Positions 1-64,000 of a stretch of DNA of 64,000 nucleotides are shown here, one piece after another. Source of the DNA: Patescibacteria group bacterium (lineage in GTDB: Bacteria > Patescibacteriota > Microgenomatia > Levybacterales > UBA12049); contig DATICB010000008.1 in the NCBI GenBank assembly GCA_035457005.1, positions 1,013-65,012 on the forward strand, given 5' to 3'. A program made the translations under genes and the position numbers. The notes beneath the pieces are model-generated. The model ran no database searches. It was given only the letters and a program-made list of their open reading frames with translations, and had not been told where the DNA came from. How positions within the stretch are numbered: position 1 is the first letter of the stretch; every line of letters starts with the position of its first letter.

Positions 1-25
1 TGGGCCATTTGAACAAGGAGTAAAA

Positions 26-805
26 TTGTTACAAAGATTTCAACGAGGCGTGGGCGGTGCTGCTGTCTCCTCGCTCTTAGGAGATGTAAAGGGAATTTTA
101 AAACTCTCTGATAGCTTAGTGACACTTAATAAATTTGCTTCACGAGATGCTCGTGCAGAACTATCTTTGGGTGGCGTACTGAGGGTTGCACGAAGACTTT
201 TTGTTATCGACAGATATGGAAGATTTTATGGTAAAAGAGGCATGATGAGTCGTCTTGTGCTGTTCCCTGCAGATTCACTGGGAGAATTAGCTGCAGATAG
301 ACGTATGCAAAGAGGAAATGTTGCAAAACTTGCAAAAACAGAAGCGATTCTTACCGCTCATTTTGCAGAGGACTCTCTTGAGGGAATGCACCAGAGAATG
401 GTTGCTCAAGAATTCATTGCAGCATACAACGCTCCTGCTCCACGACTTGAATTTTTTACAGAGTTGGGTTATGACAAGGTAAACGAGCTGACCCATGCAG
501 TTGAAGATGGCGCACAACATGTAGCTGAAAAAATACAGCATCCACTGCGACGTGGAGAAGCGACACAGAAAGTAAAAGAAACCAAACAAGGTGTTGTTGA
601 GCAGGCAGCAAGTGCCTATGGAGATACTCCAGTATCTGTTGCCAAACAAGTGGAAGCAATTCTAGAGCATGCAGATACTGTGCTTGCATCAGGAAATCTC
701 ACACCTATTGAAAGAGTAAGATGGACAATTGCAAAAGATTACGCAGAAAGGTTTAATAGATTGCAACAAGTAGCGCAAAAAGTGGGTTCTTCACAGGAAA
801 AATAG
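26..805 (+). CDS. hypothetical protein (possibly 5'-partial; frame open to window start)
   Basis: 259-aa ORF; TTG start at 26 preceded by AAGGAG at 14-19; no in-frame stop upstream so it may extend beyond window; no recognisable domain. Confidence 0.45.
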   Translation: MLQRFQRGVGGAAVSSLLGDVKGILKLSDSLVTLNKFASRDARAELSLGGVLRVARRLFVIDRYGRFYGKRGMMSRLVLFPADSLGELAADRRMQRGNVAKLAKTEAILTAHFAEDSLEGMHQRMVAQEFIAAYNAPAPRLEFFTELGYDKVNELTHAVEDGAQHVAEKIQHPLRRGEATQKVKETKQGVVEQAASAYGDTPVSVAKQVEAILEHADTVLASGNLTPIERVRWTIAKDYAERFNRLQQVAQKVGSSQEK

Positions 806-1154
806 TTGATGCGCATCTCGTATGCATTGCGTTCCTTGTGCTTTCAAAACATACTATTGCAATGTTATTCTCAGAAGGAGGTCAATTAAATATTATTCCT
901 TTAGCTGCTTATAGCAGTACTGACAATAGTATTGCAAGCCGCATCACTTTGGTGCGAGGAAGCGGAAATTGTGGACCAGGAACATGTGAACGGCTTTGCA
1001 GAAACGTTTGCCAGCGCAAACGTGGAATTGATGGCCATCTTATGGGATTTACTTTTGAGTGCCAACGATGTCAATTCAACTGCAATCATGGTAATCCCCC
1101 TTGTCCACAAAGATGAGGAAAAGAGTAGATAAGAATAAAATTTTTTGTTTAAAC

Positions 1155-1433
1155 CTATTCTTGCCATCGATACCCGTCTGCGCGCGCAACGACATTAATC
1201 CATTCTTTCTCAAGAGTCCCAACTTCCACCTCTCCTGTTTCCCCTCGAGAACTTCTCATGCGTGTAGTGTGCGTGAGACTATCTTCATCTCTGTATGTGT
1301 AGCGGGTCGTGCCGCTTTCTGTTAACTCGCTATGTCCAGGAACTATTCTACGCCCCCGAAAATAAATAGCTGCAGGAGTGACATCAGGAAAACGTTTTTG
1401 AGCGGATGGACTTAGAGTTATTCTTTCTGGCAT
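1155..1433 (-). CDS. hypothetical small protein (GC-rich ORF downstream of tRNA pair)
   Basis: 92-aa ORF, locally elevated GC, no SD, no recognisable motif. Confidence 0.25.
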   Translation of the reverse strand: MPERITLSPSAQKRFPDVTPAAIYFRGRRIVPGHSELTESGTTRYTYRDEDSLTHTTRMRSSRGETGEVEVGTLEKEWINVVARADGYRWQE

Positions 1434-1530
1434 GGCGAATATCTGTTTTGTTTACTCTAGCGCGGTTCTTACTTTTTGTCAACTGCTACTACTTTTGAAG
1501 TAGGAAAACTCATTTAATGAAAGTAAAGTG

Positions 1531-1602
1531 TGAGCCCGCCGGGATTCGAACCCGGGACCAAGAGCTTAAAAGGCTCCTGCTCTACCGCTGAGCTACGGAC
1601 CC
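1531..1602 (-). tRNA. tRNA-Lys (anticodon UUU)
   Basis: Reverse complement folds as cloverleaf: acceptor GGGTCCG/CGGGCTC, anticodon stem GGAGC/GCTCT with loop CTTTTAA, T-arm CCGGGTTCGAATCCCGG; no encoded CCA. Confidence 0.85.
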
Positions 1603-1681
1603 ATTCGTGAATTTCATTCACTCAGGGTAAACCCATTTTACTATATAGTCAAACAAGTTTACACTGAGCGAAGCGAATGTG

Positions 1682-1755
1682 TAGCGCGTAGGGGAGTCGA
1701 ACCCCTGATACCCTGGCTGAAAACCAAGTGTCCTAGGCCACTAGACGAACGCGCC
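1682..1755 (-). tRNA. tRNA-Glu (anticodon UUC)
   Basis: Reverse complement: acceptor GGCGCGT/ACGCGCT, anticodon stem CTTGG/CCAGG loop TTTTCAG (U33, anticodon TTC, A37), T-arm AGGGGTTCGACTCCCCT. Confidence 0.8.
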
Positions 1756-1799
1756 ACGTAGGTACAATTATACCGTAAATTTGTGCGCTTGCCAATTCC

Positions 1800-3740
1800 C
1801 TAGGCAATAAGCGAAAAAAGAAAAAATGGTATCAGCAGTAAGAATGCTAATTGTGCCTGTGGATTTTGAACAATAGTCAGGATTTTTGCTGAGAAAAAGT
1901 TAGCCAGCTGGGCTGGATGTGTAAGCAGCTCTTTTTTATTTGCGCTCGCAACAAGTTTGGCTGTGTTTGGATATATCCGGACGCTATCTCTTGACTGAGG
2001 ATTAGTAAGAACAAAGTCTGCAATGTATATTTTATTGTTTGTATTTGCAATTGGGCTAAATCCAAAAGGAAAATCAATATTTTTATTAAACTGGTCCAGG
2101 CTATATGTTGCAATAGTCAGTGGCTTTGTACTCCCCTTCTCAAAAAGACTAAATTGCAATGCTTGTGGTTGCACACTTCTTACTGGCGTATGACTCATTT
2201 GCAAAGAAAGCAAGCCACCAGTAGTTGGTAAATTGGTAAGCGCTATTTGCACATGAGAATTGTCTTTAAGTGAAATTGTTTGCTGACCAATAAGTTTTGG
2301 CATGGAAAAGGCTGACAAAGGAAGAGGCTTTTGAAAAGAGAAAAAGCTATAACTATCTTTTGATTGATATGCTGCAAAAATACCGAGAAGATACAGCGTT
2401 GTCATGCCAATGAAAATATATTTTGTAGGGAAAACACGTTGTGTTTTTTGCGGAATATTTTTTATCTTTGTCTCTTTTTTCCTAATAAAATACGGTCTTT
2501 CTAAAAAGAAAAAAAGAAATGATGCGACCAGAACGGTTACTAAAAACACAATAAAAACATATACAATGTCAGTAAAAATATTATTTGGCATGGCAAGGAG
2601 TGTAGCAACATGAATAGTAAGTGAATGACTCAGGTATATTGAATAGCTTACTGTGCCAATAAAAACAAGAGATTGTAGACTAAACAGTTTGGAAAAAAGT
2701 GTTTTTTTATCCAATAAAACTGCAACGAAAAAAGTGAGCGGGATGGCAAAAATCATACGAATCCATGGTGATATTGTTTGTCCTAAAAAAGACAAATCAT
2801 TTACTAATGCAACGGTGGCAAAAAATAAAACAAATGGAACAACGTTGTAAAATCCTTTAAATATTTTTGTTGAAAATATAGCAAAGATCGGCGTGTGATT
2901 TCTATACAAATATCCTAAGAAAACCCCTGTTGCAAAATAGAAAAAAAGCGCTGGTTGTATAAGACTTAATACAAAAATTTTATAAGAAAGTATGTGTATG
3001 CCCCCAAAAAAGAAAAATAGTGAAAAAAGAAAGAAAAGTTTGGTTAATAAAGATTTTCGTGCCAAAAATGTTGCTAAGGGAACAACAACTGTTGGATACA
3101 ATATATAAAAAAGAACTTCTGCCACTAGTGTCCAGTACACGCCGTCAAGCATCGGAATGTACTGACCAAGAGGCAGGGTAAGGGTTGCGTTAATTAAAAA
3201 AACAAATCCTTCATGTAGCATAAATGGGAGTGATGAAAAGGCGGCAAAAGACTCTTTATTAATCCAAAAAATATAGAAAAATCCTGCAAAAACTTGAATG
3301 AGTAGAAAGAAAAAGAAAAGCAATGTCCCATATATTTTGGGCAATTTTTTAATGACATACATCCAGAGAATATATGTGCACAAAGAAAATCCGACAAGAA
3401 TTTCCAAAAAAACAAAAGGAGATTTGGTTTGCGTTATTCTGCCAACAAACATGATTGCGCACATGGTAAGAAAAAGTGGAAAAATTCTTGTGTATCTTTT
3501 TTGTAAAAATGCAGTAGCACTTTTTGGATGTGCATAGAGTGTACTCATAAGAAATCCAGACAAAATAAAAAGAAACGTAACGCCCGTAACGCCATTGCTA
3601 AATATCCAACCAAAAAGCCATGAAGGGAGCAAAACTTGTATAAAACCAGTATTAATATGATTGAGAAAAACAAGAATAATGGCAAATCCTCTTAGTCCAT
3701 CAAGTGCGGTAAGTCGTTCGTGAAGTTGATCTTTTTCCAT
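1800..3740 (-). CDS. acyltransferase family 3 (OafA-like) integral membrane protein with C-terminal extracytoplasmic domain
   Basis: N-terminus LDGLRGFAIILVFLNH is the acyltransferase_3 signature; ~10 predicted TM helices; long C-terminal soluble region. Confidence 0.75.
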   Translation of the reverse strand: MEKDQLHERLTALDGLRGFAIILVFLNHINTGFIQVLLPSWLFGWIFSNGVTGVTFLFILSGFLMSTLYAHPKSATAFLQKRYTRIFPLFLTMCAIMFVGRITQTKSPFVFLEILVGFSLCTYILWMYVIKKLPKIYGTLLFFFFLLIQVFAGFFYIFWINKESFAAFSSLPFMLHEGFVFLINATLTLPLGQYIPMLDGVYWTLVAEVLFYILYPTVVVPLATFLARKSLLTKLFFLFSLFFFFGGIHILSYKIFVLSLIQPALFFYFATGVFLGYLYRNHTPIFAIFSTKIFKGFYNVVPFVLFFATVALVNDLSFLGQTISPWIRMIFAIPLTFFVAVLLDKKTLFSKLFSLQSLVFIGTVSYSIYLSHSLTIHVATLLAMPNNIFTDIVYVFIVFLVTVLVASFLFFFLERPYFIRKKETKIKNIPQKTQRVFPTKYIFIGMTTLYLLGIFAAYQSKDSYSFFSFQKPLPLSAFSMPKLIGQQTISLKDNSHVQIALTNLPTTGGLLSLQMSHTPVRSVQPQALQFSLFEKGSTKPLTIATYSLDQFNKNIDFPFGFSPIANTNNKIYIADFVLTNPQSRDSVRIYPNTAKLVASANKKELLTHPAQLANFFSAKILTIVQNPQAQLAFLLLIPFFLFSLIA

Positions 3741-3743
3741 AGA

Positions 3744-5348
3744 TTAGCGCGTTGTTGGCGTTTGAAAATATAATGACTCCCCTGCTTTTTCCCATTGATT
3801 TTTTGAAATTGTCGATAATTTGGATTTTTTAACCCAAAGACACGATGGATTTTTCAAATTATACAAACGAGTATATTCGTTTGCAATAAAATCAGGAAGC
3901 AAAAAATGTGGATCTTTTTGTTTAGGGCATGAGCCGTAATAAAAATCTGGTGGACTGGTCTTAAACATATATAATCTTGCATTGGTGTATTTTGTATATT
4001 CCGGCATACGGGATGTATACCAGGAATATTGATAGGGTGAATATCGCTTCGCAACGACATAAATCATATCCTCTGATCCGTCAAGAAATAATGTATCCCG
4101 AGGATTTGATAATGCCGCAACAACATTTCCCACCTGCAAAACATTACTGTAATTTGTGATAAATTCTGTCTGTTCATCAATTTTATCATGGGTGTATGAG
4201 CCGGGAGAAAAAGTGACAAAAGCAACAATCGCTGCAAATATACTGATTTCAACTGCAAAAAGAGCTTTGCTCCATAATTTTACTTGCCACACCAAAAATA
4301 CCGTTGCAAAGATAAATAAAGCATACCAGGGCAGAAGGTGAAAAGCAGCATAATACTCATCTCCGGGTTGAATAACACGCAAATTGGCAAGTCCCAAAAT
4401 TATCCATACAGCAGTAAGTATCTTTAACCGACTCTTATGTAAAAAGAAAATGTTGGACAAAAGAAACACTACGCTCAGCGCAATTTCTACATAACGAATA
4501 AAATTCCATTGGCCGTAAAAGAAAATAAAAAGTGGATATGCAAAACCTTGGATAAGTGTGTTGACGAATAGATTTTTTCCAGGCACAAAAAGTGTTGTGT
4601 TGACAGACCAAACGTTAAAGAAAAGTTCAGGCATATTATATGAAAGCACTGTACCAAGGGATAAAAAGATAAGCATTGCACCAGCGATAAATTTACTTTT
4701 CTTATCTTCCCTCCCCCAAACAATAAGAGTAGCTAAAAAGAGTGCGGCAAGAATATACGGCTCTCGCGTAAAAAAGACAAACCACAAACACAGGGAAACA
4801 AGAAAATAGTCAAGAGCAATAAGATGATTTTTTGTATATTTGTCAAAGACAAGTCCAAGCATGTACATAAGTGGATATACAATAAAAGCTTCTCCAAGAA
4901 ATCTGTCACCAAAGAAGTAAAATTTCGTCAGTTCATAGATAATGGCTATCGGTAATATGGCTATGCCAAAACGAAGCAGTAAAACAGACTCACAAACAAA
5001 TCCAAAAATAAGCAAAAATTGTCTATGACGAAGAATAAGGGCGAAAAGATTTTCAGGACGAGTTGTATTTTGAATAAATGAAGAAAGATGAGCCATGAAG
5101 GGCGCATGATTAAAAAAGATTTGGCTAAAAAGCATTTTTCCGTGAAGTAAAAAATATCCCCCTCCAAAATTAAAACAATCGTCAAAACAGCCAAATGCTG
5201 TAATACGGGGAATAAGAAGTTTGTATAAAAACCCATAAAAAATGAGCAATATGAGAATTGCTGCAAACCGAATGACAAAGTTTTTTGCAAACAAAAATTT
5301 TAGTTGGTGCACTTTATGATTACACCATAGTAATACGTTGGTTTGCAA
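3744..5348 (-). CDS. polytopic membrane protein, possible GT-C type glycosyltransferase
   Basis: 534 aa, many hydrophobic helices followed by C-terminal soluble domain; adjacent to acyltransferase and glycoside hydrolase. Confidence 0.5.
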   Translation of the reverse strand: MQTNVLLWCNHKVHQLKFLFAKNFVIRFAAILILLIFYGFLYKLLIPRITAFGCFDDCFNFGGGYFLLHGKMLFSQIFFNHAPFMAHLSSFIQNTTRPENLFALILRHRQFLLIFGFVCESVLLLRFGIAILPIAIIYELTKFYFFGDRFLGEAFIVYPLMYMLGLVFDKYTKNHLIALDYFLVSLCLWFVFFTREPYILAALFLATLIVWGREDKKSKFIAGAMLIFLSLGTVLSYNMPELFFNVWSVNTTLFVPGKNLFVNTLIQGFAYPLFIFFYGQWNFIRYVEIALSVVFLLSNIFFLHKSRLKILTAVWIILGLANLRVIQPGDEYYAAFHLLPWYALFIFATVFLVWQVKLWSKALFAVEISIFAAIVAFVTFSPGSYTHDKIDEQTEFITNYSNVLQVGNVVAALSNPRDTLFLDGSEDMIYVVAKRYSPYQYSWYTSRMPEYTKYTNARLYMFKTSPPDFYYGSCPKQKDPHFLLPDFIANEYTRLYNLKNPSCLWVKKSKLSTISKNQWEKAGESLYFQTPTTR

Positions 5349-5388
5349 GGATTTTTTATAGGAAATACTGTATACTTTATATATTCCT

Positions 5389-6540
5389 ATGAGACATACT
5401 TTTGCTATTTTTGTGCTACTGTGTTTATCGTTTTTCTTGTCCCCTTTTGCATATGCAATAGAAAATCCATTAGCGGTGAATAATAATAAAATTGGAATTC
5501 ATATTCTTTTTCCTGACGAAATCGATAAGGCGGCACAATTGATCAACAGTAATGGTGGAGACTGGGGGTATGTTGTTATACCAATCCAATCGGGAGATAA
5601 GGATATAAATAAATGGCAAGCCTTTTTTGATAAAGCAAAAAAATTACATGTGATACCCATTATTCGTCTGGCAACAGAGGGTGATTATTTTAATACGAAG
5701 GTTTGGCGTATCCCAACAGATGCCGATGTTTTGGATTTTGCCAATTTTCTCAATTCTCTTTCATGGCCAACAAAAAATCGCTATATTATTGTCTACAACG
5801 AAGTTAATCGAGGCGATGAATGGGGTGGTGTTCCAGATCCGAGTGCGTATGCGCAGATACTTTCTTATGCGTCAGATGTCTTTAAACAAAGGAGCCAAGA
5901 TTTTTTTATTATTTCAGCAGGTATGGACAATGCTGCGGCAACAACGCCAACTAGCATGAATGAATACCAATATTTGGCTGCAATGAACACTGCCGTCCCT
6001 GGTGTTTTTGACAAAATAGATGGTATTGGAAGTCATTCGTATCCAAACCCTGCATTTTCCCAGCCACCAACAGCTATATCGCCTATGGGGGTTGCAAGCT
6101 TTCAATTCGAAAAAAATCTTATTGAAGGACACGCGAAGGCTGACTTGCCTGTTTTTATTACCGAAACAGGATGGGATCAGCACGTTGTTGGTGAGCAAAC
6201 AGCCGGATCATACTTATCAACGGCTCTGCAGAATGTGTGGTCAAGAAATGACATTGTCGTTGTTGCTCCATTTCTACTTCAGGCGGGCGGTGGGCCTTTT
6301 GTTCAGTTTTCTTTTCTTGGGCCTGACGGAGCGCCAAATCTTGTCTCCAAAGCCCTTATGAGTATTCCTAAAGAAAAAGGTGCGCCAATTGCAAGCTTTT
6401 CCAGTACTGTTTTGGCAGCAGCTGTTACTACAAAATCTGTACCAGACAAAACATTTGAAAATTCTCAACAGAATTCCCTGACTACACTTGTCGCCTACGA
6501 CGTAAAGACAGTCCTCAAATGGCTTTTGCATTTGCAATAG
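5389..6540 (+). CDS. secreted TIM-barrel glycoside hydrolase (GH5-like)
   Basis: Signal peptide MRHTFAIFVLLCLSFFLSPFAYA; VYNEVN (acid/base NE motif) and FITETGWD (nucleophile TE motif) typical of clan GH-A family 5. Confidence 0.6.
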   Translation: MRHTFAIFVLLCLSFFLSPFAYAIENPLAVNNNKIGIHILFPDEIDKAAQLINSNGGDWGYVVIPIQSGDKDINKWQAFFDKAKKLHVIPIIRLATEGDYFNTKVWRIPTDADVLDFANFLNSLSWPTKNRYIIVYNEVNRGDEWGGVPDPSAYAQILSYASDVFKQRSQDFFIISAGMDNAAATTPTSMNEYQYLAAMNTAVPGVFDKIDGIGSHSYPNPAFSQPPTAISPMGVASFQFEKNLIEGHAKADLPVFITETGWDQHVVGEQTAGSYLSTALQNVWSRNDIVVVAPFLLQAGGGPFVQFSFLGPDGAPNLVSKALMSIPKEKGAPIASFSSTVLAAAVTTKSVPDKTFENSQQNSLTTLVAYDVKTVLKWLLHLQ

Positions 6541-6564
6541 TATGTTGCATGCACAAACTTCCTG

Positions 6565-7326
6565 TTGCATAATGCTCGTATGCTTACCCTAATTCATGGA
6601 GACGATACCACTGCGAGTAGGAATTATTTTTTCGAAGAAAAACAGCACTATCCCGATGCTTTGCGAATTGAGGGAAGTGCAATTTCTCCAACAGATCTCC
6701 AACAATATATGTCTGGACAAGATTTATTTGGTCAAACAAAAGCCATTTTTATTGATACACTGATTTCCAAAAGGAAATCTCCAAAAGAAATAGCCCAGCT
6801 TATTGAAGTTATCAATCTTTCACCAGATACGCCTATTTTTTTATGGGAAAGCAAAGAGTTGACAAAAAAGCAAATTGAACTATTTAAAAAAATAACAGTG
6901 AAGCTTTTTAAAATTCCCTCAACTATTTTTGCACTTTTAGATGCACTGAAGCCAAACAATGGCCAAGTTTTATTAGATCTTTTCCATAAAACGCTTCTTG
7001 ATAAGGATGCAGAGTTTGTTTTGGTGATGCTTGAAAGACAGATAAGAATTTTGCTAGCGATCTGTGGTGTCATTCCTGCGAAGGCAGGAATCCAAAAAGA
7101 AGATAAAGAACCTGGATCCCTGATCAAGTCAGGGATGACAATAAGTGAGGTATCGCGCCTTGCTACTTGGCAAAAAGGCAAGCTGGAAAAGCAGGCAACA
7201 CTATTTACTGCTCAACAACTGCTTCAATTACATAATGCTTTGTTCCATTTGGAAAAAAATATGAAAACAGGAAATCTTTCTCTGCCGCTTGATAAGTCCA
7301 TTGATTTACTTCTCCTTTCGCTATAA
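6565..7326 (+). CDS. holA: DNA polymerase III delta subunit-like protein (HolA-like) carrying an in-frame repeat-element insertion
   Basis: N-term LTLIHGDDTTASRNYF resembles delta LLLGNDxLL; C-terminal domain-III-like segment; 73-bp palindromic element at 7068-7140 read through in frame. Confidence 0.45.
   Translation: MHNARMLTLIHGDDTTASRNYFFEEKQHYPDALRIEGSAISPTDLQQYMSGQDLFGQTKAIFIDTLISKRKSPKEIAQLIEVINLSPDTPIFLWESKELTKKQIELFKKITVKLFKIPSTIFALLDALKPNNGQVLLDLFHKTLLDKDAEFVLVMLERQIRILLAICGVIPAKAGIQKEDKEPGSLIKSGMTISEVSRLATWQKGKLEKQATLFTAQQLLQLHNALFHLEKNMKTGNLSLPLDKSIDLLLLSL
7068..7140 (-). mobile_element. MITE-like palindromic element, type I (two hairpins, TGTCAT...ATGACA termini), inverted orientation, inside CDS
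   Basis: TGTCATTCCTGCGAAGGCAGGAATCC...CCTGGATCCCTGATCAAGTCAGGGATGACA; both hairpins identical (as reverse complement) to copy at 49155-49218. Confidence 0.8.
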
Positions 7327-7335
7327 ACTGACACC

Positions 7336-8217
7336 ATGTGGTTTTTCTTAGCACTGGGAAGTGCTCTTTTTTATTCTTTCCGGGGGATACTGGAAAAAAG
7401 AATTATTGGAAATGTTGATAAATACATTTTAGGCTTGGCAATTAGGCTTTTTGCAATTCCTTTCTTCTTTGTTCCTTTTTTGTGGAGTCCCAATTCTTTT
7501 ATTTCTCCGCTTCATCTGAGCTGGCAATTTTGGACTGTTGTAGCGATTATTTGTTGTATTACAACGCCCATTGAAACGATTTTGTATTATAAAGCACTTC
7601 AAACAGAAGAAGTAACATTAATTTTACCAATTCTTGCGCTTGGTCCGGCGCTCACTGTATTGTGGGGCTCGTTAACACTTCATGAAATTCCAAGTTTATT
7701 TGGCTTAGTAGGTGTTTTGTCTCTTGTTTTTGGTGTCTATGCGCTCAAAATTGGCCATGCCAAAGAAGGACTTTTAGAACCCATTCATCATTTGCGCAAT
7801 AATCCAGCAATTCGTCTTATGTTTGTGGTTATGCTTTCATCGTCTTTGAGTAGTGTATTGGATAAAGTAGGTGTTGTTCATTCCAATGCATACATGTATG
7901 GATTAATAAATTACTTGGCTGTATCAGTAGCACTTTTTGTTATTGCTTTGTATAAATCCAAACATCATCTTCGCCAACTTATTACTCACAAAACACCATT
8001 TTTGGTTATTGGTACAGTAATTGCAGCGTATACCCTTCTTAATTTCTTAGCACTCCAAACAGGATTTGCTGGATACGTTGGTGCAGTGAGGGCATCGTAT
8101 CTTCTTTTTACCATGATTATGGGAATACTTTTCTTAAAAGAAAAAGACGCCAAGCAAAAAATACTTTCGGGGATATTTATTGTCCTGGGTCTTATTTTAA
8201 TAAAGCTCTTTAGCTAA
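7336..8217 (+). CDS. EamA/DMT-family transporter
   Basis: 293 aa, ~10 TM helices in two repeated halves. Confidence 0.65.
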   Translation: MWFFLALGSALFYSFRGILEKRIIGNVDKYILGLAIRLFAIPFFFVPFLWSPNSFISPLHLSWQFWTVVAIICCITTPIETILYYKALQTEEVTLILPILALGPALTVLWGSLTLHEIPSLFGLVGVLSLVFGVYALKIGHAKEGLLEPIHHLRNNPAIRLMFVVMLSSSLSSVLDKVGVVHSNAYMYGLINYLAVSVALFVIALYKSKHHLRQLITHKTPFLVIGTVIAAYTLLNFLALQTGFAGYVGAVRASYLLFTMIMGILFLKEKDAKQKILSGIFIVLGLILIKLFS

Positions 8218-8975
8218 TTTGTTCTTTTGTGAACATTGTAGAAATAACGAAATACGTAGTCACCATTTTCCTCTTTCTCTGCATGGACGTTAATCAGCAA
8301 ATCCGCATGCTTGTGATGTGGGAAGGTATAAGGATAATATTGCGACTCTAATCGGAAGTCAAAACTTTCCCTAACTTCATCTGCAGTTTTGAGCGCATGT
8401 TTTTCTAAATCTCTCACTACTCTATTTTCACGTCTGACGTCTGTTGGTACATGGAAGTAAATTCGCAAATCGGGATTCTCTACTGGTTGAAAATCGCCTT
8501 CCACAAAAAGAAAATCAAGGTGTCCCGAAATACTGTGTGTATGGTTTTCTAAATCCATTGCTTTTCCTGTTGTCCTATCATATGAAGGCGCTTGAATTGT
8601 TTCCCCTGCTTTTATTTTTGCAAGCAGCGTATTTAAGTGTTGAAAATTTTTAAAATCCAATGGACTAGCACCAGAAGCAATTAGCTTGTCTCTTGTTGTG
8701 CGGTCAAGTAAATTAAAATCTTCTGTAGTGACAGAATCCGCTAATATATTTTTCTTTTTCAACTCATCTATAACATGTTTTACAAATGTTGATTTGCCAC
8801 TTCCCGGTCCACCCGTCACGCTAACAATAGTAGTATTTTTTTGTTTTACATCTATCAGTGTATCAACAAAAAAAGAAATAAAATCAGCATCACTTGAAAA
8901 ATTTTTAAACAAAGATGTTTCTTCTTGCAGAAATTCTTCGATAACTTTTTGGTCGCGCGATTGTGAATTTTGCAC
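8214..8975 (-). CDS. uridine kinase/phosphoribulokinase-family P-loop kinase
   Basis: Walker A VTGGPGSGKST; DLRIYFHVPTDVRRENRVVRD matches Udk/PRK family core. Confidence 0.6.
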   Translation of the reverse strand: MQNSQSRDQKVIEEFLQEETSLFKNFSSDADFISFFVDTLIDVKQKNTTIVSVTGGPGSGKSTFVKHVIDELKKKNILADSVTTEDFNLLDRTTRDKLIASGASPLDFKNFQHLNTLLAKIKAGETIQAPSYDRTTGKAMDLENHTHSISGHLDFLFVEGDFQPVENPDLRIYFHVPTDVRRENRVVRDLEKHALKTADEVRESFDFRLESQYYPYTFPHHKHADLLINVHAEKEENGDYVFRYFYNVHKRTN

Positions 8976-9091
8976 TGCCCTGAAATGATAGCTAATTCTT
9001 TTCAGGAATGCAATTTTTATTACCTGACAAAAACTGGACAGTTTGCCTAGATTTGTTGATTTTTGTTTTCTAATGTTTTAAGATATCTTTT

Positions 9092-10492
9092 ATGCCAGTT
9101 CTGGAAAAGACAATGTTTCGCGAATATGATCTTCGCGGTCGCGAATCGGATACCGAACTTAACGACACCTCCATGTACCACATTGGTAAAGGGTTTGCCA
9201 AATATCTTGTAGATCATGGCATTACCGAATGTGTTGTTGGCCATGATGCAAGAGGAACCTCCGAAGGCTTCCATAATCAAGTGGTGAAAGCAATGGTCGA
9301 GTCAGGAGTTAATGTCCATGATATTGGCACTGTTACTACCCCTTTATCGTACTGGGCTCAGTACTATTTGAAGGTAAAGGGACTTGTTTGTGTAACAGCA
9401 TCTCACAATCCGGTTGGTTGGAACGGGGTTAAGTTGGGAGACGATCTGTCTCATACTCTACTTACCAAAGAACTTCAGGAAGTCTATGACATTATTGTCA
9501 GAGAAGATTATGTAAAAACAGACAAAAAAGGTACAGTTACCAAGCACGAAGTTATTGCCCCATATATTAAAGATCTTCTCTCTAGATCAAAAATTACCAA
9601 AAAGTTTAAGATTTTAGTAAATACAGGTAACGGTACTGCAGGACCTATTTATACAAAAGCACTCAAAGAAGCAGGACAGGATATTGTTGAACATTTTACT
9701 AATGTTGATCCAGCATACCCCAACTACACACCAAACCCAGACGGTACAGCGATGATGGAAGATACAGGCAAACAAACCGTTGCAAATAAATGTGATTTTG
9801 GATTTGCATTTGATGGAGATGGCGACAGATTGGGTATGGTTGATGAAAAGGGTCAAATTGTTTGGCCAGATAGATACATTATTCTTTTGTCTCGCTTAGT
9901 ACTTTCCAAACACCCTGGTGCAAAAATAGTCTTTGATGTAAAAGTATCAGAAGCACTTCCTGAAGATATTGCAGCGCATGGTGGTGTACCAATTATGTGG
10001 AAGACTGGGCATTCATACATTAAAGCAAAACTAGCAGAAGAAAAGGCAGCAATGGCTGGAGAAATGTCTGGACACATTTTTTTTGTTGATGATTTTTATG
10101 GATTTGATGATGGACTTTTTGCTGCACTTAAGTTCTTGGAATACTTATCAACACAAGACAAGCCACTTTCTGAAATTGTTGCCGGGACGCCGTACTATGT
10201 GAGCACACCAACAATTCAGGTACAGGCTGGAGACGAGAAAAAATATATGGTTGTTGACGAGTTGACCAAAGAATTTAAAAAAGAAGGATACAAGGTGATT
10301 GATATTAACGGCGCGAGAGTCTATATGGATGGTGGATGGGGACTTGTGAGAGCATCTTCAAACACTCCAACACTTGTGTTGCGATTCGAAGCAAAGACAA
10401 AAGAACAATTGGATAAAATTATGGATGAATTTCATAAAAAATTAGATACGTATGACTTTGTGAGTAAAAATTGGGATTCTACAGGACACTAA
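9092..10492 (+). CDS. phosphomannomutase/phosphoglucomutase (alpha-D-phosphohexomutase)
   Basis: Active-site TASHNP, metal-binding FDGDGDR, 466 aa. Confidence 0.85.
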   Translation: MPVLEKTMFREYDLRGRESDTELNDTSMYHIGKGFAKYLVDHGITECVVGHDARGTSEGFHNQVVKAMVESGVNVHDIGTVTTPLSYWAQYYLKVKGLVCVTASHNPVGWNGVKLGDDLSHTLLTKELQEVYDIIVREDYVKTDKKGTVTKHEVIAPYIKDLLSRSKITKKFKILVNTGNGTAGPIYTKALKEAGQDIVEHFTNVDPAYPNYTPNPDGTAMMEDTGKQTVANKCDFGFAFDGDGDRLGMVDEKGQIVWPDRYIILLSRLVLSKHPGAKIVFDVKVSEALPEDIAAHGGVPIMWKTGHSYIKAKLAEEKAAMAGEMSGHIFFVDDFYGFDDGLFAALKFLEYLSTQDKPLSEIVAGTPYYVSTPTIQVQAGDEKKYMVVDELTKEFKKEGYKVIDINGARVYMDGGWGLVRASSNTPTLVLRFEAKTKEQLDKIMDEFHKKLDTYDFVSKNWDSTGH

Positions 10493-10500
10493 TAACACAC

Positions 10501-10938
10501 ATGATTGATCTCTCAAAGTTTGATAAATCAAAATTCACAACCGATGGCTATGTTCGCAAGGTTGAAAAGCCTTGGGGATATGAGATCCATTGGGTACCGG
10601 AAGGACTCCCCTACATGGGGAAAGTGCTTCACATAAATGCTGGGAAAAGGCTTTCTTTACAAGTTCATGATATAAAACAAGAATCATATTGGCTGGTAAG
10701 TGGCGAGTGCGATTTAGTCATTGAAAATAGTAAAGGAGACATGGAGACTGTCCATATGCAAAAAGGTCTTGGCTATACGACACATGTTGGGCAAAAGCAT
10801 AGACATCAGGCAGTAACAGATTGCGATGTTGTAGAGGTGTCCATGCCAGAGCAAGGAACAACACTGCGTTTGGAAGATGATTATAAAAGACCAAACGAAA
10901 CACCAGAGCAGCGGAAAAAAGAAAGGGGAGAAATGTGA
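10501..10938 (+). CDS. cupin-domain protein (mannose-6-phosphate isomerase type II-like)
   Basis: Cupin motifs G(X)5HXH-like region LSLQVHD...ESYWLVSGECDLVI; ATG at 10501 just after PMM stop (tool ORF began 10471). Confidence 0.55.
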   Translation: MIDLSKFDKSKFTTDGYVRKVEKPWGYEIHWVPEGLPYMGKVLHINAGKRLSLQVHDIKQESYWLVSGECDLVIENSKGDMETVHMQKGLGYTTHVGQKHRHQAVTDCDVVEVSMPEQGTTLRLEDDYKRPNETPEQRKKERGEM

Positions 10939-11978
10939 TTGATCTAACAAGTTTAGACGAAATTGTAAAAATTGATCCTGCCAATACCTACAAAACAACA
11001 TCGCTTGCAAACGAACAAGCAAAAACAGCGTGGCAACAAGTGCAGGATTTGGACATACAACCGTTGAAGGAAAAAATAACGTCTGTTGTTTTTTGCGGTA
11101 TGGGTGCGTCTATTTATGGTGCACTTGTCCTTAAGGCACTCAAAGGCGAGACCCTCCCCTTTCCTATAGAAGTGGTGAGTGATTATCATATCCCCGCATA
11201 CTGCGACAAGCACACACTTGTTGTTCTCACATCTTATTCCGGAACAACCGAAGAAGTCTTATCGTGTGCAAAAGAGGCAAAAGCAAAAAAGACACAAATA
11301 CTGGTTTTGACAAAAGGTGGTCCACTGGCAGATTTTGCAAGAGAAAATAAAATCCCAGCATACATCTTTGATGGAAAATTAAATCTCTCCTCCACTCCCC
11401 GACTTGGCAATGGCTACAGTGTAATTGGCCTTTTGGGACTTTTCAAAAAACTAGGCCTTGTTGATTTGACCGATAAAGAAATGACTGAAAGCTTTGCTTA
11501 CTTAGATACACAGCTTGAAGCTATTAAAAATGAAGCACTAAAGGAATCGGCTACATTTGAGAATCGAATACCTATTGTTATTGCTGCTGAACATTTAGCT
11601 GGCAACGCACAGATTTTGCGAAATCAGTTTAACGAAACATCAAAAGCATTTTCTGCACTCTATCTAGTGCCTGACCTGAATCATCATCTTATGGAAGGAC
11701 TCCAATTTCCAAAAGAGTCCAAGTTATATTTTTTGATTCTTAATTCTCATTTATATAGTCCAAAGATTAAAAAACGAATGGAGCTGACAGTTGATGTCAT
11801 TAAACAAAATGGACATGATGTTTTAAATTCTTTTCCGCAAGGTAAAACAAAAATAGAAGAATTTTTAGAAACACTTGCCTATGGCAGTTGGTTGACACTT
11901 TTTTTGGGTCTTCGTTATCATCAGGATCCATCAATTAATCCGTGGGTTGACTGGTTTAAGAAAGAATTGGCAAAATAA
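10935..11978 (+). CDS. SIS-domain bifunctional phosphoglucose/phosphomannose isomerase
   Basis: SIS motif VFCGMGASIYGALVL; ~347 aa as archaeal-type PGI/PMI; GTG start overlaps upstream TGA stop (GTGA). Confidence 0.65.
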   Translation: MIDLTSLDEIVKIDPANTYKTTSLANEQAKTAWQQVQDLDIQPLKEKITSVVFCGMGASIYGALVLKALKGETLPFPIEVVSDYHIPAYCDKHTLVVLTSYSGTTEEVLSCAKEAKAKKTQILVLTKGGPLADFARENKIPAYIFDGKLNLSSTPRLGNGYSVIGLLGLFKKLGLVDLTDKEMTESFAYLDTQLEAIKNEALKESATFENRIPIVIAAEHLAGNAQILRNQFNETSKAFSALYLVPDLNHHLMEGLQFPKESKLYFLILNSHLYSPKIKKRMELTVDVIKQNGHDVLNSFPQGKTKIEEFLETLAYGSWLTLFLGLRYHQDPSINPWVDWFKKELAK

Positions 11979-11980
11979 AG

Positions 11981-12193
11981 CTATCTCCTTTTTCGTCTTT
12001 CTTGTTTCCATTTGGTAAGCTGCTCCTTTACTCCTTCACGTGAGTCTCCCGAAACAAACATGTCGTCGGTCGAGTCTCTGTCGGTATCTGTAATTCTTGC
12101 ATGCCCACGAAATTCTGTAGAACCATCGGGTTTGCGATGTTTTCTTATTTTTGTTTCTGTTTTCGTTCCCATGGGGAGTAATAGTATCAGCAA
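11981..12193 (-). CDS. hypothetical small basic protein
   Basis: 70-aa ORF in GC-richer intergenic patch, C-terminal RRKRR; no SD; competing overlapping ORFs on both strands. Confidence 0.2.
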   Translation of the reverse strand: MLILLLPMGTKTETKIRKHRKPDGSTEFRGHARITDTDRDSTDDMFVSGDSREGVKEQLTKWKQERRKRR

Positions 12194-12253
12194 CCAGACG
12201 TAAACTCAACACGATCACTTGAAAGAAGTGATTAAGACTGATACGCTGAGTAT

Positions 12254-14518
12254 ATGGCCAAAAAACTGCTCGTTTGGTTTGGGGATGTTGATAAAGAAGA
12301 TATCCGCCTCGTAGGTGGGAAGGGCGCAAATTTAGGTGAAATGACACGGGCTGGTTTCCCGGTGCCTCCTGGTTTTATTGTTACTTCAGAAGCGTTTCAT
12401 GAATTTTTGCAAAAAAATGACTTGTTGACAAAAATTCATCATCTCCTTGGGCTTGTTGACTATGTCCAACAAGAATCTCTTGAAAAAATATCTCGTCAAA
12501 TAGAGCAACTCATTAAAAAATCTCCATTATCCGAAGAACTAGTCAAACAAGTTTTTTCTGCGTATAGTAAGTTGGGAAGTGGATTAAAACATGCACCCGT
12601 TGCGATCAGATCTTCCGCGACCGCAGAGGATTTGCCAACAGCGTCATTTGCCGGACAACAGGAGACTTTTCTTAATGTGGTTGGAGAAGCAAATGTTTTG
12701 CTTCGTCTTAAAGATTGTTGGGCTTCGCTCTTTCACCCAAGAGCTATTTTTTATAGACATGAGCATGCGATTGATGAAGCGCATGTTGGTATTGCTGTAC
12801 CAATCCAAAAAATGATTGAATCCGAAAGCTCAGGTATACTTTTTAGTATTGATCCAGTTACGAACAATAAAGAAAAAGTTATTGTCGAAGCAATTTATGG
12901 ACTTGGTGAGATGATTGTCCAAGGAGAAGTAACGCCAGATCATTATGAGGTAGAGAAAAAGTCCCTTGCTATTACTTACAAAAAAATTGCATCCCAGAAA
13001 AAGATGCTTGTAAAAAAGGGGTATGAAAATAGAGAGGTTCATATCGCATCAACCAAACAAGATAAGCAAAAAATTACCGATGAGCAGATTATTGCACTTG
13101 CAGAACTTTCGAAAAAGTTAGAAAAACATTACTATTTTCCTCAAGATAGCGAATGGGCTATTGAAAAAGGGAAAATTTACTTAGTTCAGACAAGACCAGT
13201 AACCACAACTACTCATGCTGCACAAACTGAAAAAACAACAGCTGCTTCTTTAGACAACCTTCATGTTCTTCTTGCTGGTGATGGCGCATCTCCTGGTATA
13301 GCAACAGGAGCCGTAAAAATTTTGGAAAGTGCGAAAGAAATTTATCAACTGAAACAAGGAGAAGTTTTGGTAGCAGACGAAACAAATCCAGATTATGTCC
13401 CTGCAATGAAAAAGGCAGTTGCGATCGTTACTAACAAAGGTGGCAGAACCTCTCATGCGGCGATCGTTGCAAGAGAAATTGGTATCCCTGCAGTTGTTGG
13501 TGCAGAAAACGCAACAGCAATACTTAAAAATGGTGATGTTGTTACAGTAAACGGTCTCACAGGCAACATTTACAAAGGCTCAACGCGTAGTGGTTCAGCT
13601 AGCAAAGAATCAGCATTTGTCTTTACCCCAGTTGCTACTGCAACAAAAGTGTATGTTAACTTGGCAGAACCAGAACTTGCAGCACGTATTGCCACCAAAT
13701 CTTTTGATGGTGTTGGGTTGTTGCGAGCTGAATTTATGATGGCAGGTATTGGTGTACATCCGAAGAAAATGATTGAGGACGGAAAATCAAAAGAATATAT
13801 CGAGAAGTTGGCGGATGGTATAGGGTCTTTTGCAAAAGCTTTTTCTCCCCGCCCTGTTGTCTATAGAACGTCTGATTTTAAAACAAATGAATACCGAAAA
13901 TTAGTTGGTGGTACTAGTTTTGAACCGCAGGAGTCAAATCCCATGCTCGGACTGAGAGGCGCATATCGCTATATTCAAGACAGTGATGTATTTCATTTGG
14001 AATTAGAGGCAATAAAACAGGTGAGAAATAAAATGGGGTATAAAAATGTCTGGCTTATGTTGCCTTTTGTCAGAACAGTTGCAGAGCTCCAGGAAGTAAA
14101 ATCACTGATTGCAGCAGCGGGTTTGTACCGATCTCCATCTTTTAAGATCTGGATGATGGTTGAAATACCAAGTAACGTCATTCTTCTGGATAAATTTATT
14201 GAGCAAGGGATTGATGGAGTCTCGATTGGTTCTAATGATTTAACTATGCTTATGCTTGGAACAGATAGAGACAATCATGACGTTGCAAAAGAATTTGATG
14301 AACAAAATGACACCATGCTGTGGGCATATGAGCATGTAATTAAAACTGCACATAAGTTTGGCGTAACATCATCGTTGTGTGGTCAGGCAGCATCAGTCTA
14401 CCCATCGCTTTTGCAAAAACTTGTGTCATGGGGTATAACGAGTGTTTCCATATCTCCCGATGCTTTGGAAATAACCAGAAATATGATTGCGAAATTTGAA
14501 AAAGACTTAACAAAGTAA
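12254..14518 (+). CDS. ppsA: phosphoenolpyruvate synthase (pyruvate, water dikinase)
   Basis: ATP-grasp N-domain, mobile phosphohistidine domain GGRTSHAAIVAREIGIPAVVG, C-terminal PEP-utilising TIM barrel; 754 aa. Confidence 0.85.
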   Translation: MAKKLLVWFGDVDKEDIRLVGGKGANLGEMTRAGFPVPPGFIVTSEAFHEFLQKNDLLTKIHHLLGLVDYVQQESLEKISRQIEQLIKKSPLSEELVKQVFSAYSKLGSGLKHAPVAIRSSATAEDLPTASFAGQQETFLNVVGEANVLLRLKDCWASLFHPRAIFYRHEHAIDEAHVGIAVPIQKMIESESSGILFSIDPVTNNKEKVIVEAIYGLGEMIVQGEVTPDHYEVEKKSLAITYKKIASQKKMLVKKGYENREVHIASTKQDKQKITDEQIIALAELSKKLEKHYYFPQDSEWAIEKGKIYLVQTRPVTTTTHAAQTEKTTAASLDNLHVLLAGDGASPGIATGAVKILESAKEIYQLKQGEVLVADETNPDYVPAMKKAVAIVTNKGGRTSHAAIVAREIGIPAVVGAENATAILKNGDVVTVNGLTGNIYKGSTRSGSASKESAFVFTPVATATKVYVNLAEPELAARIATKSFDGVGLLRAEFMMAGIGVHPKKMIEDGKSKEYIEKLADGIGSFAKAFSPRPVVYRTSDFKTNEYRKLVGGTSFEPQESNPMLGLRGAYRYIQDSDVFHLELEAIKQVRNKMGYKNVWLMLPFVRTVAELQEVKSLIAAAGLYRSPSFKIWMMVEIPSNVILLDKFIEQGIDGVSIGSNDLTMLMLGTDRDNHDVAKEFDEQNDTMLWAYEHVIKTAHKFGVTSSLCGQAASVYPSLLQKLVSWGITSVSISPDALEITRNMIAKFEKDLTK

Positions 14519-14523
14519 ACGGT

Positions 14524-15786
14524 ATGTCAAAAATTAAGCAGATTACGGCAAGAGAAATCTTCAACTCCAATGGTATTCCTACAGTTGAGACAACCGTTGT
14601 TTTGCAAAACAATATTAGTAGCGTTGCGTCAGTGCCATCGGGTATCTCAACAGGCACCTACGAGGCAGTAGAGCTTCGGGATAAAGACCCCATGCGATTT
14701 AACGGCATGGGAGTATTACACGCAGTGAACACAGTGAACACGATTCTCGCACCAAAACTGGTTGGCATGGAAGTGACTAAACAACAGGATATAGATAGGG
14801 CAATGATAGAAATGGATGGAACACAAAATAAAGCAAGACTTGGTGCAAATAGCATCTTAAGTGTTTCGGTTGCAGTAGCCAAAGCTGGAGCAACTGATTC
14901 GATTATGCCACTGTACTTATATCTGCGGCAATTTTTAGAGAATAAGAATTCATCGCTTGCTATTCCTATTCCCCTTTTTAATTTTCTGGAGGGCGGATCA
15001 CATGGCAGCCCGACAATTAATTTTCAGGAATTTCATGTAATCCCAGCATCGAGTAAAACATTTTCAGAAGCACTGCAGCTGGGAAGCAGTGTCTACCAAT
15101 CACTAAAAAATCTGTGCCGTCTTAATAATTACTCAACACTTGTTGGTAACGAAGGAGGTTTTAGCCCACAGGTTGCTAACAATACCGAAGCACTTTCTAT
15201 TCTCGCTCAGGCAGTTGAATCGACAAATGCGAGATTAGGGTTTGATGTGTTTATTGGTTTGGATGCTGCAGCAAATTCATTTTACTCCAATCAACAGTAC
15301 CACATTCGAGACAAGCAAATGGGATTTTCCAGCAGTAATATGATTGCATTTTACGCTGATTTGGTAAAACAATTTCATATACTCTACTTGGAAGATGGTC
15401 TCAGCGAAGATGATTGGAATGGTTGGACAAATCTTACCAAAACTCTCGGTCAGCAAATTATGGTGGCTGGAGACGATTTAATAACAACAAATCCTTATAG
15501 GCTCCAAACAGCAATAGAGAAAAAAGCAGTAAGTAGTGTGATTGTAAAACCCAACCAGATTGGGACGGTAATTGAGTGTTTGGCAGTTGTCGAAGTCGCA
15601 AAATCCGCAGGACTCAAAGTCATTGTTGCTAATAGAGGGGAAGAAACAAACGACAGTTTTATAGCTGATTTTGCTGTAGGTGTCTCGGCAGAATATTGTA
15701 AGTTTGGAGCATTAGCTAGAGGTGAAAGGGTAGTTAAGTATAATCGACTTTCTCAAATAGAAAATCAACTGCGAGCGTTAAAGTAG
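14524..15786 (+). CDS. eno: enolase
   Basis: N-term MSKIKQITAREIFNSNGIPTVETTV; 420 aa; enolase fold motifs. Confidence 0.9.
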   Translation: MSKIKQITAREIFNSNGIPTVETTVVLQNNISSVASVPSGISTGTYEAVELRDKDPMRFNGMGVLHAVNTVNTILAPKLVGMEVTKQQDIDRAMIEMDGTQNKARLGANSILSVSVAVAKAGATDSIMPLYLYLRQFLENKNSSLAIPIPLFNFLEGGSHGSPTINFQEFHVIPASSKTFSEALQLGSSVYQSLKNLCRLNNYSTLVGNEGGFSPQVANNTEALSILAQAVESTNARLGFDVFIGLDAAANSFYSNQQYHIRDKQMGFSSSNMIAFYADLVKQFHILYLEDGLSEDDWNGWTNLTKTLGQQIMVAGDDLITTNPYRLQTAIEKKAVSSVIVKPNQIGTVIECLAVVEVAKSAGLKVIVANRGEETNDSFIADFAVGVSAEYCKFGALARGERVVKYNRLSQIENQLRALK

Positions 15787-15789
15787 TAT

Positions 15790-16023
15790 CTATTCACCCA
15801 CGATTCTTCGTATTGTTTCCATTGCGATATCCCCTGCCCTGAGTGGATCAGTCTCATCAGCGATTCTCTCTGCTGCGTCCCCGGTAATTTTTGGGTGCTT
15901 GTTGCGGAATAAATGCCGCAACTGCACGTCAACAGACCTTCTGTCGCCTGGCAATCCTCTCATGTCACCCAGTACATCAACCATAATTTTATATGCATGA
16001 AGAACTCTATCTTGCCTGCTCAT
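15790..16023 (-). CDS. hypothetical small protein
   Basis: 77-aa ORF 2 nt downstream of rsmI on same strand, GC-richer; no motif. Confidence 0.3.
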   Translation of the reverse strand: MSRQDRVLHAYKIMVDVLGDMRGLPGDRRSVDVQLRHLFRNKHPKITGDAAERIADETDPLRAGDIAMETIRRIVGE

Positions 16024-16025
16024 AT

Positions 16026-16739
16026 CTATATCAGAATGACAAACTCCCCTCTTGGCTCATTTGTTTGGAAATGTTGTTTCAAATCTATCAAACTTCCACG
16101 TCGTGTTTCCTCATATATCTTTGTCAGCTCGCGTGATACCACAATATACTGACTTTCTCCCCATGTGCTTATCATTTCATCAAGTGTTTGTAATATTCTG
16201 TGGGGTGCTTCGTAGAGAATAATGGTTGTTTGGAGTGTTTCTTTTGCTTCGTGGAGCTGTCTCCAAAACTTTTGACGGTTGCTGTCTTTTTTTGGCGGAT
16301 AACCAACAAATAAAAATCTGTCTGTTGGCAAACCACTCACGGAAAGTGCAGCAACAACAGCAGACGGTCCTGGAATTGTCTTAATGGGAATTCCTTTTTC
16401 TGCACATTCCCTGACCAGTTTAAATCCTGGATCGGAAATAGTTGGCGTGCCTGCATCACTGACGAGGACTATATCTTTGCCAGACACAAGAAGTTCAATA
16501 ATTTCTGGCATTTTTTGAAGTTCTGTTTGGTCATAGTAAGAAATAAGATAGGGTTTAGCTGTTTCTTGGTAGCCACTAAAAAGTTTGGCAACTTCTTTGA
16601 GAAGAATACCTGTTTTTCTCGTATCCTCGCACGCAATAATATCTGCAGTTAAAAGCGTACGAGCTGCGCGAAGACTAATGTCTGAAATATTGCCAATTGG
16701 TGTTGCAACAATATATAAGGTTCCCATATAATAAGACAA
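16026..16739 (-). CDS. rsmI: 16S rRNA (cytidine1402-2'-O)-methyltransferase RsmI
   Basis: LYIVATPIGNISDISLRAARTL...ACEDTRKT tetrapyrrole-methylase family signature. Confidence 0.85.
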   Translation of the reverse strand: MSYYMGTLYIVATPIGNISDISLRAARTLLTADIIACEDTRKTGILLKEVAKLFSGYQETAKPYLISYYDQTELQKMPEIIELLVSGKDIVLVSDAGTPTISDPGFKLVRECAEKGIPIKTIPGPSAVVAALSVSGLPTDRFLFVGYPPKKDSNRQKFWRQLHEAKETLQTTIILYEAPHRILQTLDEMISTWGESQYIVVSRELTKIYEETRRGSLIDLKQHFQTNEPRGEFVILI

Positions 16740-17362
16740 TGATCCAACAATTGTCTGGCCTTATTATACATCTCATTCAAAACTTAGGCTATGGTGGTGT
16801 CTTTGTCCTTATGACGCTTGAGTCTGCGCTTTTACCAATTCCTTCAGAAGTTACCATGCCATTTGCAGGATTTCTTGCTCAGGGAGGCCATCTTAATTTC
16901 TGGCTAGTTGCACTCACTGGCGCTGTTGGTAATTTGGTTGGCTCTCTTATTTCCTATGCAATTGGATTTTTCTTAGAAGAAAGTGTTATTTTGTCACTCG
17001 TTAAAAAATATGGTAAATTTGTACTTATTTCCGAACACGAATATACACGAGCTGTGAGTTGGTTTGGAAAATATGGCAACCCTATCGCATTTTTTAGTAG
17101 ACTTTTACCAGCTGTCCGAACATTTATTTCTCTTCCAGCAGGACTTGCAGAAATGAATATTTGGAAATTTAGTTTTTACACCTTTTTAGGCTCGCTTATT
17201 TGGTCGACATTTCTTACATGGATTGGATTTTATTTAGGGACAAAGTGGAATAGTCTCGAGCCTTATTTTAGAAAATTCCAAATAGTTATTGTTGTGTTGC
17301 TGGTTATTGGAGTGTTATGGTACGTTAACCACAAGCTGAAAATTATAAAACTGGGGAAATAA
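16739..17362 (+). CDS. DedA-family (VTT domain) membrane protein
   Basis: YGGVFVLMTLESALLPIPSEV motif; ATG at 16739 shares one base with divergent rsmI start. Confidence 0.7.
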   Translation: MIQQLSGLIIHLIQNLGYGGVFVLMTLESALLPIPSEVTMPFAGFLAQGGHLNFWLVALTGAVGNLVGSLISYAIGFFLEESVILSLVKKYGKFVLISEHEYTRAVSWFGKYGNPIAFFSRLLPAVRTFISLPAGLAEMNIWKFSFYTFLGSLIWSTFLTWIGFYLGTKWNSLEPYFRKFQIVIVVLLVIGVLWYVNHKLKIIKLGK

Positions 17363-17364
17363 CA

Positions 17365-17601
17365 CTATCTACTTTCTTTCCCTTTTTCTGGTTGTTGTGA
17401 TCGTTGGGGGCCTCTATGCAGTTCTGCTTGCTCCTCTCGTGCTGCACTAACTGCGGGTAATTCAGCTGCTGTTCCTTTAGCTGCGTTTCTTCTTGCTACC
17501 TCTCTTGGATCACCAATACGGGGCAATTGCTTAATCATAATAGTAAGAATTTTACCAAAACAAGAACTTGGAGACAAGATGCTAGATAAAGCGGCGGACA
17601 A
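17365..17601 (-). CDS. hypothetical small ORF overlapping lexA 3' end
   Basis: 78-aa ORF in GC-richer patch; overlaps LexA stop by 20 nt; weak. Confidence 0.15.
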   Translation of the reverse strand: MSAALSSILSPSSCFGKILTIMIKQLPRIGDPREVARRNAAKGTAAELPAVSAAREEQAELHRGPQRSQQPEKGKESR

Positions 17602-18211
17602 GTCCGACCACTCTTCCCTGAATGGTAAGTCGTGTTGGGTAAATTGGCTGCATTGTAGAATTTGCTGGTTTTAATACAACTTGTCCTTGCTCGTTATAAT
17701 ACTTTTTAAGTGTTGCCAAATTGTCATCGACTAGCGCAACCACAATATCGCCATTGTGCACTTCTTTTTCTTTTTCTATCACCACATAGTCGCCATCTAA
17801 AATACCATCTTCAATAAGCGACTCTCCTTTTACCTGCAAAACATATGCTGTTTTTTGTCCAGAAATCATGCTTGCCGAAACTTGAAATGTTGCATTTGGG
17901 TCTGTGTGTGGCTCTAAAGGCTTGCCTGCTGCAATGAATCCCATAAGGGGTAATTCTATCGACACTGTATTGCCCCGCATAGTGCTATTGATTTTCTCAT
18001 CAATAACTTTCAAAACGCGTGCATTGCCTTCTACTTTTTGGATATATCCCTTGTCTACTAATGATGCAATAAGTGAATGCACAGTAGAATTGGCTCTGTG
18101 CCCTGTTGCTTGAGCAATTTCGGTGAGTGTAGGGGAATACCCATACTGATTTTGAAATTGAACAATAAATTCTAAGACTTCTCTTTCTTTTCTGTAGACT
18201 ACTCCTGGCAT
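17582..18211 (-). CDS. lexA: LexA-like repressor (wHTH + S24 peptidase), paralog 1
   Basis: N-term aligns with LexA wHTH (REVLEFIVQF...TLTEIAQATGH), S24 motif GESL...K; start set at MPGVVY (18211) by alignment to LexA; tool ORF extends to 18286. Confidence 0.75.
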   Translation of the reverse strand: MPGVVYRKEREVLEFIVQFQNQYGYSPTLTEIAQATGHRANSTVHSLIASLVDKGYIQKVEGNARVLKVIDEKINSTMRGNTVSIELPLMGFIAAGKPLEPHTDPNATFQVSASMISGQKTAYVLQVKGESLIEDGILDGDYVVIEKEKEVHNGDIVVALVDDNLATLKKYYNEQGQVVLKPANSTMQPIYPTRLTIQGRVVGLVRRFI

Positions 18212-18221
18212 AGTATTATAA

Positions 18222-18234
18222 TCGAATATTTCGA
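18222..18234. promoter_or_regulatory. candidate LexA-1 operator: dyad TCGAA-N3-TTCGA
   Basis: TCGAATATTTCGA with perfect 5-bp arms, 11-23 nt upstream of lexA start, between TTGACA and TATAAT hexamers on the lexA strand; resembles Cheo box CGAAC-N4-GTTCG. Confidence 0.4.
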
Positions 18235-18312
18235 GTATTTTTGTCAACCGATCGTATGTTATCTTTTTATAAGCAAACATGATCAACTATGTGTTTTATG
18301 GTAAAATACTAT

Positions 18313-18339
18313 TGTCATTGCGAACGAAGTGAAGCAATC
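18313..18339 (+). repeat. palindromic element type II fragment (TGTCATTGCGA...GCAATC hairpin)
   Basis: TGTCATTGCGAACGAAGTGAAGCAATC; same head as full element at 46785-46860. Confidence 0.6.
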
Positions 18340-18344
18340 TCCAC

Positions 18345-18414
18345 TGTCATCCCGCACTTGATGCGGGATCCAGTTCCTTATTTATATAGATTCCTGATCA
18401 AGTCAGGAATGACA
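18345..18414 (+). mobile_element. MITE-like palindromic element type I in uvrB 5' region
   Basis: TGTCATCCCGCACTTGATGCGGGATCCAG...ATTCCTGATCAAGTCAGGAATGACA; two hairpins with compensatory stem changes relative to other copies; ends 5 nt before uvrB ATG. Confidence 0.8.
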
Positions 18415-18418
18415 TTAA

Positions 18419-20425
18419 ATGTATATGAAATTTCAACTCACATCAAAATTTAAGCCGTCCGGCGATCAGCCAGAGGCAATTAAAAAATTAACACAGGGCA
18501 TTGAAAAAAATGATAAACACCAAGTGCTCCTTGGTGTCACTGGTAGTGGCAAAACCTACACTATGGCCAACGTAATTCAAAATGTTCAAAAGCCAACACT
18601 CATTATTTCCCACAACAAAACACTAGCAGGTCAACTGTATCAGGAATTTAGAGAGTTTTTCCCTAACAACAGTGTCAATTATTTTGTGAGTTACTACGAT
18701 TACTATCAGCCAGAGGCGTACGTCCCAACAACAGATACGTACATTGAAAAAGAGGCAGAAATTAATGAAGAAATCGATAAATTACGACTTTCTGCAACAG
18801 CGAATCTTTTGACTCGAAAAGATGTCATTGTCATTGCCTCGGTAAGCTGCATCTACAATCTTGGCTCGCCTGTTGAGTATGGCAAATTTGTCTTAGAAAT
18901 GGCAAAAGGAATGAAAATCGAAAGCAGAGATATTTTGCTTCGACTCACAGATTTACAATATGAGCGAAATGAGTATGGATTTAAAAGGGGGTCATTTAGA
19001 GTGCGAGGAGAAAATATAGATGTTTTCCCAGCGTACATGGACCATGGTCTTCGGATTGATATACAAAATGGGAAAATAATTGGTCTTTCAGAGTTTGATC
19101 CACTAACTGGCGAAACAGTACAAATACTCAAAAATACCATTGTCTACCCTGCCAAACACTACATGACAGACCCTGCTTCTTACGGTGGTGTTTTCCCTCA
19201 GATTAAAAATGACATGGAAAAACGAGTAAAAGAGCTGACAAGCATGAATAAATTGGTTGAAGCACAAAGAATTAAACAACGGGTAAGTTACGACTTGGAA
19301 ATGATTAATGAAATTGGTTATGTGAATGGTATAGAAAACTACTCGAGATATTTTGATGGACGTGAGCCAGGCCAGCCACCATATACGTTGATTGATTATC
19401 TACAGGCATGCTCCAAAGACTGGTTGCTTCTTGTTGATGAATCGCACATTACTCTTCCTCAAATTCGAGGCATGTACAATGGTGATAGGGCGCGAAAAGA
19501 AACACTGATTGAATACGGTTTCCGCTTGCCATCTGCACTTGATAATAGACCGTTAAAATTTGAGGAATTTATGGGACGGGTCAATCAGGCAGTGTATGTG
19601 TCAGCAACCCCAGACGAATATGAATTATCTCTTTCCGGACAAGACAACATTGCCGAACAACTAATTCGTCCAACTGGCATTGTGGACCCGCAGGTAACAG
19701 TAAAACCAACAGAGGGGCAAATTACTGACCTTATTGCAGAAATTCAAAAAAGAGTTGCAAAAAAGCAGCGAGTCTTAGTAACAACCCTTACAAAAAAAAT
19801 GGCAGAAGAACTGTCTAATTATTTAGAGGAAGGAGGCATAAAAGTGGCATATCTTCACTCTGATATCGAGACAATTAATAGACAAGACATTTTAGATAAT
19901 TTACGAAAAGGTGAATACGACGTATTAGTTGGTATTAATTTATTGCGTGAGGGTATTGATTTGCCAGAAGTTACCTTGGTTGCAATTTTGGATGCAGACA
20001 AAGAAGGATTTCTGAGAAGTAAAACGTCACTCATTCAGACCATGGGAAGAGCTGCGCGAAATATAGACTCAGAAGTTATTTTATATGCAGACACCATGAC
20101 TGGGTCAATGAATGAGGCAATAAGAGAAGTAGAAAGACGAAGAGAGGCACAACTTGCGTACAATAAAAAGCATAATATTACTCCGACAACTATCGAAAAA
20201 GCAATTCGCGAAAGATTGTATGAAGAAGAGGAAGAAGAAGCAACCCATAGGTCCCGGCCAATTGATTTAGTTTTGGAATTAGCAGACAAAGATGTGCTTC
20301 TGCCAGATGAACGGGAGAAGGTTATTGGCAGGCTCAGACAAGAAATGAAAACAGCTGCAAAGAATTTAGATTTTGAAACAGCAGCACTCCTTCGAGATAG
20401 AATAAAACAATTGCAAAACAATTAG
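18419..20425 (+). CDS. uvrB: excinuclease ABC subunit B
   Basis: GDQPEAIKKL, helicase motifs, C-terminal UvrB/UvrC interaction domain; 668 aa. Confidence 0.9.
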   Translation: MYMKFQLTSKFKPSGDQPEAIKKLTQGIEKNDKHQVLLGVTGSGKTYTMANVIQNVQKPTLIISHNKTLAGQLYQEFREFFPNNSVNYFVSYYDYYQPEAYVPTTDTYIEKEAEINEEIDKLRLSATANLLTRKDVIVIASVSCIYNLGSPVEYGKFVLEMAKGMKIESRDILLRLTDLQYERNEYGFKRGSFRVRGENIDVFPAYMDHGLRIDIQNGKIIGLSEFDPLTGETVQILKNTIVYPAKHYMTDPASYGGVFPQIKNDMEKRVKELTSMNKLVEAQRIKQRVSYDLEMINEIGYVNGIENYSRYFDGREPGQPPYTLIDYLQACSKDWLLLVDESHITLPQIRGMYNGDRARKETLIEYGFRLPSALDNRPLKFEEFMGRVNQAVYVSATPDEYELSLSGQDNIAEQLIRPTGIVDPQVTVKPTEGQITDLIAEIQKRVAKKQRVLVTTLTKKMAEELSNYLEEGGIKVAYLHSDIETINRQDILDNLRKGEYDVLVGINLLREGIDLPEVTLVAILDADKEGFLRSKTSLIQTMGRAARNIDSEVILYADTMTGSMNEAIREVERRREAQLAYNKKHNITPTTIEKAIRERLYEEEEEEATHRSRPIDLVLELADKDVLLPDEREKVIGRLRQEMKTAAKNLDFETAALLRDRIKQLQNN

Positions 20426-20832
20426 AATCCGCTAATGTTTTCCACGTGCTCGATATCTACAACGCTTTTGTCTTTATCCAAAACAACACCAATCGCATCA
20501 ATTCTCATTTGCTGTGGCAATTTGGGATGAGTCGATTGATACAAAGAGGCTGTTTTGACTAAGTTTTGGATTTTTGCTTTGGTGATTGCTTCGAAAGGTG
20601 TTCCATATTCGCCAGAAATCCGGGTTTTGACTTCGAAAAACACTAATACATTATCTTTTGTGGCAATAATGTCTATTTCGGTATAGTTTTTTCGAAAATT
20701 CATCTCCACAACGCTGTAGCCTTTGCTGTGAATAAAATGCGCAGCAATGTCTTCTCCCCTTTTCCCAACAGGATTGGCAACATGAAAAGTCATACCCTGA
20801 GTATGAGCAAAAGCAAGGAAAAACACAAGCAA
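20422..20832 (-). CDS. yraN: YraN-family (UPF0102) putative endonuclease
   Basis: GEDIAAHFIHSKGYSVVEMNFR...EIDIIAT...VFFEVKTR matches YraN core; probable start at internal Met (20793). Confidence 0.65.
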   Translation of the reverse strand: MLVFFLAFAHTQGMTFHVANPVGKRGEDIAAHFIHSKGYSVVEMNFRKNYTEIDIIATKDNVLVFFEVKTRISGEYGTPFEAITKAKIQNLVKTASLYQSTHPKLPQQMRIDAIGVVLDKDKSVVDIEHVENISGF

Positions 20833-20862
20833 ATTCCTCTTGCTTGCATTTTCCTATTTTAG

Positions 20863-21078
20863 GTGTATAATTTTGTTATGTTTGGAAAAATAAGAAGAAA
20901 CAGAGGTCAGGCACCAAGGCAAGAGCAGGTATCAAGTGCACCTCAGCCTGAAAAAGCTACAGTAGTTTCACAAGTAGAAAAACCACGTCCTATTGGTGGA
21001 CGAGGAGAGTTATATGTGACAGACGATGGTTTTGGTCCTATTCTTGTATTTCCAGATGGCAGACGAGAGCGTGCTTAG
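20863..21078 (+). CDS. hypothetical small protein
   Basis: 71-aa ORF; no motif. Confidence 0.25.
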   Translation: MYNFVMFGKIRRNRGQAPRQEQVSSAPQPEKATVVSQVEKPRPIGGRGELYVTDDGFGPILVFPDGRRERA

Positions 21079-21160
21079 TACGTTTTCATAAATAGTATAA
21101 ACCTCTGTTGACTAAAGATAATTTTTTCCTAAACAAAATTTTGTTAAACCTTTATAGTTT

Positions 21161-21493
21161 TTAGTTATTTCTTTTTGTCTTTCGAAGATAGGTGAGGTGT
21201 GCTTTTCGCACTTTTCTGCCTTTGTTTACATTTCCTTTTACTTTGACATCTACCAAAAATGGAGAATTTACTTGCCAAATACGCTCAACTGCTATATCGC
21301 CAACCATTTTTTGAACTGCAAAAGACTTATTTTCTCCTCGACCTCGAATATGCAAAACGACGCCTTCAAACATCTGAGTTCGGGTTTTGTCGCCTTCTTG
21401 AATTTGCTGATATACCTGCACTATGTCGCCTGGGTGAAATGTTGTGATGTCAATCATATGGCTTATTATAGCGTATTTTTTGCCCAATCTCAA
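21161..21493 (-). CDS. rplS: 50S ribosomal protein L19
   Basis: FHPGDIVQV...EGDKTRTQMFEGVV...FAVQKMVGDIAVERIW...HLTYLR matches L19; TTG start at 21493 or ATG at 21457. Confidence 0.85.
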   Translation of the reverse strand: MRLGKKYAIISHMIDITTFHPGDIVQVYQQIQEGDKTRTQMFEGVVLHIRGRGENKSFAVQKMVGDIAVERIWQVNSPFLVDVKVKGNVNKGRKVRKAHLTYLRKTKRNN

Positions 21494-21502
21494 TAACTAG
21501 CT

Positions 21503-23218
21503 CTATTTCGCGGCAGCATCTATAAATGCAAGAAAAAGCGGATGTGGCTTGAGTGGTCGACTTTTATATTCTGGATGACCTTGTGTGCCCATATAAAATG
21601 GGTGAACAGACTTGGGTAATTCAATAATTTCAGCTAATTTTTCGTGCACAGACCTAGCAGAAATAACAAGTCCTGCCTTTTCGAAATCTTTGACAAAAGC
21701 ATCATTAAACTCCCACCTATGCCTATGACGTTCGGATGTTAGGCCTTCTTTTTCATTAATAAATCCGTTATATTTTTTGTAAAATTCAAATGCCCTTGTG
21801 CCCTTTTTGACAATTGCATCCCAGCTGCCAAGTCGCATAGTCCCACCATATGCGCGTCTCTTCATGGCACTTTCTTGTGCTGGCATGAGATGAACCACGT
21901 CGTGCTTAGTTTTTAAATCATTTTCCGATGTATTTGCATCTTTCCAACCCAAGACATATCGTGCAAATGCCACGCAGGCAAGCTGCATACCATAGCAAAG
22001 GCCAAGGTAGGGAATTTTTTGCTCCCTCGCATAATTTGCAGCAAGTATCATACCTTCTGCGCCTCTTTCGCCCCAACCAATTGGCACAATAATACCGTCT
22101 GGATTTCCCAAAACTTCTTTAATTCCTTCTGCTGCGTCTTTTTTACCAGCCAAAGCTTTTGCAACTGCTGCCTCTACTTTTTCTGCACTGACCCATCGAG
22201 TTGTGACGTCAACTCCCTCTTTCCATCCAGCATGGTCTATTGCATCAAAAAGTGCTGCATAGGCATCGCGAAGTTGGTATTCCCCTGTTCCAAAATATTT
22301 TCCTACAATGGCAATTTCTGCTCTTTTTTTCTTTGGTTTTTTAATAGTGGCAACAAAACCTTTCCACTGAGTAAGATTTGCTTTTTTTGCAGGAAGATTA
22401 AGTTTTTTCAAAATCTTTTCTTCAAGCTGTTGATCGTGCAGGACAAGCGGAATTTCGTATGCACTCGGAAGGTCAGGATTGGAAATAATATCTCCTTCGT
22501 GCATGTTACAGAAAAGTGCAAATCTGTCTCGGCGCCTTTGATCTATAAATTTTTCTGATCTTGCAACTATAAAATCAGGCTGAATACCCATGGAATTAAG
22601 CGTGCGCACAGAAAGCTGTGTTGGCTTGGTTTTTGGTTCCCCTAAATGCTTTGGTGTTGGGACATAACTGACATGGATATGAATCACATCTCCTGGATTT
22701 TTCCATGCCAAAATTCTACTTGCTTCGTAGTAAAAAATGTTTTGATACTCCCCTGCTGTTCCACCCAATTCAACAATGACAATATCCGCATCTGACACTT
22801 CTCCTGCGTGCTTAATTCTTTTATTAATTTCATCGGTAATATGAGGAATTGCCTCAACATCTTCACCGTTGTATTCAAATCGTCTTTCTTTTTCAATAAC
22901 CGTTGCATAAATTTTGCCCATGGTAACAAAATTATTTTTCCCCATATCTCTATTAAGGAATTTTTCATAGCTTCCCAAATCTAAATCTGCTTCTGTACCA
23001 TCTTCACACAAAAAGGGATCACCATGTTCTATAGGGTTAATAGTACCTGCGTCAAGATTCAGATAGTTTTCTACTTTAATAGGGGCAATGCTGTAGCCTG
23101 CAGATTGGAGTAATAATGCGATTGATGCTGCTGTCGTGCCTTTTCCGATGCCGGATATGAGTCCTCCAGACACAAAAATGTATTTTCTTCGTTTCGTTGT
23201 AGATTTTCTAGCGGGCAC
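21503..23218 (-). CDS. pyrG: CTP synthase
   Basis: KYIFVSGGLISGIGKG N-term synthetase domain, C-terminal glutamine amidotransferase (GLCYGMQ); 571 aa. Confidence 0.9.
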   Translation of the reverse strand: MPARKSTTKRRKYIFVSGGLISGIGKGTTAASIALLLQSAGYSIAPIKVENYLNLDAGTINPIEHGDPFLCEDGTEADLDLGSYEKFLNRDMGKNNFVTMGKIYATVIEKERRFEYNGEDVEAIPHITDEINKRIKHAGEVSDADIVIVELGGTAGEYQNIFYYEASRILAWKNPGDVIHIHVSYVPTPKHLGEPKTKPTQLSVRTLNSMGIQPDFIVARSEKFIDQRRRDRFALFCNMHEGDIISNPDLPSAYEIPLVLHDQQLEEKILKKLNLPAKKANLTQWKGFVATIKKPKKKRAEIAIVGKYFGTGEYQLRDAYAALFDAIDHAGWKEGVDVTTRWVSAEKVEAAVAKALAGKKDAAEGIKEVLGNPDGIIVPIGWGERGAEGMILAANYAREQKIPYLGLCYGMQLACVAFARYVLGWKDANTSENDLKTKHDVVHLMPAQESAMKRRAYGGTMRLGSWDAIVKKGTRAFEFYKKYNGFINEKEGLTSERHRHRWEFNDAFVKDFEKAGLVISARSVHEKLAEIIELPKSVHPFYMGTQGHPEYKSRPLKPHPLFLAFIDAAAK

Positions 23219-23316
23219 GATTTACTATAGCAAGGAAAAGTGATTTCGTCAAGATGAAAAGTTAGCCAAACAAAAACCGTTGACACTATTATAAGATATT
23301 TGTTATTATCACATTC

Positions 23317-23823
23317 ATGGCAAGAAACAAAGATATACCACAAGGAATAGATGCAGATAGATTTGGTTACCCAGTACGAATTACTCATAGTCGTTATATA
23401 CCACGCAGCCAGAGACGGGACTTGCTTCGCCCTTATAGTGATGAGCAGCTTGAGAAAGTTATAATTAATCTTGATGAGAGTAAAAAAAGATGGAGAATGA
23501 TAGAACGAGGCGGAATAGCCCTATCTGCAGTTGCCTTTTTAGGGACACTTGCCACACTTAACGCTGTTGCTATTGAGCAGTCTCAAGGCGCCTTACTTGA
23601 TCCAATAACAAGTGAAATTTTTGAAGGAATTAATCACATGATGCCTCTCTATCACTCTTTGGGTATCAATGACATGTTCTCCGCATATTTTTTAACTTCT
23701 ACAACAGCAATTTCACTACCCCTGAGCATAGGGCTGTCGGGTACAGTAATACGAGACGAACGCATAGGGAGAATCCAAGAAGTAAAGGTTGAACAAGCAA
23801 GGCGAGCTGCAACAGGAAAATAA
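23317..23823 (+). CDS. hypothetical protein with central hydrophobic segment
   Basis: 168 aa; TTGACA-17-TATTAT promoter-like hexamers ending 7 nt before ATG. Confidence 0.45.
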   Translation: MARNKDIPQGIDADRFGYPVRITHSRYIPRSQRRDLLRPYSDEQLEKVIINLDESKKRWRMIERGGIALSAVAFLGTLATLNAVAIEQSQGALLDPITSEIFEGINHMMPLYHSLGINDMFSAYFLTSTTAISLPLSIGLSGTVIRDERIGRIQEVKVEQARRAATGK

Positions 23824-24089
23824 ACCACACATTTTTTCATTTTCAAACCTCACCAAGTTGGTGTATGTATCTGATGTGCATGGTATCTATTTTTACTAAG
23901 TTTTATATTTGCATAGTGATATGAAATATGAAATGAGATTATTGCAACAAGTATGCATGACCTCTCGTGAGAAGACAACTGCAATTACCTTAGTGCCGCT
24001 TTCAAGAAGTAATAAGGAGCCGATTAAAATGACACCTCTTTTCTTAGAAGATACGCTTACTGCCAGCACAAATGGTGGGATGTTGCACC

Positions 24090-24400
24090 TGAAAACCTGA
24101 AGCTGGCTTATCATTGCGATTGCTCAAGCTGTTGCGCTGGTCCAAATCATTCCGAAGGCCTGTGCCGCAACTGCACTCAGATGAAAAGAAAAGGCAAAGG
24201 GTGCCTCTACTGCAGGTATTAAATGATCTATTAGAATAATGAGTTTTCGTAGCTGTGTCTTGTTTTTGAGCGGGCGACGAGAATCGGACTCGCTACCTTC
24301 TCCTTGGGAAGGAGACATTCTACCGGTGAACTACGCCCGCCAATGTAACACACGTTACCTTGCATGATTTTATCAAAAAGTGTGACGGCTTTACTATAGA
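24090..24400 (-). ncRNA. candidate structured RNA / structured 3' UTR (unclassified)
   Basis: GC-rich; long hairpin CGGGCG(24271-76)...CGCCCG(24335-40) enclosing perfect TCTCCTT-GGG-AAGGAGA hairpin (24299-24315); no credible ORF; downstream of promoter-driven GC-rich unit. Confidence 0.2.
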
Positions 24401-24404
24401 GGAT

Positions 24405-24929
24405 TTAATGTGGCCTTGATCTACGTCCTCGAATCCGTACGGATAACGCACCAGGTTGCACTTCTAAACCAACAGGTGGTATTACCGTCACCCCGTGACT
24501 TTCGAGCCTAGAGGTCAACTCACCCTCAAAGTCTGTGTTCACGTCTCTGCCCCTAATAGCTCCGCTCACTACTCCAGCAGCAGCGCTATCTAGAGCGCCC
24601 CCTAGCCCACCTCGAACACCTCTTACTCCCCTGATCTGCATTCTTGACGGTTCTCCTTCCTCTCGTTTTGGTTCATTGCCTACATCAATAGCTACCTGAG
24701 CACCGCGTGCGCTTGCAGAAATTGTTGCTGTTGGGTCTGACTCTGTTCCTCCAAATGTAACAATTACATCACTAACGCTTTGTCCGTGCTCTGTAATTGC
24801 TGCCCTAGCAAGCTCACCTGCTTCTCTCGCATTTACACGTCTTGTAACGACAGTCTCCCCTTCTGCTGAAAATTGTCCAGCAATTTCCTCTACAGCCTGA
24901 TCAAGAGGAGATTCTGTTGCTGTTTTCAT
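24405..24929 (-). CDS. hypothetical protein (GC-rich, Gly/Ala/Arg-rich); coding status uncertain
   Basis: ORF from MKTATESP (24929) with TTGACA-17-TACAAC hexamers ending 7 nt upstream; composition atypical for this genome. Confidence 0.3.
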   Translation of the reverse strand: MKTATESPLDQAVEEIAGQFSAEGETVVTRRVNAREAGELARAAITEHGQSVSDVIVTFGGTESDPTATISASARGAQVAIDVGNEPKREEGEPSRMQIRGVRGVRGGLGGALDSAAAGVVSGAIRGRDVNTDFEGELTSRLESHGVTVIPPVGLEVQPGALSVRIRGRRSRPH

Positions 24930-25026
24930 GCTTTTTGTTGTATCAAAAACCCAAAAATATGTCAATATGACTATTACAAGTCTGATAATGTTGACAGCTA
25001 TCTTTCAATTCCCGTACGATACAGTC

Positions 25027-26337
25027 ATGAATGAAGTTGCTGTTAGAGGACAAGAAGTTGGTAGACAAGAAGTTGAAAAACCAACACAACCGCCTACAGA
25101 ACCTGTTTCTTCAGAAAAAGTACCCGAGCAAAAAAAGAAAAGAAAAATTCATTTTAACCTTAAAACAGTGCGAGTTAAGAGAAAATTAATACAAGAACCT
25201 AAGCCAACACCCGCAGAGTTTATGACGCCAAGGCAGTTATATCAGGCAAGAGGATACGAACAGTTTGGGATGAGAAGTGCAGCAGAACAAAATGTCTCCC
25301 TCCAAACGCAGACAGAAAGGCAGATAATCAGAGACGAAAAGCTTGTTGAGCAAGAGCTAGAAAAAGAATACAAACTCGAAGAGCCTCATCACAAGACAAA
25401 AGTATCTTTTGGAGAAAAAGTAAAAAATATTGCAGAAGATTTCCAATGGACGGTCGGAAAATTAACGCGTGGTAATATCGTAAAACATTTACGACAGATC
25501 GCTCACGACCCAGCTCATTACCAAGAAGAGCTGGAAGCAGAATTACAAAGGTCGCTGAATACAATGACAGAACCTTCCGAAGATAGGGTTTTCAGTACGC
25601 TAACGAAATTACAGGCTGGCACAACTGCTGTCGCATCTGTTTTGCCCCCGATTCCATTGGGTGTCGTTTTTGTTGGCCCTATTCCTATCCCGGTTGTGTA
25701 TTCATCGGGAACAATCCTGGTTGAATCTGTTAATAACATACCTAACACAGTAAAAGCATTCAAAGAAAAACGTTTTCGTAAAGGTTTTGCCTACGCAACT
25801 ATGACTACTATTGGCGCATTAACAGGATTTATCCCTATGTCGCACCATTTTACCAATACACTGTATACAGAAATACTGCAAAAACCATTCGATCACGCAG
25901 AAACGCACGGTATGCTTCAGATTGTTGACTCTCTTTTTGCCAATACTGCAACTGCTCAACAGCATGCGTTGGGAAAGCAGCTTGTTGATAAGGCTACTAA
26001 ACAGTATGCCGCAACACACGGATCAGCCGTACCTCTTCAGGAGAGATTAAGAGACATACAGTCATTTGAGCAACAAAAGAAGGATGTGCTATTGCAAAAA
26101 AGAGCGCAACTAGAATTAGACCTTTTAGCACTTCCAGAAAGAAAGAAGATCTCACAAAAAATAGCCTTAATTACAAAACCTACGGAGATAAAAAAACGAA
26201 TTGCAATTACAGGAGAACATTTTCGACTAGGACAGGAATTAATTGATGTTGAGCACAGATTACACACGATTCCACAACTTTTAGAAATTATTCGAGCAAG
26301 TACTGTTGAGGCAAAACAAACTACCTTGGGAGCGTGA
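25027..26337 (+). CDS. hypothetical protein
   Basis: Start placed at MNEVAV (25027) 6 nt after TTGACA-18-TACGAT hexamers; tool ORF began 24928; one internal hydrophobic stretch. Confidence 0.4.
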
Positions 26338-26983
26338 GCACATTACCAGAGAAAATCATATCAGGATTTGCTAAGTGATTAGCATTTGCTATTTTTACCC
26401 ACTGATACCCATCACCATACGCTCTGACTGCAATGTCCCAAAGACTATCATCTTTCTTCACTGTATAGGTGTTGGCAGTGATTTTATCTGTTTGCGTAGT
26501 TGGCAGCATCTGGCCTAACTCGCTGGGTTTTGGTGCATTGGGCATAAGTAGTTTGTCTCCAGTAAAAATTGTTGAAGGATTAGCAATGTGATTAACAGAG
26601 GCTATATCAGTCCATTTGTAGCCGTTGTTGTAGACACTCTGTGCTATTGTCCAGAGTGAATCATTTTGCTTAACAATGTAGTACGTATTTCCATTTTCTT
26701 GTACCGTTGTACCGGGTGTTGGACTAACTACAGCAGTTGGCGTTGGTCCTGTTGAAAGAGATGATGCTTCTTTGGTATTAGTATGTGACTGTTGACGAAT
26801 TAGAGTAACGCCAAAAAGAATCGCAATAATGACTACTACAACCCCAAGGAGAAAACTACTGTAGGACTCTGTCCAGTTGATTCCCTTAGATTTTTTTTGT
26901 TGACGAGACAAATCAACGGCCTTTGCAGGTCGTCCTCTTTTACTTGTCTTTTTAACTATTTCCTTTTTCCGAGGCATATACAA
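26321..26983 (-). CDS. LysM-domain peptidoglycan-binding membrane-anchored protein
   Basis: Basic N-terminus + TM helix, two LysM repeats ([15 protein letters not shown]..., [15 protein letters not shown]...). Confidence 0.75.
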
Positions 26984-27097
26984 TATAGGGCAGAAGTTTT
27001 ACAACTATAAAACAATTATTTTTTACTGTCAACAGGACAGTGAAGCTTTATTTGTTTTCAAGATGATCAGACAGCGGCCGCATATCCGATCTTTATA

Positions 27098-27247
27098 TTA
27101 TCGAGAATACTCAGGATATGATCCTGCACCGTCATTAGGTCCACCAATCTCTCCTCGCTCTGCTCGTTCTTTTACATCGAGCATTTTGTCAGCATCCCAA
27201 AATGCTAATTTAACCTCACGGCGTAACACTTGATTTACTGCTTTCAT
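27098..27247 (-). CDS. hypothetical 49-aa protein with strong SD
   Basis: AGGAGGTGA 5 nt upstream of ATG at 27247, the strongest SD seen in the window; longer tool ORF (to 27352) reads through the SD. Confidence 0.4.
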   Translation of the reverse strand: MKAVNQVLRREVKLAFWDADKMLDVKERAERGEIGGPNDGAGSYPEYSR

Positions 27248-27436
27248 GTCTCTCACCTCCTTTCTAAGGAAAAAGTGTAAGAAAAACACTAGTATGGAGC
27301 AATGCACATGAAATGCGTATGTCGTTGATACCCATACAACTTTTTGGTACAATTAGTCCTGGAAAATATCCAGAGAAAATTTGACATAGCAAACTAAAAA
27401 TGCTCAAAAGGTGACATGCATTTTTACTAATTCTCT

Positions 27437-27510
27437 GGGGTGGTAGCTCAGTTGGCTAGAGCGCCTCCCTGTCACGGAGGAGGTCGCGGGTTCGAGCCCC
27501 GTCCATCCCG
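27437..27510 (+). tRNA. tRNA-Asp (anticodon GUC)
   Basis: GGGGTGGTAGCTCAGTTGGCTAGAGCGCCTCCCTGTCACGGAGG...GGGTTCGAGCCCC; anticodon loop CTGTCAC. Confidence 0.9.
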
Positions 27511-27546
27511 CATTATCATTGTTTGAACTTCAGTTGTTCGTTTGCT

Positions 27547-29340
27547 ATGCTAGATTTAATGACCAATCTGCAGATTGCAAACCTTCTTCGACATGTTGCA
27601 GCTAGCTTTACTATTAAGGGCGAACAGCAATACCGTTTTCAGATTATGGCCTACCAAAGAGCCGCAGACAGCATTGCCAACACCACGACGCAAATTGCTG
27701 ATTTGATAAAAGAAGAAAAATTAGATGAAGTTGCAGGAATTGGAGAGTCACTCAAGTCGCATTTAAAAGAGCTTATTAAAACAGGGAAAGTAAAACACTG
27801 GGAGTCAGTTATGAAAGATGTTCCGCCTGCTGTTTTTCCTTTGCTCGATGTCCCGGGTTTTGGGCCAAAGAAAGCATATAAAATTGTGACTCTTTTTAGA
27901 CTAAAAAATCCCAAAACAGTTATTGCGGATGTTGAAAAATTAGCCAATAGCGGCCAAATTGCAGGCATTGAAGGTTTTGGTGCTAAATCGCAAGAACTGA
28001 TGCTGAAACACGTTGGTGAATTTAAAAAAGGGTCTGGGAAAGCAACGCGAATGCTTTTGCCTTTTGCAACAGAAGTTGCAGAAAAACTAGTAAATTACCT
28101 TAAAAAATCTAAAGACGTTGTTGATGTGCAACCATTGGGCAGTCTGCGACGCAAATCGCCAACCGTTGGTGATGTAGACATTGCAGTAGCAACAAAAAAT
28201 CCAAAAGAAGTGATTGACCATTTCACCTCGTACCCATACAAAGAGCGTGTTATTGAAAAAGGACCAACAACTGCATCAATTTTGACCTCTGGCGGTCATC
28301 AAATTGATCTTATGACGCAGCCTGTTGCAGCATGGGGTTCACTTTTACAACACTTTACTGGTAGTAAACACCATAATGTTCACCTTCGAGAATATGCACT
28401 CAAAAAAGGTTTGTCACTTTCTGAATATGGCATTAAAAAATCAGGAAGTGAAAAACGAGCCATGTATGACTCGGAAGAAAAATTTTACCATGCAATTGGA
28501 CTTGATTGGATTCCTCCAGAAATGCGAGAAGATCATGGCGAAATAGAAGCTGCCCTTCGCTCTGCTCAGGGTAAACATCCCGGTTTACCAAAACTGATTG
28601 AACTAAAAGATATTAAAGGAGATTTGCACATTCATTCTAGCTATCCTATTGAACCAAGTCACGACCTAGGACAAAACACCATGCAAGATATGTTGGATTA
28701 TGCCAAGAAGTTGGGCTATGCATATTTAGGATTTTCCGAACATAATCCAAGCGTTTCCAAACACTCTCGTGCTCAAATTGCATCCATTCTTCAAAAAAGA
28801 AAAAATTATATTGAACACATAAAATCGAGTAATAAAAATATTCGAGTATTTAATTTACTGGAAATTGATATTTTAGCAAATGGTGATTTGGCAGTTGATG
28901 AAAAAGGACTTGAAACATTGGACGGTGCTCTTGTGTCTATTCACAGTTCATTTAGTGGAACAACTGAGGCAATGACCAAGCGTGTTTTACAGGGTCTCTC
29001 TCACCCGAAGGCAAAAATCCTTTCCCATCCAACAGGAAGACTCATTAATAGTAGGGCTGGATATCAACTTGATTGGGATAAAATCTTCTCTTTCTGTAAA
29101 GAGCATCATAAAGCATTGGAAATTAATGCATGGCCGGAGAGAACAGATTTGCCTGATAGTCTTATTATGGAAGCCATAAAACACGGTGTTAAGATGGTTA
29201 TTGATACCGACAGTCATGCAACAGGACAAATGGGTAACATGCGATATGGTGTGTGGAATGCCAACCGCGGTTGGGCCGAAAAAAAAGATATTCTTAATAC
29301 GTTAGGGTATAATGAGTTTGAGAAGTGGTTAAAAAGTTAG
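27547..29340 (+). CDS. DNA polymerase X family protein with C-terminal PHP domain
   Basis: PolX N-terminal HhH region (IANLLRHVAASFTIKGE), PHP motif HIHSSYP; ATG at 27547 (tool ORF started at TTG 27523). Confidence 0.75.
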   Translation: MLDLMTNLQIANLLRHVAASFTIKGEQQYRFQIMAYQRAADSIANTTTQIADLIKEEKLDEVAGIGESLKSHLKELIKTGKVKHWESVMKDVPPAVFPLLDVPGFGPKKAYKIVTLFRLKNPKTVIADVEKLANSGQIAGIEGFGAKSQELMLKHVGEFKKGSGKATRMLLPFATEVAEKLVNYLKKSKDVVDVQPLGSLRRKSPTVGDVDIAVATKNPKEVIDHFTSYPYKERVIEKGPTTASILTSGGHQIDLMTQPVAAWGSLLQHFTGSKHHNVHLREYALKKGLSLSEYGIKKSGSEKRAMYDSEEKFYHAIGLDWIPPEMREDHGEIEAALRSAQGKHPGLPKLIELKDIKGDLHIHSSYPIEPSHDLGQNTMQDMLDYAKKLGYAYLGFSEHNPSVSKHSRAQIASILQKRKNYIEHIKSSNKNIRVFNLLEIDILANGDLAVDEKGLETLDGALVSIHSSFSGTTEAMTKRVLQGLSHPKAKILSHPTGRLINSRAGYQLDWDKIFSFCKEHHKALEINAWPERTDLPDSLIMEAIKHGVKMVIDTDSHATGQMGNMRYGVWNANRGWAEKKDILNTLGYNEFEKWLKS

Positions 29341-29418
29341 TTTGTTCGTTGTTCATAGTTCGTGGAAATGTTCTACGATGAACTCTAAACAAATAACTTG
29401 GAAGGTGGTGAAATAAAT

Positions 29419-29967
29419 ATGATTACATGGATTATTATTGGTGCAGTTGTTTTGTTAGCTCTAGCTCTGTGGTCAACATACAACAGTTTAATAAGCGCAA
29501 AAGTACGAGTGCAAGAAGCTTTTTCTCATATTGACGTACAACTAAAAAGACGGTCTGACTTAATTCCAAATTTGGTGGAAACAGTCAAAGGATACGTGAA
29601 ACACGAGAAAACAGTTTTGGAAGAAATTACCAAAGCGCGAACAGGTTTACTAAAAGCCAGTGGCGTTGAAGAAAAAGCAAAGGCCAACAATAAACTCGCA
29701 GAAACACTGAAAACACTGTTTGCTGTTTCGGAAAATTATCCCAAGCTTCGAGCAAATGAGAATTTCTTGTCTTTGCAAGAAGAGCTGACAGATACAGAAA
29801 ACAAAGTTGCCTACGCAAGACAGTTTTATAACAGTACTGTTATGGACTACAACACGAAGTTGATGGTTTTCCCAACAAACGTGTTTGGAAGCATGCTTAC
29901 CTTTAAACCTGCAGAATTCTTTGCTGCAAGTGAAGACGAGAAAAAAGAAGTAGAGGTAAAGTTTTAG
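29419..29967 (+). CDS. lemA: LemA-family protein
   Basis: N-terminal TM + LemA core (SHIDVQLKRRSDLIPNLVETVKGY); SD-like AAGGTGGTGA upstream. Confidence 0.8.
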   Translation: MITWIIIGAVVLLALALWSTYNSLISAKVRVQEAFSHIDVQLKRRSDLIPNLVETVKGYVKHEKTVLEEITKARTGLLKASGVEEKAKANNKLAETLKTLFAVSENYPKLRANENFLSLQEELTDTENKVAYARQFYNSTVMDYNTKLMVFPTNVFGSMLTFKPAEFFAASEDEKKEVEVKF

Positions 29968-29970
29968 GCG

Positions 29971-30870
29971 ATGAATATTTATAACCAAATAGCTTCTAAC
30001 AAATGGAAGACGTGGCTTATTATGGCGTTGTTTATTGTGCTCATAACGTCAGTTGGTTTTGTCTTTGGCAAAGCAACAGGATACGGCCTTTCCTATGCTG
30101 GCATTGCACTTATTTTGGCGGGTATCATATCTTTTGGAAGCTATTATTATTCGGACAAACTTGTCCTGGCAACCTCAGGCGCTCGCCCTTTGAGCAAAAA
30201 GCAGGATCCTATTTTGTATGATATTGTTGAGAATTTGGCAATCGGAGACGGTATTCCTATGCCTAAGATTTATCTTATGGACGATAGCGGACCCAATGCG
30301 TTTGCGACAGGACGTGACCCAAAACACGCCGTTATTGTAGTAACAACAAGTCTTCGCGAGATGATGAACAAAGCAGAATTAGAAGGTGTTTTGGCACACG
30401 AGTTGTCCCACATAAAAAATTATGACACGAGACTTATGGGCATTGTAGCGATTTTGGTAGGATTTATTGCTATTTTGGCAGACTTTTTTATGAGAAGTCT
30501 TTGGTGGGGAGGCGGTAGAAAAGATGATAGAGAAAGTGGCCAAATGCAAAGCCTTTTTATTATCTTAGGAATTGTTTTTGCCATTCTCACACCTATTATT
30601 GCAACGCTTATTCAACTTGCAGTAAGTCGTAAGCGGGAATTTCTTGCAGATGCATCCGGAGCCCTTCTTACTCGTTATCCAGAAGGGTTGGCTCAGGCAC
30701 TAGAAAAATTGGCAAAAGACACACGGCCAACACTTCATGCAAGCAATGCAACAGCACATCTTTTTATAGAAAATCCCTTTGGGGGCAAATCTCATAAAAC
30801 ATTATTTGCAGGACTTTTTGATACCCACCCACCTATTGAAGAACGAATAAAAATCTTGCGGTCCATGTAG
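29971..30870 (+). CDS. htpX: M48-family zinc protease HtpX
   Basis: HELSHIKNYD HExxH motif, 4 TM segments; classic lemA-htpX pairing. Confidence 0.85.
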   Translation: MNIYNQIASNKWKTWLIMALFIVLITSVGFVFGKATGYGLSYAGIALILAGIISFGSYYYSDKLVLATSGARPLSKKQDPILYDIVENLAIGDGIPMPKIYLMDDSGPNAFATGRDPKHAVIVVTTSLREMMNKAELEGVLAHELSHIKNYDTRLMGIVAILVGFIAILADFFMRSLWWGGGRKDDRESGQMQSLFIILGIVFAILTPIIATLIQLAVSRKREFLADASGALLTRYPEGLAQALEKLAKDTRPTLHASNATAHLFIENPFGGKSHKTLFAGLFDTHPPIEERIKILRSM

Positions 30871-30881
30871 TACAATAATAC

Positions 30882-30933
30882 TGTCATCCTGAACGAAGTG
30901 AAGGATATATTCTTCGTTTTACTCAGAATGACA
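30882..30933 (+). mobile_element. MITE-like palindromic element type III (TGTCATCCTGAACGAAG...CAGAATGACA)
   Basis: 52-bp imperfect palindrome with TGTCAT/ATGACA termini ending 6 nt before murT ATG; shares 17-mer TTCGTTTTACTCAGAAT with 44310 region. Confidence 0.75.
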
Positions 30934-30938
30934 AAACA

Positions 30939-32252
30939 ATGAACATACTTTCTTCGTTTGCAAAAAGCGTAAGCCAATTAAGCCAGAAGCTAAATCTTGG
31001 TAATGGCTCTACCTGGCCAGGTCACTTGGCTCTCATGGTCAGGCCAACAATTGTTGCTGAAATTCTGAGCAAATCCCATACAGATGTTGTACTCATCATT
31101 GGAACAAATGGTAAAACAACAACAGCAAAAATACTCACAACAATTTTAGAATCATCTGGTAAAAAGGTAATTCAAAACACATCGGGAGCAAATCTTTTAA
31201 ATGGCGTCGCATCAACACTTCTCCTTCATACCAATCCACAAGGCAAAGTGTCTGCGGATTATGCTGTTTTTGAAGTTGATGAAAATAATGTTCCTCTTGT
31301 TTTGCAACACGTAATACCAAAAATTATTATTGCCCTTGATTTATTCAGAGACCAGCTAGACAGATATGGCGAGTTGGACAGTATTGCTAAAAAATGGAAC
31401 CATGCATTTAAAAGTTTGACTAATGAAACAACACTTGTTCTTAATGCAGACGACCCACTTATTGCCTACGTTGCAAAGGATGTAAAAGCACAAGTTTTGT
31501 ATTTTGGTTTACCACCAGAGACGAAAGGACAAAAAAAATTAGAACATGCATCTGATTCTATTTATTGTCCCAATTGTGGTCATAAATTAGTCTACGACCA
31601 CATCTTTTTTTCACACCTAGGCATCTGGCACTGTACCAGCTGCGGCGTTGTGCATCCCAAGCCACAAATTGTCGAACAAACATCCCCACTTCCGGGTGTG
31701 TACAATCTGTACAATACCTATGCCGCTGTTTTGGCAGCAAAAACATTGGGAATTGCCGAAAAAGAAATTACCAACTCCTTAGAAAAGGTTATTCCAGCGT
31801 TTGGAAGACAGGAAAAACTAACGTATAAAGGCAGCAATGTACAACTTTTTCTTTCCAAGAATCCAACAAGTATGAATCAAAGTTTAGTAACAATTGCGAG
31901 CATGAAGGCCAAACACGTTCTTTTTGTTTTGAATGACAGAATTCCTGACGGGCACGATGTCTCATGGATTTGGGATATAGACATAGAAAATTTTATTGAC
32001 AAGTTTGATACGGTTACGATTTCTGGGGATCGAGCATATGATATGGGTTTGCGGTTAGAATACACTCAGACATCTCAAACTGCAAATCCCAAATCTCAAG
32101 CACATACAAAATATGTTGTTGAACCCAACCTTACCCTTGCTGTTGCGAAATCTTTAGAACAAGTTACATCTGACGAAACCTTATATGTTCTCCCTACTTA
32201 TTCCGCCATGCTTGACGTTCGGAAGATTTTGACAGGTCGTAAGATATTATGA
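30939..32252 (+). CDS. murT: Mur-ligase-family lipid II isoglutaminyl synthase subunit MurT
   Basis: Mur ligase central domain (IIGTNGKTTT), Cys4 ribbon insert CPNCGH...CTSCG, C-terminal DUF1727-like region. Confidence 0.7.
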   Translation: MNILSSFAKSVSQLSQKLNLGNGSTWPGHLALMVRPTIVAEILSKSHTDVVLIIGTNGKTTTAKILTTILESSGKKVIQNTSGANLLNGVASTLLLHTNPQGKVSADYAVFEVDENNVPLVLQHVIPKIIIALDLFRDQLDRYGELDSIAKKWNHAFKSLTNETTLVLNADDPLIAYVAKDVKAQVLYFGLPPETKGQKKLEHASDSIYCPNCGHKLVYDHIFFSHLGIWHCTSCGVVHPKPQIVEQTSPLPGVYNLYNTYAAVLAAKTLGIAEKEITNSLEKVIPAFGRQEKLTYKGSNVQLFLSKNPTSMNQSLVTIASMKAKHVLFVLNDRIPDGHDVSWIWDIDIENFIDKFDTVTISGDRAYDMGLRLEYTQTSQTANPKSQAHTKYVVEPNLTLAVAKSLEQVTSDETLYVLPTYSAMLDVRKILTGRKIL

Positions 32253-33028
32253 AACAACCAAAAAACAAAATACTAAATACAAAATACTCACTGACCATCG
32301 GCTGGCTGTATCCTGACCTTATGTGTATTTACGGGGATAGAGGCAACGTGACCGTTCTACAAAAACGGTGCGAGTGGAGGAGCATTGAAACAACCGTTAA
32401 ACAAATCGGGCTTGGTTCAACAGAAAAAGATTTACTTTCTTGTGATCTGCTTATGATGGGAGGCGCACAGGACAGTCAGCAAACTATTGTTGCAACAGAT
32501 CTAGAAAAGAAAAAAGTAGCTTTGTCTACTATGATAGAAGAAGGCATTCCAGGACTCTATGTGTGTGGTGGTTTTCAATTTTTAGGAAAATATTACAAAG
32601 AAGCGGATGGAACAATAATTGAACAGTTGGGAATATTGGATGTCTATACAGAAAACCCAGGAGGTAAAAGATTAATCGGCAATATTGCAATAGAAGTGAC
32701 AGGACTACAAATAAAAACGACATTTGTTGGATTTGAAAATCATGGTGGTCGAACAAGCTTAGGGTCAGACGTTAGACCGCTGGGAAAAGTGATTAAAGGC
32801 TATGGCAGCAATGCTAGAGACAAAACAGAAGGAGCAGTCTACAGAAATACTATTGGGACATATTTCCATGGCCCAATTTTGCCCAAGAATCCAGAATTAG
32901 CTGACTGGCTTATTACTAAAGCACTGGAGAAAAAATATAAACAAACAATTGAGCTAAGTCCCCTTGATGATTCTCTTTCCAAAAAAGCAAGAGAGGTTGT
33001 TCTCACACGACTGGGAGTTTCTCGCTAA
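32249..33028 (+). CDS. gatD: glutamine amidotransferase GatD (CobB/CobQ-like) partner of MurT
   Basis: CobB/CobQ-type GATase domain; 4-nt overlap with murT. Confidence 0.7.
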   Translation: MKQPKNKILNTKYSLTIGWLYPDLMCIYGDRGNVTVLQKRCEWRSIETTVKQIGLGSTEKDLLSCDLLMMGGAQDSQQTIVATDLEKKKVALSTMIEEGIPGLYVCGGFQFLGKYYKEADGTIIEQLGILDVYTENPGGKRLIGNIAIEVTGLQIKTTFVGFENHGGRTSLGSDVRPLGKVIKGYGSNARDKTEGAVYRNTIGTYFHGPILPKNPELADWLITKALEKKYKQTIELSPLDDSLSKKAREVVLTRLGVSR

Positions 33029-33042
33029 ACATTCTTCTGTTT

Positions 33043-33393
33043 GTGCTATTTTTGCATTTTTGTTATTCTCTAACTATGCCAAGCATGGGAGGAAGTCAAA
33101 GACAACGAACAGGGACACGAACAGTTAGAGCGCGTCAGGTAGGTCAAGATGGGCCAAGAGACATGACTGGCGGTGAAGAAGGATTTTTAGCACAACCCCA
33201 GTCATGGCAGCGAGCAGAAAACAAACCACAAGGCATCCCCCAACGCGGCAAGCCGAAATCAGAAATAAGTATGACAGAGCTTGTTGCACAACGAAGAGCA
33301 AAGCAAACAGAATCAGATGAGGAAATACAACGGAGACTTATTTCAAGAATAAGAGAGCGAGAAGCAAGAAGCCAAAGAAATTCAGAATGTTAA
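33043..33393 (+). CDS. hypothetical Arg/Gln-rich protein
   Basis: 116-aa ORF, GC-richer, low complexity; weak. Confidence 0.2.
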   Translation: MLFLHFCYSLTMPSMGGSQRQRTGTRTVRARQVGQDGPRDMTGGEEGFLAQPQSWQRAENKPQGIPQRGKPKSEISMTELVAQRRAKQTESDEEIQRRLISRIREREARSQRNSEC

Positions 33394-33397
33394 TTAG

Positions 33398-33418
33398 TTA
33401 ATGCAATAATTGCATTAA
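33398..33418. promoter_or_regulatory. 21-bp palindrome TTAATGCAAT-A-ATTGCATTAA upstream of glutamine synthetase promoter
   Basis: Perfect 10-bp arms; ~27 bp upstream of TTGACA(33445)-17-TATATT(33468) hexamers, which end 8 nt before the ATG. Confidence 0.4.
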
Positions 33419-33444
33419 AACATTACATATTTATATTAAACACC

Positions 33445-33473
33445 TTGACAATTATTATAAATCTCTTTATATT
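33445..33473 (+). promoter_or_regulatory. sigma70-type promoter-like hexamers of glutamine synthetase gene (near-leaderless)
   Basis: TTGACA-17 nt-TATATT, ATG at 33482. Confidence 0.5.
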
Positions 33474-33481
33474 AATACAAT

Positions 33482-34915
33482 ATGGATGAAATAAAACTAA
33501 AAAACTTTCTCGAAATTCCCTACGACGAATTAGAAGAAAAAAATTTAGAAGCAAAACAAAAACAGTTTAGTGTCTCTCCAAAGCAACTGGAAAAAGAATA
33601 TAGAGAATACTTAGAAAGCGAAAAACGCATAAAAGCAGTAACTCTTTGTTTTTCAGATATTGAAGGAAGGTTCCACATGCTTGATTATGATAAGAAGTTT
33701 CTCTTATCATCTGCCGATAATTTAACGTTTGATGGTTCATCAATTCATGGTTTTACTCCACAAAATGAATCAGACCTTCGTTTGGAACTTGATTGGGGTA
33801 GTTTTATGTGGCTACCCTCAGATGTCTTTGGACCTGGAAAAGTTATTATGTTTGCAACAGTATTAGGTAGAGATAAAACGCAGTATGGATCTGATTTTCG
33901 AGGATTACTGCAGAAACTAACAGAAGACCTAAAGAAAAAAGATGGCCTTACTGCATATGCTGCACCGGAATTGGAAGGATTTCTCCTGGAAGGAACGAGT
34001 GCCGAGCAGGTGTATGATGAAAAGGAAGGATTTCAGGTAGTATCAGATGGTGGCTATTTCCATTCCCTTCCTCTTGATAAGCTGCGACAATTTATTGATG
34101 CCTGTGCTGAGGCACAGCGTGCAATGGGTTTTAAAAATGAAAAAGACCACCCAGAGGTTGCTCCAAGTCAGTTTGAAATGAATTTTTCTTACACAGATAT
34201 TGTTAGGGCTGCGGATCAGATCCAACTGTACAAATTAGTATGCCGTCAGGTAGCAAATAAAATGGGAATGACTGCATCATTTCTTCCCAAACCAATTATG
34301 GGCATTAACGGCAGTGGTATGCACACAAATTTTTCATTTGCAAAAAACGGAAAAAATGCCTTTTATGACTTACATGGTAAAGAGAAACTATCAACGCTTG
34401 CATGGGATGTTATTTCCCGACTTCTTAATCACGCACCAGAGCTTTGTCTTATTATTAATTCCAGCGTCAATGCGTATCGAAGACTTGATCCACATTTTGA
34501 AGCGCCAAATCAAATCAAGGTCTCACCATTTGACCGAGGGTCAATGATTAGAATTCCTGCAGGCAACGAGAAATCAGCTAGAATTGAAGTTCGATCTGTT
34601 GCGCCAGACACTAATCCGTATTTGTGGTTTTATTCGCTTCTCAAAATAGCCCTTGATGGTTTGAAATTAACAAAAGACAAAGATAAAAGAGAGAGGCTTA
34701 GGTATTTACCAGGAACAATTACAGATGCTCTTAAATTGTTTAAGTCTTCTGACTTCATGCGAAAGATTCTTGGTGAGGAAAATAAGGAAAAATTTGCTAA
34801 ATTAAAAGATGCTGTGTCAGAAAGAAGTCCAAAAGAATTAGGAACTCGAGTTAAAAACTCAGAAGTTATTTTCCATCATGAAGTAACCAATCAGGCTTTG
34901 TGGAATTCATTTTAG
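33482..34915 (+). CDS. glnA: glutamine synthetase family protein
   Basis: GSGMHTNFSF and DRGSMIRIP (NRsasIRIP-type) catalytic motifs. Confidence 0.75.
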   Translation: MDEIKLKNFLEIPYDELEEKNLEAKQKQFSVSPKQLEKEYREYLESEKRIKAVTLCFSDIEGRFHMLDYDKKFLLSSADNLTFDGSSIHGFTPQNESDLRLELDWGSFMWLPSDVFGPGKVIMFATVLGRDKTQYGSDFRGLLQKLTEDLKKKDGLTAYAAPELEGFLLEGTSAEQVYDEKEGFQVVSDGGYFHSLPLDKLRQFIDACAEAQRAMGFKNEKDHPEVAPSQFEMNFSYTDIVRAADQIQLYKLVCRQVANKMGMTASFLPKPIMGINGSGMHTNFSFAKNGKNAFYDLHGKEKLSTLAWDVISRLLNHAPELCLIINSSVNAYRRLDPHFEAPNQIKVSPFDRGSMIRIPAGNEKSARIEVRSVAPDTNPYLWFYSLLKIALDGLKLTKDKDKRERLRYLPGTITDALKLFKSSDFMRKILGEENKEKFAKLKDAVSERSPKELGTRVKNSEVIFHHEVTNQALWNSF

Positions 34916-35036
34916 ACTTATAATATTGACTTTTAATTAGAGAGAGACTATACTATTACTATGAAATTGGCAAGTAAAAAAGCACAAAATCAACAAAACA
35001 TCCTTTAACGGGAGGTTTGTGTTGTGCAAAATGACT

Positions 35037-35058
35037 ACCTCCCGATAGGGAGGTTTTT
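35037..35058 (+). terminator. rho-independent terminator (CCTCCC-GATA-GGGAGG + T6)
   Basis: Perfect 6-bp GC stem followed by TTTTTT; an upstream CGGGAGG (35008-35014) can alternatively pair with the 5' arm. Confidence 0.6.
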
Positions 35059-35079
35059 TGTGGAAAAGAGGTGAACAGT

Positions 35080-35493
35080 ATGATAAAAATTACAATTGGA
35101 CCATATATAGTAAAAGCAAAGCTTGAGGAGACAAAATCTCCCAAGACATGTGAAGCATTCAAAAAAATGATGCTTCCGTATAAAAGCAAAATTATCCACG
35201 CTAGATGGAGCGGTGAATCGTGTTGGATTCCTATGGGGGAATACAAACTGGGCGTGGGATTTGAAGAAGCGACAAGTTTTCCATCTCCTGGAGAGATTCT
35301 TTTTTATCCAGGAGGTTATTCCGAAACAGAAATTCTTTTTCCTTACGGCAGCACGTGTTTTGCTAGCAAAATGGGACAGCTAGCTGGAAGTCATTTTTTG
35401 ACTGTTGTTGAAGGAAAAGAACTATTGCCAGAAATTGGAAAGAAAATTTTATGGGAAGGAGCAATGGACATTCTGTTTGAGGAGACAGAGTAA
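35080..35493 (+). CDS. hypothetical protein (first gene of gatCAB operon)
   Basis: 138 aa, SD GAGGTGA 6 nt upstream of ATG 35080; no confident family. Confidence 0.5.
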   Translation: MIKITIGPYIVKAKLEETKSPKTCEAFKKMMLPYKSKIIHARWSGESCWIPMGEYKLGVGFEEATSFPSPGEILFYPGGYSETEILFPYGSTCFASKMGQLAGSHFLTVVEGKELLPEIGKKILWEGAMDILFEETE

Positions 35494-35535
35494 GATACGG
35501 TTGTCTGTACAACAGGCAAGATGTAGAATACAACT

Positions 35536-35829
35536 ATGACAACTATTGACGTAAAACACATTGCAAAACTGGCAGAACTTCCCCTAACACAGGAGGAAGA
35601 GAAAAAATTCAAAAAACAGCTTTCTGCAATTCTTGAGCATATAGAAAAGTTATCAAGTGTTGATATTTCACAAGTTGCAGAAACAAGCCAGGTGACTGGT
35701 CTTGAGAATGTCGACAGAGAAGACAGTGCATCTGCCTCCTTTTCTCAGGAAGAAGCAACATCGCAAGCGAAAATAAAACACAACGGACTTTTTGAAGTTC
35801 CTGTTATTTTAGAGGAGGCAGTGGAATAA
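35536..35829 (+). CDS. gatC: aspartyl/glutamyl-tRNA amidotransferase subunit C
   Basis: 97 aa, IAKLAELPLTQEE...LEHIEKL typical GatC. Confidence 0.8.
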   Translation: MTTIDVKHIAKLAELPLTQEEEKKFKKQLSAILEHIEKLSSVDISQVAETSQVTGLENVDREDSASASFSQEEATSQAKIKHNGLFEVPVILEEAVE

Positions 35830-35830
35830 T

Positions 35831-37234
35831 ATGTATGGACTAACAATTGCTCAGGCAAGAAAAAAATTAGATAACAAAGAGATTTCAGCAGTTGAGCTAA
35901 CAAAAGCAAGTCTGCAAAGACTACAATCGCTTGACAAAAAATTGAATGCTTTTCTTACTGTAACAGAAGAAACTGCTTTGGAATCTGCCAAAAAAGCAGA
36001 CGAAAGAATAAAAAATGGAGACTCCACTCCCCTTTTGGGTATCCCCTTTTCTTTAAAAGATATGTATCTTACCAAGGGTATTCGCACAACTGCAGGATCG
36101 AAAGTATTGGAAGACTACATTCCTCAGTACAGCTCTACTGTTGTTGAAAAATTAGAAACAGCGGGTGCTGTACTTATTGGGAAAAATAATCAAGATGCAT
36201 GGGCACATGGATCATCGGGAGAAAATTCAGATTTTGGCTCAACAACAAATCCTTGGAACACAGAATTAGTACCAGGCGGGTCTTCGAGTGGTCCAGCAGT
36301 AGCAGTTGCTGCAGGAATTGCGCCTTTTTCTATGGGAACAGACACTGGAGGATCAATCCGCCAGCCAGCAGCACTTACCAATATTGTGGGGCTTAAGCCA
36401 ACCTATGGCAGAGTCAGCCGGTATGGAACAATTGCTATGGCATCGAGTTTTGATACCATGGGACACTTCACCAAAACTGTTGAGGACAGTGCTATGGTTT
36501 TATCAGTAACCGCAGGAAAAGACGCAAAAGATGCAACAAGCTCACCAAAACCAATTGATGCGTATACAAAAGATATCGATACATCTATCAAAGGACTCAA
36601 AATCGGCATGCCGAAAGAATACTTTATTGATGGCATGGATGAAAAAGTAAAAGAAGCCACCATGAGTGCTATTAAAAAATTAGAAGAATTAGGTGCGGAA
36701 ATTGTTGAAATCTCTCTTCCTCACACACAGTACGCGATTGATATTTACTATGTACTGCAGACTGCAGAAGTGTCGTCTAATCTGGCACGATACGATGGCA
36801 TACGCTACGGTAATACTCGTGAATTTTTTGGAGACGAGGCGAAGCGGCGCATTATGCTTGGGACATTTGTCTTGGCGCATGGTTATTATGATGCGTATTA
36901 CAAGAGAGCGATGAAAATCAGAACACTTATTAAACAAGATTTTGAGAAAGCTTTTGAGAAAGTAGATGTTATTGCAACACCTGCTTCCCCAACAACTGCA
37001 TGGAAAATTGGAGAAAAAGTCGATGATCCTTTGGCAATGTATTTATCCGATGTGTTTACCGTTACCGGAAATGTTGCCGGTATTCCTGGATTAAGTGTGC
37101 CAGCAGGATTTGTAAAAAATTTACCTGTTGGTATGCAGCTTTTAGGACCAATGTTTGGAGAGAAATTACTTTTTCAGGTAGGACGTCAGTACGAATTAGC
37201 AACAAAATGGTACGAAAAGGAGCCAAATTTATGA
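35831..37234 (+). CDS. gatA: aspartyl/glutamyl-tRNA amidotransferase subunit A
   Basis: Amidase signature GGSSSGPAVAVAAG, Ser-cisSer-Lys triad context. Confidence 0.9.
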   Translation: MYGLTIAQARKKLDNKEISAVELTKASLQRLQSLDKKLNAFLTVTEETALESAKKADERIKNGDSTPLLGIPFSLKDMYLTKGIRTTAGSKVLEDYIPQYSSTVVEKLETAGAVLIGKNNQDAWAHGSSGENSDFGSTTNPWNTELVPGGSSSGPAVAVAAGIAPFSMGTDTGGSIRQPAALTNIVGLKPTYGRVSRYGTIAMASSFDTMGHFTKTVEDSAMVLSVTAGKDAKDATSSPKPIDAYTKDIDTSIKGLKIGMPKEYFIDGMDEKVKEATMSAIKKLEELGAEIVEISLPHTQYAIDIYYVLQTAEVSSNLARYDGIRYGNTREFFGDEAKRRIMLGTFVLAHGYYDAYYKRAMKIRTLIKQDFEKAFEKVDVIATPASPTTAWKIGEKVDDPLAMYLSDVFTVTGNVAGIPGLSVPAGFVKNLPVGMQLLGPMFGEKLLFQVGRQYELATKWYEKEPNL

Positions 37235-38574
37235 ACACATTCGACAAGCTCAGCGCAAGATACACACCTGTCATAGGACTTGAAGTCCATGTGGAGCTAA
37301 ATACCAAATCTAAAATGTTTTGCGAGTGCGACAACAACTGGTTTGGTGCAAAACCAAACACGCATACGTGCCCTGTATGCCTTGGACTCCCTGGTGCATT
37401 GCCGGTTCCAAATAAAAAAGCAATTGAAGGCTGCATTAAAATTGGTATGGCATTGGGATGCGATATTCCACTTATTTCTAAGTTTGATCGAAAAAATTAT
37501 TTTTATCCTGATTTGGCAAAGGGATATCAGATATCTCAATACGATCAGCCATTTTCAGAACATGGTTCCATTACTCTTTCCAGTGGCAAGAAAATTGGTA
37601 TCACCCGTGCGCACATGGAAGAAGATACAGGAAAACTAATGCACGAAACAGTAAATGGACAACACGTCAGTCTTATTGATTTTAATAGATCTGGCTCTCC
37701 TCTTGTTGAAATTGTTACTGAGCCTGATTTTGAATCAGCAGAGGAAGTAAAGGAATATTTACAAAAGCTTCGTGCCATTGTGAGATACCTTGGTGTTGCT
37801 GATGGAGATATGGAAAAAGGTGGTATGAGACTTGAGCCAAATATTTCTTTGCGAGCAGAGGACCAGAAAGAATTGCCAAATTATAAAGTGGAAGTAAAGA
37901 ATATTAATTCATTTAATTTTGTTGTTGATGCAATTGAGTACGAAATAAAACGCCATACCGAAGCTTTAGAGAAAGGCGAGACGCCAAAGCAGGAAACTCG
38001 CGGTTGGGATGAGGATCAGCACAGGACAATCAGTCAGCGCAGTAAAGAAGAAGCAGCAGATTACCGATATTTTCCAGAACCAGATATTCCTCCATTTGTC
38101 TGGACAAAAGAGTACTTGGATGGTTTAAGAAAAGAATTGCCAGAACTTCCCGATGCAAAGAAAGGAAGATTTGTAGAGCAATATGGTTTGACAAACTATA
38201 ACGCAGATCTTCTGACTCGAACCGATGCAATGTCTCGTTATTTTGAAGAGGTAGTAAAAATTGGCAAAGAGCAGTTAGTTGATGCAAAAACAATTGCAAA
38301 TACAATTATCAATAAAAAAATTGACACAGAGACTGTTTTACCCGCTGAGTTAGTAAAATCAATTGTCGCTTTGTCACAAGTCAGTGGTGTTTCTGATGAA
38401 GAATTGCAAACTGTTTTGAAGACTGTTCTAACACACAATGAAAAATCTGTTGCAGACTACAAAGCTGGTAAAACAAATGCAATTATGTTTCTTGTTGGTC
38501 AGGCAATGAGAGAATTAAAAGGTAAAGCAAAAGCAGATACCGTGCGAACGGAATTAGAAAAACTTTTATCGTAA
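37231..38574 (+). CDS. gatB: aspartyl/glutamyl-tRNA amidotransferase subunit B
   Basis: IGLEVHVELNTKSKMFCEC N-term, C-terminal YqeY-like domain; ATG 37231 overlaps gatA stop. Confidence 0.9.
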   Translation: MNTFDKLSARYTPVIGLEVHVELNTKSKMFCECDNNWFGAKPNTHTCPVCLGLPGALPVPNKKAIEGCIKIGMALGCDIPLISKFDRKNYFYPDLAKGYQISQYDQPFSEHGSITLSSGKKIGITRAHMEEDTGKLMHETVNGQHVSLIDFNRSGSPLVEIVTEPDFESAEEVKEYLQKLRAIVRYLGVADGDMEKGGMRLEPNISLRAEDQKELPNYKVEVKNINSFNFVVDAIEYEIKRHTEALEKGETPKQETRGWDEDQHRTISQRSKEEAADYRYFPEPDIPPFVWTKEYLDGLRKELPELPDAKKGRFVEQYGLTNYNADLLTRTDAMSRYFEEVVKIGKEQLVDAKTIANTIINKKIDTETVLPAELVKSIVALSQVSGVSDEELQTVLKTVLTHNEKSVADYKAGKTNAIMFLVGQAMRELKGKAKADTVRTELEKLLS

Positions 38575-38576
38575 TT

Positions 38577-39272
38577 TTGGCAGAAATAGATATCTCACCA
38601 TTAGATACAGAGGATGGCGTCATGCAGATTGCCATCTATCAAAGTTGGCTTGAAGGAACACAAGAACAAGTCAACGAAGGTCTTATTTCTTCAGAAAAAA
38701 GAGACTTTGATATTGCAAGTCTTTTGTATCAAAAAGACCAAGAGATCGCTTTACACAGAAGAGACAGCTACCTTGATCCCCTTACACAACTTCCTAACAG
38801 AAGAAGTTTTGACGAGACCTATCAGCAACTTATTCAAGATGGAAATCCTTTTGGCATGCTTATTATTGATGTTGATAATTTAAAACAGTACAATGAGGAT
38901 TATGGCCACGGTGCAACAGACACTATTCTTGCACAAATTGCACTTGCGATGAATACGTCAATTCGCCACGCAGAACATGACAGGAAAAATGATTTTCTTG
39001 CACGATATGCAGGAGACGAATTTGTTGCATTCTTTCCAGACATGCAGAATACAGATCAGCTACAACACGCAGCAGATAACCTGCTAACAACGGTTCGACG
39101 ACCAATAAGCATACACGTTGATGGTGTACATACATTTATGCTTCCGAGTGTTTCTATAGGAGGAGCAATGTATGACAAATCAGATCCAACAGTTTTCTTT
39201 GAAAAAGTAGATAGATTGGGACTGCAAAAAGCAAAAGAAACGGGAAAAGGCAGAGCTATTATTTTGCAATAA
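38577..39272 (+). CDS. stand-alone GGDEF-domain protein with degenerate AGDEF motif
   Basis: GGDEF fold (LIIDVDNLKQYNEDYGHGATD...RYAGDEF); TTG start at 38577 or ATG at 38622. Confidence 0.65.
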   Translation: MAEIDISPLDTEDGVMQIAIYQSWLEGTQEQVNEGLISSEKRDFDIASLLYQKDQEIALHRRDSYLDPLTQLPNRRSFDETYQQLIQDGNPFGMLIIDVDNLKQYNEDYGHGATDTILAQIALAMNTSIRHAEHDRKNDFLARYAGDEFVAFFPDMQNTDQLQHAADNLLTTVRRPISIHVDGVHTFMLPSVSIGGAMYDKSDPTVFFEKVDRLGLQKAKETGKGRAIILQ

Positions 39273-39321
39273 ATACTTGAAAAAATACGCAATACCGGGT
39301 ACACTAAAACAGCTTAATAAG

Positions 39322-39335
39322 GATCGCTTGCGATC
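39322..39335. promoter_or_regulatory. dyad GATCGC-TT-GCGATC 11 nt upstream of dnaE
   Basis: Perfect 6-bp inverted repeat directly in the dnaE 5' region. Confidence 0.25.
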
Positions 39336-39346
39336 GAAAAAATACC

Positions 39347-42300
39347 ATGACAGCAGATTTTGTTCATCTTCACAATCATTCAGAATTTTCACTCCTTGAC
39401 GGGTTATCCAAAGTAAAAAAAATGGTTGCCCGTGCAAAAGAGTTGAATATGAAAGCCCTGGCAATTACCGACCATGGGTCAATGTACGGGACAATCTATT
39501 TTTACAAAGCATGCCTTGAAGCAGGAATCAAACCTATTATTGGGTGTGAAATTTACATAACTGCTGGGAGTAGATTTGAAAAAGGAGAAAAAGGATATAA
39601 CCACCTTATTCTGCTTGCAGAAAATAATATAGGGTACAAAAATTTAATGAAAATAGTATCCAAGGCACATTTGGAAGGATATTATTATAAACCACGAACA
39701 GACTTAGATTTACTCAGAGAGCACCATGAAGGCATTATCTGTTTGTCTGCATGTGTCAATGGATTTGTTTCAGAGCCACTTCTTGATGGACAACAGCAAG
39801 AAGCAGAAAAACGGGCCAAAGCACTGAGTGACATTTTTGGGAAAGATCATTTTTACTTAGAATTGCAACAGCATATTCATGTTCCACCACAAGAAAAACT
39901 CAATCCACTTCTTATTGCAATGAGCAAAAAATTGGGTATTCCTTTGACCGCAACAAATGATAACCACTACACCAATGCCAATGACGCAGAGGCACAAGAA
40001 ATTCTCCTTTGCATTCAAACACAAACAACAATTGATACCCCAAATAGAAAATTGTCTATGATTGACTCCCCTGATTTTTACATGAAATCGCAAGACGAAA
40101 TGGAAAGTCTTTTTGCCCAAACCCCCGAAGCAGTGACCAATACAGGAAAAATTGCAGATATGTGTCAGGTGGACATAACACTAGGAAAATGGGTTATGCC
40201 AAAATACGAAATTCCAGAAGGTACTACACTGGATGAGTATTTGGAAAAACATGTTTTTGAAGGAGCAAAAAAACGATATGGCGATGTGACAGAAGAAATA
40301 AAAGAGCGTATTGCATATGAGCTGTCAGTAATTTTTAAGAAAGGCTATTCTACATATTTTTTAACAGTTGCGGATTTTGTTAACTGGGCCAAAGATCATG
40401 GCATTAGTGTGGGTCCAGGAAGAGGCTCAGCAGCAGGAAGTGTTGTCTCGTATTGTCTGAATATTACCGACATAGATCCATTCTTTTTTAAACTGCCTTT
40501 TGAAAGATTTTTGAATCCACAAAGACCTTCTGCGCCAGATATTGATTTGGATTTTGCAGACACAAGACGTGAGGAAGTCATTCAATACGTTACACAAAAA
40601 TACGGTGCAGATAAAGTTGCACAAATTATTACTTTTGGTACTATGGAAGCCAAAGGCTCTGTCCGCGATGTCGGCCGTGCTCTTGGCATGCCATATGCAG
40701 GACCAGACAGAATTTCCAAAATGATTCCTTTGGGCTGGCAGGGACACGCAATGACCTTAGACACTGCGCTTGAGCAATCTCCAGATTTAAAACGAGCATA
40801 CAATTCCGAAGAGGAAACAAGACGTCTTATTGATTTGGCAAAAAATATAGAAGGCGTTGTACGACACGCATCTGTCCATGCAGCGGGTGTGGTCATTGCA
40901 GACAAACCGCTTACCGAATATGTGCCGATCCAACGAGAGCCAAACGGTGGAGAAAAAATTGTTACTCAGTATGACATGTATACAGTCGGCGAAGACGGTG
41001 TTGGACTTTTAAAAATGGATTTTTTGGGTCTTCGCAATCTTACCATTATTGAAGAAGCCTTAAAATTTATTAAACAAACCAGAAATATAGATATTAATAT
41101 TTCAACAGTCCCCCTTGACGATGAGAGAACCTACAATCTTTTGGCAAGCGGTGAAACAACTGGTATTTTCCAACTAGAATCTGCTGGCATGAGACGTTAT
41201 ATTAAAGATCTTAAACCAACGGCAATTTATGATCTCATGGCCATGGTCGCACTATACAGACCAGGCCCTATGGCAAATATTCCAGAATTTATTGCCCGCA
41301 AACACAATCCCAAACTTATCGCTTTCCCCGATCCACGTCTTACCGATGCGCTGCAACAATCTTACGGTATGCTTGTCTACCAGGATGATGTTTTACTTAC
41401 GACTATTCAACTTGCAGGCTATACCTGGCTTGACGCGGACAAATTCCGTAAGGCAATGGGTAAAAAAATTCCCAGTGAAATGAAAAAGCAGAAAGAGAAA
41501 TTTCTCACAGGTGCTGTAGAAAACGGATTGTCACAAAAACGTGCAGACGAAATCTACGAGCTAATCGCTCCTTTTGCAGGGTATGGATTTAATAAAGCCC
41601 ATGCTGCATGTTATGCAACCATTGCCTACCGAACAGCATATCTTAAGGCAAATTACTCAGTGGAATTTATGACTGCACTTCTCACTGCAGAATCCAGAGG
41701 GACCACAGGCCCAACAAAAGCCGAGAAAATTTCCCAAGCAGTTGCAGAATGTAAAAGATTGTCAATTACTGTCTTGCCACCAGACATCAATGCGTCAGAA
41801 GCAGAATTTTCTATTGAAGAAAATTCAAAAATTCGTTTTGGACTTTCTGCTATTAAAAATGTTGGGGGCGCTGCTATTACAACAATTCTTGGCGCAAGAA
41901 GTAATGGACCATTTCTGTCTCTAGATGATTTCTGCAAAAGGGTTGATTTGGGTGCAGTTAACAAAAAAACACTTGAGTCACTGATTAAAGCAGGTGCTAT
42001 GGATAGATTTGGTAATCGCGCTATGCTTTTGGCTTCCCAAATAGATGTGGCAGAAAAAATTGCCAAAACCAAAAAACAGCAATCCGAGGGACAAGATTCT
42101 TTATTTGGCGACATGGATGAAACCATTACTATGAAAGAATCTATCGATTATTCAGATATTGACGATTTTTCTCATAACGAAAAATTGGCATTTGAAAAAG
42201 AGTTTTTAGGATTTTACCTAACAGCGCATCCGCAAGCAAAATATTTGGAAACAATAAAAAAAGTTATTACCCATGACTTAGATTTATTACCAGAAGAAAA

Positions 42301-42562
42301 CGGTGTGATAGTAAAAATTGGTGGCATTGTAGAGCAGGTAAAGCGTATTTTTACGAGAAAATCCAATGCAGAAATGGCATTTGTTGCCATTGCCAACGAA
42401 AAAGGCACTGTTATTGAATGTGTTGTTTTTCCAAAAGTATTTGATATGTACCGCGAAATTTTACTCCCTGATACTGTTTTACTCTTTGAAGGAAAATTAG
42501 ACAGCAAAGACGATCGACCGGTACTTATTGTAAATTCTATCTCCAAACCACAGGTAGTATGA
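39347..42562 (+). CDS. dnaE: DNA polymerase III alpha subunit
   Basis: PHP domain HLHNHSEFSLLDG, polymerase core, OB-fold C-terminus; 1071 aa. Confidence 0.9.
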   Translation: MTADFVHLHNHSEFSLLDGLSKVKKMVARAKELNMKALAITDHGSMYGTIYFYKACLEAGIKPIIGCEIYITAGSRFEKGEKGYNHLILLAENNIGYKNLMKIVSKAHLEGYYYKPRTDLDLLREHHEGIICLSACVNGFVSEPLLDGQQQEAEKRAKALSDIFGKDHFYLELQQHIHVPPQEKLNPLLIAMSKKLGIPLTATNDNHYTNANDAEAQEILLCIQTQTTIDTPNRKLSMIDSPDFYMKSQDEMESLFAQTPEAVTNTGKIADMCQVDITLGKWVMPKYEIPEGTTLDEYLEKHVFEGAKKRYGDVTEEIKERIAYELSVIFKKGYSTYFLTVADFVNWAKDHGISVGPGRGSAAGSVVSYCLNITDIDPFFFKLPFERFLNPQRPSAPDIDLDFADTRREEVIQYVTQKYGADKVAQIITFGTMEAKGSVRDVGRALGMPYAGPDRISKMIPLGWQGHAMTLDTALEQSPDLKRAYNSEEETRRLIDLAKNIEGVVRHASVHAAGVVIADKPLTEYVPIQREPNGGEKIVTQYDMYTVGEDGVGLLKMDFLGLRNLTIIEEALKFIKQTRNIDINISTVPLDDERTYNLLASGETTGIFQLESAGMRRYIKDLKPTAIYDLMAMVALYRPGPMANIPEFIARKHNPKLIAFPDPRLTDALQQSYGMLVYQDDVLLTTIQLAGYTWLDADKFRKAMGKKIPSEMKKQKEKFLTGAVENGLSQKRADEIYELIAPFAGYGFNKAHAACYATIAYRTAYLKANYSVEFMTALLTAESRGTTGPTKAEKISQAVAECKRLSITVLPPDINASEAEFSIEENSKIRFGLSAIKNVGGAAITTILGARSNGPFLSLDDFCKRVDLGAVNKKTLESLIKAGAMDRFGNRAMLLASQIDVAEKIAKTKKQQSEGQDSLFGDMDETITMKESIDYSDIDDFSHNEKLAFEKEFLGFYLTAHPQAKYLETIKKVITHDLDLLPEENGVIVKIGGIVEQVKRIFTRKSNAEMAFVAIANEKGTVIECVVFPKVFDMYREILLPDTVLLFEGKLDSKDDRPVLIVNSISKPQVV

Positions 42563-43311
42563 AATACAAGGCACTTCTTATTGATTTTGACGGAACAACA
42601 ATTAAAAATGGACAATACGCTCGCCCAACACCACGTGTTATTAATGCGATACAAAAAGCAAAAGAAAAATTACTTGTGTGTGGGGCGACGGGAAGGCCAA
42701 TGTCAACTGCGAAGTGGATTTTTGATGATTTACATCTCATCAGTCCATCCATTATTTCTGCGGGTACAAAAATTGTAAACCCTACTTCAGGAGACATATT
42801 GTGGCAAATTATGATGAAAAAAGATACTGTGGCAGCGGTCTTAAAAGTTGCTGAAAAATACCCTTTTGAAATTATTACAGAAAGTCAGCTAACCACCTTC
42901 CCCTGGCAAAAAAAGAGACTACTTCAAGATGAGAGTGTTATCTACATTGTTGAAGTACCACTTGAGAACAGTAAGAAAATTATTTCAGAACTGGCACAGA
43001 TTCCTAACACCGCACTCCACTTAGTCAAAGGGTATGGTCTTAATCATTTAGATATTCATATGACAGACAGTAATGGCACGAAGGAAAAAGCAATAGAGAA
43101 ATTATGCGAAATTATTCATGTAACAAAACAGGAAATTATTGGTGTTGGAGACAGTTTTAACGATCTGCCCTTATTTAATAGTGTTGGTCTCAAAGTTGCC
43201 ATGGGCAATGCAGTTGATGAATTAAAAGAAAAAGCAGATTACATAACAGGCCATGTGAACAATGATGGACTGGCCCAAGCAATTGAGAAATTTATTCTAA
43301 ATCCTTCTTGA
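42559..43311 (+). CDS. HAD-superfamily (Cof-type IIB) hydrolase
   Basis: LIDFDGTT motif I, GDSFNDLPLF motif IV. Confidence 0.75.
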   Translation: MKYKALLIDFDGTTIKNGQYARPTPRVINAIQKAKEKLLVCGATGRPMSTAKWIFDDLHLISPSIISAGTKIVNPTSGDILWQIMMKKDTVAAVLKVAEKYPFEIITESQLTTFPWQKKRLLQDESVIYIVEVPLENSKKIISELAQIPNTALHLVKGYGLNHLDIHMTDSNGTKEKAIEKLCEIIHVTKQEIIGVGDSFNDLPLFNSVGLKVAMGNAVDELKEKADYITGHVNNDGLAQAIEKFILNPS

Positions 43312-43342
43312 ACCTGCAACGTCCCCTTGATACAATAGACGC

Positions 43343-44074
43343 ATGGCTGCAGAACTTGCTGCTGAAACACTCTTGAGAATTGGTCCATTGCCACTGACCA
43401 ATACCCTTTTGCACACTTTTTTTGTTGATGGGTTGGTTATTGCAGGTATTGTTGTACTGAAAAAGCAAGTAAAACTTATTCCAGGCATGTTTCAGAATGC
43501 AGTTGAGCTAGTGGTTGAAGGCTTGTACGATCTTACAACATCTATTAGCCCAAAGAGTGCTGCTGCTATTTTTCCTTGGTTTATGTCTTTTTTTGTTTTT
43601 ATTCTTGTTGCCAACTGGACATCTCTTTTTCCGGGATTTGGAACTATTTTTTTCAAGACTCCAGAAGGATCAGTACCACTACTTCGCTCAGCAGCAAGTG
43701 ATCTTAATTTTACCCTAGGACTCGCACTTGTTAGTGCTGTGGCAACACATATTCTGGCAATACGGGCAGTTGGTGTATGGGACTATTTAAGTAGATATTT
43801 TTCTCTCAATCCTATCTTTTTATTCGTTGGTATTTTAGAGCTTGTTGGTGAAATAACAAAAGTCATCTCGCTTTCTTTCCGACTTTTTGGTAATATATTT
43901 GCGGGCGAAGTGGTATTGTCAACGGTTAGCAAGATGTTTGCATTTGTTTTACCACTTCCCTTTTTGAGTTTGGAAATTATTGTGGGTCTTGTTCAGGCAC
44001 TTGTTTTTGCAATCCTGACTATGGCATTTATGGCAATTCTTGCTACACCACATCACGAAGGAGGTGAACATTAA
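43343..44074 (+). CDS. atpB: F0F1 ATP synthase subunit a
   Basis: LSFRLFGNIFAGE with essential Arg; 5 TM helices. Confidence 0.85.
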   Translation: MAAELAAETLLRIGPLPLTNTLLHTFFVDGLVIAGIVVLKKQVKLIPGMFQNAVELVVEGLYDLTTSISPKSAAAIFPWFMSFFVFILVANWTSLFPGFGTIFFKTPEGSVPLLRSAASDLNFTLGLALVSAVATHILAIRAVGVWDYLSRYFSLNPIFLFVGILELVGEITKVISLSFRLFGNIFAGEVVLSTVSKMFAFVLPLPFLSLEIIVGLVQALVFAILTMAFMAILATPHHEGGEH

Positions 44075-44284
<210 letters not shown>

Positions 44285-44309
44285 GAAGTGCTTGGAGTTT
44301 ATATTCCAA

Positions 44310-44345
44310 GTAAAACGAGAAACAGTCGTTTTTCGTTTTACTCAG
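44310..44345 (+). repeat. hairpin GTAAAACGA...TCGTTTTAC + ACTCAGAAT tail (fragment of type III element)
   Basis: 9-bp perfect inverted repeat; 17-mer TTCGTTTTACTCAGAAT identical to 30912-30928; ends ~10 nt before atpF ATG. Confidence 0.55.
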
Positions 44346-44355
44346 AATTATAAAT

Positions 44356-44853
44356 ATGGACATTTTGAAAAATTTTGGCGTTGACCCAATTTTATTGGCA
44401 GCACAAATTGTTAACTTTTTAATAATTTTCTACCTGCTCAAACGTTTTGCGTACAAACCAATTCTTCAAATCTTACAAAAAAGACGCGATCTTATTGAAG
44501 AAGGCGTTACCAACGCACAAAAATCCGAAGCATCACTTCAACATGCACTAGAAAAAGAAAAAGAGCTTCTTAAAAAAGCACAGGCAACATCAACAGGAAT
44601 CCTTGCTGATGCACAAAAGCAAGCACAAGAAAATATTGCTACAGCAGAAGAAGAAGCAAAGAAACGTGTTGCCAAAATGCTTGAAGATGCCAAAAAAGAA
44701 ATTGAAGAACAGACAGACCTGGCAGAAAAACAGCTTTCCAAGCACACTGCATCTCTTGCAGTAGCACTTTTGGAAAAATCGTTGCATGGTCTTGTTGACA
44801 AAAGGGCAGAAAAAGAAGTTTTGGGAAAAGTTGCAAAGAAATTGACACGATAA
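44356..44853 (+). CDS. atpF: F0F1 ATP synthase subunit b
   Basis: N-terminal TM helix + long charged coiled coil; operon position. Confidence 0.75.
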   Translation: MDILKNFGVDPILLAAQIVNFLIIFYLLKRFAYKPILQILQKRRDLIEEGVTNAQKSEASLQHALEKEKELLKKAQATSTGILADAQKQAQENIATAEEEAKKRVAKMLEDAKKEIEEQTDLAEKQLSKHTASLAVALLEKSLHGLVDKRAEKEVLGKVAKKLTR

Positions 44854-44874
44854 GTTATAATTTTAAACTTATTG

Positions 44875-44931
44875 TGTCATCCTGAGCAAAGCGAAGGATC
44901 TTATTGAGATTCCGGGTAAACCAGAATGACA
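44875..44931 (+). mobile_element. MITE-like palindromic element type III in atpF-atpH spacer
   Basis: TGTCATCCTGAGCAAAGCGAAGGATC...CCAGAATGACA, followed by two more ATGACA repeats the last of which supplies the atpH ATG. Confidence 0.75.
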
Positions 44932-44939
44932 CATGACAT

Positions 44940-45272
44940 ATGACAAAAAAAACAATAACAGAATTAGTGAAGGCAAGTTATACAAAAGAGATACTGAATA
45001 GCAAAAAAGTTGAAAGGATTGTCAAGCTTTTGTCGCGTTCTGATTTAAAACAATATATTCGAGGACTGAAGCTTTTTGAAAAATCTCGCACAATTTCTCT
45101 TGTTTTACCAGACAAAAAATTTTATAATAAGACATTGTTGGGAAATATAAAAAAACAAGTGAGACTTATTGAGGACAAATCATTACTTTTAGGAGCAAAA
45201 ATTATTGATAATGATATGGTCTACGATATGAGTCTTAAGAATAATTTGGATACATTTTTACAAAGTCTATGA
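44940..45272 (+). CDS. atpH: F0F1 ATP synthase delta subunit (short form)
   Basis: C-terminal [28 protein letters not shown] matches delta C-terminus; only 110 aa; operon position between b and alpha. Confidence 0.5.
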
Positions 45273-46783
45273 ATTCCGATGACATTATTAAAAAGCTAGA
45301 AAACAAACTTTCCTCTTTAGAGGTTTCTGGAAAAGCACAAAATGTTGGTGTTGTTGAAACAATTGGCGACAATGTTGTTGTTGCAAGCGGTTTATCTAAA
45401 GCACAAATGGGCGAGCAAGTTGTTTTCCAAGATGGCACCCCTGGTTTAATCCTTAACCTCGACGAAGATAGCGTGTCTATTGTTTTACTTGACAGATCGG
45501 AAAAATTAAAAGAAGGAGACACAGTCAAAACAACCGGACAGTTGCTTACTATTAAAGCACACGAAGATTTACTTGGTAGAGTGATTAATCCTGTTGGTAA
45601 GCCAATTGATGGCAAATCAGAATTAAAACGAGGCAAAGACATGCCACTTGAAAGAATTGCTGCAGGCGTTATTGACAGACAACCAGTCGATACACCACTC
45701 AAAACAGGCGTTAAAGCCATTGATTCACTTATCCCAATTGGACGAGGTCAAAGAGAATTAATTATTGGAGACAGAGGATTGGGAAAAACAGCAGTTGCCA
45801 TTGACACCATTATTAATCAGAAAAATGCTGCAAAAGAAGGCGGCAAAAGAGTTTTGTGCGTGTATGTTGCTATTGGTCAAAAGCAATCAACAGTTGCACA
45901 AGTTGTTGAAAAATTAAAAGAACACGACAGCATGGACTACACCATTGTTGTTAATGCAGGCGCATCAGATCCAGCGTCTTTGCAGTATTTAGCACCGTAC
46001 GCAGGCGTAGCAATTGCTGAATACTTTATGGAAAAAGGAGAAGATGTCTTAATTGTCTATGACGATTTAACCAAACACGCATGGGCATGGAGAAATTTGT
46101 CACTCGTGTTAAAGCGTCCAGCTGGAAGAGAAGCATACCCAGGAGATGTTTTTTACCTTCATTCAAGACTTCTTGAACGTGCAGTAAGACTTTCAGACAA
46201 ACTTGGTGGCGGATCAATTACTGCACTTCCTGTGATTGAAACACAAGCAAATGATATTTCTGCATACATTCCGACCAATGTTATTTCCATTACTGATGGC
46301 CAGATTTTCTTGGTTTCTGATCTTTTCAACTCAGGTATTCGCCCAGCAGTTGATGTTGGAAATTCAGTATCAAGAGTTGGAGGCGCAGCGCAGACTGGTG
46401 CTATGAAGTCAGTGTCTGGAAGAATCAAGCTAGAATTGGCACAGTATCGAGAATTAGCAGTATTCGCACAATTCGGAAGCGAGCTGGATGCAGCAACACT
46501 GGCTCAGCTGGAAAGAGGAAAACGGCTTACAGAAATGCTCAAACAGCCACAATACAACCCACTTCCCGAAGCTTTGGAGGTCTTGTCTATTTGGGTTGTT
46601 ACAAATGGCTATACAGACGATGTAAAAGTGGAAGATATTCTTAAATTTGAAAAAGAATATCATGCCTACGTAAAAACTCATGACAAAAAATTATTGGAAA
46701 GACTTTCTTCTGGTAAAAAAGTAGACGACGAAACAGCGGAACAATTGAAAAAGATTACCGTTGCGTTTAAGAAGACATTTTAA
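45269..46783 (+). CDS. atpA: F0F1 ATP synthase alpha subunit
   Basis: Walker A GDRGLGKT, 504 aa. Confidence 0.95.
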
Positions 46784-46784
46784 T

Positions 46785-46860
46785 TGTCATTGCGAGGAGC
46801 GAAGCGACCCGGCAATCTTGTTATGTAGATAAGATTGCTTCGTATTCGTTCGCAATGACA
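46785..46860 (+). mobile_element. MITE-like palindromic element type II (full length) in atpA-atpG spacer
   Basis: TGTCATTGCGAGGAGCGAAGCGACCCGG CAATCTT-gttatgtagat-AAGATTG cttcgtattcgt TCGCAATGACA; 11-bp terminal inverted repeat plus internal 7-bp hairpin. Confidence 0.8.
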
Positions 46861-46874
46861 TTTTATTATAAGAT

Positions 46875-49144
<2,270 letters not shown>

Positions 49145-49154
49145 ACGCTCTCCT

Positions 49155-49218
49155 TGTCATCCCTGACTTGATCAGGGATCCAGGAATATAATAGATTCCT
49201 GCCTTCGCAGGAATGACA
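49155..49218 (+). mobile_element. MITE-like palindromic element type I in atpD-atpC spacer
   Basis: TGTCATCCCTGACTTGATCAGGGATCCAG gaatataatag ATTCCTGCCTTCGCAGGAATGACA; ends 8 nt before atpC ATG. Confidence 0.85.
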
Positions 49219-49225
49219 AAATACT

Positions 49226-49633
49226 ATGCCATTACAACTCACCGTCGTAACTCCAGAAAAACAACTTCTCTCAGAAGAAGTAGATGAAATCATTGTCCCA
49301 ACAACCAGTGGCGAGCTGACCATCTTACCCCAACACGCCGCGCTTTTAGCCCAGCTTGTCCCAGGTGAGTTGGTTATTAAAAAAGGTAACAAAACAGATC
49401 ACTTAGTCGTAGTTGGCGGGTTTTTGGAAGTTGGCAAGAATACCGTGAGTATTTTGGCTGACTATGCAGTCCATGGCAAAGATATCTCTGAAGCTCAGGC
49501 TCAACAGGCAAAAGATAGAGCAGAAAAAGCAATGAAAGAGAAAAAATCAGATGTTGATTTTGCAACTGCCGAGGCAGAATTTAGAAGAGCAATTTTAGAG
49601 CTAAAAGTTGCGAAGCGTCAAAAAGGAATCTAG
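49226..49633 (+). CDS. atpC: F0F1 ATP synthase epsilon subunit
   Basis: 135 aa, beta-sandwich N-domain (LQLTVVTPEKQLLSEEVDEIIVPTTSGELTILPQHA) + helical C-term. Confidence 0.85.
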   Translation: MPLQLTVVTPEKQLLSEEVDEIIVPTTSGELTILPQHAALLAQLVPGELVIKKGNKTDHLVVVGGFLEVGKNTVSILADYAVHGKDISEAQAQQAKDRAEKAMKEKKSDVDFATAEAEFRRAILELKVAKRQKGI

Positions 49634-49637
49634 CGAC

Positions 49638-50051
49638 TTATCTTCTGCGGCTATAGCGTCCAGTCACTATATTTGCCACAAAATGTTCTCCCGCATTGTA
49701 CGCAAGTTTTGTGAGAAGAAAGGTCGCGGTAGTAGCTAAAACAGGGTTTTCTGTAACCCATTGCATATCTGCTCCAGAGGATGATCCGAGAAAATCTTGG
49801 AAATGATTACTCGTATCTAGCACGCCGTGTGGCGCCATAATAACAGCGTAATCAATAGGAACCGCCAAAGCCAAACCCATTGAACTCGATAGATTCTCAT
49901 TGGCAACACTATTAACAACTACCCTTGTGGAAAGAGGAAGCAATAGATTAAATAAACCGGCTAGCCCACCCAGCGATGCAGAACCGCTCTCCGTACGTAC
50001 GACACGTGCTGCCTCAACCCCAGATGCTTGTCCTACTAGTTCTCCCAACAT
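49638..50051 (-). CDS. hypothetical protein (GC-richer)
   Basis: 137-aa ORF convergent with atp operon; no confident family. Confidence 0.3.
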   Translation of the reverse strand: MLGELVGQASGVEAARVVRTESGSASLGGLAGLFNLLLPLSTRVVVNSVANENLSSSMGLALAVPIDYAVIMAPHGVLDTSNHFQDFLGSSSGADMQWVTENPVLATTATFLLTKLAYNAGEHFVANIVTGRYSRRR

Positions 50052-50169
50052 AATTATAATGCATTATAGGAGCACTGAGGTTTTTCTCAATATATATCAA
50101 ATGTGAATAGACAATCATTCACTTGGGCAATACTATTCTTCTTTGTCTATTATTTAGCCTGTGATAAAT

Positions 50170-50592
50170 CTAGATATTTTCAAAACAATTTGTGATTGTC
50201 TTTTTCATATAGTCTGTCAACTCAAATTTCTCTACATCTTGCTCCGCAACCCACTGATATGCTTGATGTTCGTGAGAAAGAATTATCTCTTGCTCTTTAT
50301 TTACAAGTGTACAAAGAAAGGATATTTCTACGCGGTGAATTTTTTCATCTTTATTTTCCATAAAATAATCATCCACATGAAGCGGTTTCTCAACGATTAC
50401 TTCCAACCCCACTTCTTCTCGTAGCTCTCGCTCAAGTGCTTTTATTGGATGTTCACCAAAGTCTGTGCCACCACCCGGCAACTCCCACAATCCTGGCAAA
50501 AAATCATCGGTATTTGATCTTTTAACAAGCAACACTTCTTTTTTATCGTTTAAGATAAATCCACCCACAACTGACTGTTGGTACTGTTGCAT
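50170..50592 (-). CDS. NUDIX hydrolase
   Basis: Nudix box GGGTDFGEHPIKALERELREEVGL. Confidence 0.8.
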   Translation of the reverse strand: MQQYQQSVVGGFILNDKKEVLLVKRSNTDDFLPGLWELPGGGTDFGEHPIKALERELREEVGLEVIVEKPLHVDDYFMENKDEKIHRVEISFLCTLVNKEQEIILSHEHQAYQWVAEQDVEKFELTDYMKKTITNCFENI

Positions 50593-50651
50593 ACAGTGAG
50601 TATACCAAACTCACTTTTGCATGCAAATAAATAAACCATTAGTATTATTTT

Positions 50652-50891
50652 GTGAAGAAAATAATTACCGAAGTCCTTGGCTGGTACGGGACAATTGCCA
50701 TTGTTGGCGCATATGCATTGGTAAGTTTCTCTCTTATTAAATCTTCTAGTCTTTTGTATCAACTGCTCAATATAACTGGGTCACTTGGGATTGTTGCTAT
50801 TTCACTCAATAAAAAGGCTTATCAACCTGCTGTTTTGAATATTATTTGGGCTGTTATCGCAACAATTGCTATTTTTAGTCTTCTTCGATAA
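50652..50891 (+). CDS. small hypothetical membrane protein (2-3 TM)
   Basis: 79 aa, hydrophobic helices. Confidence 0.35.
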   Translation: MKKIITEVLGWYGTIAIVGAYALVSFSLIKSSSLLYQLLNITGSLGIVAISLNKKAYQPAVLNIIWAVIATIAIFSLLR

Positions 50892-50895
50892 ATTC

Positions 50896-50924
50896 TTGAT
50901 TTTTTTCTGCAAAAAAGATATACT
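50896..50924 (+). promoter_or_regulatory. promoter-like hexamers TTGATT-17-TATACT, 9 nt upstream of ATG 50934
   Basis: -35 and -10 hexamer pair with 17-nt spacing; no detectable SD. Confidence 0.4.
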
Positions 50925-50933
50925 GTCCACTCT

Positions 50934-51239
50934 ATGAAAAGACCATTGGAATCAAATCAACTTTCATTGCTTGCAGCTCCAACCAGAAGAGAAACGCCCA
51001 CAATTCAACCTGTTGTTTTTACCATCAATGGTGACAGAATGCATCCCGGTGATCGTTGGCCAGTAACAATTGACGGAACAACATATGAATTTTATTCTGA
51101 CCCTCATAATGCTGGGAATGATTCGTACGGCCCAGTCGGTGGATGGATTAAGACTGGATATTATCTAAGAGCTACGCATCCAAATTCAAGAAGACTTATT
51201 TTACCAAAAGGCGTAACTTGGGAGGACAGAACTTCGTAA
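50934..51239 (+). CDS. hypothetical protein (GC-rich cassette gene 1)
   Basis: 101 aa; GC-richer than flanks; no family. Confidence 0.35.
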   Translation: MKRPLESNQLSLLAAPTRRETPTIQPVVFTINGDRMHPGDRWPVTIDGTTYEFYSDPHNAGNDSYGPVGGWIKTGYYLRATHPNSRRLILPKGVTWEDRTS

Positions 51240-51246
51240 AATAGTT

Positions 51247-51462
51247 ATGGCAACAGATAGACAACCGTGTCCGAATGCAACATGTCCTCAGGGGAAGGTT
51301 CCAGGAATGGATGGCATACCTTATTGCGCATACGAGGCATACAGAATAAATCCAGCTCACCCCAGAGATTTTGAAACAGCAGGACAAACAATAGGGAGAC
51401 ACTGTCCTTTTGCTGCTGATGTAAGAGGTAGAGGGCAAAGAAACCCACCAAGAACATCTTAG
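51247..51462 (+). CDS. hypothetical small Cys-containing protein (GC-rich cassette gene 2)
   Basis: 71 aa with CPNATCP...C...C spacing suggestive of metal-binding knuckle. Confidence 0.3.
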   Translation: MATDRQPCPNATCPQGKVPGMDGIPYCAYEAYRINPAHPRDFETAGQTIGRHCPFAADVRGRGQRNPPRTS

Positions 51463-51486
51463 TCATTTTTGATATCTTCTGACATA

Positions 51487-51515
51487 TTGACTCTTTAGTA
51501 CGATCGTACTAATCT
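51487..51515 (+). promoter_or_regulatory. LexA-2 promoter-like hexamers with embedded 16-bp perfect palindrome TAGTACGATCGTACTA (AGTAC-N4-GTACT box)
   Basis: TTGACT(51487-92)-17-TAATCT(51510-15); palindrome 51496-51511 sits in the spacer; matches the RGTAC-N4-GTWCB box class. Confidence 0.5.
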
Positions 51516-51524
51516 TGATACAGA

Positions 51525-51559
51525 TGTCATCCTGAGCGAATAAAGTGAGTCGAAGGATC
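51525..51559 (+). repeat. truncated type III palindromic element in lexA-2 5' UTR
   Basis: TGTCATCCTGAGCGAAtaaagtgagtCGAAGGATC; head identical to 44875 copy, tail missing. Confidence 0.6.
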
Positions 51560-51571
51560 TCATCCTTGATT

Positions 51572-52138
51572 ATGGATCTCACAAAGGCTATAGAACAAAT
51601 TAGAAAATTCTTTGTTGCTCACAAAAGAATGCCAAGCTACCAGGAAATAGCTTTCTTATTTCATTATTCCACCAAAGCATCAAGTCAGCACTTAGTTAAA
51701 AAGTTGTTAGAACTGGGTGTACTGGACAAAGATGAGAATGGCAAGCTAGTGCCAAAAAATCTTTTTACTATCCCCAACCTTGGCATTATTAAAGCAGGCT
51801 ACCCAACTGTCGCGGACATGCAAGCAGATGCTATAGATGTGTATGATTATTTATTAAATAGAACAGGGACAGTATTTTCCCTTACGGTTAAAGGTGATTC
51901 GATGATAGACGAAGGAATTCACGAAGGTGACATTGTTATTATCGAGCGCGAACGATCTCCCCGCAATGGCGATGTAGTCGCTGCCCAAGTAGATAATGAA
52001 TGGACAGTGAAGTATTTTCAAGAAAAATTTGGAGAAATAACCCTTGTCCCTGCCAACAAAAATTATCCAATTATCAAGCCAAGGGAGTCATTGGAAATCG
52101 GTGGTGTTGTGGTGAGCGTTATTCGAAAGTATCACTAA
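51572..52138 (+). CDS. lexA: LexA repressor, paralog 2
   Basis: wHTH N-domain, S24 motifs VKGDSMIDEGIHEGD and ...TVKYF; start moved to MDLTKAIEQ (51572) because the tool ORF N-terminus (51545) is made of repeat-element sequence. Confidence 0.75.
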   Translation: MDLTKAIEQIRKFFVAHKRMPSYQEIAFLFHYSTKASSQHLVKKLLELGVLDKDENGKLVPKNLFTIPNLGIIKAGYPTVADMQADAIDVYDYLLNRTGTVFSLTVKGDSMIDEGIHEGDIVIIERERSPRNGDVVAAQVDNEWTVKYFQEKFGEITLVPANKNYPIIKPRESLEIGGVVVSVIRKYH

Positions 52139-52146
52139 AACCTTGT

Positions 52147-52377
52147 ATGACAGAACAAATTACATTACAAAATACATCAATTAGCTTTGTTCCTTCTTTT
52201 TCTGGAAGCGGATGGGAGACATCGCTTGTTCCAAGACTCGAAAGAAGTCACAGTGAGCAGCCAGAATTACGACTAACATTTGGTTGGATAAAACAGATGC
52301 TCTTGAAAATGCAAAACATAAGGCGGGAAGGAGGTGCTGCTTCATGGACGACTGCAATTGCTAGACTATTTCTCTAA
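52147..52377 (+). CDS. hypothetical small protein downstream of lexA-2
   Basis: 76-aa ORF starting 9 nt after lexA stop; GC-richer; weak. Confidence 0.2.
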   Translation: MTEQITLQNTSISFVPSFSGSGWETSLVPRLERSHSEQPELRLTFGWIKQMLLKMQNIRREGGAASWTTAIARLFL

Positions 52378-52417
52378 TTTAGCACTGGGTTAATATGAGT
52401 GCTAACATGGCGGGAGG

Positions 52418-53002
52418 CTAACTTCCGAAAATTTGTTTACGAAGCAACATCTCTCCATTTCCTTGTCTGAGTGTTTTGAGAGATTTTAAAATCAGTTCGT
52501 GATCTCGAAACGAATCATCAAGCAAGACTTGGAGAAATTCATTCCACGTAACTTCTTTTGGTTTTACTTTCTCGCCACTATCTAACGAGGGATCTTGTAT
52601 TTTCTTACAGTCTTGTGCAACAAAGGTAAAAAGAGCCCAATCAATTTTACTCAGTGGCTGGACTGCCTCAAAAAGTTTCCAATCGTTACTGGCATATCCA
52701 GTCTCTTCCAATAATTCTCTTTGTGCTGCCTCAAAAACATCTTCATTCTCGTCAATAATTCCACCAGGTGTGCCTACAAATGGTTTTGTGCCAGGCTGCT
52801 CTTGCTCAAGAAGCAGTATTTTTTTCTCTGGTGTTATTGCCAAAATTCCCACAGTATCTCGCCTTTTTACTTTTTCAAATGTTTTAATACTTCCATCAAA
52901 CTGAACCTGCTCCCACTGGTACACATCAAAAAGAATGCCCGAGAAAACTTTCTTTGCATTTTCAGGAATTGGTTGTTTGGAAAATGGTCTTTGTATATGC
53001 AT
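52418..53002 (-). CDS. NUDIX hydrolase (ADP-ribose pyrophosphatase-like)
   Basis: Nudix box GTPGGIIDENEDVFEAAQRELLEETG. Confidence 0.75.
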   Translation of the reverse strand: MHIQRPFSKQPIPENAKKVFSGILFDVYQWEQVQFDGSIKTFEKVKRRDTVGILAITPEKKILLLEQEQPGTKPFVGTPGGIIDENEDVFEAAQRELLEETGYASNDWKLFEAVQPLSKIDWALFTFVAQDCKKIQDPSLDSGEKVKPKEVTWNEFLQVLLDDSFRDHELILKSLKTLRQGNGEMLLRKQIFGS

Positions 53003-53009
53003 AGCTAGA

Positions 53010-53972
53010 TTATAATGTTTTTAAAATGTCTCGAACAAGAGAAAGCGCTTCTTCATAAGCATTTGTTTCCATAAAACGCTGGCGCATTTCCGCAGCACCG
53101 TCAAAATCAGAAATATACACTTTAAAATATTTTTTAAGAATTTGAAATGATTTTTGATTTCCCCAGGTTTCTTGATAGAGTCGAACGTGACGTTCTAATA
53201 ATTCCAAACGCTCTTGCAGTGATTTTGTTGTTGGATCAATTCCTGCAAAAATCCAGGGGTTATGAAAAATCCCACGTCCAATCATAACACCATCCAAGTG
53301 ATACTTTTCTACTTTTTCTTTTGCTTCTGCCAAACTAGCTACATCACCATTGCCAAAAATAAGTGTAGACTTTTCCATGGTCTTTCTTAACTCCGCTGCT
53401 TTTCCTATTTCATCCCAATGTGCAGGAACTTTGGACATTTCTGCGGCTGTTCGGCCGTGGACGGTAATCAATGGCAAGTTGTGTTGAAGCAAAAATCCTA
53501 TCCATTCTTCTGTTTGTATGTGTTTAAATCCAATTCGTGTCTTCACGCTTACCGGCAACTCTCCTGCACCCTCTTGTGTTGCTTGAATTATCTCTGTTGC
53601 CAATGGGTGATTTTTAATGAGCGCGCTGCATGCACCATGTGACGTCACGTCATGCTGCGGACAGCCCATATTAATATCGATACCATCAAATCCTCTTTCA
53701 ACAAGCTCTTTGGCAACTTTGTAATAATTTTCTGGTTTCATTCCCCAAATTTGCGCAACAATAGGGTGTTCAATGTGAGTAAATTGGAGCCTTCTTGCAA
53801 CAACGTCATGCCCTTGGGAAGATATCCCGTCGACGTTAGTAAACTCGGTAAAAAAAACGTCTGGCTTGCCTGTTATGCAAAAAATCTGTCGCAACACAGT
53901 GTCTGTAACATCCTCCATGGGAGCCAAGGAAATGATTGGTTTGGGAAGAGATTGCCACAAAGATACCATCAC
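53010..53972 (-). CDS. tRNA-dihydrouridine synthase
   Basis: LAPMEDVTDTVLRQI, FMN-binding TIM barrel, catalytic Cys region. Confidence 0.85.
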   Translation of the reverse strand: MMVSLWQSLPKPIISLAPMEDVTDTVLRQIFCITGKPDVFFTEFTNVDGISSQGHDVVARRLQFTHIEHPIVAQIWGMKPENYYKVAKELVERGFDGIDINMGCPQHDVTSHGACSALIKNHPLATEIIQATQEGAGELPVSVKTRIGFKHIQTEEWIGFLLQHNLPLITVHGRTAAEMSKVPAHWDEIGKAAELRKTMEKSTLIFGNGDVASLAEAKEKVEKYHLDGVMIGRGIFHNPWIFAGIDPTTKSLQERLELLERHVRLYQETWGNQKSFQILKKYFKVYISDFDGAAEMRQRFMETNAYEEALSLVRDILKTL

Positions 53973-54010
53973 ACTATTATATCAGGATCGAATCGGAGAA
54001 CAAAACTATC

Positions 54011-56083
54011 TTATTGCTTGTTTGGGGTTGAAGATGCTCTCGGAGTCAAAGCTACATCTAATCCCAATTCTCTTAATTCTTCAACTGTAACCTGCCCATT
54101 TTGAACTCTTTCAACAAAGTGAGTTCTTGTTTCTTCAGTCTGTCCATTTTTCTCAGCTGCTGCAACTTGTTGTTCAACTAAGGCTCGCAGCGCATCTCTC
54201 TTCCAATCGGGAGTATCTTCTGGAAGACCTGCTAACAGAGTCTCTCCTTCTTCTCGCGCTTTATCTGGCGTCATAGTAGATAAATTATGTATTCTGGTAT
54301 TTCTTTGCTCATCAGACACTCCAGAAGTCAATTCCACTTGTCGCTCCGCAGCTTGCTGTGCAACTTCCGCATCAAGTCCAAATTCTTCCAAAACTCCAGC
54401 ATAACCTCTCACGTCTCCTTCGGCTAGTCGATTTCTTCCTCTTGCCTTTGGACCTTCACCATACAATTGATCAGCCAATTCCTGCGCTTCCTCGGTCGTA
54501 ATAGTTCCACCTGATTCGGTTACTAAAGCATTAGTTAACATTGCATTTGCCGGATCTCCTTCCAAACCTCCAACAGCCGCAACAGATCGTCTCATAATAA
54601 GGTTTGCTGCCTCTACGCCTGACAATTGTTTACCGCTCTCGTCGGTAATCTGCAAGTCGCCTCTTAAACTCCACAAAAGGTACGCTGGATCGTGCTCTTG
54701 CTCTGAAGATAACTGTCCTGTTCGCTGCGATGCGCGCCTCTCATCTAAAAATTCTCCTGCATCGTGCATCATCTTTTCATCAACAGTGGCTGTTTGTGGA
54801 TTTGGTTCAGATGGGGTTTGTAAATCAACATCACTTCTTGGAATACTTGTCACTGCAAGAAATTCTGCATCTGAAAGTGAGCTTAATGTTCTCGCCTGCT
54901 CGGCAGATGCTTGAAGTGGGATTTTTTGATTTTCTACTACAACCACTCTCTCTGCTGTATTGGGAAGACCTGCTTGTCTGAGCCGTTCAAGACTACGCGC
55001 AGTACCTAGTATCGGCCTACCACCTGCTGCTTGTATTTCTTGTAATCTTTTTTCATCAGAGAGCGACTGCTCAACAACATGTCCCGACAACATAACACCA
55101 TTACCCGGCTCAATGACCTCAACTTGCATCGTTCTTCCTGAGACAGGAGTAAATAATCGTGAACTTATAAATAAAGCTCCTGTATCAGAAAGAGATGACT
55201 GCAGTGCCTCTTGTACAGATTTATCATTTATATTGCCGTTTCCTGAATCTACTACTACTGATTGACCGTTTACAACAATATCTGCATTTGTTGTGTGTCT
55301 TCCTGACTCGTCAGTAGTTCTTGGTCTAAACCGAGCACTTGCTACAATAACTCCTCCAGTAATTGCACCCTGTACTGGATGGGCGGGTTGACCATCTCTA
55401 TTAGAGTGAAGAGGAGCATCTCGAAATGCATACGTGCCATCACGGTTGATTACCACACCAGTACCATGTGCAAATCTTGGGTCTGACATGACCATAGAGA
55501 CATCAACGCTGCCATCACTGTTGACGGCAACATTAACAGCCGGTTGCGCACCAACAATTGATTCACCTTCACCCCTTGTTCTGTCTGCATCAACATTTAC
55601 AGGACCTAAGCTAAATCTATGTGTTGCACCTCCTGCCAACTCGCTCACTCGGTGCATCATCGCAACTTCAGATGCTTCTAAAATGCGAAGTGCCGGAGCA
55701 TTGTGTATTCGTAACCACTCACGGGCTTGTTGCTGTCCTTTTTCCGAAGCAATGTCCGTTATACCAGCTTTTTGCGCTTCACCTTCTGAAAGAGAGACTT
55801 GTCCACGTATTCCCATTTGATGTGCCATTTCCAATTCAATATTTCTTGCTGCTTCAGATTGACGCGATTGTCTTTTTTCTCTATTAACGTGTCTATGCGA
55901 ACCAATAAAGTCCACTATTGCCTGACGACCACCAGGAGTCATGAGTGTTCGAAGAAGAGATAAGTGCGACCTCGGACCGTGCTCGCCTCTAACCGCCTGA
56001 CCAACGCCAGCAACATGTCTTTCCTGCAACGGTGCAGTTGTCTGTTGTGCTTGAGCTTCTGTTGATGTCGATCCTTCTGGCAT
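54011..56083 (-). CDS. large acidic hypothetical protein, compositionally atypical (~50% GC)
   Basis: Start placed at MPEGSTST (56083) directly after TTGACA-17-TTATGCT hexamers; tool ORF extended to 56236; no TM, no known motif; adjacent to tRNA-Thr. Confidence 0.45.
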   Translation of the reverse strand: MPEGSTSTEAQAQQTTAPLQERHVAGVGQAVRGEHGPRSHLSLLRTLMTPGGRQAIVDFIGSHRHVNREKRQSRQSEAARNIELEMAHQMGIRGQVSLSEGEAQKAGITDIASEKGQQQAREWLRIHNAPALRILEASEVAMMHRVSELAGGATHRFSLGPVNVDADRTRGEGESIVGAQPAVNVAVNSDGSVDVSMVMSDPRFAHGTGVVINRDGTYAFRDAPLHSNRDGQPAHPVQGAITGGVIVASARFRPRTTDESGRHTTNADIVVNGQSVVVDSGNGNINDKSVQEALQSSLSDTGALFISSRLFTPVSGRTMQVEVIEPGNGVMLSGHVVEQSLSDEKRLQEIQAAGGRPILGTARSLERLRQAGLPNTAERVVVVENQKIPLQASAEQARTLSSLSDAEFLAVTSIPRSDVDLQTPSEPNPQTATVDEKMMHDAGEFLDERRASQRTGQLSSEQEHDPAYLLWSLRGDLQITDESGKQLSGVEAANLIMRRSVAAVGGLEGDPANAMLTNALVTESGGTITTEEAQELADQLYGEGPKARGRNRLAEGDVRGYAGVLEEFGLDAEVAQQAAERQVELTSGVSDEQRNTRIHNLSTMTPDKAREEGETLLAGLPEDTPDWKRDALRALVEQQVAAAEKNGQTEETRTHFVERVQNGQVTVEELRELGLDVALTPRASSTPNKQ

Positions 56084-56236
56084 ATATCTAGCATAAGATG
56101 TTTTGTGAAAAATTGTCAAGCAGGAAATTCTGTATCTTTGCACAAAAGACAAATATTTCTTATAATAAAAGGTGTTGGAGACTAAGACCTGTGTGATGTA
56201 ACTCAGGGTAGAGTAGCTCTTTTGGCCCGCCTGCAT

Positions 56237-56308
56237 GCCGTTTTAGCTCAATGGTAGAGCAGCGGTATCGTAAACCGCAGGTTATCGGTTCAAGTCCGAT
56301 AAACGGCT
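56237..56308 (+). tRNA. tRNA-Thr (anticodon CGU)
   Basis: GCCGTTTTAGCTCAATGGTAGAGCAGCGGTATCGTAAACCGC...ATCGGTTCAAGTCCGATAAACGGCT; anticodon loop ATCGTAA. Confidence 0.85.
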
Positions 56309-56386
56309 CAGATTACGGCGGGCAAGTAAAGAGCAAACTAACGGGTTCTAATCTCACCTTCGGCTTAGAATATTTACATTAAACAT

Positions 56387-57094
56387 ATGAAATCTCGACT
56401 TAATAGAACAACAGAATCGAAAACAAAGAAACAGCTTATTATATCTATTGTTGGCATTGTTGTGCTTCTTTTTGTTCTTTTTAAATTTGGCATTCCCGCA
56501 CTCACTAATTTAAGTCTTTTTTTATCAAGTAAAAATTCCAGTAGTCAAGACAGTGCCTCTAGCTCGCATGCAGTTGTACCACCACCTGTTATGAATGAGC
56601 AGTTTAGTGCAACCAACAGCGCCTCCATAACGGTAAACGGTACTGCAGCGTCTAAGACAACAGTGCAACTTTTTGTTAACAGTTCGCTCATTGACTCGCA
56701 GAGTGTCAAAGACGATGGCACATTTTCTTTTACTGGTGTTAATTTAACACAGCAGCAAAATACCATTCAGACAAAAGCAAAAACAGACAAGGCAATCAGC
56801 AATTTTTCGGATACCTGGACAATCACTTACTTACAAAAAGCGCCAAGTCTGTCTGTTGATAGCCCTCATGACAATGATTCTTTTGACAGTAGTCATCCAA
56901 CAGTTGTGGTCTCTGGCAAAACAGATCCCGACAACCGCGTGACGGTTAATGGTTTTTGGGCAATTGTTGACTCAAGCGGTAATTACTCGTACACACTCGC
57001 TTTACAAAATGGAGACAACCACATTGATGTTGTTGCAACCGACGCAGCAGGCAATACCACCAAGCAAAGCCTTACTGTTCATCACGCTCAGTAA
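56387..57094 (+). CDS. membrane-anchored surface protein with Ig-like (BIG) repeats
   Basis: N-terminal TM anchor, Ser/Thr/Asn-rich beta-strand repeats (TVNGTAASKTTVQLFVN..., VSGKTDPDNRVTVNGF..., VVATDAAGNT). Confidence 0.5.
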   Translation: MKSRLNRTTESKTKKQLIISIVGIVVLLFVLFKFGIPALTNLSLFLSSKNSSSQDSASSSHAVVPPPVMNEQFSATNSASITVNGTAASKTTVQLFVNSSLIDSQSVKDDGTFSFTGVNLTQQQNTIQTKAKTDKAISNFSDTWTITYLQKAPSLSVDSPHDNDSFDSSHPTVVVSGKTDPDNRVTVNGFWAIVDSSGNYSYTLALQNGDNHIDVVATDAAGNTTKQSLTVHHAQ

Positions 57095-58268
57095 TTCCCA
57101 ACACAACCCACAGCCAGATAAGAAGAAACGGGTAAAATAGTCCATTCACAAAAAAACTGCCAACAAATAATGCAACAAATGTTGCAAGTCCAATTCTTTT
57201 TTTTGATTTTTTCAAAATTCTCACATGACTCCAGAGAAAAAGAAGGAATGCACAAAACCCTATTATTCCACTTGTTGCAAAGACAAGCAGCAACGAACTG
57301 TCTGCACCCGATGCACCATGGTCTTCCTGAATGGGACTTCCCAACATAAAATGATTTCGGTACTGTGCATATCGATAGGCATTAAATCCAACACCAAGTA
57401 TTGGACGTTGCCAAAAAATCGCAAGTGCATTTCTTGCACTACCAATTCGTGCATTGGTTGATGTCATACGAAACAGGCTATTCATGTCCTGTGTTTTTTT
57501 TGGAGCAAAGAAAAATATTCCGGCAGTGACACAAACAGCAATACTCACAACCCACAACCATTTCCAAAATTTTTTATTCCAAAAAAGAATCATAAGTCCT
57601 GCAAAAAGTGCAATAAGTGCAGTTCGAGAATAGGTAAGAAAAATAGCTGTAAAAATAATGCTTCCCAAAACAAAAAGTCCAGCAAATAATACTTTTTCTT
57701 TTTGCACAGACATGGTAAACAATTTTGACAAAACCAAAAGGAGGAAAAGTACCAAAAATAATCCAAAAAAATTAGGATCAAAAAATGTTCCAAACATTCG
57801 ATAAAAATGCTCATCCCAGCCAAAATACAAAAGATTCCGAAGACTCGGATACAAAAGATACTGCACATATCCACCTAAAAGAAGCAGCGTCCCACTGACA
57901 AAAAGTACTATGGTAAGCTTGTGTTTGGAAGACGCCGAACTATTTTTTACCATAAAAAATAATCCACCAAACACGACCCAGCGAAGAATATAGAGACTTG
58001 CAGTTGCTACCTGTGGCAAAGAAAGCGTTGTCCAATTAGTAAGAAGTGAAAGCACAAAAATTCCGGTGAGTACAATAAATGTTTTTGCTTGGAAAGAAAC
58101 AGGCCTTTTGTTAAAAACAATTTGCCTTATCATCCAACATCCAAATCCAATCGCTACCACAATATCAACAAGTGTAAAAGAAATAGCCAAACCAGGTGTT
58201 ACTCGAGACACCTCACCTAAAGGCAGCGCAACACAAAGCAATAATAAAAAGTATATTAGTAGTACCAC
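57072..58268 (-). CDS. O-antigen ligase/polymerase-like (Wzy_C) membrane protein
   Basis: ~10 TM helices with a large periplasmic loop typical of the Wzy_C family. Confidence 0.6.
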   Translation of the reverse strand: MVLLIYFLLLLCVALPLGEVSRVTPGLAISFTLVDIVVAIGFGCWMIRQIVFNKRPVSFQAKTFIVLTGIFVLSLLTNWTTLSLPQVATASLYILRWVVFGGLFFMVKNSSASSKHKLTIVLFVSGTLLLLGGYVQYLLYPSLRNLLYFGWDEHFYRMFGTFFDPNFFGLFLVLFLLLVLSKLFTMSVQKEKVLFAGLFVLGSIIFTAIFLTYSRTALIALFAGLMILFWNKKFWKWLWVVSIAVCVTAGIFFFAPKKTQDMNSLFRMTSTNARIGSARNALAIFWQRPILGVGFNAYRYAQYRNHFMLGSPIQEDHGASGADSSLLLVFATSGIIGFCAFLLFLWSHVRILKKSKKRIGLATFVALFVGSFFVNGLFYPFLLIWLWVVLGITERDEQ

Positions 58269-59866
58269 GTTTGCCCTTTCAGTGAATACACCCGAACCTG
58301 AGAAACAGGATTAAAATAGATGAGTGTCCAGTAACGAAATCTTTCTGGCATGCCATTTCCCAAAACCGCAACATAATTAAATGCGTCACCTTTTTTCACC
58401 CAACTACTGTCTATAAAAGGAAAATCAACATAATACAAATTATGAAATCCATACAATAAAACAGTGTCCGTAGGTTTTATATGGTGGGCAAAATACCCAT
58501 CAATATCATAAAAGTCTCCAAGGTTAAATTGTAAATACTTTTGCATAAAATGCACTTCAGTTTCTTTATGAAAAATAAGTGGTAAAAATTTCGCATTTGC
58601 CACACTTCGATACGCTAGCGACCAACATGCAACAAGTGCAATAAATACAACAAAAACGGTTTGCCATTTTTTATGCAGTTGCGTCAGAATAAATACGGCA
58701 ACCACAGAAAGCATGGATAGGTATGGCAAAATATAGCGTCCTCCTCCTGTTTGTGGGGTTATGTACCATGCTACTAGTCCTCCTAGTGCAAAAATAAAAG
58801 GCAAACGAAATTCTTTCCACAATTTTTTCCAATACATAATTCCAAATGGCAACAGTGCTAAAAAAATTGGATGAACAGGATCTGATGCCTGTGCAAATGT
58901 GTCCCATACTGATTTAAGAAGGAAAAGAGGATTGAGAATTTCCCAAAAATCAGACACCTGGTAAACAGGCGAAAGCATAGGATAAATTGGATTTCCGGTA
59001 TGGATAAAAGAAAAAACACACCAAGGCAAAAGACACAAAGCAACAATTCCAACAAACATTCCAGCTTGTTTTATTCTAAGAAGCAAAGGTAACGTATTGC
59101 TTTCTAAAAAAAGAAGTACGAAGGTATAAACAGCAATGTCAGGGAGTGCTAGTAATTTGGTACCAATCGTAAAAGCAACAAAAATTGCACTGTACAAAAA
59201 ATATTGTTGCTTTTTCGTTTCTATCCAGGTAAAAAATGCTAATAAAGCAGCTACAGTAAAAAAAGTACGCGCTAGATCAATGTATCCGCTTATTGATTCC
59301 CATCCAACCACAAGATTACTGTAAAAAATAACTGGTAAGAGAAGTGCCCATGTTGGTGAAAAAAATTTCCGCCCTAATCTGTACAAAGCAAAAAGCGTTG
59401 CAATACCAAAAAGAAAATGAATACCTCTGGCAAAAAAATCAGATCCAAATGAAAGGCCAACAGTATAAAGCATTTCTGTTAGCTTAGGCATGTCGGAGTA
59501 ATATAAAATGCCACCTGGAATATGCACAATCATGTGGTACAAAAGATAGAGTTTGGGAAGTGTGAGATGATACCATGTTGCATCAAATCCTATTTCTGGA
59601 CCAAAAAGGCCAATGCTATTAATTACTGTTTGTAAAATAAGATATATAATAGCAAGTTGAAAAAAAATTGATTTATGTTTTGGAGAGAAACTTTGCAAAA
59701 AGGAAAGTATCATTTCTTTTTTGTACCAAAAAAATATTCCCCAAAAAAGCAATGTAGTTCCAATAAGTACAAAAGGATAGATAAATCCCAGAAGGCCTAG
59801 GAAAAATATACTATACGAAAAAATACCAATTGCGAGTGCTATTTCAAACATATATTTGCACGACAT
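58256..59866 (-). CDS. polytopic membrane protein, GT-C-like glycosyltransferase candidate
   Basis: 536 aa, >10 TM helices, soluble C-terminal domain. Confidence 0.5.
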   Translation of the reverse strand: MSCKYMFEIALAIGIFSYSIFFLGLLGFIYPFVLIGTTLLFWGIFFWYKKEMILSFLQSFSPKHKSIFFQLAIIYLILQTVINSIGLFGPEIGFDATWYHLTLPKLYLLYHMIVHIPGGILYYSDMPKLTEMLYTVGLSFGSDFFARGIHFLFGIATLFALYRLGRKFFSPTWALLLPVIFYSNLVVGWESISGYIDLARTFFTVAALLAFFTWIETKKQQYFLYSAIFVAFTIGTKLLALPDIAVYTFVLLFLESNTLPLLLRIKQAGMFVGIVALCLLPWCVFSFIHTGNPIYPMLSPVYQVSDFWEILNPLFLLKSVWDTFAQASDPVHPIFLALLPFGIMYWKKLWKEFRLPFIFALGGLVAWYITPQTGGGRYILPYLSMLSVVAVFILTQLHKKWQTVFVVFIALVACWSLAYRSVANAKFLPLIFHKETEVHFMQKYLQFNLGDFYDIDGYFAHHIKPTDTVLLYGFHNLYYVDFPFIDSSWVKKGDAFNYVAVLGNGMPERFRYWTLIYFNPVSQVRVYSLKGQTWYY

Positions 59867-59927
59867 GCAAGATAAACAACGTAATGAATAAAAACAAACA
59901 CAACCCAGAAAAATAAAATAAATTGTC

Positions 59928-60671
59928 CTATGTGCTTTTTTGTAATTGCCATAATTTCCCTCTCACCAAAAATGAGTGAAAACTCATAAGAATTGCCGCA
60001 AGAAAACCCTGAATTCCATCAAGAAATCCCATTTTCCAAAAATAATCTTGAATAAATTTTACTTTTGGATAAATAAGAATGTCAATCAAATTGGCATGTT
60101 TTCCATTCTCAAAAAGCTCTTGTGAACGAAGCGTTGAATAGAAATTAATTTCTTGTAAAAATTCAGCTATTGTTGGATGCGGATGATGTCTTAGTGCATT
60201 GTCTAATGTTTGTACAGAACCATGGATGTCCCACATCTCGTGTACTTTTCCTTTCCACTTACCGTTTTCCTTTTTTGCTAAGCGAAGCAATTGTATTTTA
60301 CCTTGTTCTCCATGTCGTAGCACTTTTCTCCACATAACATCCTCTCTTTTCAGGAAAAATCCAACATACTTATTGTTTTGAATTTTTTCCAAAATTTCAT
60401 TTTTCAGTTTTTCAGAGACTCTTTCATCTGCATCAACAAACAGAACCCATTCTTCCCTTGCCTTTTCCAGTCCAAAATTCCGCTGTAATGCAAAACTATT
60501 TTCAAGTGAATGAACTATGACGCGAGCTCCATTTTTTCTAGCAAGTTCAACAGTGGCGTCTGTAGAATTGTCATCGATCACAATAATCTCGTCACAAAAT
60601 TCTAGGTCTTTGAGACATGATTCAATATTTCTCTCTTCGTTTTTAGTTAGAACTACTGCAGAGATAGACAT
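59928..60671 (-). CDS. family 2 glycosyltransferase
   Basis: VVLTKNEERNI...VIDDNSTDAT...DAD (DXD) GT-A fold motifs. Confidence 0.8.
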   Translation of the reverse strand: MSISAVVLTKNEERNIESCLKDLEFCDEIIVIDDNSTDATVELARKNGARVIVHSLENSFALQRNFGLEKAREEWVLFVDADERVSEKLKNEILEKIQNNKYVGFFLKREDVMWRKVLRHGEQGKIQLLRLAKKENGKWKGKVHEMWDIHGSVQTLDNALRHHPHPTIAEFLQEINFYSTLRSQELFENGKHANLIDILIYPKVKFIQDYFWKMGFLDGIQGFLAAILMSFHSFLVRGKLWQLQKST

Positions 60672-60686
60672 AACACAAGTATATCA

Positions 60687-61517
60687 TTAGTAAGAAAGTA
60701 GTGCTCTTGCAACACTCACTGTAGCAGCAGGATTTGCTTTGATAAGCAAAAGTGCCTGGCAAAGAATAAATAATTTATGTGTTACCTTTTGTAAAAAAGA
60801 TTTTTCATATTTTTTTCCAAAAAAAATACCACTTTTAAGTAGAAAATATATGGTAAATGGTGAAATTCTTCCCGCTGATTGACTGAGCGCATGGTTAATG
60901 ACAATTGACGGAACGAGTACTGTTGCAAATCCTTTTTCTTTTGCACGAAGACAAAAATCAACATCTTCATAATAAAGAAAAAAGTTCTCATCAAATAGTC
61001 CAATTTTGTCAAATACTTTTTTTCTAATCATCATACAACATCCCGAAACATACTCAACTGGCAATATTTTTTTTCTTGGCAAAACATTCACTTCTTTATG
61101 GGATGTTCGAAGAAAAAGAGCATTTATCTTCCCGCCTATGTCGTAAAGAGTTTTATTGTTTTTTTTAAATCGTATTGCTGGCCCAGCAATACCAATGCTT
61201 TTTTTTAAATTGAAACTCAGTTTTTTGAGAAATGGCTTTTCAACTTTCGTGTCATTATTAAGAAGGCAAATTGTGTCATACCCTTTGCGAAGAGCATATT
61301 CAATGCCAATATTTGCACCTTTCGCAAACCCAAGATTTCTTTTGTTATTGATCACTGTGAATTTTTGATTAACAAAATCAACTGAACTCAATTCATCAAG
61401 AGTATTATTTACAACAAAAATTGAGAATGGGTGTGTCTCATTTTTGTACAGACTTTCTATGCAATGTTTTGTTGTCAACAATTTTCCAAAATGAATAATA
61501 ATAACAGCAATTTTCAT
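60687..61517 (-). CDS. family 2 glycosyltransferase
   Basis: MKIAVIIIHFGK...NNTLDE...NNDT; GT2 rhamnosyl/galactofuranosyl transferase-like. Confidence 0.8.
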   Translation of the reverse strand: MKIAVIIIHFGKLLTTKHCIESLYKNETHPFSIFVVNNTLDELSSVDFVNQKFTVINNKRNLGFAKGANIGIEYALRKGYDTICLLNNDTKVEKPFLKKLSFNLKKSIGIAGPAIRFKKNNKTLYDIGGKINALFLRTSHKEVNVLPRKKILPVEYVSGCCMMIRKKVFDKIGLFDENFFLYYEDVDFCLRAKEKGFATVLVPSIVINHALSQSAGRISPFTIYFLLKSGIFFGKKYEKSFLQKVTHKLFILCQALLLIKANPAATVSVARALLSY

Positions 61518-61518
61518 T

Positions 61519-63129
61519 TTAAAACACAAGTATGCTCTCGCCGATTACTGACTTAATTTTTTGTTTTGTATATCTAGGATTCATATTATATCCACAGATT
61601 GACCAGTTGGTAATACTTATTAATGTTATTTGTGTTTTACCATATGCATGAATTGAATGGAACTGGCAAATTTCATTATTTTTATAACTACCATAAGATT
61701 TATTACTTTTTAAGCCGTATAAATCTCCATTGTCGCGTCCAAAATAAGAAAACATTATCAAACTTTCTTTATGTTGTAGCATAAACTTCCTAGCATCAGG
61801 CAGACTTTGTCCCCAGTCCAAATTACTGTCTTGTAACAGGAAATATTTATGACCAAAATTTAATTCATTTGCATATGAAATAAAGTGGGGAAACGAAAAT
61901 AGTGTGCCGGCAATGTACCAAACAAGCAGTATATAGAAAATAAGCTTTCTTATAGGTGTTTTTTGCCAAAAAGAAATTGAAAGCGCAGAGAAAATAACAA
62001 TAAACGGAAAGATGGGCAAAATGTATCGCACCAAAGGTTGCACGCGGAAAAGTATTGATGAAAACAATGTTCCAAGAATCGGGAAAAGCAGAAGATATTG
62101 TATTGCTGACCTTTTTCTTTGTTTGATAAAAAGAAAGACTGATACCGAGAAATAGATAAGAAGTGGGGGCGGTGTTTTTAGTAAAAAATTTACTGGCATA
62201 AAATACCAACGACACGTATCGTAGTACTTTCCCAAGAAAAAGCATTTGTCACTATGTAGTCCCCTAAGAACATTATTTTTTACTATCGCTCCGTAATCTC
62301 CCAAAGGTATTGGTTGTATTTCTAAAAAGAAAATTGCATCTGCGACAATTTTTAAATTATGATGCTTGGCAAATTGCATAACTTTTGATGAAACACGCGA
62401 CGTATCTTCGCGTTCTTTTATAAAAATATGCCAGCTAAAAAAATAAATACCCCAGATAACAAACAGAGTAATCAAACCACCTAGTATTAATTTTTTCCAA
62501 TTACGCATTACTGTAGAAAAAGTTTTTGATTTATACTGAAAAAACCACACTAATGCTGTCGTTAAAAGAAAATAGGGAATAAATAATATTTTTGTCGCCA
62601 TTCCAAGTCCTATTGAAAGAGAAAGTAAAATGGTTGCTCTGTATGAAGGGTTTTGTAAAAACAAAATAAACAAACTGTATGACAAAAAGAAGAACAGTGT
62701 TAATCCAATATCAATTGTTACATAATGACTATTTGCTAAGATATTCGGCTCTAATGCAAGAAGAAAGATCGCAAAAATTGCTTCCTTTTCCCCAAGATAC
62801 TTTTTAACAAACACAAAGACTGCAATAAGAAGTGCAGCTCCCAGAAAAATTATTGAGACTCTTCCCCATAAAACGTGGTTAAATACAAACATTTCGTTTG
62901 TATAAAATTCATTATTAAAAATATAAGGAAGCATGCTTATTTCTCTAATAAGTGGTGGGTTATATGGATCAAGAGTAAATATATGCTGTAAAACCTCAGT
63001 CCTTCCGGCTTGCAAATACACGATTTCGTCAAACGTTAAAGATTCTCTCATAGCACTTCCTACAGAAAGAATAAAAAAAAGAATAAGAATACATGACAAT
63101 AAAATGTTTATAAGAAATTTTTTAAACAT
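61519..63129 (-). CDS. GT-C fold membrane glycosyltransferase (PMT/ArnT-like, GT39/83-type)
   Basis: 536 aa, N-terminal loop with DE-type motif (LTFDEIVYLQAG), many TM helices. Confidence 0.55.
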   Translation of the reverse strand: MFKKFLINILLSCILILFFILSVGSAMRESLTFDEIVYLQAGRTEVLQHIFTLDPYNPPLIREISMLPYIFNNEFYTNEMFVFNHVLWGRVSIIFLGAALLIAVFVFVKKYLGEKEAIFAIFLLALEPNILANSHYVTIDIGLTLFFFLSYSLFILFLQNPSYRATILLSLSIGLGMATKILFIPYFLLTTALVWFFQYKSKTFSTVMRNWKKLILGGLITLFVIWGIYFFSWHIFIKEREDTSRVSSKVMQFAKHHNLKIVADAIFFLEIQPIPLGDYGAIVKNNVLRGLHSDKCFFLGKYYDTCRWYFMPVNFLLKTPPPLLIYFSVSVFLFIKQRKRSAIQYLLLFPILGTLFSSILFRVQPLVRYILPIFPFIVIFSALSISFWQKTPIRKLIFYILLVWYIAGTLFSFPHFISYANELNFGHKYFLLQDSNLDWGQSLPDARKFMLQHKESLIMFSYFGRDNGDLYGLKSNKSYGSYKNNEICQFHSIHAYGKTQITLISITNWSICGYNMNPRYTKQKIKSVIGESILVF

Positions 63130-63967
63130 ATAATTTTTTAATTTTCAAAAGAATAAAGAGAAAAACAAAAGACGCAAAAGAAATTAGTGTACCAATTTTC
63201 CAAATAAAAGGGTCGTAATAGACGATTACATCACTTTTTCCGTTTGGTATATTAACTTGCCTAAATATCTTATTGTATAAAGAGATTGTTGTGGGTTCTC
63301 CATTAATAGTTGCTGTCCATCCTGGATAGTAGTTGTCCGATATAATAAGTTTGTTCGGCTTATCTGAAAATACTTCAATGCTTATTTTATTTGACGTGTC
63401 GCCTTTTACAAAAATGGTATTTTTTTCACTTTGTTCTTCTAATCGTATTATCGGTAAAGCACTTTTATTTTCTACGAAAATAACATTTCCTTCTTTGTTT
63501 GTTTCAACAATATATTTTGCACTTAAAGCAGCTAATTTAGCGTTATTTAACTTATTTGCATCAATACCGGTGACATTTGTACTTTCGACAAACTTTTCAT
63601 ACGTTGCCAATACAAGCGATGTGTATCCTGTTACTCCCTGAATTCCAAGTGGAACAACATGATTATCTGTTACCGAATTTAAATTTAATTGAGCTTCGTT
63701 GTAAAAATATTTAGGACCAGGTACGTACCTTCTGTCCTGCTTTAGGACAACAGGTTTTGAAAATATTCGATACAAAATGGTGTTTGGAATTTCTGGTGGT
63801 CTAACCGAATAAAAAGATAGTGGCGCAAGTTGCAAATATGTTTTGTCAAAAAATAGTAAGTTTGTTGACACAAATATTATAACGAGAAAGGGAAACGCTT
63901 TCCTTTTTCTTGGAACTTTCCAAAGAAACAATCCCAGCATGAGTAAGAAAAAGGTAAAGAAAAACAT
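63122..63967 (-). CDS. YfhO-like membrane protein (C-terminal part; gene may extend past window end)
   Basis: C-terminal YYPGW...INGEPT...YYDPF resembles YfhO C-terminal domain; overlaps downstream GT-C gene by 8 nt. Confidence 0.4.
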   Translation of the reverse strand: MFFFTFFLLMLGLFLWKVPRKRKAFPFLVIIFVSTNLLFFDKTYLQLAPLSFYSVRPPEIPNTILYRIFSKPVVLKQDRRYVPGPKYFYNEAQLNLNSVTDNHVVPLGIQGVTGYTSLVLATYEKFVESTNVTGIDANKLNNAKLAALSAKYIVETNKEGNVIFVENKSALPIIRLEEQSEKNTIFVKGDTSNKISIEVFSDKPNKLIISDNYYPGWTATINGEPTTISLYNKIFRQVNIPNGKSDVIVYYDPFIWKIGTLISFASFVFLFILLKIKKLYV

Positions 63968-64000
63968 ATTAAAAAGTGTTACAGAAAAAATTGTATTAAT

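What the first reader, a model, noticed from the sequence alone, without database searches (positions are those of the whole stretch)
7068..51559. A superfamily of MITE/REP-like palindromic elements with TGTCAT...ATGACA termini, in three subtypes and at least nine copies
There are three subtypes:
- type I (two hairpins, ~65-73 bp) at 7068-7140, 18345-18414 and 49155-49218;
- type II at 18313-18339 (fragment) and 46785-46860 (full 76 bp, 11-bp terminal inverted repeat);
- type III at 30882-30933, 44875-44931, 51525-51559 (truncated) and 44310-44345 (fragment).
Compensatory stem changes between copies (ATCCCGCA..TGCGGGAT vs ATCCCTGA..TCAGGGAT; TTCCTGC..GCAGGAA vs TTCCTGA..TCAGGAA) suggest selection on the secondary structure rather than on the sequence. 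This many copies in 64 kb of a small, dense genome is striking.
Basis: seen in the sequence. Interest (0 to 1): 0.75.

Follow-up and report, generated by a model that had tools for sequence, protein, structure and literature searches.

The report
TGTC-tagged REP hairpin repeats, CPR genome
This window from a candidate-phyla-radiation bacterium carries about 15 short hairpin-forming DNA repeats, one of them in frame inside a replication gene, and most belong to a repeat superfamily already described across bacteria (CGTC/TGTC-tagged REPs, the binding sites of Ssn single-strand DNA nucleases), so the feature is real but largely known.

Summary
All nine claimed copies are at the stated coordinates: 11 strict TGTCAT-hairpin modules against 0.28±0.51 in shuffles.

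The basic unit is one module: TGTC tag, a stem opening A-T/T-A, a loop, and an ATC(C/T)A tail. Modules pair tag-outward into six dimers, with two singletons and a remnant.

Type I matches published families. It fits the CGTC/TGTC-tagged REPs of Di Nocera 2013 (Neisseria dRS3, Rickettsia RPE-6) and the NTS/SRM motif of Chenal 2025. That motif flanks, and is cut as ssDNA by, the 94-aa GIY-YIG nuclease SsnA. I recovered this link before finding the papers: 58 of 80 protein-selected loci carry the module beside the gene.

Types II and III form one second family: a 5-bp stem, tandem G·A and a GC-GNA-GC minihairpin. Covariation supports it, it is equally widespread, and I found no description of it.

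Newer details:
- The host is a Patescibacteria MAG.
- All three types occupy the same holA linker in different relatives, through independent insertions.
- Dimers can mix the two families.

No Ssn or transposase gene lies in the window, so the mechanism in this organism is inferred.

Verdict: new member of a known kind, moderate interest.

The parts
7068..7140 (.). Type I (family A) tag-outward heterodimer lying in frame inside holA (DNA polymerase III delta, ORF 6580-7326). Modules are 7068-7094 (+) TGTC-ATTCCTGC-GAAG-GCAGGAAT-CCA and 7113-7140 (-) TGTC-ATCCCTGA-CTTGA-TCAGGGAT-CCA. It encodes GVIPAKAGIQKEDKEPGSLIKSGMT.
   Evidence: (DNA fold -15 kcal/mol, z -5.0)
18313..18339 (+). Family B (type II) single module, TGTC-ATTGC-GA-AC-GAA-GT-GAA-GCAAT-C, in the divergent lexA<>uvrB spacer.
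18345..18414 (.). Type I heterodimer. Modules are 18345-18372 (+) and 18387-18414 (-). It ends 4 nt before the uvrB start. The left module is the only hairpin in the window that fits the published SRM search sequence.
   Evidence: (z -5.7)
30882..30933 (.). Family B (type III) dimer. Modules are 30882-30907 (+) and 30908-30933 (-). It fills the htpX-like (M48) | murT spacer, with gaps of 11 nt and 5 nt to the flanking genes.
44310..44348 (+). Remnant of a family B right arm in the atpE|atpF spacer. TTCGTTTTACTCAGAAT at 44332-44348 is identical to 30913-30929. The TGTC/GACA tag is lost.
44875..44931 (.). Hybrid dimer in the atpF | ORF44940 spacer. The family B module is 44875-44900 (+). The family A-like module is 44906-44931 (-), TGTC-ATTCTGG-TTTAC-CCGGAAT-CTC, with one stem mismatch.
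46785..46860 (.). Family B (type II) dimer. Modules are 46785-46817 (+, enlarged loop) and 46833-46860 (-). It starts 1 nt after the atpA stop and ends 14 nt before atpG. It can also fold as one long hairpin.
   Evidence: (-22 kcal/mol, z -7.2)
49155..49218 (.). Type I heterodimer in the atpD|atpC spacer. Modules are 49155-49182 (+) and 49192-49218 (-). Both hairpins are identical to those of 7068-7140, in the opposite orientation and with a different spacer.
   Evidence: I1, I10; z -4.9
51525..51559 (+). Family B (type III) single module with an enlarged loop. It lies 12 nt upstream of the likely ATG (51572) of a second LexA-like S24 peptidase gene.

Best explanation
**What the elements are.** They are members of the CGTC/TGTC-tagged branch of repetitive extragenic palindromes. 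Each unit is one tagged hairpin: TGTC, then a stem that always opens A-T, T-A, then a short loop, then an ATC(C/T)A tail. Units mostly sit as tag-outward inverted pairs.

**Type I.** Type I equals the published families CGTC-1 (4-nt loop) and CGTC-2 (5-nt loop). These include Neisseria dRS3/NTS and Rickettsia RPE-6. Across bacteria this hairpin brackets the gene for a 94-aa stand-alone GIY-YIG nuclease, SsnA, in the layout hairpin-ssn-hairpin.

**How it most likely works.** The published biochemistry (PMC11893778) shows four things:
- The tag-plus-hairpin is read only when the DNA is single-stranded.
- It is bound in a strand-specific way.
- The strand is cut just upstream of the motif.
- dsDNA and RNA are not substrates.

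The gene-less dimers seen in this window would then be the non-autonomous form of that cassette.

**Why they sit where they do.** In a genome that is about 95% coding they survive only where they do no harm. They fill almost the whole of tiny intergenic spacers, and one occupies a permissive linker of holA, where it is translated.

**Types II and III.** These are one second family with the same tag, first stem pairs and tail. The body differs: a 5-bp stem, tandem G·A, and a GC-GNA-GC minihairpin. It probably serves the same kind of reader.

**Shown versus inferred.**
- Shown here: identity of form, copy excess, structural covariation, the hairpin-ssn association, pan-bacterial and phage distribution, and independent in-frame insertions in holA.
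For: **Copy excess.** 11 modules against 0.28 in shuffles.

**Form.** The hairpins match every published defining feature of CGTC REPs. The holA peptide VIPAKAGIQ equals the R. conorii CGTC-1 peptide VIPAKAGI in Additional file 3 of PMC3733652.

**Forward association with the nuclease gene.** Twelve GIY-YIG ORFs were found in the 240 hairpin-selected loci. Eight lie within 153 nt of a module, mostly bracketed by inverted copies.

**Reciprocal association.** 80 metagenome loci were chosen by protein alone.
- A correctly oriented perfect-stem module lies upstream in 45 and downstream in 45.
- It lies on both sides in 32 and on either side in 58.
- Many of the remaining 22 show variant modules by eye.
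- The published figures are 71% and 42%.

**The protein.** It is a GIY-YIG domain (Pfam E 3e-17). The nearest solved structures are UPF0213 proteins.

**Covariation, type I.** 84 sequences were picked by tag and tail only. 93% of cells pair. 71 cells have changes on both sides, against 14.6 +/- 3.2 in shuffles (0 of 500 reach it). Slid controls pair at most 52%. G·T wobble makes up 10-11 of about 56 non-Watson-Crick cells, roughly the 2-in-12 share chance would give. That fits selection on DNA rather than RNA.

**Covariation, type III.** The inner pair is G-C 131, A-T 19, mismatched 3 (p 5e-21). An outer pair is C-G 62, T-A 91, mismatched 0.

**Distribution.** Hits span nearly all bacterial phyla, including 12 CPR MAGs among 120 sampled genome hits and a Rickettsia endosymbiont, and also viral contigs.

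**Interchangeability of the types.** There is a hybrid dimer at 44875-44931. Type I, II and III dimers occupy the same holA linker in relatives, at junctions differing by 1-7 codons and in different reading frames.
Against: **No partner gene seen here.** No Ssn or GIY-YIG gene is found in the 64-kb window, in six holA loci of related CPR genomes, or in 12 CPR genome loci. Only a non-Ssn GIY-YIG gene in L225 and a fragment in L130 turned up. The rest of the source genome could not be fetched.

**Published search sequence.** Only 1 of the 6 type I hairpins fits the SRM degenerate sequence. The cause is the low-GC CCTG stem.

**Family B has no linked gene.**
- No Ssn-type gene appears in the 208 family-B-selected viral loci.
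- No recurrent gene lies between or beside family B modules.
- Only one Ssn locus, L516, shows a type II-like dimer.

**Weak predicted folds.** Nearest-neighbour DNA folding gives single family B modules no better energy than shuffles. The support for their structure is covariation only.

**Transposition unproven.** How any CGTC REP moves has never been demonstrated. PMC3733652 says they 'apparently lack a dedicated transposase'.
Confidence: 0.75

Rival explanations
1. The elements act mainly as RNA structures. Being co-transcribed inside operons, the hairpins would stabilise upstream mRNA segments, mark processing sites, or tune translation of the next cistron.
For: Seven of nine lie between same-direction genes. 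Four of those are inside the atp operon, and several end 4-14 nt before the next start codon with no room for a separate leader. Di Nocera et al. argue that many REPs are transcribed and act as RNA. This reading does not exclude the DNA-level one.
Against: - SsnA does not bind RNA or dsDNA.
- G·U wobble pairs are not enriched among the exceptions to pairing.
- Dimers place a tagged hairpin on both strands, and copies occur in either orientation relative to transcription.
- One copy is inside a coding sequence, and others sit in a divergent promoter region.
- Terminator-like sites are not enriched: 8 against 7.5 expected. Only one element hairpin scores, and on the antisense strand.
- No Rfam family matches.
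Confidence: 0.15
2. They are classical MITEs. On this view they are deletion derivatives of an insertion sequence, moved by a DDE-type transposase that recognises the TGTCAT...ATGACA terminal inverted repeats.
For: The overall appearance fits: 52-76 bp, inverted termini, many copies.
Against: - No target-site duplication appears at any of the six dimers.
- The unit is a single self-complementary hairpin, which also occurs alone (18313, 51525, and most copies elsewhere).
- No transposase domain appears in any of the 70 ORFs of the window.
- The only gene found bracketed by these termini anywhere is a 94-aa GIY-YIG nuclease.
Confidence: 0.03
3. They are REPINs mobilised by a RAYT (an IS200/IS605-type tyrosine transposase), like the GTAG-tagged REPs of enterobacteria and pseudomonads.
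For: The architecture is the same: an inverted pair of tagged hairpins, an unpaired 5' tetranucleotide, and dimers dominant over singletons.
Against: - The tag is TGTC/CGTC, not GTAG.
- No Y1/HUH transposase is in the window.
- PMC3733652 reports that no RAYT gene is flanked by CGTC repeats.
- ORF clustering around 120 genome loci gave GIY-YIG and no Y1 family.
Confidence: 0.03
4. The copies are chance palindromes, or pieces of one duplicated intergenic segment.
For: None beyond the fact that two dimers share identical hairpins.
Against: - There is a 40-fold excess over shuffles.
- Flanks are unrelated and spacers differ.
- The same modules occur in hundreds of unrelated contigs.
Confidence: 0.01

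Closest known systems
CGTC-tagged REPs, families CGTC-1 and CGTC-2 (Di Nocera, De Gregorio & Rocco 2013, PMC3733652); these include Neisseria dRS3 and Rickettsia RPE-6/RPE-4
   Same: - The tag is CGTC, 'changed to TGTC in many repeats'.
- The stem is 8 bp and opens A-T, T-A.
- The loop is 4 or 5 nt and the tail is CCA.
- Inverted dimers predominate and are often heterodimers.
- Copies lie next to the 3' ends of genes in same-direction spacers.
- Intragenic copies favour replication and repair genes.
- The encoded peptide VIPAKAGI is identical.
   Different: - The host is a Patescibacteria (CPR) MAG. The paper lists five phyla, mostly Alphaproteobacteria.
- The stems here are a low-GC CCTG variant.
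- The dimers are very compact (spacers of 9-18 nt).
- Types II and III do not fit any of the four published CGTC families (stem 8-9 bp, loop 4-5 nt).
NTS / Ssn-related motifs (SRM) with the SsnA GIY-YIG ssDNA nuclease (Chenal et al. 2025, PMC11893778)
   Same: - The type I consensus, TGTCATTCCYGCGNAGGCRGGAATCCA, is the NTS (CGTCATTCCCGCGMAVGCGGGAATCYRG) with T for C at the first base.
- I recovered the same hairpin-ssn-hairpin cassette and the same association frequencies independently.
   Different: - No ssn gene could be shown for this genome.
- 5 of the 6 hairpins fall outside the published degenerate search sequence.
- NTS are rarely intragenic in Neisseria (2%), whereas here one of nine elements is in frame in holA.
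- CPR is not mentioned in the paper.
- A role in natural transformation is untested here.
Rickettsia palindromic elements (RPE; Ogata et al. 2000, 2002, from my own knowledge and as cited in PMC3733652)
   Same: Palindromic repeats are inserted in frame into conserved protein-coding genes, adding a peptide segment without destroying the protein. RPE-6 and RPE-4 are CGTC REPs.
   Different: - The classic RPE-1 is 100-150 bp and unrelated in sequence.
- The host here is not Rickettsia.
- The same linker of one gene has been hit independently by different module families in different lineages.
GTAG-tagged REPs / REPINs with RAYT transposases
   Same: A tagged single hairpin is the unit, inverted dimers are common, copies are extragenic, and a small HUH-free or HUH nuclease gene is bracketed by its own repeats.
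   Different: The tag, the stem rules and the associated enzyme all differ. The enzyme here is GIY-YIG rather than a Y1 HUH transposase. No RAYT is linked to these repeats.

Membership tests
CGTC-tagged REP superfamily (PMC3733652) | Unpaired 5' tetranucleotide CGTC (or TGTC/CCTC) directly before the stem | tested here: met
   All 14 modules start TGTC immediately before the stem.
CGTC-tagged REP superfamily (PMC3733652) | Stem of 8-9 bp whose first two pairs are A-T and T-A; loop of 4-5 nt | tested here: met
   Met for the six perfect type I hairpins: 8-bp stems with GAAG or CTTGA loops. The hairpin at 44906-44931 meets it with one mismatch. The A-T/T-A start is met by all 14 modules. Family B (types II/III) does NOT meet the stem and loop rule; it has a 5-bp Watson-Crick stem and an 11-20-nt interior.
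CGTC-tagged REP superfamily (PMC3733652) | Short unpaired tail, consensus CCA | tested here: met
   Type I tails are CCA (4) or CTA (2). Family B tails are C/CT(C/T).
CGTC-tagged REP superfamily (PMC3733652) | Predominantly inverted dimers, often heterodimers; high copy number; extragenic, close to gene ends | tested here: met
   There are six dimers and two singletons. All three type I dimers are heterodimers (loop 4 with loop 5, or different stems). Eight of nine elements lie in spacers, 1-21 nt from the upstream gene. Genome-wide copy number could not be tested because only 64 kb is available.
Ssn-related motif (SRM) / Ssn system (PMC11893778) | Match to HGTCWYN(0-2)YYVSBRHN(0-5)WNVSBRGN(0-2)RNCYNB | tested here: inconclusive
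   There is 1 match (18345-18373) against 0.1 in shuffles. The other five type I hairpins fail only at the stem position where this genome has T (CCTG) instead of C/G. No family B module matches.
Ssn-related motif (SRM) / Ssn system (PMC11893778) | A cd10448-type single-domain GIY-YIG gene (ssn) in the same genome, typically bracketed by the motif | tested here: inconclusive
   None is in the window. The rest of the MAG is not retrievable. The bracketing itself was confirmed in other genomes.
Ssn-related motif (SRM) / Ssn system (PMC11893778) | Strand-specific binding and cleavage of the motif as ssDNA, not dsDNA or RNA | not testable with these tools
   This needs purified protein and oligonucleotides. 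The published result is for Neisseria and Wolbachia homologues only.
MITE | Target-site duplication flanking terminal inverted repeats; cognate transposase-bearing IS | tested here: not met
   The 10-nt flanks of the six dimers share no direct repeat. No transposase domain is found in the 70 ORFs.
REPIN / RAYT | GTAG tag and an associated Y1 (HUH) transposase gene flanked by the repeats | tested here: not met
   The tag is TGTC. No Y1_Tnp domain is in the window. ORF clustering around 120 genome loci gave no Y1 family.
Rickettsia palindromic elements (in-frame coding palindromes) | Insertion inside a conserved ORF that keeps the reading frame and the flanking domains, and is absent from orthologues | tested here: met
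   The holA ORF is intact, and the C-terminal domain is still detected after the insert. The modal linker in 72 homologues is 9 aa against 28 aa here. An empty orthologous site is seen in L533.

The most novel reading that the evidence does not exclude
Types II and III together form an undescribed second branch of the TGTC-tagged repeat superfamily, with the body TGTC-AT-NNN-GA-NN-GNA-NN-GA-NNN-AT-C. That is a GNA minihairpin stacked on tandem G·A pairs.

The branch is as widespread in bacteria and phages as the Ssn motif. It is interchangeable with that motif in dimers and at a recurrent insertion site in holA. It would be read by an Ssn-like ssDNA-specific protein that has not yet been identified.

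In CPR bacteria, which are thought to depend on DNA uptake, the two repeat families would mark or gate single-stranded DNA during uptake, replication or repair.
Probability: 0.2. Interest if true: 0.6.

Novelty: new member of a known kind. Interest (0 to 1): 0.35.

Why it matters
**For annotation.** These repeats explain odd peptide inserts such as VIPAKAGIQ, VIASKAKQS and HPE..RFAQND. They also explain spurious small ORFs in CPR and many other genomes. The published SRM search sequence misses low-GC variants like those here.

**For biology.** The result extends the Ssn-motif/CGTC-REP superfamily to the candidate phyla radiation. It shows that one linker of DNA polymerase III delta has been colonised repeatedly and independently by different module families. 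It also points to a second, apparently undescribed hairpin family with the hallmarks of an ssDNA structure (GNA loop, sheared G·A pairs, strong covariation) whose protein partner is unknown.

If that partner is an Ssn-like nuclease, it would widen the set of programmable ssDNA-specific nucleases. None of this changes the main point: the kind of element is already known.

Tried and rejected
**Fetching the source genome.** Exact-protein look-ups failed for the holA product with two different starts and for atpD. No genome-wide census was possible.

**Rfam.** The gathering-threshold scan found only five tRNAs.

**Literature searches that found nothing useful.**
- Raw sequence strings returned no relevant paper.
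- 'palindromic elements' with CPR returned nothing.
- An RPE query was swamped by retinal pigment epithelium papers.
- A GIY-YIG plus palindromic query returned only organelle papers.
- The query combining GIY-YIG, UPF0213, YhbQ and COG2827 returned one unrelated paper.
- The relevant papers appeared only.

**A partner gene for family B.**
- The Ssn HMM found nothing in 208 family-B loci.
- ORFs between inverted family B pairs were not recurrent.
- ORFs within 200 nt of modules clustered only into phage structural proteins.

**Ssn in CPR.**
- The HMM on 18 CPR loci gave only a non-Ssn GIY-YIG gene (L225) and a fragment (L130).
- A profile search of the protein database saturated, with 7995 of 8000 scored candidates at E <= 1e-10. 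No CPR name appeared among the best 120, which settles nothing.

**Other rejected ideas.**
- Intrinsic terminators: not enriched.
- A transposase in the window: none.
- Resemblance of the stem to type I-E CRISPR repeats and to tRNA T-arms: considered from memory and dropped, because the copies are dispersed, not arrayed, and the resemblance is limited to a GC-rich stem.
- My 'family A-like' regular expression was faulty, and its counts are not used.


Full report
**Observation.**
- Six hairpins next to TGTC have perfect 8-bp stems.
- A strict definition was applied: TGTCAT, a perfect stem of at least 5 bp starting at the AT, a loop of at most 20 nt, then C. It finds 11 modules against 0.28 +/- 0.51 in 200 dinucleotide-preserving shuffles.
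- The quoted compensatory changes are real.
- Flanks are unrelated, spacers differ, and no target-site duplications are seen.
- The element at 7068-7140 is the reverse complement of 49155-49218. Both hairpins are identical but the spacer differs. The copies are therefore independent.

**Anatomy.** The repeated unit is not the 52-76-bp 'element' but a single tagged hairpin. It consists of TGTC, a stem that always opens A-T, T-A, a loop, and a tail ATC(C/T)(A). The window holds 14 such modules, arranged as six tag-outward inverted dimers and two singletons, plus one tagless remnant.
- Type I hairpins have 8-bp stems and GAAG or CTTGA loops.
- Types II and III share the core GA-NN-GNA-NN-GA(A) inside a 5-bp stem. 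They differ only in three stem pairs (TGC/GCA versus CCT/AGG or TCT/AGA). I therefore treat them as one family B.
- 44875-44931 is a hybrid dimer of a family B module and a type I-like module.
- As single-stranded DNA, the type I dimers fold as two separate hairpins (-15 kcal/mol, z about -5). The type II dimer folds as one long hairpin (-22 kcal/mol, z -7.2). Single family B modules get no support from nearest-neighbour energies.

**Host and context.** The holA product is 100% identical to an NCBI protein from a 'Patescibacteria group bacterium' MAG on a 72-kb contig. Named relatives are Levybacteria.
- By a crude ORF tiling the window is about 95% coding, and 8 of 9 elements lie in the remainder.
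- They nearly fill their spacers. Four sit in the atp operon: atpE|atpF, atpF|ORF44940, atpA|atpG and atpD|atpC.
- One sits between an M48 peptidase gene and murT.
- Two sit in the divergent lexA<>uvrB spacer.
- One sits 12 nt upstream of a second LexA-like gene.
- None of the 70 ORFs has a transposase, recombinase or GIY-YIG domain.

**The copy inside holA.** The dimer at 7068-7140 lies in frame in DNA polymerase III delta and encodes GVIPAKAGIQKEDKEPGSLIKSGMT. The C-terminal domain is still recognised after it.
- In 72 homologues with both anchor motifs, the modal linker between RILLAL and ISEVSR is 9 aa.
- Eighteen have 17 aa or more. At least 13 of those carry peptides recognisable as translated modules of type I, II or III.
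- DNA of six relatives confirms this: a type I dimer (L529), a decayed type I (L530), type II dimers read in two different frames (L531, L534), a type III dimer (L532) and an empty site (L533).
- The junctions differ by 1-7 codons.
- These are therefore independent insertions into one permissive linker, and the three types are interchangeable there.

**Distribution.**
My arithmetic gives a chance expectation of roughly 1 and 9 hits respectively.
- The genome hits span nearly all bacterial phyla. They include 12 CPR MAGs, a Rickettsia endosymbiont and one Nanoarchaeota MAG.
- Type III and type II patterns gave at least 120 and 90 viral stretches.
- In all three sets, inverted dimers of 55-145 bp are the common arrangement.
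- Family B modules also occur in genome loci that were selected by type I. There were 13 hits in 839 kb, against about 0.05 expected. The hosts include Nitrospirales, Dehalococcoidia, Ignavibacteria, Terriglobia, Pirellulales and others.

**Associated gene.** I clustered the ORFs of the 120 genome loci. Apart from generic families, this gave a cluster of roughly 95-aa GIY-YIG proteins.
- An HMM of these finds 12 in the 240 type I loci. Eight lie within 153 nt of a module, and most of those are bracketed by inverted modules.
- The typical layout is TGTCATTCCCGCGNAGGCGGGAATCCA, then 18-50 nt, the gene, 5-45 nt, and TGGATTCCCGC..GCGGGAATGACA.
- For the reciprocal test, 80 metagenome loci were chosen by protein similarity alone. 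A correctly oriented perfect-stem module lies upstream in 45, downstream in 45, on both sides in 32 and on either side in 58. Background density is 0.30 per kb.
- Many of the other 22 show variant modules by eye.
- The protein is a bare GIY-YIG domain. Its nearest solved structures are UPF0213 proteins. It has no NCBIfam model.

**Structure is under selection.**
- For type I, 84 loop-4 modules were taken from loci not selected for that hairpin, and chosen only by tag, first AT pair and tail. They pair in 93% of cells. There are 71 cells with changes on both sides, against 14.6 +/- 3.2 in shuffles (0 of 500). Slid controls pair at most 52%.
- G·T wobble accounts for 10-11 of about 56 non-Watson-Crick cells. 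That is what chance gives, and it fits a DNA rather than an RNA constraint.
- For type III, the search pattern allowed all combinations. The minihairpin pair is G-C 131, A-T 19, mismatched 3 (Fisher p 5e-21). An outer pair is C-G 62, T-A 91, mismatched 0.
- Copies are not phylogenetically independent, so these p-values overstate the evidence. The pattern is nonetheless unambiguous.
- The window's own family B copies show the same compensations (GAGC..GCGA, GAAC..GTGA, GAGT..ACGA).

**What is already known.** Only after these analyses did a literature search find two papers that cover most of this.

Di Nocera et al. 2013 (PMC3733652) define CGTC-tagged REPs as follows:
- The tag is CGTC, 'changed to TGTC' in many repeats.
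- Stems are 8-9 bp and 'almost invariably' start with complementary A-T residues.
- Loops are 4-5 nt and tails are CCA.
- The repeats are mainly dimers, often heterodimers.
- They equal Neisseria dRS3 and Rickettsia RPE-6/RPE-4.
- Intragenic copies are concentrated in replication and repair genes.

Their Additional file 3 lists VIPAKAGI as the peptide of R. conorii CGTC-1 copies. They found no dedicated transposase.

Chenal et al. 2025 (PMC11893778) define the NTS, CGTCATTCCCGCGMAVGCGGGAATCYRG.
- 71% of ssnA homologues have such a motif nearby, and 42% have it on both sides.
- SsnA binds the motif only as ssDNA, strand-specifically, and cuts upstream.
- SsnA lowers transformation by NTS-flanked DNA.
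- The authors note that NTS-ssnA-NTS looks like an insertion sequence.

Neither paper mentions CPR, nor does a 2025 REP survey. Only one of the six type I hairpins here fits their degenerate SRM sequence, because of the CCTG stem.

**What may be new.**
- The host clade.
- The repeated independent colonisation of one holA linker by different module families.
- Hybrid dimers.
- Family B. It fits neither the four CGTC families nor the SRM sequence, and its core sequences occur in no paper text I could search. Figures are not searchable, and Rickettsia RPE consensus sequences could not be read, so prior description cannot be excluded.

I found no gene linked to family B. One Ssn locus, L516, carries a type II-like dimer.

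**Mechanism and its limits.** The best-supported reading is that these are DNA-level hairpins read in single-stranded DNA by an Ssn-type nuclease, and that the dimers are the gene-less form of the hairpin-ssn-hairpin cassette. For this organism that is inference.
- No ssn gene is in the window or in the CPR loci I could examine.
- The rest of the genome could not be retrieved.
- A database-wide profile search saturated and was uninformative for CPR.

An RNA-level role in the atp operon is not excluded. However, the DNA-like covariation pattern, the copies on both strands and the lack of terminator signal do not favour it. Classical MITE and RAYT/REPIN readings fail their defining tests.

**Verdict.** The kind of element is already described, so this is a new member of a known kind, with a modest set of new details. 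Interest 0.35.

Noticed in passing
window 1612-1682: An imperfect inverted repeat lies between tRNA-Lys and tRNA-Glu: CATTCACTCAGGGTAAAC ... GTTTACACTGAGCGAAGCGAATG. Its right arm carries the family B core GAGCGAAGCGA but no TGTC tag. It is probably a decayed tenth element.
   Followed up: partly
window 17582-20425, 51525-52138 and 6580-7326: The elements sit next to or inside DNA-damage and replication genes. These are the divergent lexA<>uvrB spacer, the leader of a second LexA-like S24 gene, and holA. A related contig (L531, 18355-18385) also has a tagged hairpin beside its lexA. This echoes the published bias of intragenic REPs for replication and repair genes.
   Followed up: partly
window 44926-44945: The right end of the hybrid dimer is followed by two more ATGACA hexamers (ATGACAcATGACAtATGACA). 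The third supplies the start codon of ORF 44940-45272. That ORF sits at the atpH position but has no Pfam match.
   Followed up: no
L225:1800-2300 (Candidatus Moraniibacteriota MAG): An 81-aa GIY-YIG gene of the UPF0213 kind, not the Ssn kind, lies between a partial copy and a full copy of the same tRNA gene. It looks like a nuclease gene inserted into a tRNA gene, with duplication of its 5' half.
   Followed up: no
L191:6601-8000 (Flavobacteriaceae bacterium GF1, complete genome): At least five type I modules recur with a 300-bp period, in a tandem array directly beside an Ssn-type GIY-YIG gene.
   Followed up: no
L024:880-1310, L074:3610-4040, L089:5250-5730 (IMG/VR contigs): The hairpin-ssn-hairpin cassette sits between a gene whose C-terminal sequence looks like a phage major capsid protein (my reading, not tested) and the next gene. 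Its position is that of a free-standing homing-endonuclease gene. Other viral contigs (L098, L300, L274, L394, L031) carry tagged hairpins between many successive genes.
   Followed up: partly
window 7068-7094, 7113-7140, 18387-18414, 49155-49182, 49192-49218: The published SRM degenerate search sequence misses these five clear type I hairpins, because their stems read CCTG rather than CC[CG][CG]. Censuses based on it will undercount low-GC genomes.
   Followed up: yes

Follow-up and report, generated by a model that had tools for sequence, protein, structure and literature searches.

The Host Gene and Its Product

The window, by which we mean the entire 64-kb stretch of DNA analyzed, carries on its forward strand a holA-like coding sequence at 6580–7326, and inside this gene, at 7068–7140, lies a pair of short hairpins. 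Read from its ATG, the gene encodes 248 amino acids (the mechanically delimited ORF starts from a TTG at 6565), and the product is 100% identical to an NCBI protein from a Patescibacteria MAG, where it bears the tag VLB73_01680. The Pfam domain DNA_pol3_delta_C is recognized with an E value of 3.7e-7 and 30.6 bits for a cutoff of 27, the match falling into two stretches with the insert between them, and TIGR01128 (holA) matches at E = 7e-11 with 42 bits, under its cutoff of 80. The AF2 model computed from 47 orthologs reaches a mean pLDDT of 91.3. Its best Foldseek matches in the PDB are 8giy_A, 3zh9, and 1jr3_D, all of them delta subunits from Escherichia coli or Bacillus subtilis, followed by other clamp-loader subunits; the TM-scores are just 0.39–0.44 because the holA-like protein is shorter. 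A profile of the 47 orthologs also matches B. subtilis delta (3zh9), at E = 2.7e-7.

Compared with the three-domain delta of about 340 amino acids (domains I, II, and III, the collar), the family has a modal length of 228 amino acids. It is made up of an N-terminal alpha/beta domain and a C-terminal helical domain aligned to delta residues 215–331, and domain II appears to be largely absent. Pfam, the model, and Foldseek agree and support the identification of the ORF as a minimal DNA polymerase III delta subunit of Levybacteria-type Patescibacteria, the same kind of clamp-loader subunit that a first-pass annotation, made from the sequence alone, had proposed. That annotation had also considered that the ORF might be two genes, or a pseudogene split at the element. 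The ORF (6565/6580–7326) is uninterrupted, neither split nor visibly decayed, and the window protein has, on either side of the insert, every residue that does not vary in the 47-sequence ortholog alignment. Judging from the model, HolA with its insert most likely still works, in a predicted clamp-loader role.

Anatomy of the Hairpin Doublet

The doublet spans 73 nt on the forward strand and reads TGTCATTCCTGCGAAGGCAGGAATC, CAAAAAGAAGATAAAGAA, and CCTGGATCCCTGATCAAGTCAGGGATGACA for its left part, spacer, and right part, respectively; its translation forms residues 164–187 (VIPAKAGIQKEDKEPGSLIKSGMT). Module 1 (7068–7092) folds into a perfect 8-bp stem (ATTCCTGC/GCAGGAAT at 7072–7079 and 7084–7091) with the loop GAAG. 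It is followed by an A/G-rich spacer of 18 nt (7093–7110), which encodes QKEDKE, and by module 2 in inverted orientation (7111–7140), with a second perfect 8-bp stem (ATCCCTGA/TCAGGGAT at 7116–7123 and 7129–7136), the loop TCAAG, and a 3′ ATGACA. The ends of the doublet, TGTCAT…ATGACA, are terminal inverted repeats, and the arms GTCATTCCTG and GTCATCCCTG are alike. A 93-nt region folds more stably than its shuffled versions, both as RNA (−28.6 kcal/mol, z = −3.1) and as DNA (−15.9 kcal/mol, z = −4.2). In the predicted fold of the single-stranded region the two hairpins are separate and are joined only by a short closing GUCA/UGAC helix.

The frame of holA is the sole stop-free forward frame across 7068–7140. 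The scarcity of stop codons in this interval is not unusual, two of the six frames being open for a mean of 1.8 in shuffled sequences. An Rfam search of 6900–7300 returned no credible family, intron, or ribozyme. At the three sites whose flanks were inspected (holA, the second copy in the ATP synthase operon described below, and 18313), no direct repeats that could represent a target-site duplication were found: the elements are bordered by GTGG and ATAA, by TATTT and AGGAG, and by ACTAT and TTAAA, respectively.

The Insert Occupies a Loop of the C-Terminal Helical Domain

The family profile aligns with the C-terminal domain of B. subtilis delta (residues 215–331) on both flanks of the insert, and the insert itself corresponds to a loop between two helices, equivalent to about B. 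subtilis delta residues 262–274. As residues 164–187 are those encoded by the element, it therefore lies within a loop of the C-terminal helical domain. This differs from the first-pass annotation, which had placed it between the N- and C-terminal domains; profile alignment and model both contradict that position. The accompanying suggestion that a structure model might reveal a surface loop proved sound, the insert coinciding with the sole low-confidence stretch of the model (pLDDT 54–66, residues about 161–190). The hydrophilic 28-residue replacement loop is probably disordered.

Relative to insert-free orthologs, in which the linker is 9 amino acids long, the 28-residue linker of the window protein represents a net gain of 19 residues. 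The first-pass figure of roughly 24 added residues is thus correct for the number of codons that the element contributes (24, residues 164–187), and exceeds the net gain. At the DNA level, the difference from the 27-nt linker of L085, the closest insert-free relative, whose empty site reads GCGCTACAAGACCCGTCCAAAGAGCAA, is +57 nt. Because the element measures 73 nt for a net gain of only 57 nt, the native linker is 16 nt short. The palindromic element described in the first-pass annotation is therefore real, with its two perfect 8-bp stems and its TGTCAT…ATGACA ends, and it is repeat-derived and keeps the reading frame open as claimed; what does not hold is a clean insertion of a 73-bp unit, given the net +57 nt, the 16 nt of missing linker, and a spacer unlike that of the copy described next.

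Related Modules in the Window

Both hairpin modules recur together on the minus strand at 49154–49218, where they fill the intergenic gap between the Pfam-confirmed ATP synthase genes atpD (beta subunit, 47732–49144) and atpC (epsilon subunit, 49226–49633). Module 1 at 7068–7092 is 100% identical over 25 nt to 49194–49218, and module 2 is 100% identical over 31 nt to 49154–49184, in accordance with the identity of both hairpins reported in the first-pass annotation; no match of this kind arose in 100 shuffles. The spacers are unrelated in sequence and differ in length (18 nt in holA vs. 9 nt in the atp copy), and the two copies are therefore not 73-bp duplicates of each other.

Twelve units with the organization GTCAT-stem-loop-stem-ATC were found in the 64 kb, at six sites, and the (T)GTCAT flank is present in every one of them. 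Five of the six sites are intergenic; holA, with its units at 7069–7139, is the only intragenic site of the window. A cluster of three related modules in orientations +, +, and − (18314–18413) occupies the spacer between the divergent lexA and uvrB genes, and a convergent doublet of two other module types (30883–30932) lies between an M48 peptidase gene and murT. The three remaining sites are spacers of the atp operon: a convergent doublet between atpF and the next atp gene (44876–44930), a lone module on the minus strand between atpA and atpG (46832–46859), and the atpD-atpC copy (units at 49156–49217). In all, the window holds four convergent doublets and one triplet, of mixed module types and with spacers of 0–18 nt. 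No transposase or RAYT (Y1/HUH) was detected with Pfam among the 34 ORFs scanned in the 64-kb window.

Diversity of Inserts at the holA Linker

We assembled a set of 97 homologs, mostly from Levybacteria and with a modal length of 228–230 amino acids; as they were obtained through predicted proteins, the set is biased toward intact reading frames. The linker, delimited by the motifs RxLL and I(S/D)E, has a modal length of 9 amino acids, found in 44 of 89 proteins. The extra segment is thus absent from most orthologs, as expected by the first-pass annotation, which had proposed such an alignment as a check. Longer linkers are present in about 30 orthologs, about 20 of which display peptide signatures of hairpin modules, and we recovered the DNA of 11 of them. 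In the 47-sequence alignment, no comparable insertion was found elsewhere in holA.

Four orthologs from independent assemblies, L081–L084, with 55–64% amino acid identity to the window protein, carry the same two module types in the same linker. Other hairpin types occupy the linker in about fifteen further orthologs. L086 has one hairpin of a different type and L087 has two. L209 and L210, whose proteins are only 50% identical, have in common both a hairpin of a third type, the same in all 27 nt, and the junction at which it lies, and L211, the sister of L210 (79% amino acid identity), has different hairpins at the junction used in L210. A fourth type is found in L032, and palindromes without GTCAT are found in L001 and L068. 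Altogether, at least seven hairpin types, at least five junctions, and all three reading frames are represented at this linker, the left junctions lying 6, 11/12, 13, 15, or 23 nt after the LL codons. In a neighbor-joining (NJ) tree, the insert-bearing orthologs are scattered among the insert-free ones.

We also considered whether the 9-residue linkers might be cryptic, decayed hairpins. This was rejected, since stems of at least 5 bp occur in 10% of 68 short linkers vs. 16% of control windows, that is, without enrichment.

The Hairpins, Not the Peptide, Are Conserved

The coding DNA flanking the insert is only 57–64% identical among the insert-bearing orthologs, and third codon positions, at 34–46% identity, are effectively saturated. 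Against this background, hairpin 1 of the window differs from that of L083 at 1 of 26 nt, and the hairpin-2 stems of L081–L084 are perfectly paired and do not differ from one another at any synonymous site, their loops being variable. Between the window and these four orthologs, the stem of hairpin 2 shows a compensatory pair change from T:A to G:C. Hairpin 1 has decayed in L082 and L084.

For an analysis of covariation, 19 hairpins were chosen by flank and loop only, pairing being ignored. Eighteen of them are perfectly paired, through 12 different stems, and 99% of cells are paired. Double compensatory changes affect all six of the eight stem pairs that vary, and the observed values were reached in none of 500 shuffles. 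As the stems stay perfect through compensatory changes and third positions are saturated, conservation resides in the nucleic acid and not in the peptide. The first-pass annotation had held that a segment shared with orthologs as conserved protein sequence would speak against an origin from the element. Four orthologs do share the segment, not as conserved protein sequence; the element-derived reading stands because what is shared is conserved as nucleic acid hairpins, with perfect stems, compensatory changes, and decayed copies. Template-switch correction of quasi-palindromes can keep palindromes perfect without selection.

Spread of the Module beyond holA

At least 120 JGI metagenome contigs, with a GC content ranging from 0.20 to 0.65, contain the exact 25-mer of hairpin 1. 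Among the 135 copies listed, 127 are not inside long ORFs and 8 (about 6%) are part of an open span that extends, without a stop, for at least 60 codons in both directions; most copies are intergenic and paired with an inverted partner 10–45 nt away. The genes of one contig cluster with proteins from Aminicenantes or Desulfobacteraceae MAGs, and the module is therefore not specific to the candidate phyla radiation. Hairpin 1 lies in frame in genes for KsgA, RNase R, the RNase P protein (RnpA), and a Wzy-type ligase (Wzy_C), and Pfam domains span or adjoin the insert in these four proteins as well as in Cas6 and methylmalonyl-CoA mutase. Judged from these sequences, tolerance of translated hairpin modules appears to be general across host genes.

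Paired hairpins might have been the ends of insertion sequences. We rejected this possibility for the three contigs in which the bracketed interval was inspected (L164, L090, and L103): they bracket ordinary genes, and no transposase was found between them. In L090, the two copies have an identical hairpin 1 and spacer, and their hairpin-2 stems differ at three paired positions.

Origin of the holA Insert

We consider it likely that the insert is a mosaic, REP-like GTCAT doublet translated as a tolerated loop of HolA, acquired long ago and with hairpins that have been kept perfect or homogenized. Each module consists of about 25 nt, with a conserved GTCAT flank and a stem of 8 bp, and the two face each other in a BIME- or REPIN-like arrangement. 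In the window genome, such modules normally fill intergenic gaps, the copy in holA sitting in a surface loop of variable length. The element would be transcribed and translated with holA, a predicted loop of 28 amino acids replacing the 9-residue linker. Because the remaining fold and the family-invariant residues are intact, we regard the insert as tolerated rather than needed. It would be old and common by descent with the inserts of several orthologs, and its hairpins would have been kept perfect, and in the window genome matched to dispersed copies, by processes acting on DNA; candidates are gene conversion between copies, template-switch correction, and selection on the hairpin by whatever protein mobilizes it. 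In many lineages, loss or replacement of the insert would have followed.

Evidence for common descent comes from L081–L084. Their hairpin 2 has a 6-nt loop which, among more than 200 ATGAC-flanked hairpins in 1.58 Mb, is found elsewhere only in L173, the usual loop of this module family being the 5-nt TCAAG (18 hairpins). Sharing of so rare a loop argues for a single event at the origin of these four inserts. The spacer of the window doublet resembles the spacers of L081 and L082, and not that of its own atp copy; with L082 it shares 11 of 16 nt when right-aligned, in an A/G-rich stretch, a weak likeness to the orthologous inserts that is at most suggestive. The length of the window hairpin-2 tract (30 nt) equals that of the tract it would have replaced, and such a replacement preserves the frame. 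As a counterpoint, the in-frame state requires that 16 nt of native linker be gone, 73 nt not being a multiple of three. We also examined the idea that the two hairpins were inserted separately, on either side of native linker that now forms the spacer. The Q…KE pattern of the window, L081, and L082 fits this idea; it is contradicted by L083, in which a full native-like linker is kept upstream of the doublet.

A single ancestral insertion would need many losses, given the scattered distribution of the inserts in the NJ tree, and the differences among orthologs in left (+11/+23 nt) and right (0/+6 nt) junctions make several independent insertions possible. These observations bear on an alternative that we hold to be unlikely as an explanation of the window insert, namely recent targeted transposition: the holA linker would be a hot spot receiving doublets or single hairpins from a genomic copy, and the orthologous inserts would be independent of one another. 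The 100% identity of the window hairpins with the atp copy fits such a history, as do the many hairpin types, junctions, and frames at a single linker, the identical hairpin and junction of the distant L209 and L210, the different hairpins at one junction in the sisters L210 and L211, and the scatter of insert-bearing orthologs. In addition, L083 and L087 (about 20 kb each) have units only in holA. A scan of about 885 kb from Levybacteria, which includes the window and loci chosen for their holA inserts, yielded 25 units under strict criteria vs. 10 in shuffled sequence, and of about nine strict units in unselected, genome-representative loci, one lies in the 30-nt holA linker. A looser scan (GTCAT and a stem of at least 6 bp with at most one mismatch) was dropped, as it returned 114 units vs. 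127 in shuffled sequence. However, the holA doublet and the atp copy have unrelated spacers, so that the insert is not a fresh copy of the atp unit; the 6-nt loop of L081–L084 points to a shared origin of these four inserts at least; the sequences preceding the 135 listed copies, on their upstream side, show no evident target motif; and neither a target-site duplication (at the three flanked sites) nor a transposase (in the 34 window ORFs) was found.

Old insertion with homogenization and repeated recent insertion may both apply. A possible, if doubtful, extension is that the loop-coding stretch of holA in Levybacteria is a persistent "landing pad" at which 25-nt GTCAT modules, members of a family that crosses phyla, are time and again inserted, exchanged for one another, and mended by DNA-level processes. 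If true, this would imply a targeting mechanism, or gene conversion from copy to copy, inside an essential coding sequence, and GTCAT modules would routinely be translated as parts of many proteins throughout the bacteria.

A selected function seems improbable to us, whether the hairpins act on holA mRNA or DNA (through pausing, processing, stability, or protein binding) or the loop serves the clamp loader. It would account for the perfect stems kept in several deeply diverged orthologs next to saturated synonymous sites, for the strong stem covariation across the hairpin family, and for the repeated occupation of the linker. Yet most orthologs, with their 9-residue linker, manage without a hairpin (with the stem frequencies of 10% vs. 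16% given above), hairpin 1 has decayed in L082 and L084, and hairpin types, positions, and frames vary among orthologs, so that no common peptide or structure is conserved. Moreover, the same modules occur at unrelated intergenic sites and in unrelated genes, and template-switch correction, as is well established, can maintain perfect palindromes in the absence of selection. Lastly, it is hardly credible that a repeat was misassembled into holA, that the gene is broken or split, or that the insert is excised ahead of translation. The sequence comes from a MAG assembled from short reads, in which repeats are known to give rise to chimeric joins, and the window protein is known from one contig. 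But homologous inserts occur at the same codon-level position in four independent assemblies from other samples (L081–L084), a unique forward frame is open through the element, both flanks fold confidently and keep all family-invariant residues, decayed copies such as that of L082 have kept the frame, as would be expected only of a translated segment, and Rfam shows no intron or ribozyme match.

Relationship to Known Repeat Families

The first-pass annotation had likened the insert to the Rickettsia palindromic elements (RPEs), and the comparison is apt. RPEs are about 100–150 bp long and confined to Rickettsia; each family encodes a conserved peptide, and nearly half of the copies lie in ORFs, according to the work of Ogata et al. 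(2000/2002) as summarized in PMC10969869. RPEs resemble the holA insert in being palindromes that are located both in intergenic DNA and, in frame, in unrelated coding genes, which are often essential; in being translated as an extra segment in a surface loop that leaves the host fold intact; and in that some insertions are old and common to orthologs and copies decay over time (PMC10969869). Like RPEs, the GTCAT modules lie in frame in coding genes with the fold undisturbed (holA as well as the genes for KsgA, RNase R, RnpA, and Wzy_C). Unlike RPEs, the holA unit is a 25-nt module arranged in mosaic doublets of 50–75 nt, the frames differ between genes, only about 6% of the listed metagenome copies are intragenic, and the same module is found in very different bacteria. 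By its size (73 nt, with modules of 25–30 nt) and its Patescibacteria host, the insert is set apart from the RPE family. The label "type I element" used in the first-pass annotation is likewise too narrow, the units being mosaics of 25-nt modules that belong to a cross-phylum family.

In structure, the modules are more reminiscent of REP, BIME, and REPIN sequences. They share with these their nature as short imperfect palindromes of 20–40 nt with a conserved 5′ flank, present in multiple copies, mostly extragenic and often within operons; the inverted pairs with variable spacers and mosaic hairpin types known from E. coli BIMEs; and the lack of a target-site duplication together with stems kept by compensatory changes (PMC3116915, PMC3337134). 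They differ in several respects. The flank is GTCAT instead of the GTAG of REP. The two members of a GTCAT pair are different hairpins that fold separately and do not pair with each other as in REPINs, and the spacer of the doublet is not conserved between copies, whereas that of REPINs, which replicate as doublets, is. No RAYT, the cognate transposase of such repeats, was identified among the 34 window ORFs, and the holA copy is intragenic and, as predicted, translated.

MITEs such as ERIC, Correia/NEMIS, Nezha, and QMITE1 have in common with the doublet terminal inverted repeats, a non-autonomous nature, RNA folding, and occasional in-frame fusions (PMC10969869, PMC5896051). The GTCAT doublet is much smaller and without target-site duplication, and no related insertion sequence was found in the three bracketed contigs. 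QMITE1 and QMITE2 of Coxiella (150–400 bp) were considered as a match and set aside as unrelated in size and structure. Template switching at quasi-palindromes would explain perfect stems and coordinated two-sided changes, of which L090 offers an example. It is a mutational process and not a family of elements, however, and leaves dispersal, the GTCAT flank, and the loops unexplained. No description of the GTCAT hairpin family came up in the searchable literature, an absence that is no proof of novelty. By analogy, then, the holA insert is closest to RPEs in its behavior and closest to REP, BIME, and REPIN sequences in its anatomy.

Implications

The in-frame loop that the window encodes within a minimal delta subunit is thus real and derived from a repeat, and the subunit itself, as modeled, is apparently functional. 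In-frame "selfish" palindromes in essential genes are usually seen as a peculiarity of Rickettsia. The holA case presents the same phenomenon in the candidate phyla radiation and in a replisome subunit, with a much smaller and far more widespread module, and it identifies a permissive loop in the minimal delta subunit. It also calls for caution in annotating predicted proteins, in which VIPAKAGIQ, SFLRKQES, WIPAFAGMT, and similar peptides are repeat-derived. Across a phylum, the 30-nt loop-coding stretch of holA shows many hairpin states, whether independent or converted, and it provides a concrete system for studying the entry of short structured repeats into coding DNA and their persistence.

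Minimal Delta Subunit and Its Orthologs

The DNA polymerase III delta subunit of Levybacteria is short: across the holA-like CDS of the window (6580–7326) and its orthologs (protein homologs P0001–P0097), the modal length is 228 aa, compared with ~340 aa in Escherichia coli and Bacillus subtilis. An N-terminal alpha/beta domain is followed by a helical C-terminal one, whereas domain II seems largely absent. The ortholog in the Levyibacteriota MAG nzgw402 (locus L039) has an in-frame stop codon immediately upstream of the linker, at about 1830–1840 (…MLIRQV*LFLGIV…); sequencing error, pseudogene, and recoding are all candidate explanations. Directly past the 73-nt insert, residues 188–210 (window 7141–7210; ISEVSRLA.WQKGKLEKQA.LF) matched the villin-headpiece-like domain of PDB 1ujs in a profile search (E = 0.0018), probably a chance likeness of a short helical motif.

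GTCAT Hairpin Modules Elsewhere in the Window

Hairpin modules occupy three intergenic junctions of the atp operon: between atpF and the next gene (44876–44930), between atpA and atpG (46832–46859), and between atpD and atpC (49156–49217). REP and BIME sequences likewise sit inside operons. The divergent spacer between lexA (17582–18286, minus strand) and uvrB (18419–20425, plus strand) is nearly filled by three GTCAT hairpin modules (18314–18413), which leave scant space for the promoters and the LexA box expected there.

Hairpin 1 as a Building Block

Beyond the window, the 25-nt hairpin 1 is nested in longer conserved repeats in some groups of contigs (L094, L102, L130, L135, L147, L187, and L196; also L103, L150, and L157), for example ATTGCCTGA…hairpin…CGGCAAT…TTTAACTGTAATTGGTAT. 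The module is thus a building block of several distinct larger repeat families. It also crosses phylum boundaries: the exact 25-mer flanks an outer-membrane-protein gene in JGI contig Ga0209979_1000344 (L164), where a neighboring protein clusters at ≥90% identity with proteins of Aminicenantes or Desulfobacteraceae MAGs. A 7-kb contig of 20% GC (L129) carries hairpin 1 at both ends in inverted orientation (52–76 and 6943–6967), with more than 80 nt of identical flank around both copies; either a linear element bounded by terminal inverted repeats or a fold-back in the assembly could account for this.

Two doublets are present in a single contig, L090 (15–80 and 1824–1890), with the same hairpin 1 and the same 16-nt spacer. 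In hairpin 2, three stem positions are changed on each arm (CCAAA/TTTGG in one doublet, CCGCA/TGCGG in the other). Three coordinated compensatory changes and nothing else thus separate the two, a pattern that suggests either swapped modules or correction by template switching.

Antisense ORF through the Element

On the minus strand, a 149-aa antisense ORF (window 6732–7181; …VIPDLIRDPGSLSSFWIPAFAGMT…) crosses the 73-nt element in holA. Almost certainly spurious, it illustrates how hairpin repeats yield "hypothetical proteins" with WIPAFAGMT-type motifs.

Follow-up and report, generated by a model that had tools for sequence, protein, structure and literature searches.

A conserved tRNA-Gly(CCC) gene and a lineage-specific orphan gene in a GC-rich region of a Patescibacteria genome

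A GC-rich region in the AT-rich genome of a Patescibacteria group bacterium had been read, from its letters alone, as a promoter-driven unit consisting of an atypical open reading frame (ORF) and a 300-nt structured tail that could be a non-coding RNA. The present analysis of the window, the 64,000-nt stretch of DNA in which this region lies, points to a composite of ordinary elements: a tRNA-Gly(CCC) gene, an orphan protein-coding gene (ORF174) with a leaderless-type promoter, probable read-through of transcription from the latter into the former, and an unstructured spacer. We put the probability of this reading at roughly 85%. Since the helices are those of an ordinary tRNA and the GC-rich stretch upstream of them is a protein-coding orphan, there is no new class of RNA at the locus; the tRNA is of a kind already known, and ORF174 had already been annotated by NCBI. 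The features of the locus are collected in Table 1.

Table 1. Features of the region and its surroundings (coordinates are those of the window)
Feature	Position	Strand	Basis or remarks
CTP synthase gene pyrG	21503-23218	-	Neighbour; synteny anchor
Lineage-specific block 2 (ORF168 and Cys-rich frame)	23234-24263		Between tRNA-Gly and pyrG
ORF168	23317-23823	+	In block 2
Cys-rich open frame	24028-24222	+	10 Cys in 64 aa, CxxC pairs; no ATG, GTG or TTG start
Terminator-like hairpin and T-run	24184-24210	-	7-pair stem with 3 GC pairs, then CTTTTCTTTT; weak, putative
tRNA-Gly(CCC) gene	24268-24340	-	Rfam RF00005, ARAGORN, synteny, covariation
Lineage-specific block 1 (ORF174 and divergent gene)	24349-26320		Between LysM gene and tRNA-Gly; ~2 kb
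Candidate own promoter of tRNA-Gly	24367-24375	-	Extended -10 TGATAAAAT, within the 64 nt between ORF174 and the tRNA; putative
ORF174 (NCBI hypothetical protein VLB73_01790)	24405-24929	-	Codon phase, codon usage, length
ORF174 promoter	24937-24965	-	-35 TTGACA (24965-24960), 17-nt spacer, extended -10 TGa-TACAAC (24945-24937)
Divergent-gene promoter	24991-25020	+	TTGACA-18-TACGAT; ends 6 nt before ATG 25027; leaderless geometry
Divergent gene ORF469 (VLB73_01795)	25027-26337	+	436 aa from ATG 25027, the start given by NCBI

The tRNA gene and the rest of the tail

The nested GC helices downstream of ORF174 are an ordinary, conserved tRNA-Gly(CCC), which accounts for all of them. In the Rfam covariance-model scan, RF00005 matches full-length over model positions 1-71 with 58.1 bits (E 1.5e-11), above its gathering threshold of 29 bits, as one of five tRNAs that reach this threshold in the window; Rfam places it at 24269-24340. 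ARAGORN likewise calls a tRNA-Gly with anticodon ccc at 24268-24340 on the minus strand. The cloverleaf comprises a 7-bp acceptor, a 4-bp D, a 5-bp anticodon and a 5-bp T stem. The original prediction had seen a long CGGGCG...CGCCCG hairpin around a perfect inner hairpin with the arms TCTCCTT and AAGGAGA. The sequence is indeed present, as GCGGGCG...CGCCCGC around TCTCCTTCCCAAGGAGA on the minus strand (TCTCCTT-CCC-AAGGAGA), and its outer arms form the acceptor stem (GCGGGCG/CGCCCGC), but the supposed inner 7-bp helix is a 5-bp anticodon stem (TCTCC/GGAGA) with two loop bases on either side of the anticodon. The resulting 7-nt loop, TTCCCAA (T-T-CCC-A-A), has U33 and a purine at position 37 and is invariant in 15/15 aligned sequences.

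Comparison with relatives gives the same answer. In the relatives scanned, orthologues of the tRNA stand at this same place, upstream of pyrG, and in the 15-sequence alignment all 294 of 294 cells of the cloverleaf are paired (100%), with compensatory changes on both sides in 14 of the 21 pairs. None of 500 shuffles did as well, and alignments slid out of register were 42-58% paired. The T loop of the window copy reads U-C-C-G-A, with C at position 55; this C55 is shared by the window, L010, L026, L027 and L042, five of the 15 sequences in the alignment, and the other ten have U-U-C. The canonical T loop (U54-U55-C56-R57-A58) is strongly conserved among tRNAs without defining them.

Beyond the tRNA, the tail is an unstructured spacer that is overlapped on the opposite strand by a Cys-rich frame. 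At E<=10, the only matches of cmscan over 23700-25300 were the tRNA and two that amount to noise (H19_3 and sR60); RNase P, tmRNA, 6S and SRP RNA were all absent, and ARAGORN found no tmRNA. The words reminiscent of RNase P RNA that had been pointed out, with reservations, do occur; AGUCCG belongs to the T arm of the tRNA. Compared with dinucleotide shuffles, 24030-24267 folds into no excess structure, be it on the minus strand (z +0.21) or on the plus strand (z +1.26), and across 80 related loci nucleotide conservation was absent outside the tRNA. As such, the proposal of a non-coding RNA downstream of the ORF held insofar as there is one; it is a plain 73-nt tRNA-Gly, and the remainder of the supposed 300-nt structure, with a GC content of 0.45-0.47, folds like shuffled sequence. 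The Infernal, conservation and covariation checks that had been suggested support a tRNA and nothing else, and an Infernal match to a known RNA is the very outcome that the original prediction had named as overturning it.

A weak hairpin at 24210-24184, which begins 58 nt past the 3' end of the tRNA, is a plausible end of the tRNA transcript. The statement that no ORF lies in the tail is only loosely true: most of the tail is covered, on the plus strand, by a Cys-rich frame that lacks a start codon. A strong ribosome-binding site and ATG 24029 stand in the adjoining frame, which runs for 23 codons to a TGA. The Cys-rich frame has a GC content at third codon positions (GC3) of 0.52, a negative codon log-likelihood ratio (LLR) in all frames and codon usage unlike that of the host, and it recurs unchanged in an independent assembly (L001). 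Searches of Pfam, NCBIfam, PHROGs, PADLOC, phages (tblastn), PDB and metagenomes gave no match to it; it is possibly a frameshifted pseudogene.

Promoters and transcription

The promoter of ORF174 is where it had been read, with TTGACA at 24965-24960, a 17-nt spacer, TACAAC at 24942-24937 and 7 nt to ATG 24929 on the minus strand. It scores 10/12 and is accompanied by no Shine-Dalgarno (SD) motif. Within the window, a hexamer pair of at least 10/12 ending 5-8 nt before an ATG is found at 0.23% of ordinary ATGs versus 7% of the first ATGs of long ORFs. The promoter thus exceeds chance, and the idea of a promoter-driven unit around an atypical ORF is supported. The -10 hexamer lacks the usually invariant final T, which is offset in part by the upstream TG and by the identity of the promoter in a related locus, L082 (see below).

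With 7 nt between the -10 box and the ATG, ORF174 most likely has a leaderless mRNA, or one whose leader measures 0-2 nt. Neighbouring genes have the same promoter geometry: TTGACG-17-TATAGT-5-GTG at pyrG, TTGACA-18-TATTAT-7-ATG at ORF168, and the divergent gene ORF469 (Table 1). Leaderless-type initiation would therefore be a habit of the genome and not a peculiarity of ORF174. SD 4-mers are not enriched at starts in the window (8.9% vs 7.4%), and leaderless, SD-independent initiation appears, from this geometry, to be usual for first genes in the genome. A literature search on leaderless translation in CPR bacteria yielded nothing specific.

In the model that we propose, a sigma-70-type promoter (TTGACA-17-TGaTACAAC) would drive ORF174, with transcription starting at or beside the ATG, and the leaderless mRNA would be translated without a Shine-Dalgarno sequence. 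Part of the transcription would probably run on from ORF174 into tRNA-Gly; the two lie 64 nt apart on the same strand, and no terminator-like site was found between them. The tRNA may also be transcribed from a promoter of its own with the extended -10 box TGATAAAAT, which lies 26 nt upstream of the tRNA; a TGnTAnnnT motif is found ~9-10 nt upstream of tRNA-Gly in L010, L014, L022, L027, L042 and L083. RNase P and 3'-end processing would then free the tRNA, and the weak hairpin and T-run ~60 nt beyond it would end transcription.

The divergent partner and the variable site

The genomic setting was examined in 80 syntenic loci, retrieved through the neighbouring pyrG from related Patescibacteria, mostly Levybacteria-like metagenome-assembled genomes (MAGs). 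The order tRNA-Asp, LysM gene, tRNA-Gly(CCC), pyrG is conserved in relatives, with mostly ~50-230 nt between the LysM gene and tRNA-Gly. Similarity of the window to these relatives is limited to the LysM gene (down to 26321), the tRNA (24348-24264) and pyrG (from 23233). The two blocks in between carry four ORFs, for which neither a tblastn match nor DNA similarity was found in the 80 loci. In relatives, the slot between the tRNA and pyrG ranges from 44 nt to 4 kb and is filled by unrelated accessory genes.

Opposite ORF174 lies the divergently transcribed ORF469. Its product contains one hydrophobic, Pro-rich segment according to hydropathy, and its AF2 model is all-helical at a pLDDT of 55. 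No Pfam or PDB-profile match and no Foldseek fold match was obtained; the hits that Foldseek and the alignment-based metagenome, PDB and Pfam searches did return were discarded as generic helical-bundle noise. Two homologues, P0006 (50% identity) and P0007 (31%), are encoded on short Logan contigs, and by sequence ORF469 thus belongs to a small uncharacterised family with three known members in all. The promoter geometry is kept in the three loci of the family, with TTGACT-17-TACCAT-6-ATG in L082 and TTGACT-18-TACCAT-6-ATG in L083 beside the version in the window.

In L082, a divergent gene open for at least 207 codons sits at the position of ORF174. Its promoter, TTGACA-17-TTTGATACAAC, is the same as that of ORF174, and so are its composition and the pattern of its GC over codon positions 1/2/3 (0.69/0.48/0.32). 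Similarity between the two products is marginal (BLASTP E 0.005 over 41 aa; shuffle p 0.04-0.06), and the L082 gene may be a rapidly diverging positional orthologue of ORF174, with homology that is putative. When its product served as a bridge query, no homologues emerged, and there was nothing in Pfam or PDB. In L083, tRNA-Gly is followed after ~60 nt by an ORF469 homologue and then by LysM, with no ORF174-like gene. The partner thus occurs without an ORF174-like gene, and the pair is therefore not obligatory. The product of ORF174 may act together with that of its divergent partner. That the two genes form a coupled, very fast-evolving accessory cassette, anchored at the tRNA-Gly in a variable site and confined to a narrow Levybacteria-like clade, is a tentative extension of the main reading that we consider unlikely.

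A different origin for the blocks flanking the tRNA can also be envisaged. tRNA genes are classical integration sites, and the blocks might be remnants of a mobile element (an integrative element or prophage) aimed at tRNA-Gly, with ORF174 as foreign cargo. Both flanks of the tRNA vary among relatives (44 nt to 4 kb), all four block ORFs are unique to the lineage and the Cys-rich frame has non-host codon usage, as would be expected of such remnants. The locus itself, however, contains no att-like or bounding repeats, no second copy of the 3' end of the tRNA and no integrase, and there was no match in PHROGs, PADLOC, phages or plasmids. Moreover, three of the four block ORFs (ORF174, ORF469 and ORF168) share the GC3 of the host as well as host-type leaderless promoters, and the slots of relatives carry accessory genes of a housekeeping type. 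Taken together, these observations render a mobile-element origin quite improbable.

Coding character and product of ORF174

ORF174 is a genuine protein-coding gene and a lineage-specific orphan. The 174-codon frame noted from the sequence lies on the minus strand (24405-24929, with TAA at 24407-24405) and has a GC content of 50.0% against 38.8% for the window; its product, which had been described as Gly/Ala/Arg-rich, contains 13% G, 11% A, 11% V, 10% R and 10% E. NCBI annotates it as a coding sequence for a hypothetical protein. Its high GC content had been taken as a sign of RNA structure, a view that the distribution over codon positions contradicts: GC at positions 1/2/3 is 0.66/0.55/0.293 for ORF174 versus 0.50/0.36/0.295 for the host. 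Position 3 has the host value, and therefore the whole excess resides in positions 1 and 2. The gene owes its high GC to the abundance in its product of Gly, Ala, Val, Arg and Glu, which are encoded by GNN and CGN/AGR codons. RNA structure within the ORF does not exceed that of dinucleotide shuffles (z -0.39).

Codon usage was scored with a host model trained on 40 long ORFs of the window. The LLR of ORF174 is 0.382 bits/codon, within the host range of 0.14-0.46 (median 0.303), and the remaining five frames over the same stretch are negative; both three-base periodicity and host-like codon usage are confined to the annotated frame. By thirds, the LLR is 0.55, 0.43 and 0.16, positive throughout and weakest in the last third, where GC3 is 0.40. 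The score for synonymous choice alone, 0.126 bits/codon, lies within the host range and ~6 SD over a uniform recoding of the same protein (-0.227+-0.059). A stop-free run of this length has a probability of 0.0008 under a local first-order Markov model. For an orphan, the intrinsic coding signals are unusually clear.

These signals bear directly on the question whether ORF174 might be a chance or decaying frame in a non-functional insert, possibly transcribed as a long leader of the tRNA, with no functional protein as its product. The orphan status described below, the missing SD motif, the low-confidence structural model, the low-complexity C-terminal part and the lack of the gene in L083 and most relatives are all compatible with such a frame. 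Against it stand the host-like synonymous codons and phase-specific GC, the improbable length and the fact that SD absence is the norm in this genome. In addition, the counterpart in L082 has stayed open over at least 207 codons with the same composition, although the partner gene there is only 50% identical. We regard a non-functional frame as very improbable.

The original prediction had recognised no family for the ORF, and none emerged here, nor did about 15 billion proteins yield a credible homologue. In 5.8 billion clustered proteins, a word-indexed search matched ORF174 to itself only (VLB73_01790, encoded on a 72-kb contig of a Patescibacteria MAG), and the one other copy known, in L001, is identical over the ORF. 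Exhaustive HMMER searches of 1.84 billion representatives added three matches (P0002-P0004), all of them giant proteins with PKD/PKD_6, Rib or He_PIG Ig-like repeats. They were rejected as homologues because single repeat units score 13-25 bits, with E-values of 1.7 to 8200 at library size; their overall E-values are sums over many weak repeats. DUF2076 in Pfam was likewise dismissed (15.6 bits vs a cut-off of 38). Pfam, NCBIfam and PHROGs gave no protein-family match of the kind that the original prediction had named as a possible refutation, and PADLOC, PDB sequences and tblastn against phages gave none either.

The predicted product has a mass of 18 kDa and no transmembrane segment. Residues 1-100 are acidic (pI 4.6), and residues 101-174 form a basic, Gly/Arg-rich stretch of 74 aa (pI 11.4). 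A single-sequence AF2 model is of low confidence (pLDDT 44), insufficient for comparing folds; it hints weakly at alpha/beta structure in the N-terminal half and at disorder in the C-terminal part. Most likely, the product is a small soluble protein whose N-terminal half is acidic and of alpha/beta type and whose Gly/Arg tail is basic and disordered. A connection between this Gly-rich protein and the neighbouring tRNA that decodes GGG was considered and set aside, as GGG makes up 4 of its 23 Gly codons vs 9% in the host, a difference that is not significant.

With both halves of the region accounted for, it is barely credible that the GC-rich region or its 300-nt tail constitutes a novel structured RNA, or a divergent RNase P, tmRNA, 6S or SRP RNA, with an incidental ORF: the local GC content of 0.45-0.53, the real promoter and the real nested helices at 24268-24340 do fit such an RNA, but the helices are a canonical tRNA, no other Rfam family appears at E<=10 apart from the noise matches, neither ORF nor tail (on both strands) folds better than shuffles, the GC excess is strictly phased in three bases, and nucleotide conservation in the 80 related loci is confined to the tRNA.

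Discussion

In the reading favoured here, a composite of tRNA gene, orphan gene and spacer, each element has familiar counterparts. The tRNA resembles other bacterial tRNA-Gly(CCC) of RF00005 in its complete cloverleaf and its U33/CCC/A37 loop, with no CCA encoded in the window copy. Unlike most tRNAs, it has U54-C55-C56 in the T loop where U54-U55-C56 is near-universal. ORF174, in turn, is like the ORFans of Patescibacteria/CPR genomes: without family, restricted to a lineage, partly of low complexity and placed where the content between conserved genes varies.

Leaderless genes occur in Actinobacteria, in Deinococcus and in the "group C" genomes of GeneMarkS-2. Starts of the ORF174 type, with a -10 box ending 6-7 nt before the ATG and no SD motif, look like theirs, and the geometry recurs at many other first genes of the window. 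They differ in that the -10 box of ORF174 is TACAAC, with a final C, after TGn, and in that their leaderless character is suggested here by sequence geometry. Transcripts that join an mRNA and tRNAs have a precedent in the thrU-tyrU-glyT-thrT-tufB operon of E. coli. ORF174 and tRNA-Gly would be a comparable pair, on one strand, 64 nt apart and with no terminator between them. In contrast to the E. coli operon, the coding sequence here precedes the tRNA, which seems to keep a promoter of its own, and relatives do not share the linkage: their tRNA comes after the LysM gene or an ORF469-like gene.

The value of these results lies mainly in a correct annotation of the locus. They also illustrate that a local rise in GC within an AT-rich genome does not have to mean structured RNA, and that the codon phase of the excess settles the matter quickly. 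A minor point is that the genome seems to depend on leaderless, SD-independent initiation. More broadly, the tRNA-Gly(CCC) site between the LysM gene and pyrG presents itself as a hot spot at which Levybacteria-like Patescibacteria vary in their gene content, and it could be mined for further lineage-specific accessory genes. If ORF174 and ORF469 were a cassette, a small acidic/basic bipartite protein would have diverged past recognition while its helical, possibly membrane-associated partner kept 50% identity. Such a pattern of divergence would fit diversifying pressure, for instance from host-interaction or anti-phage roles in episymbiotic CPR bacteria.

The tRNA-Gly(CCC) lying downstream of ORF174, the orphan 174-codon gene, carries a C at position 55 of its T loop (UCCGAUU) in place of the near-universal U. 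In an alignment of tRNA-Gly copies, this residue is common to the window and four related loci (L010, L026, L027 and L042), whereas the T loop of the other 10 aligned relatives reads UUCGAUU or a close variant. An arrangement found in 1 of the 83 loci compared, L013, places the same tRNA within a perfect 11-bp inverted repeat, TCCCGTTAAGC/GCTTAACGGGA, outside of which, on its two flanks, the DNA looks like the acceptor/D start and the T-arm/acceptor end of a second tRNA. Taken together, the 169 nt have a folding z of -3.9. Possible readings are that one tRNA-like element is nested in this locus, that the tRNA was inserted into a different tRNA gene, or that the assembly is chimeric here.

The tRNA-Asp(GTC) of the window is oriented opposite to its counterpart in all 10 relatives that carry one, where it runs in the same direction as LysM, tRNA-Gly and pyrG, the CTP synthase gene. 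Because imperfect inverted repeats flank it, this suggests a small local inversion.

Next to the tRNA-Gly, on the plus strand, an open frame encodes 10 Cys in 64 codons and lacks an ATG, GTG or TTG start; an adjacent frame has a strong AAGGAG ribosome-binding site and an ATG, and stops after 23 codons. The Cys-rich sequence is identical in an independent assembly, and no relatives were found in Pfam, NCBIfam, PHROGs, PADLOC, phages, PDB or metagenomes. Either a Zn-ribbon pseudogene disrupted by a frameshift or a programmed frameshift could account for it.

Coordinates of the features discussed (window positions unless a locus is named)
Feature	Position	Strand	Remark
RBS and ATG of adjacent frame	24013-24031	+	
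Cys-rich open frame	24028-24222	+	translation ends in YCQHKWWDVAPENLKLAYHCDCSSCCAGPNHSEGLCRNCTQMKRKGKGCLYCRY, then stop
tRNA-Gly T loop	24282-24288		
Divergent gene	25027-26337	+	family member
Window/L001 differences	25084-25149		N-terminal low-complexity part of divergent gene
tRNA-Asp(GTC)	27437-27511	+	
Inverted repeats around tRNA-Asp	27377-27400 / 27534-27557		24 nt, 79%
169-nt element containing tRNA-Gly(CCC)	L013 7604-7772		JBCLLY010000006.1, Levyibacteriota
Family member	L082 710-1960		
Family member	L083 110-1486		
Example starts with -35/-10 geometry	6580, 7336, 9092, 12254, 16739, 18211, 23218, 23317, 25027, 33482, 43343, 53002		

The window differs from an independent 1720-nt contig (L001) at 4 positions, all clustered within 66 nt; over the remaining ~1650 nt, in which the tRNA and the whole of ORF174 lie, the two agree completely. 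The divergent gene belongs to a small, uncharacterised family of 3 members with a conserved core, which adjoins LysM/tRNA-Gly and is predicted by modelling to be all-helical. Leaderless promoter geometry is kept at all three loci.

Throughout the window, a -35/-10 pair precedes many first genes, with 5-8 nt between the end of the -10 and the start codon. Starts show no enrichment of SD-like motifs window-wide (8.9% versus 7.4%). Judged from sequence, this genome appears to depend largely on leaderless or SD-independent initiation.

Follow-up and report, generated by a model that had tools for sequence, protein, structure and literature searches.

A second, cassette-type LexA with a predicted operator in its own promoter in a reduced Patescibacteria genome

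The presence of two lexA genes within a single 64-kb stretch of a Patescibacteria genome (the window hereafter) raises the question of what the second of them regulates and how it came to reside there. A preliminary description of this DNA proposed that lexA-1 and lexA-2 head two separate damage-responsive regulons or, alternatively, that lexA-2 and the two small genes preceding it form an acquired module. The joint reading that we consider probable, which draws on observed features of the sequence, the protein family, the conserved operator, synteny and selection, departs from both proposals. LexA-2 would be a functional and self-repressing repressor of a cassette type, vertically inherited, whose unit consists of lexA-2 and the small ORF-A; a polymerase would have left this unit and an accessory gene (B) been truncated in it, lexA-1 being the canonical copy and ORF1 and ORF2 an unrelated insertion (Table 1).

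Table 1. Features of the lexA-1 and lexA-2 regions, in window coordinates
Feature	Position	Strand	Description
lexA-1	17582-18208	-	canonical LexA paralogue; Pfam LexA_DNA_bind and S24
Dyad TCGAATATTTCGA	18222-18234		lexA-1 promoter region, between TTGACA and TATAAT
uvrB	18419-20425		divergent from lexA-1
Promoter-like site TTGATT-17-TATACT	50896-50924	+	scan score 9/12; ORF1 ATG 10 nt past the -10
ORF1	50934-51239	+	101-aa lineage-restricted orphan protein
ORF2	51247-51462	+	71-aa orphan protein, four Cys
Conserved block TGATATCTTCTGA	51470-51482	+	just 5' of the -35; marks where conservation of the lexA-2 regulatory region starts
lexA-2 promoter-like hexamers	51487-51515	+	TTGACT 51487-51492, 17-nt spacer, TAATCT 51510-51515; read from sequence
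Predicted LexA-2 operator TTAGTACGATCGTACTAA	51495-51512		18-bp perfect palindrome, core GTAC-N4-GTAC
Truncated short repeat element (TGTCATCCTGAGCGAA...GAAGGATCT)	51525-51560	+	inserted 3' of the -10, ahead of the lexA-2 ATG
lexA-2	51572-52138	+	188 aa, two-domain LexA: winged HTH and self-cleaving S24 domain
ORF-A	52147-52377	+	76 aa, directly 3' of lexA-2
Relic of ancestral B accessory gene	52151-52276	+	in the +1 frame with respect to ORF-A; lacks about 38 codons of the N-terminus and contains stops

The extent of lexA-2 and the intact Ser/Lys motifs of its product had been recognized from the outset, and both are borne out here. Pfam Peptidase_S24 (PF00717) matches LexA-2 with an E-value of 1.5e-26, and the C-terminal domain carries the Ser/Lys catalytic dyad expected of a LexA (TIGR00498 / MEROPS S24); A75-G76, S110 (in GDSM) and K147 are invariant across 29 family members, and the linker holds the Ala-Gly pair for self-cleavage, aligned with AG in T. 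maritima LexA. The TIGR00498 model scores 102.5 bits, which is below its curated equivalog cutoff of 110.95, in an alignment that spans residues 8-187 and profile positions 13-202 of 203. A sequence-level Pfam search returned no LexA_DNA_bind match in LexA-2. In the AF2 model (overall pLDDT 82.7), residues 3-61 adopt three helices and a beta wing (pLDDT 82-91), Foldseek aligns 190-196 columns of this model to full-length LexA (3k2z) and to the LexA-DNA complex (3jso), and the full-length matches in both sequence and fold are the T. maritima and E. coli LexA proteins. The N-terminus as modeled is hence that of a LexA-type winged helix-turn-helix. The UmuD model gives the LexA-2 C-domain 90 bits, as opposed to 64 bits for LexA-1. 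Exact-protein look-ups for the LexA-2 of the window (with either start codon) and for P0001 found nothing on record. We infer that lexA-2 encodes a functional self-cleaving repressor of the LexA type, with DNA binding and RecA-dependent cleavage as its presumed activities.

The TTGACT-17-TAATCT hexamers described previously are present at lexA-2, and the palindrome reported between them is real, although it measures 18 rather than 16 bp; it fills the -35/-10 spacer and overlaps the -10. As the sole perfect 18-bp palindrome in the 64-kb window, where 0.46 would be expected by chance, TTAGTACGATCGTACTAA does not by itself suffice to exclude chance, and zero-mismatch AGTACNNNNGTACT likewise occurs once in the window, at this promoter. 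Chance is excluded instead by conservation, since a GTAC-N4-GTAC box occupies the same promoter position in all ten of the ten orthologous lexA-2 promoters recovered, and this points to the palindrome as a predicted autoregulatory operator. An operator so placed would make lexA-2 negatively autoregulated, an assignment made in silico. The -35, the box and the -10 align across relatives, in which the -10 reads TATTGT, TATTCT or TATTTT; the TAATCT of the window, with only three of six matches to TATAAT, is weaker than these and was not called by the promoter scan. The TGATATCTTCTGA block is kept in the window and in L001, L002, L083, L088, L089, L091 and L092, with a variant form in L082 and L093, and the DNA upstream of it is unrelated from genome to genome. 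The palindrome had been assigned to the RGTAC-N4-GTWCB class; TTAGTACGATCGTACTAA agrees with the RGTACNNNDGTWCB consensus from Nostoc (PMC3091678) at 13 of 14 positions, the exception being the fourth spacer base, a C, which D excludes. Distant members of the LexA-2 family carry GAAC-N4-GTTC, TGTAC-N4-GTACA or GAAAC-N4-GTTTC in the same slot, dyads of the GAAC-N4-GTTC type being found there in members from many phyla whose identity is 35-48%.

In this strain the promoter is separated from the start codon by a repeat element, full copies of which lie at 30883 and 44876 of the window and which, among relatives, is found only in the strain contig L001. Relatives devoid of the insert have the lexA-2 ATG 7-10 nt past the -10, implying a leaderless mRNA. 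The hairpin of the inserted leader is predicted to be no more stable than shuffled sequences (z +1.29), and the insert supplies no good Shine-Dalgarno sequence. Given this and the weak TAATCT, the level of lexA-2 expression in this strain is uncertain.

The other paralogue, lexA-1, is of the canonical kind. Its product scores 172.6 bits against TIGR00498, above the cutoff of 110.95, canonical LexAs are the closest to it of the loci retrieved, and it shares 31% identity with LexA-2, which groups with the cassette-type LexA subfamily of other Patescibacteria and other phyla. The dyad in the lexA-1 promoter region, TCGAATATTTCGA, has a single zero-mismatch occurrence in the window and is, as first described, wholly different from the lexA-2 palindrome. 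Recent duplication, which the preliminary description had named as an outcome that would contradict it, is not what the identity and the separate groupings suggest: they support LexA-1 and LexA-2 as old divergent paralogues, with different DNA-binding domains and operators. Even a very reduced Patescibacteria genome thus appears to keep two LexA repressors with non-overlapping operators.

Synteny and substitution patterns indicate that lexA-2 is a long-standing resident of this locus. The order ATP synthase ... NUDIX - lexA-2 - small ORF - NUDIX - Dus - large protein is shared by L082, L083, L088, L089 and L002, and lexA-2 appears to have been vertically inherited rather than newly acquired. 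Between the window and the strain contig there are 28 synonymous and 3 nonsynonymous differences in lexA-2 (pN 0.007, pS 0.229), and against other relatives pN is 0.05-0.10 with pS around 0.8. The gene is therefore functional and not decaying, and it is under strong purifying selection.

Outside the close clade, genes of the LexA-2 type are frequently associated with translesion synthesis. A Y-family polymerase lies directly downstream in 23 of 48 LexA-2-like loci, as opposed to 2 of 18 LexA-1-like loci, among the loci recovered; the relatives at 55-65% identity are represented in part. The lexA gene and the polymerase share an operon in L087, L095, L096, L004, L005, L053 and others, and B is interposed between them in the lexA-B-IMS operons of L087, L095, L096, L065 and L047. 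No IMS homologue, and hence no polymerase in the lexA operon, was detected in the 64-kb window or in the close-clade loci; the dnaE gene at 39347-42562, 9 kb from lexA-2, has an unrelated context and no box. The ancestral operon of the subfamily was presumably composed of lexA, a small B accessory gene and a Y-family polymerase, the last of which would have been lost in this clade. The second LexA can thereby be placed in a widespread lineage of 'LexA plus Y-family polymerase' cassettes, stripped down here.

What remains downstream is the small ORF seen after lexA-2 in the initial reading of the locus, here ORF-A. A lexA-2 gene lies immediately 5' of its homologue in every contig that reaches that far (the window, L001, L002, L082, L083, L088, L089 and L091-L094), and the two are probably co-transcribed. 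In this clade the ORF-A frame shows pN of 0.27-0.36 against pS of 0.53-0.83, the ratio in other frames being about 0.75, figures that derive from a handful of pairwise comparisons, short and close to saturation. ORF-A corresponds to the -1 frame of a truncated B gene, and the translation of the relic (QNKLHYKIH...LFLEADGRHRLF) aligns with LHYTK...LFSVTDGN.AFHL of the intact B proteins of L002, L082, L083, L093, L094 and L087. Four of seven B-family members match region 6-49 of the 103 positions of DUF6504 (PF20114) below threshold (E 0.0075-0.07, 14-17 bits vs a gathering cutoff of 24.2). An 85-aa ORF called in L095 was considered as an ORF-A homologue and discarded, since the HMM search speaks against it; this ORF overlaps a first B-family copy in another frame. 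Tentatively, and with the odds somewhat against it, we suggest that ORF-A may have originated by overprinting, in the -1 frame of a B gene that belonged to an SOS translesion-polymerase cassette; it would have overlapped B in sister lineages and here outlived both B and the polymerase, so that LexA-2 would have been kept solely as the damage switch of a de novo protein.

Upstream of lexA-2, ORF1 and ORF2 have their own TTGATT-17-TATACT hexamers, as had been noted; the promoter scan recovers them, they are identical in L001, and no GTAC or TCGA dyad is found in the site (50896-50924). Likewise in keeping with the earlier account, neither protein matches a family in Pfam, NCBIfam or PHROGs. Searched in full with HMMER, 1.84 billion representatives yielded one real homologue of ORF1, P0002, with 71% identity and the same NUDIX/CBU_0592 synteny; matches to giant repeat proteins of 1.7-6.7 kaa were dismissed as sums of weak 9/37-identity matches rather than homology. 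For ORF2 only a strain-level copy was found (P0003 on L001, 99% identity). Codon log-likelihood is positive in the annotated frame alone for ORF1 (GC3, third-codon-position GC, 26.5%), and the codon signal of ORF2 is frame-specific too (GC3 26.4%). Their portrayal as GC-rich genes applies to ORF2, at 46.8% against 38.8% for the window, but not to ORF1, which at 41.5% falls within the host gene range (maximum 42.6%); the GC3 of the pair, 26%, does not exceed the host mean of 29.5%. The pair appears to be an orphan insertion restricted to this lineage, in a slot that varies among genomes and outside the lexA-2 unit, and its transcription would at most read through into lexA-2.

The nature of lexA-2 admits two further explanations. 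That LexA-2 is a CI-like repressor from a prophage or mobile element, and not a cellular LexA, seems scarcely credible: its S24 domain does match PHROG repressor and UmuD-like families as well, but matches of lambda CI are restricted to that domain, the protein matches LexA structures over its full length and begins with a LexA-type winged HTH instead of an XRE/CI-type HTH, no phage genes occur among the nearby housekeeping neighbors (NUDIX, Dus, ATP synthase), and the hundreds of orthologues in Patescibacteria often sit beside Y-family polymerases. It is also very unlikely that lexA-2, ORF1 and ORF2 arrived recently as one mobile module, the alternative raised by the preliminary description. 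The pair, with a GC content of 43.3% (90th percentile), lies somewhat above the window and is missing from all relatives except the strain-level contig, and comparison of the two strains reveals a recombination mosaic in which synonymous divergence is 10 times lower in the flanks than in lexA-2. Nonetheless, lexA-2 and its promoter stand at this chromosomal position in every relative that is without the pair, and the pair is host-like in GC3 and has its own promoter, without a LexA box, upstream of the operator. Direct or inverted repeats flanking the pair do not exceed chance, and integrase and transposase genes are absent at the locus. Furthermore, the conserved lexA-2 regulatory block begins about 8 nt past the ORF2 stop, which indicates separate histories for the pair and lexA-2.

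How much LexA-2 controls is likewise subject to other readings. In the window and some 95 kb of relatives, the GTAC box is found at lexA-2 promoters and in two intra-coding matches, the number expected by chance, and no second perfect box lies upstream of a gene. The LexA-2 regulon visible in the scanned DNA is therefore its own operon, and the broad proposal of two separate regulons, for which a box unique to lexA-2 had been named as contrary evidence, is not upheld. Sites with one mismatch to GTAC-N4-GTAC are enriched in the window (19 vs 8.6 expected) and were set aside as operators, since almost every one falls within the coding sequence of a gene such as atpB, a LysM gene or one of VTT/DedA type. 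It strikes us as unlikely that LexA-2 governs a genuine second damage regulon whose boxes lie at genes beyond the window, for instance recA, nucleotide-pool genes or a translesion polymerase now encoded elsewhere, and that the SOS response is split between two LexAs. Two paralogues with distinct operators do coexist, both under selection, the 64 kb are part of a genome, and a one-mismatch site, AGTACAATAATACT, is intergenic at 30869, upstream of murT; yet this site and the stop codon of the gene before it overlap, murT is not a repair gene, and the characterized second LexAs of Leptospira interrogans and Xanthomonas bind their own promoter only (PMC3789691). We similarly doubt the converse, that ORF-A is no gene but an open alternative frame of decayed B and that LexA-2 regulates itself alone. 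The conserved GWE motif is what the TDGN of B becomes in the -1 frame, pN is close to pS in the stretch of frame A that overlaps an intact B, the C-terminus differs in L088, and ORF-A has neither a family match in Pfam, NCBIfam or PHROGs nor an informative fold (single-sequence AF2 model, pLDDT 59). Against this, frame A keeps pN below pS in the clade where B is dead and stays open without indels at 65% nucleotide identity, with lexA synonymous sites saturated. Its 32-codon tail past the B stop differs between L082 and L002 by 7 nonsynonymous and 19 synonymous changes, with clean third-position divergence, and a C-terminal ...RLFL is preserved in five lineages.

According to the reading that we favor, LexA-2 would bind its own promoter, at the GTAC-N4-GTAC palindrome lying between the -35 and the -10, and block RNA polymerase until DNA damage, when RecA filaments would trigger autocleavage at Ala75-Gly76. 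The unit thus released would be small, lexA-2 and ORF-A, the latter constituting a remnant under selection in the -1 frame of truncated B at a locus from which the polymerase is gone. The locus might then provide a natural example of the decay of an SOS mutagenesis cassette, in which a self-repressed regulator remains, possibly with a new overlapping-frame gene.

A lexA2-imuA-imuB-dnaE2 cassette was reportedly described in Pseudomonas putida by Abella et al. in 2007, and the motif of its LexA2 is said to be GTAC-N4-GTGC-like as well. As in P. putida, Leptospira and Xanthomonas, a divergent second LexA coexists here with a canonical one, has a different palindrome in its own promoter, seems to control a very small regulon and is tied to a damage-inducible mutagenesis cassette. 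Unlike those systems, it has no polymerase in its operon, its host is a reduced-genome Patescibacterium, and it is chromosomal and syntenic instead of residing in a prophage region (Leptospira) or an imuA-imuB-dnaE2 cassette (P. putida). The resemblance extends to umuDC-type operons, in that relatives have the S24 LexA-2-type gene immediately in front of an IMS/IMS_C polymerase that ends in a weak UmuC-type DUF4113 tail, but LexA-2 retains a DNA-binding domain and an operator, and the polymerase is absent from this genome segment. A self-repressed second LexA is an arrangement of known kind that leaves the current understanding of LexA unchanged.

The predicted operator shares its 14-bp dyad, 4-bp spacer and GTAC/GAAC half-sites with cyanobacterial and Gram-positive boxes, for which RGTACNNNDGTWCB in Nostoc and GAAC-N4-GTTC in B. 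subtilis are on record (PMC3091678); LexA-2, however, is not an orthologue of cyanobacterial LexA, and half-sites drift within its family (GAAC, GTAC, AAAC). In the model of LexA duplication and motif divergence from the Erill lab, one copy and its motif diverge after duplication and the regulon of one paralogue shrinks (PMC8565304, section 20), whereas here both copies persist and the divergent one shows no regulon takeover and, if anything, has lost cargo. A cleanly footprinted GTAC-N4-GTAC operator could serve the mapping of SOS regulons in uncultured CPR (Candidate Phyla Radiation) bacteria, and GTACNNNNGTAC and TCGAANNNTTCGA are the patterns for the proposed genome-wide box scan. TTCGG-N6-TTCGG repeats are found at the LexA-1-like Patescibacteria promoters of L051 and L060. 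They fit the direct-repeat LexA motif that, as relayed in PMC7739468, was reported within the same phylum-level group in the study of the Patescibacteria SOS network by Sanchez-Osuna, Barbe & Erill 2017 (Environ Microbiol; also in PMC8565304).

The second LexA encoded in the window (LexA-2) is a real but divergent member of its family. Its top match among solved structures is the full-length Thermotoga LexA (3k2z; residues 7-186, E 6e-19), and an AF2 model (pLDDT 82.7), for which the family alignment served as input, displays an N-terminal domain of three helices plus a beta-wing and an S24 C-terminal domain, with Foldseek aligning ~190 columns to full-length LexA structures, a LexA-DNA complex among them. 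The divergence is apparent in the profile searches, since the NCBIfam lexA profile aligns end to end at 102.5 bits, below its cutoff of 110.95, and Pfam LexA_DNA_bind has no match in LexA-2. The intact S24 Ser/Lys motifs mentioned in a preliminary description are borne out by an alignment of 29 family members, in which Ser110 (GDSM), Lys147 and the Ala75-Gly76 cleavage site are invariant. The gene differs from its counterpart in L001, a 97%-identical strain contig, by 28 synonymous and 3 nonsynonymous changes, and comparison with relatives yields pN of 0.05-0.10 against pS of ~0.8, pointing to strong purifying selection on lexA-2.

LexA-2 coexists with a canonical paralogue, LexA-1, whose gene is transcribed divergently from uvrB. 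The two proteins share 31% identity; the nearest fetched loci to LexA-1 are canonical LexAs (from Magasanikbacteria L060, Saccharimonadales L051, Acidobacteria, Chloroflexi and others), whereas those nearest to LexA-2 form a separate group. Together with their distinct dyads, this upholds the earlier proposal of two LexA paralogues with different operators, which are not recent duplicates. The LexA-1-like Patescibacteria L051 and L060 present a TTCGG-N6-TTCGG direct repeat between -35 and -10, ~40-60 nt upstream of lexA. According to PMC7739468, a direct-repeat LexA motif was reported for Patescibacteria, and the repeat in L051 and L060 may be the motif alluded to there.

Coordinates of the features discussed in the text (window positions unless a relative's locus is named)
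Feature	Position	Strand	Remarks
lexA-1	17582-18208	-	LexA_DNA_bind + S24; TIGR00498 passed at 172.6 bits
lexA-1 dyad TCGAATATTTCGA	18222-18234		unique within window; unlike LexA-2 palindrome
MITE-like repeat copies	30883-30935; 44876-44940; 51525-51560		last copy truncated, inside lexA-2 leader
ORF1/ORF2 promoter	50896-50924		TTGATT-17-TATACT, scan hit
ORF1; ORF2	50934-51239; 51247-51462	+	small-gene pair
lexA-2 promoter-like hexamers	51487-51492; 51510-51515		TTGACT; TAATCT; 17 nt spacing
Predicted LexA-2 operator TTAGTACGATCGTACTAA	51495-51512		18-bp palindrome, perfect dyad
lexA-2	51572-52138	+	188 aa, Peptidase_S24 domain
ORF-A	52147-52377	+	76 aa; frame A open in window clade
B-gene relic	52151-52276		deleted N-terminus + stops
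Overlapping A/B frames after lexA	L082 9237-9577; L002 8430-8773; L083 7164-7546; L093 1949-2292; L094 241-572		sister lineages

The palindrome described between the lexA-2 hexamers is indeed present, but spans 18 bp instead of 16. TTAGTACGATCGTACTAA is the sole perfect 18-mer palindrome within the window (0.46 expected by shuffling), AGTACNNNNGTACT occurs exactly once there, at the lexA-2 promoter, and 13 of 14 positions fit the Nostoc consensus RGTACNNNDGTWCB (PMC3091678). The predicted operator is phylogenetically footprinted: all ten orthologous promoters recovered (window, L001, L002, L082, L083, L088, L089, L091, L092 and L093; 72-98% protein identity) share TT(G/T)AC(A/T)-N4-5-GTACG(A/G)(T/A)CGTACTA-(-10) with a conserved TGATATCTTCTGA block ahead of it; upstream of this block, the DNA is unrelated between genomes. 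More distant family members (35-48% identity) from Saccharibacteria, Kaiserbacteria, the PVC (Planctomycetes-Verrucomicrobia-Chlamydiae) group, Syntrophales and beta-proteobacteria hold GAAC-N4-GTTC in the same -35/-10 slot; TGTAC-N4-GTACA is found at the Patescibacteria loci L087 and L096, and GGAAACGATCGTTTCC (GAAAC-N4-GTTTC) at L095 constitutes a third half-site variant. A LexA-2 dimer on the palindrome would be expected to occlude RNA polymerase, as in classical LexA autoregulation. For the relatives, a spacing of 7-10 nt between the -10 (TATTGT or similar) and the lexA-2 ATG implies that the mRNA is leaderless. The window and L001 differ in that a truncated short repeat element (its hairpin not significant) separates the ATG from a -10 that has drifted to TAATCT; lexA-2 is still under selection between these two strains.

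Outside the close clade, a Y-family polymerase (IMS/IMS_C) starts 16-823 nt downstream of lexA, on the same strand, in 23 of the 48 LexA-2-like loci among the matches listed, as opposed to 2 of 18 LexA-1-like loci on the same basis. Between lexA and polymerase, Patescibacteria L087, L095 and L096 and Omnitrophota L047 and L065 carry a small ~80-100-aa gene (the B family, with motif ...KIKW..R.Y...FSV(T/S)DGN...L.W.LEE and sub-threshold matches only to DUF6504), and L096 has a SRAP gene divergent from lexA. Hence, given both the frequent downstream polymerase and the lexA-B-polymerase loci, LexA-2 belongs to a lineage of translesion-synthesis cassette regulators. On the 878-kb contig of L095, two tandem B-family genes occupy this interval (6516-7179).

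Neither the window nor close-relative contigs contain a Y-family polymerase. The B gene persists intact directly after lexA-2 in sister lineages (L002, L082, L083, L093, L094; pN 0.09-0.29, pS 0.33-0.65), encoding ~80 aa, without an ATG in L082. The same lineages carry a longer ORF (A, 90-101 aa) in the -1 frame, and gene callers annotated only this frame, missing the conserved B family. Within the overlap, the conserved GWE motif of frame A is the TDGN of B shifted by one base, and frame A shows pN ~ pS. Its tail, 32 codons past the B stop, accumulates 7 nonsynonymous and 19 synonymous changes between L082 and L002 (Arg CGT/AGA and Leu TTA/CTT among the latter), and this clean third-position divergence argues that the tail is translated; both frames bear signs of selection in these lineages. 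B of the window clade (L001, L088, L089, L091, L092 and the window itself) has lost ~38 N-terminal codons and acquired in-frame stops. ORF-A is indel-free there at 65% nucleotide identity, with pN 0.27-0.36 and pS 0.53-0.83 (the ratio in control frames is ~0.75), and all metagenome contigs encoding an ORF-A relative have lexA-2 just upstream if they reach that far. A single-sequence AF2 model of ORF-A was uninformative. With moderate confidence, we propose that the operon in the window consists of lexA-2 and ORF-A, the latter probably having arisen by overprinting on B.

While the observation behind the preliminary description was confirmed, its interpretation, two separate LexA regulons or an acquired module of lexA-2 and a GC-rich cassette, finds only partial support. 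A second broad regulon finds no support in a search of ~159 kb of close-clade sequence, where GTAC-N4-GTAC occurs only at lexA-2 promoters and at two sites within coding sequences, which matches chance expectation. Recent acquisition is at odds with a neighbourhood that the window and close relatives keep in common (ATP synthase operon, variable slot, lexA-2, small ORF, NUDIX, Dus, large orphan protein). The gene content of the window is that of a reduced genome with ordinary housekeeping functions (ATP synthase, enolase, PPDK, GatAB, DnaE, PolX, MurT/GatD, glycosyltransferases).

The cassette, the small-gene pair ORF1/ORF2, occupies the variable slot. A promoter scan picked up its described TTGATT-17-TATACT hexamers, both genes show a frame-specific codon signal, and their GC (41.5% and 46.8%) does exceed that of the window (38.8%). 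Their GC3 of 26%, however, is no higher than in host genes (29.5 +/- 2.5%); the excess falls in codon positions 1 and 2 and so reflects amino-acid composition, not foreign DNA. Among 1.84 billion representatives, ORF1 has a single genuine homologue, P0002 (71% identity), whose contig shares the NUDIX/CBU_0592 neighbours; ORF2 has a strain-level copy only. In relatives the slot is empty (L083, L089) or holds a 99-aa orphan (L082), a transposase fragment with a 124-aa orphan (L088) or an opposite-strand HTH protein (L002). No flanking repeats were found around the pair, and its promoter contains neither the LexA-1 nor the LexA-2 dyad. Between its end and the conserved regulatory block of lexA-2 lie 8 nt, and no terminator precedes lexA-2. 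Rather than part of a lexA-2 module, ORF1/ORF2 are most plausibly an orphan insertion specific to this lineage, with read-through as their sole possible link to lexA-2.

Pseudomonas lexA2-imuA-imuB-dnaE2 cassettes are a known second-LexA case. As opposed to an SOS mutagenesis cassette, the lexA-2 operon analyzed here lacks a polymerase, one of its defining features, and we therefore class LexA-2 as a LexA paralogue that descends from a cassette. LexA paralogues that coexist but differ in motif are documented in Leptospira and Xanthomonas, where the second copy binds its own promoter only (PMC3789691), and in Bacteroidetes, alongside a general duplication-divergence model (PMC8565304). Our results add a Patescibacteria example of a second LexA whose cassette has lost its polymerase.

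Two further window proteins have no Pfam or NCBIfam family: one of 741 aa (54011-56236, minus strand, GC 44.7%), whose position is taken in relatives by 800-900-aa proteins without Pfam matches, and one of 137 aa (49638-50051, minus strand, GC 46.1%). Apart from the lexA-2 operator, the window has one exact GTAC-N4-GTAC, at 26701, which lies within a LysM-protein coding sequence (26321-26983, minus strand), probably by chance; the B. subtilis SOS division inhibitor YneA is a LysM protein. Allowing one mismatch, GTACNNNNGTAC has 19 sites in the whole window, an enrichment over the 8.6 expected (0 of 100 shuffles gave as many), and nearly all of them fall in coding sequences. A 1-mismatch box, TAGTACAATAATACT (30868-30883), overlaps an M48 peptidase stop codon 56 nt upstream of murT and is directly adjoined downstream by a short repeat element. 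This intergenic repeat, TGTCATCCTGA(G/A)CGAA...GAAGGAT...CCAGAATGACA, resembles a miniature inverted-repeat transposable element (MITE), and related units, GTCATTCCTGA...TCAGGAAT and GGATCCCGC...GCGGGATGACA, fill the lexA-1/uvrB intergenic region (18290-18410).

Compared with L001 over 50880-52370, pS is 0.229 within lexA-2 and 0.02-0.06 in ORF1, ORF2 and ORF-A, with 0 differences over two promoter/intergenic stretches (150 nt), a pattern indicative of a recombination mosaic. Finally, ~171 bp of a CBU_0592-family membrane gene (window 50691-50876) are apparently missing from L001; the endpoints of this gap fall between direct repeats ACAATTGCCATTGTT and ACAATTGCTATTTTT, and it could reflect either genuine loss of the sequence or faulty assembly.
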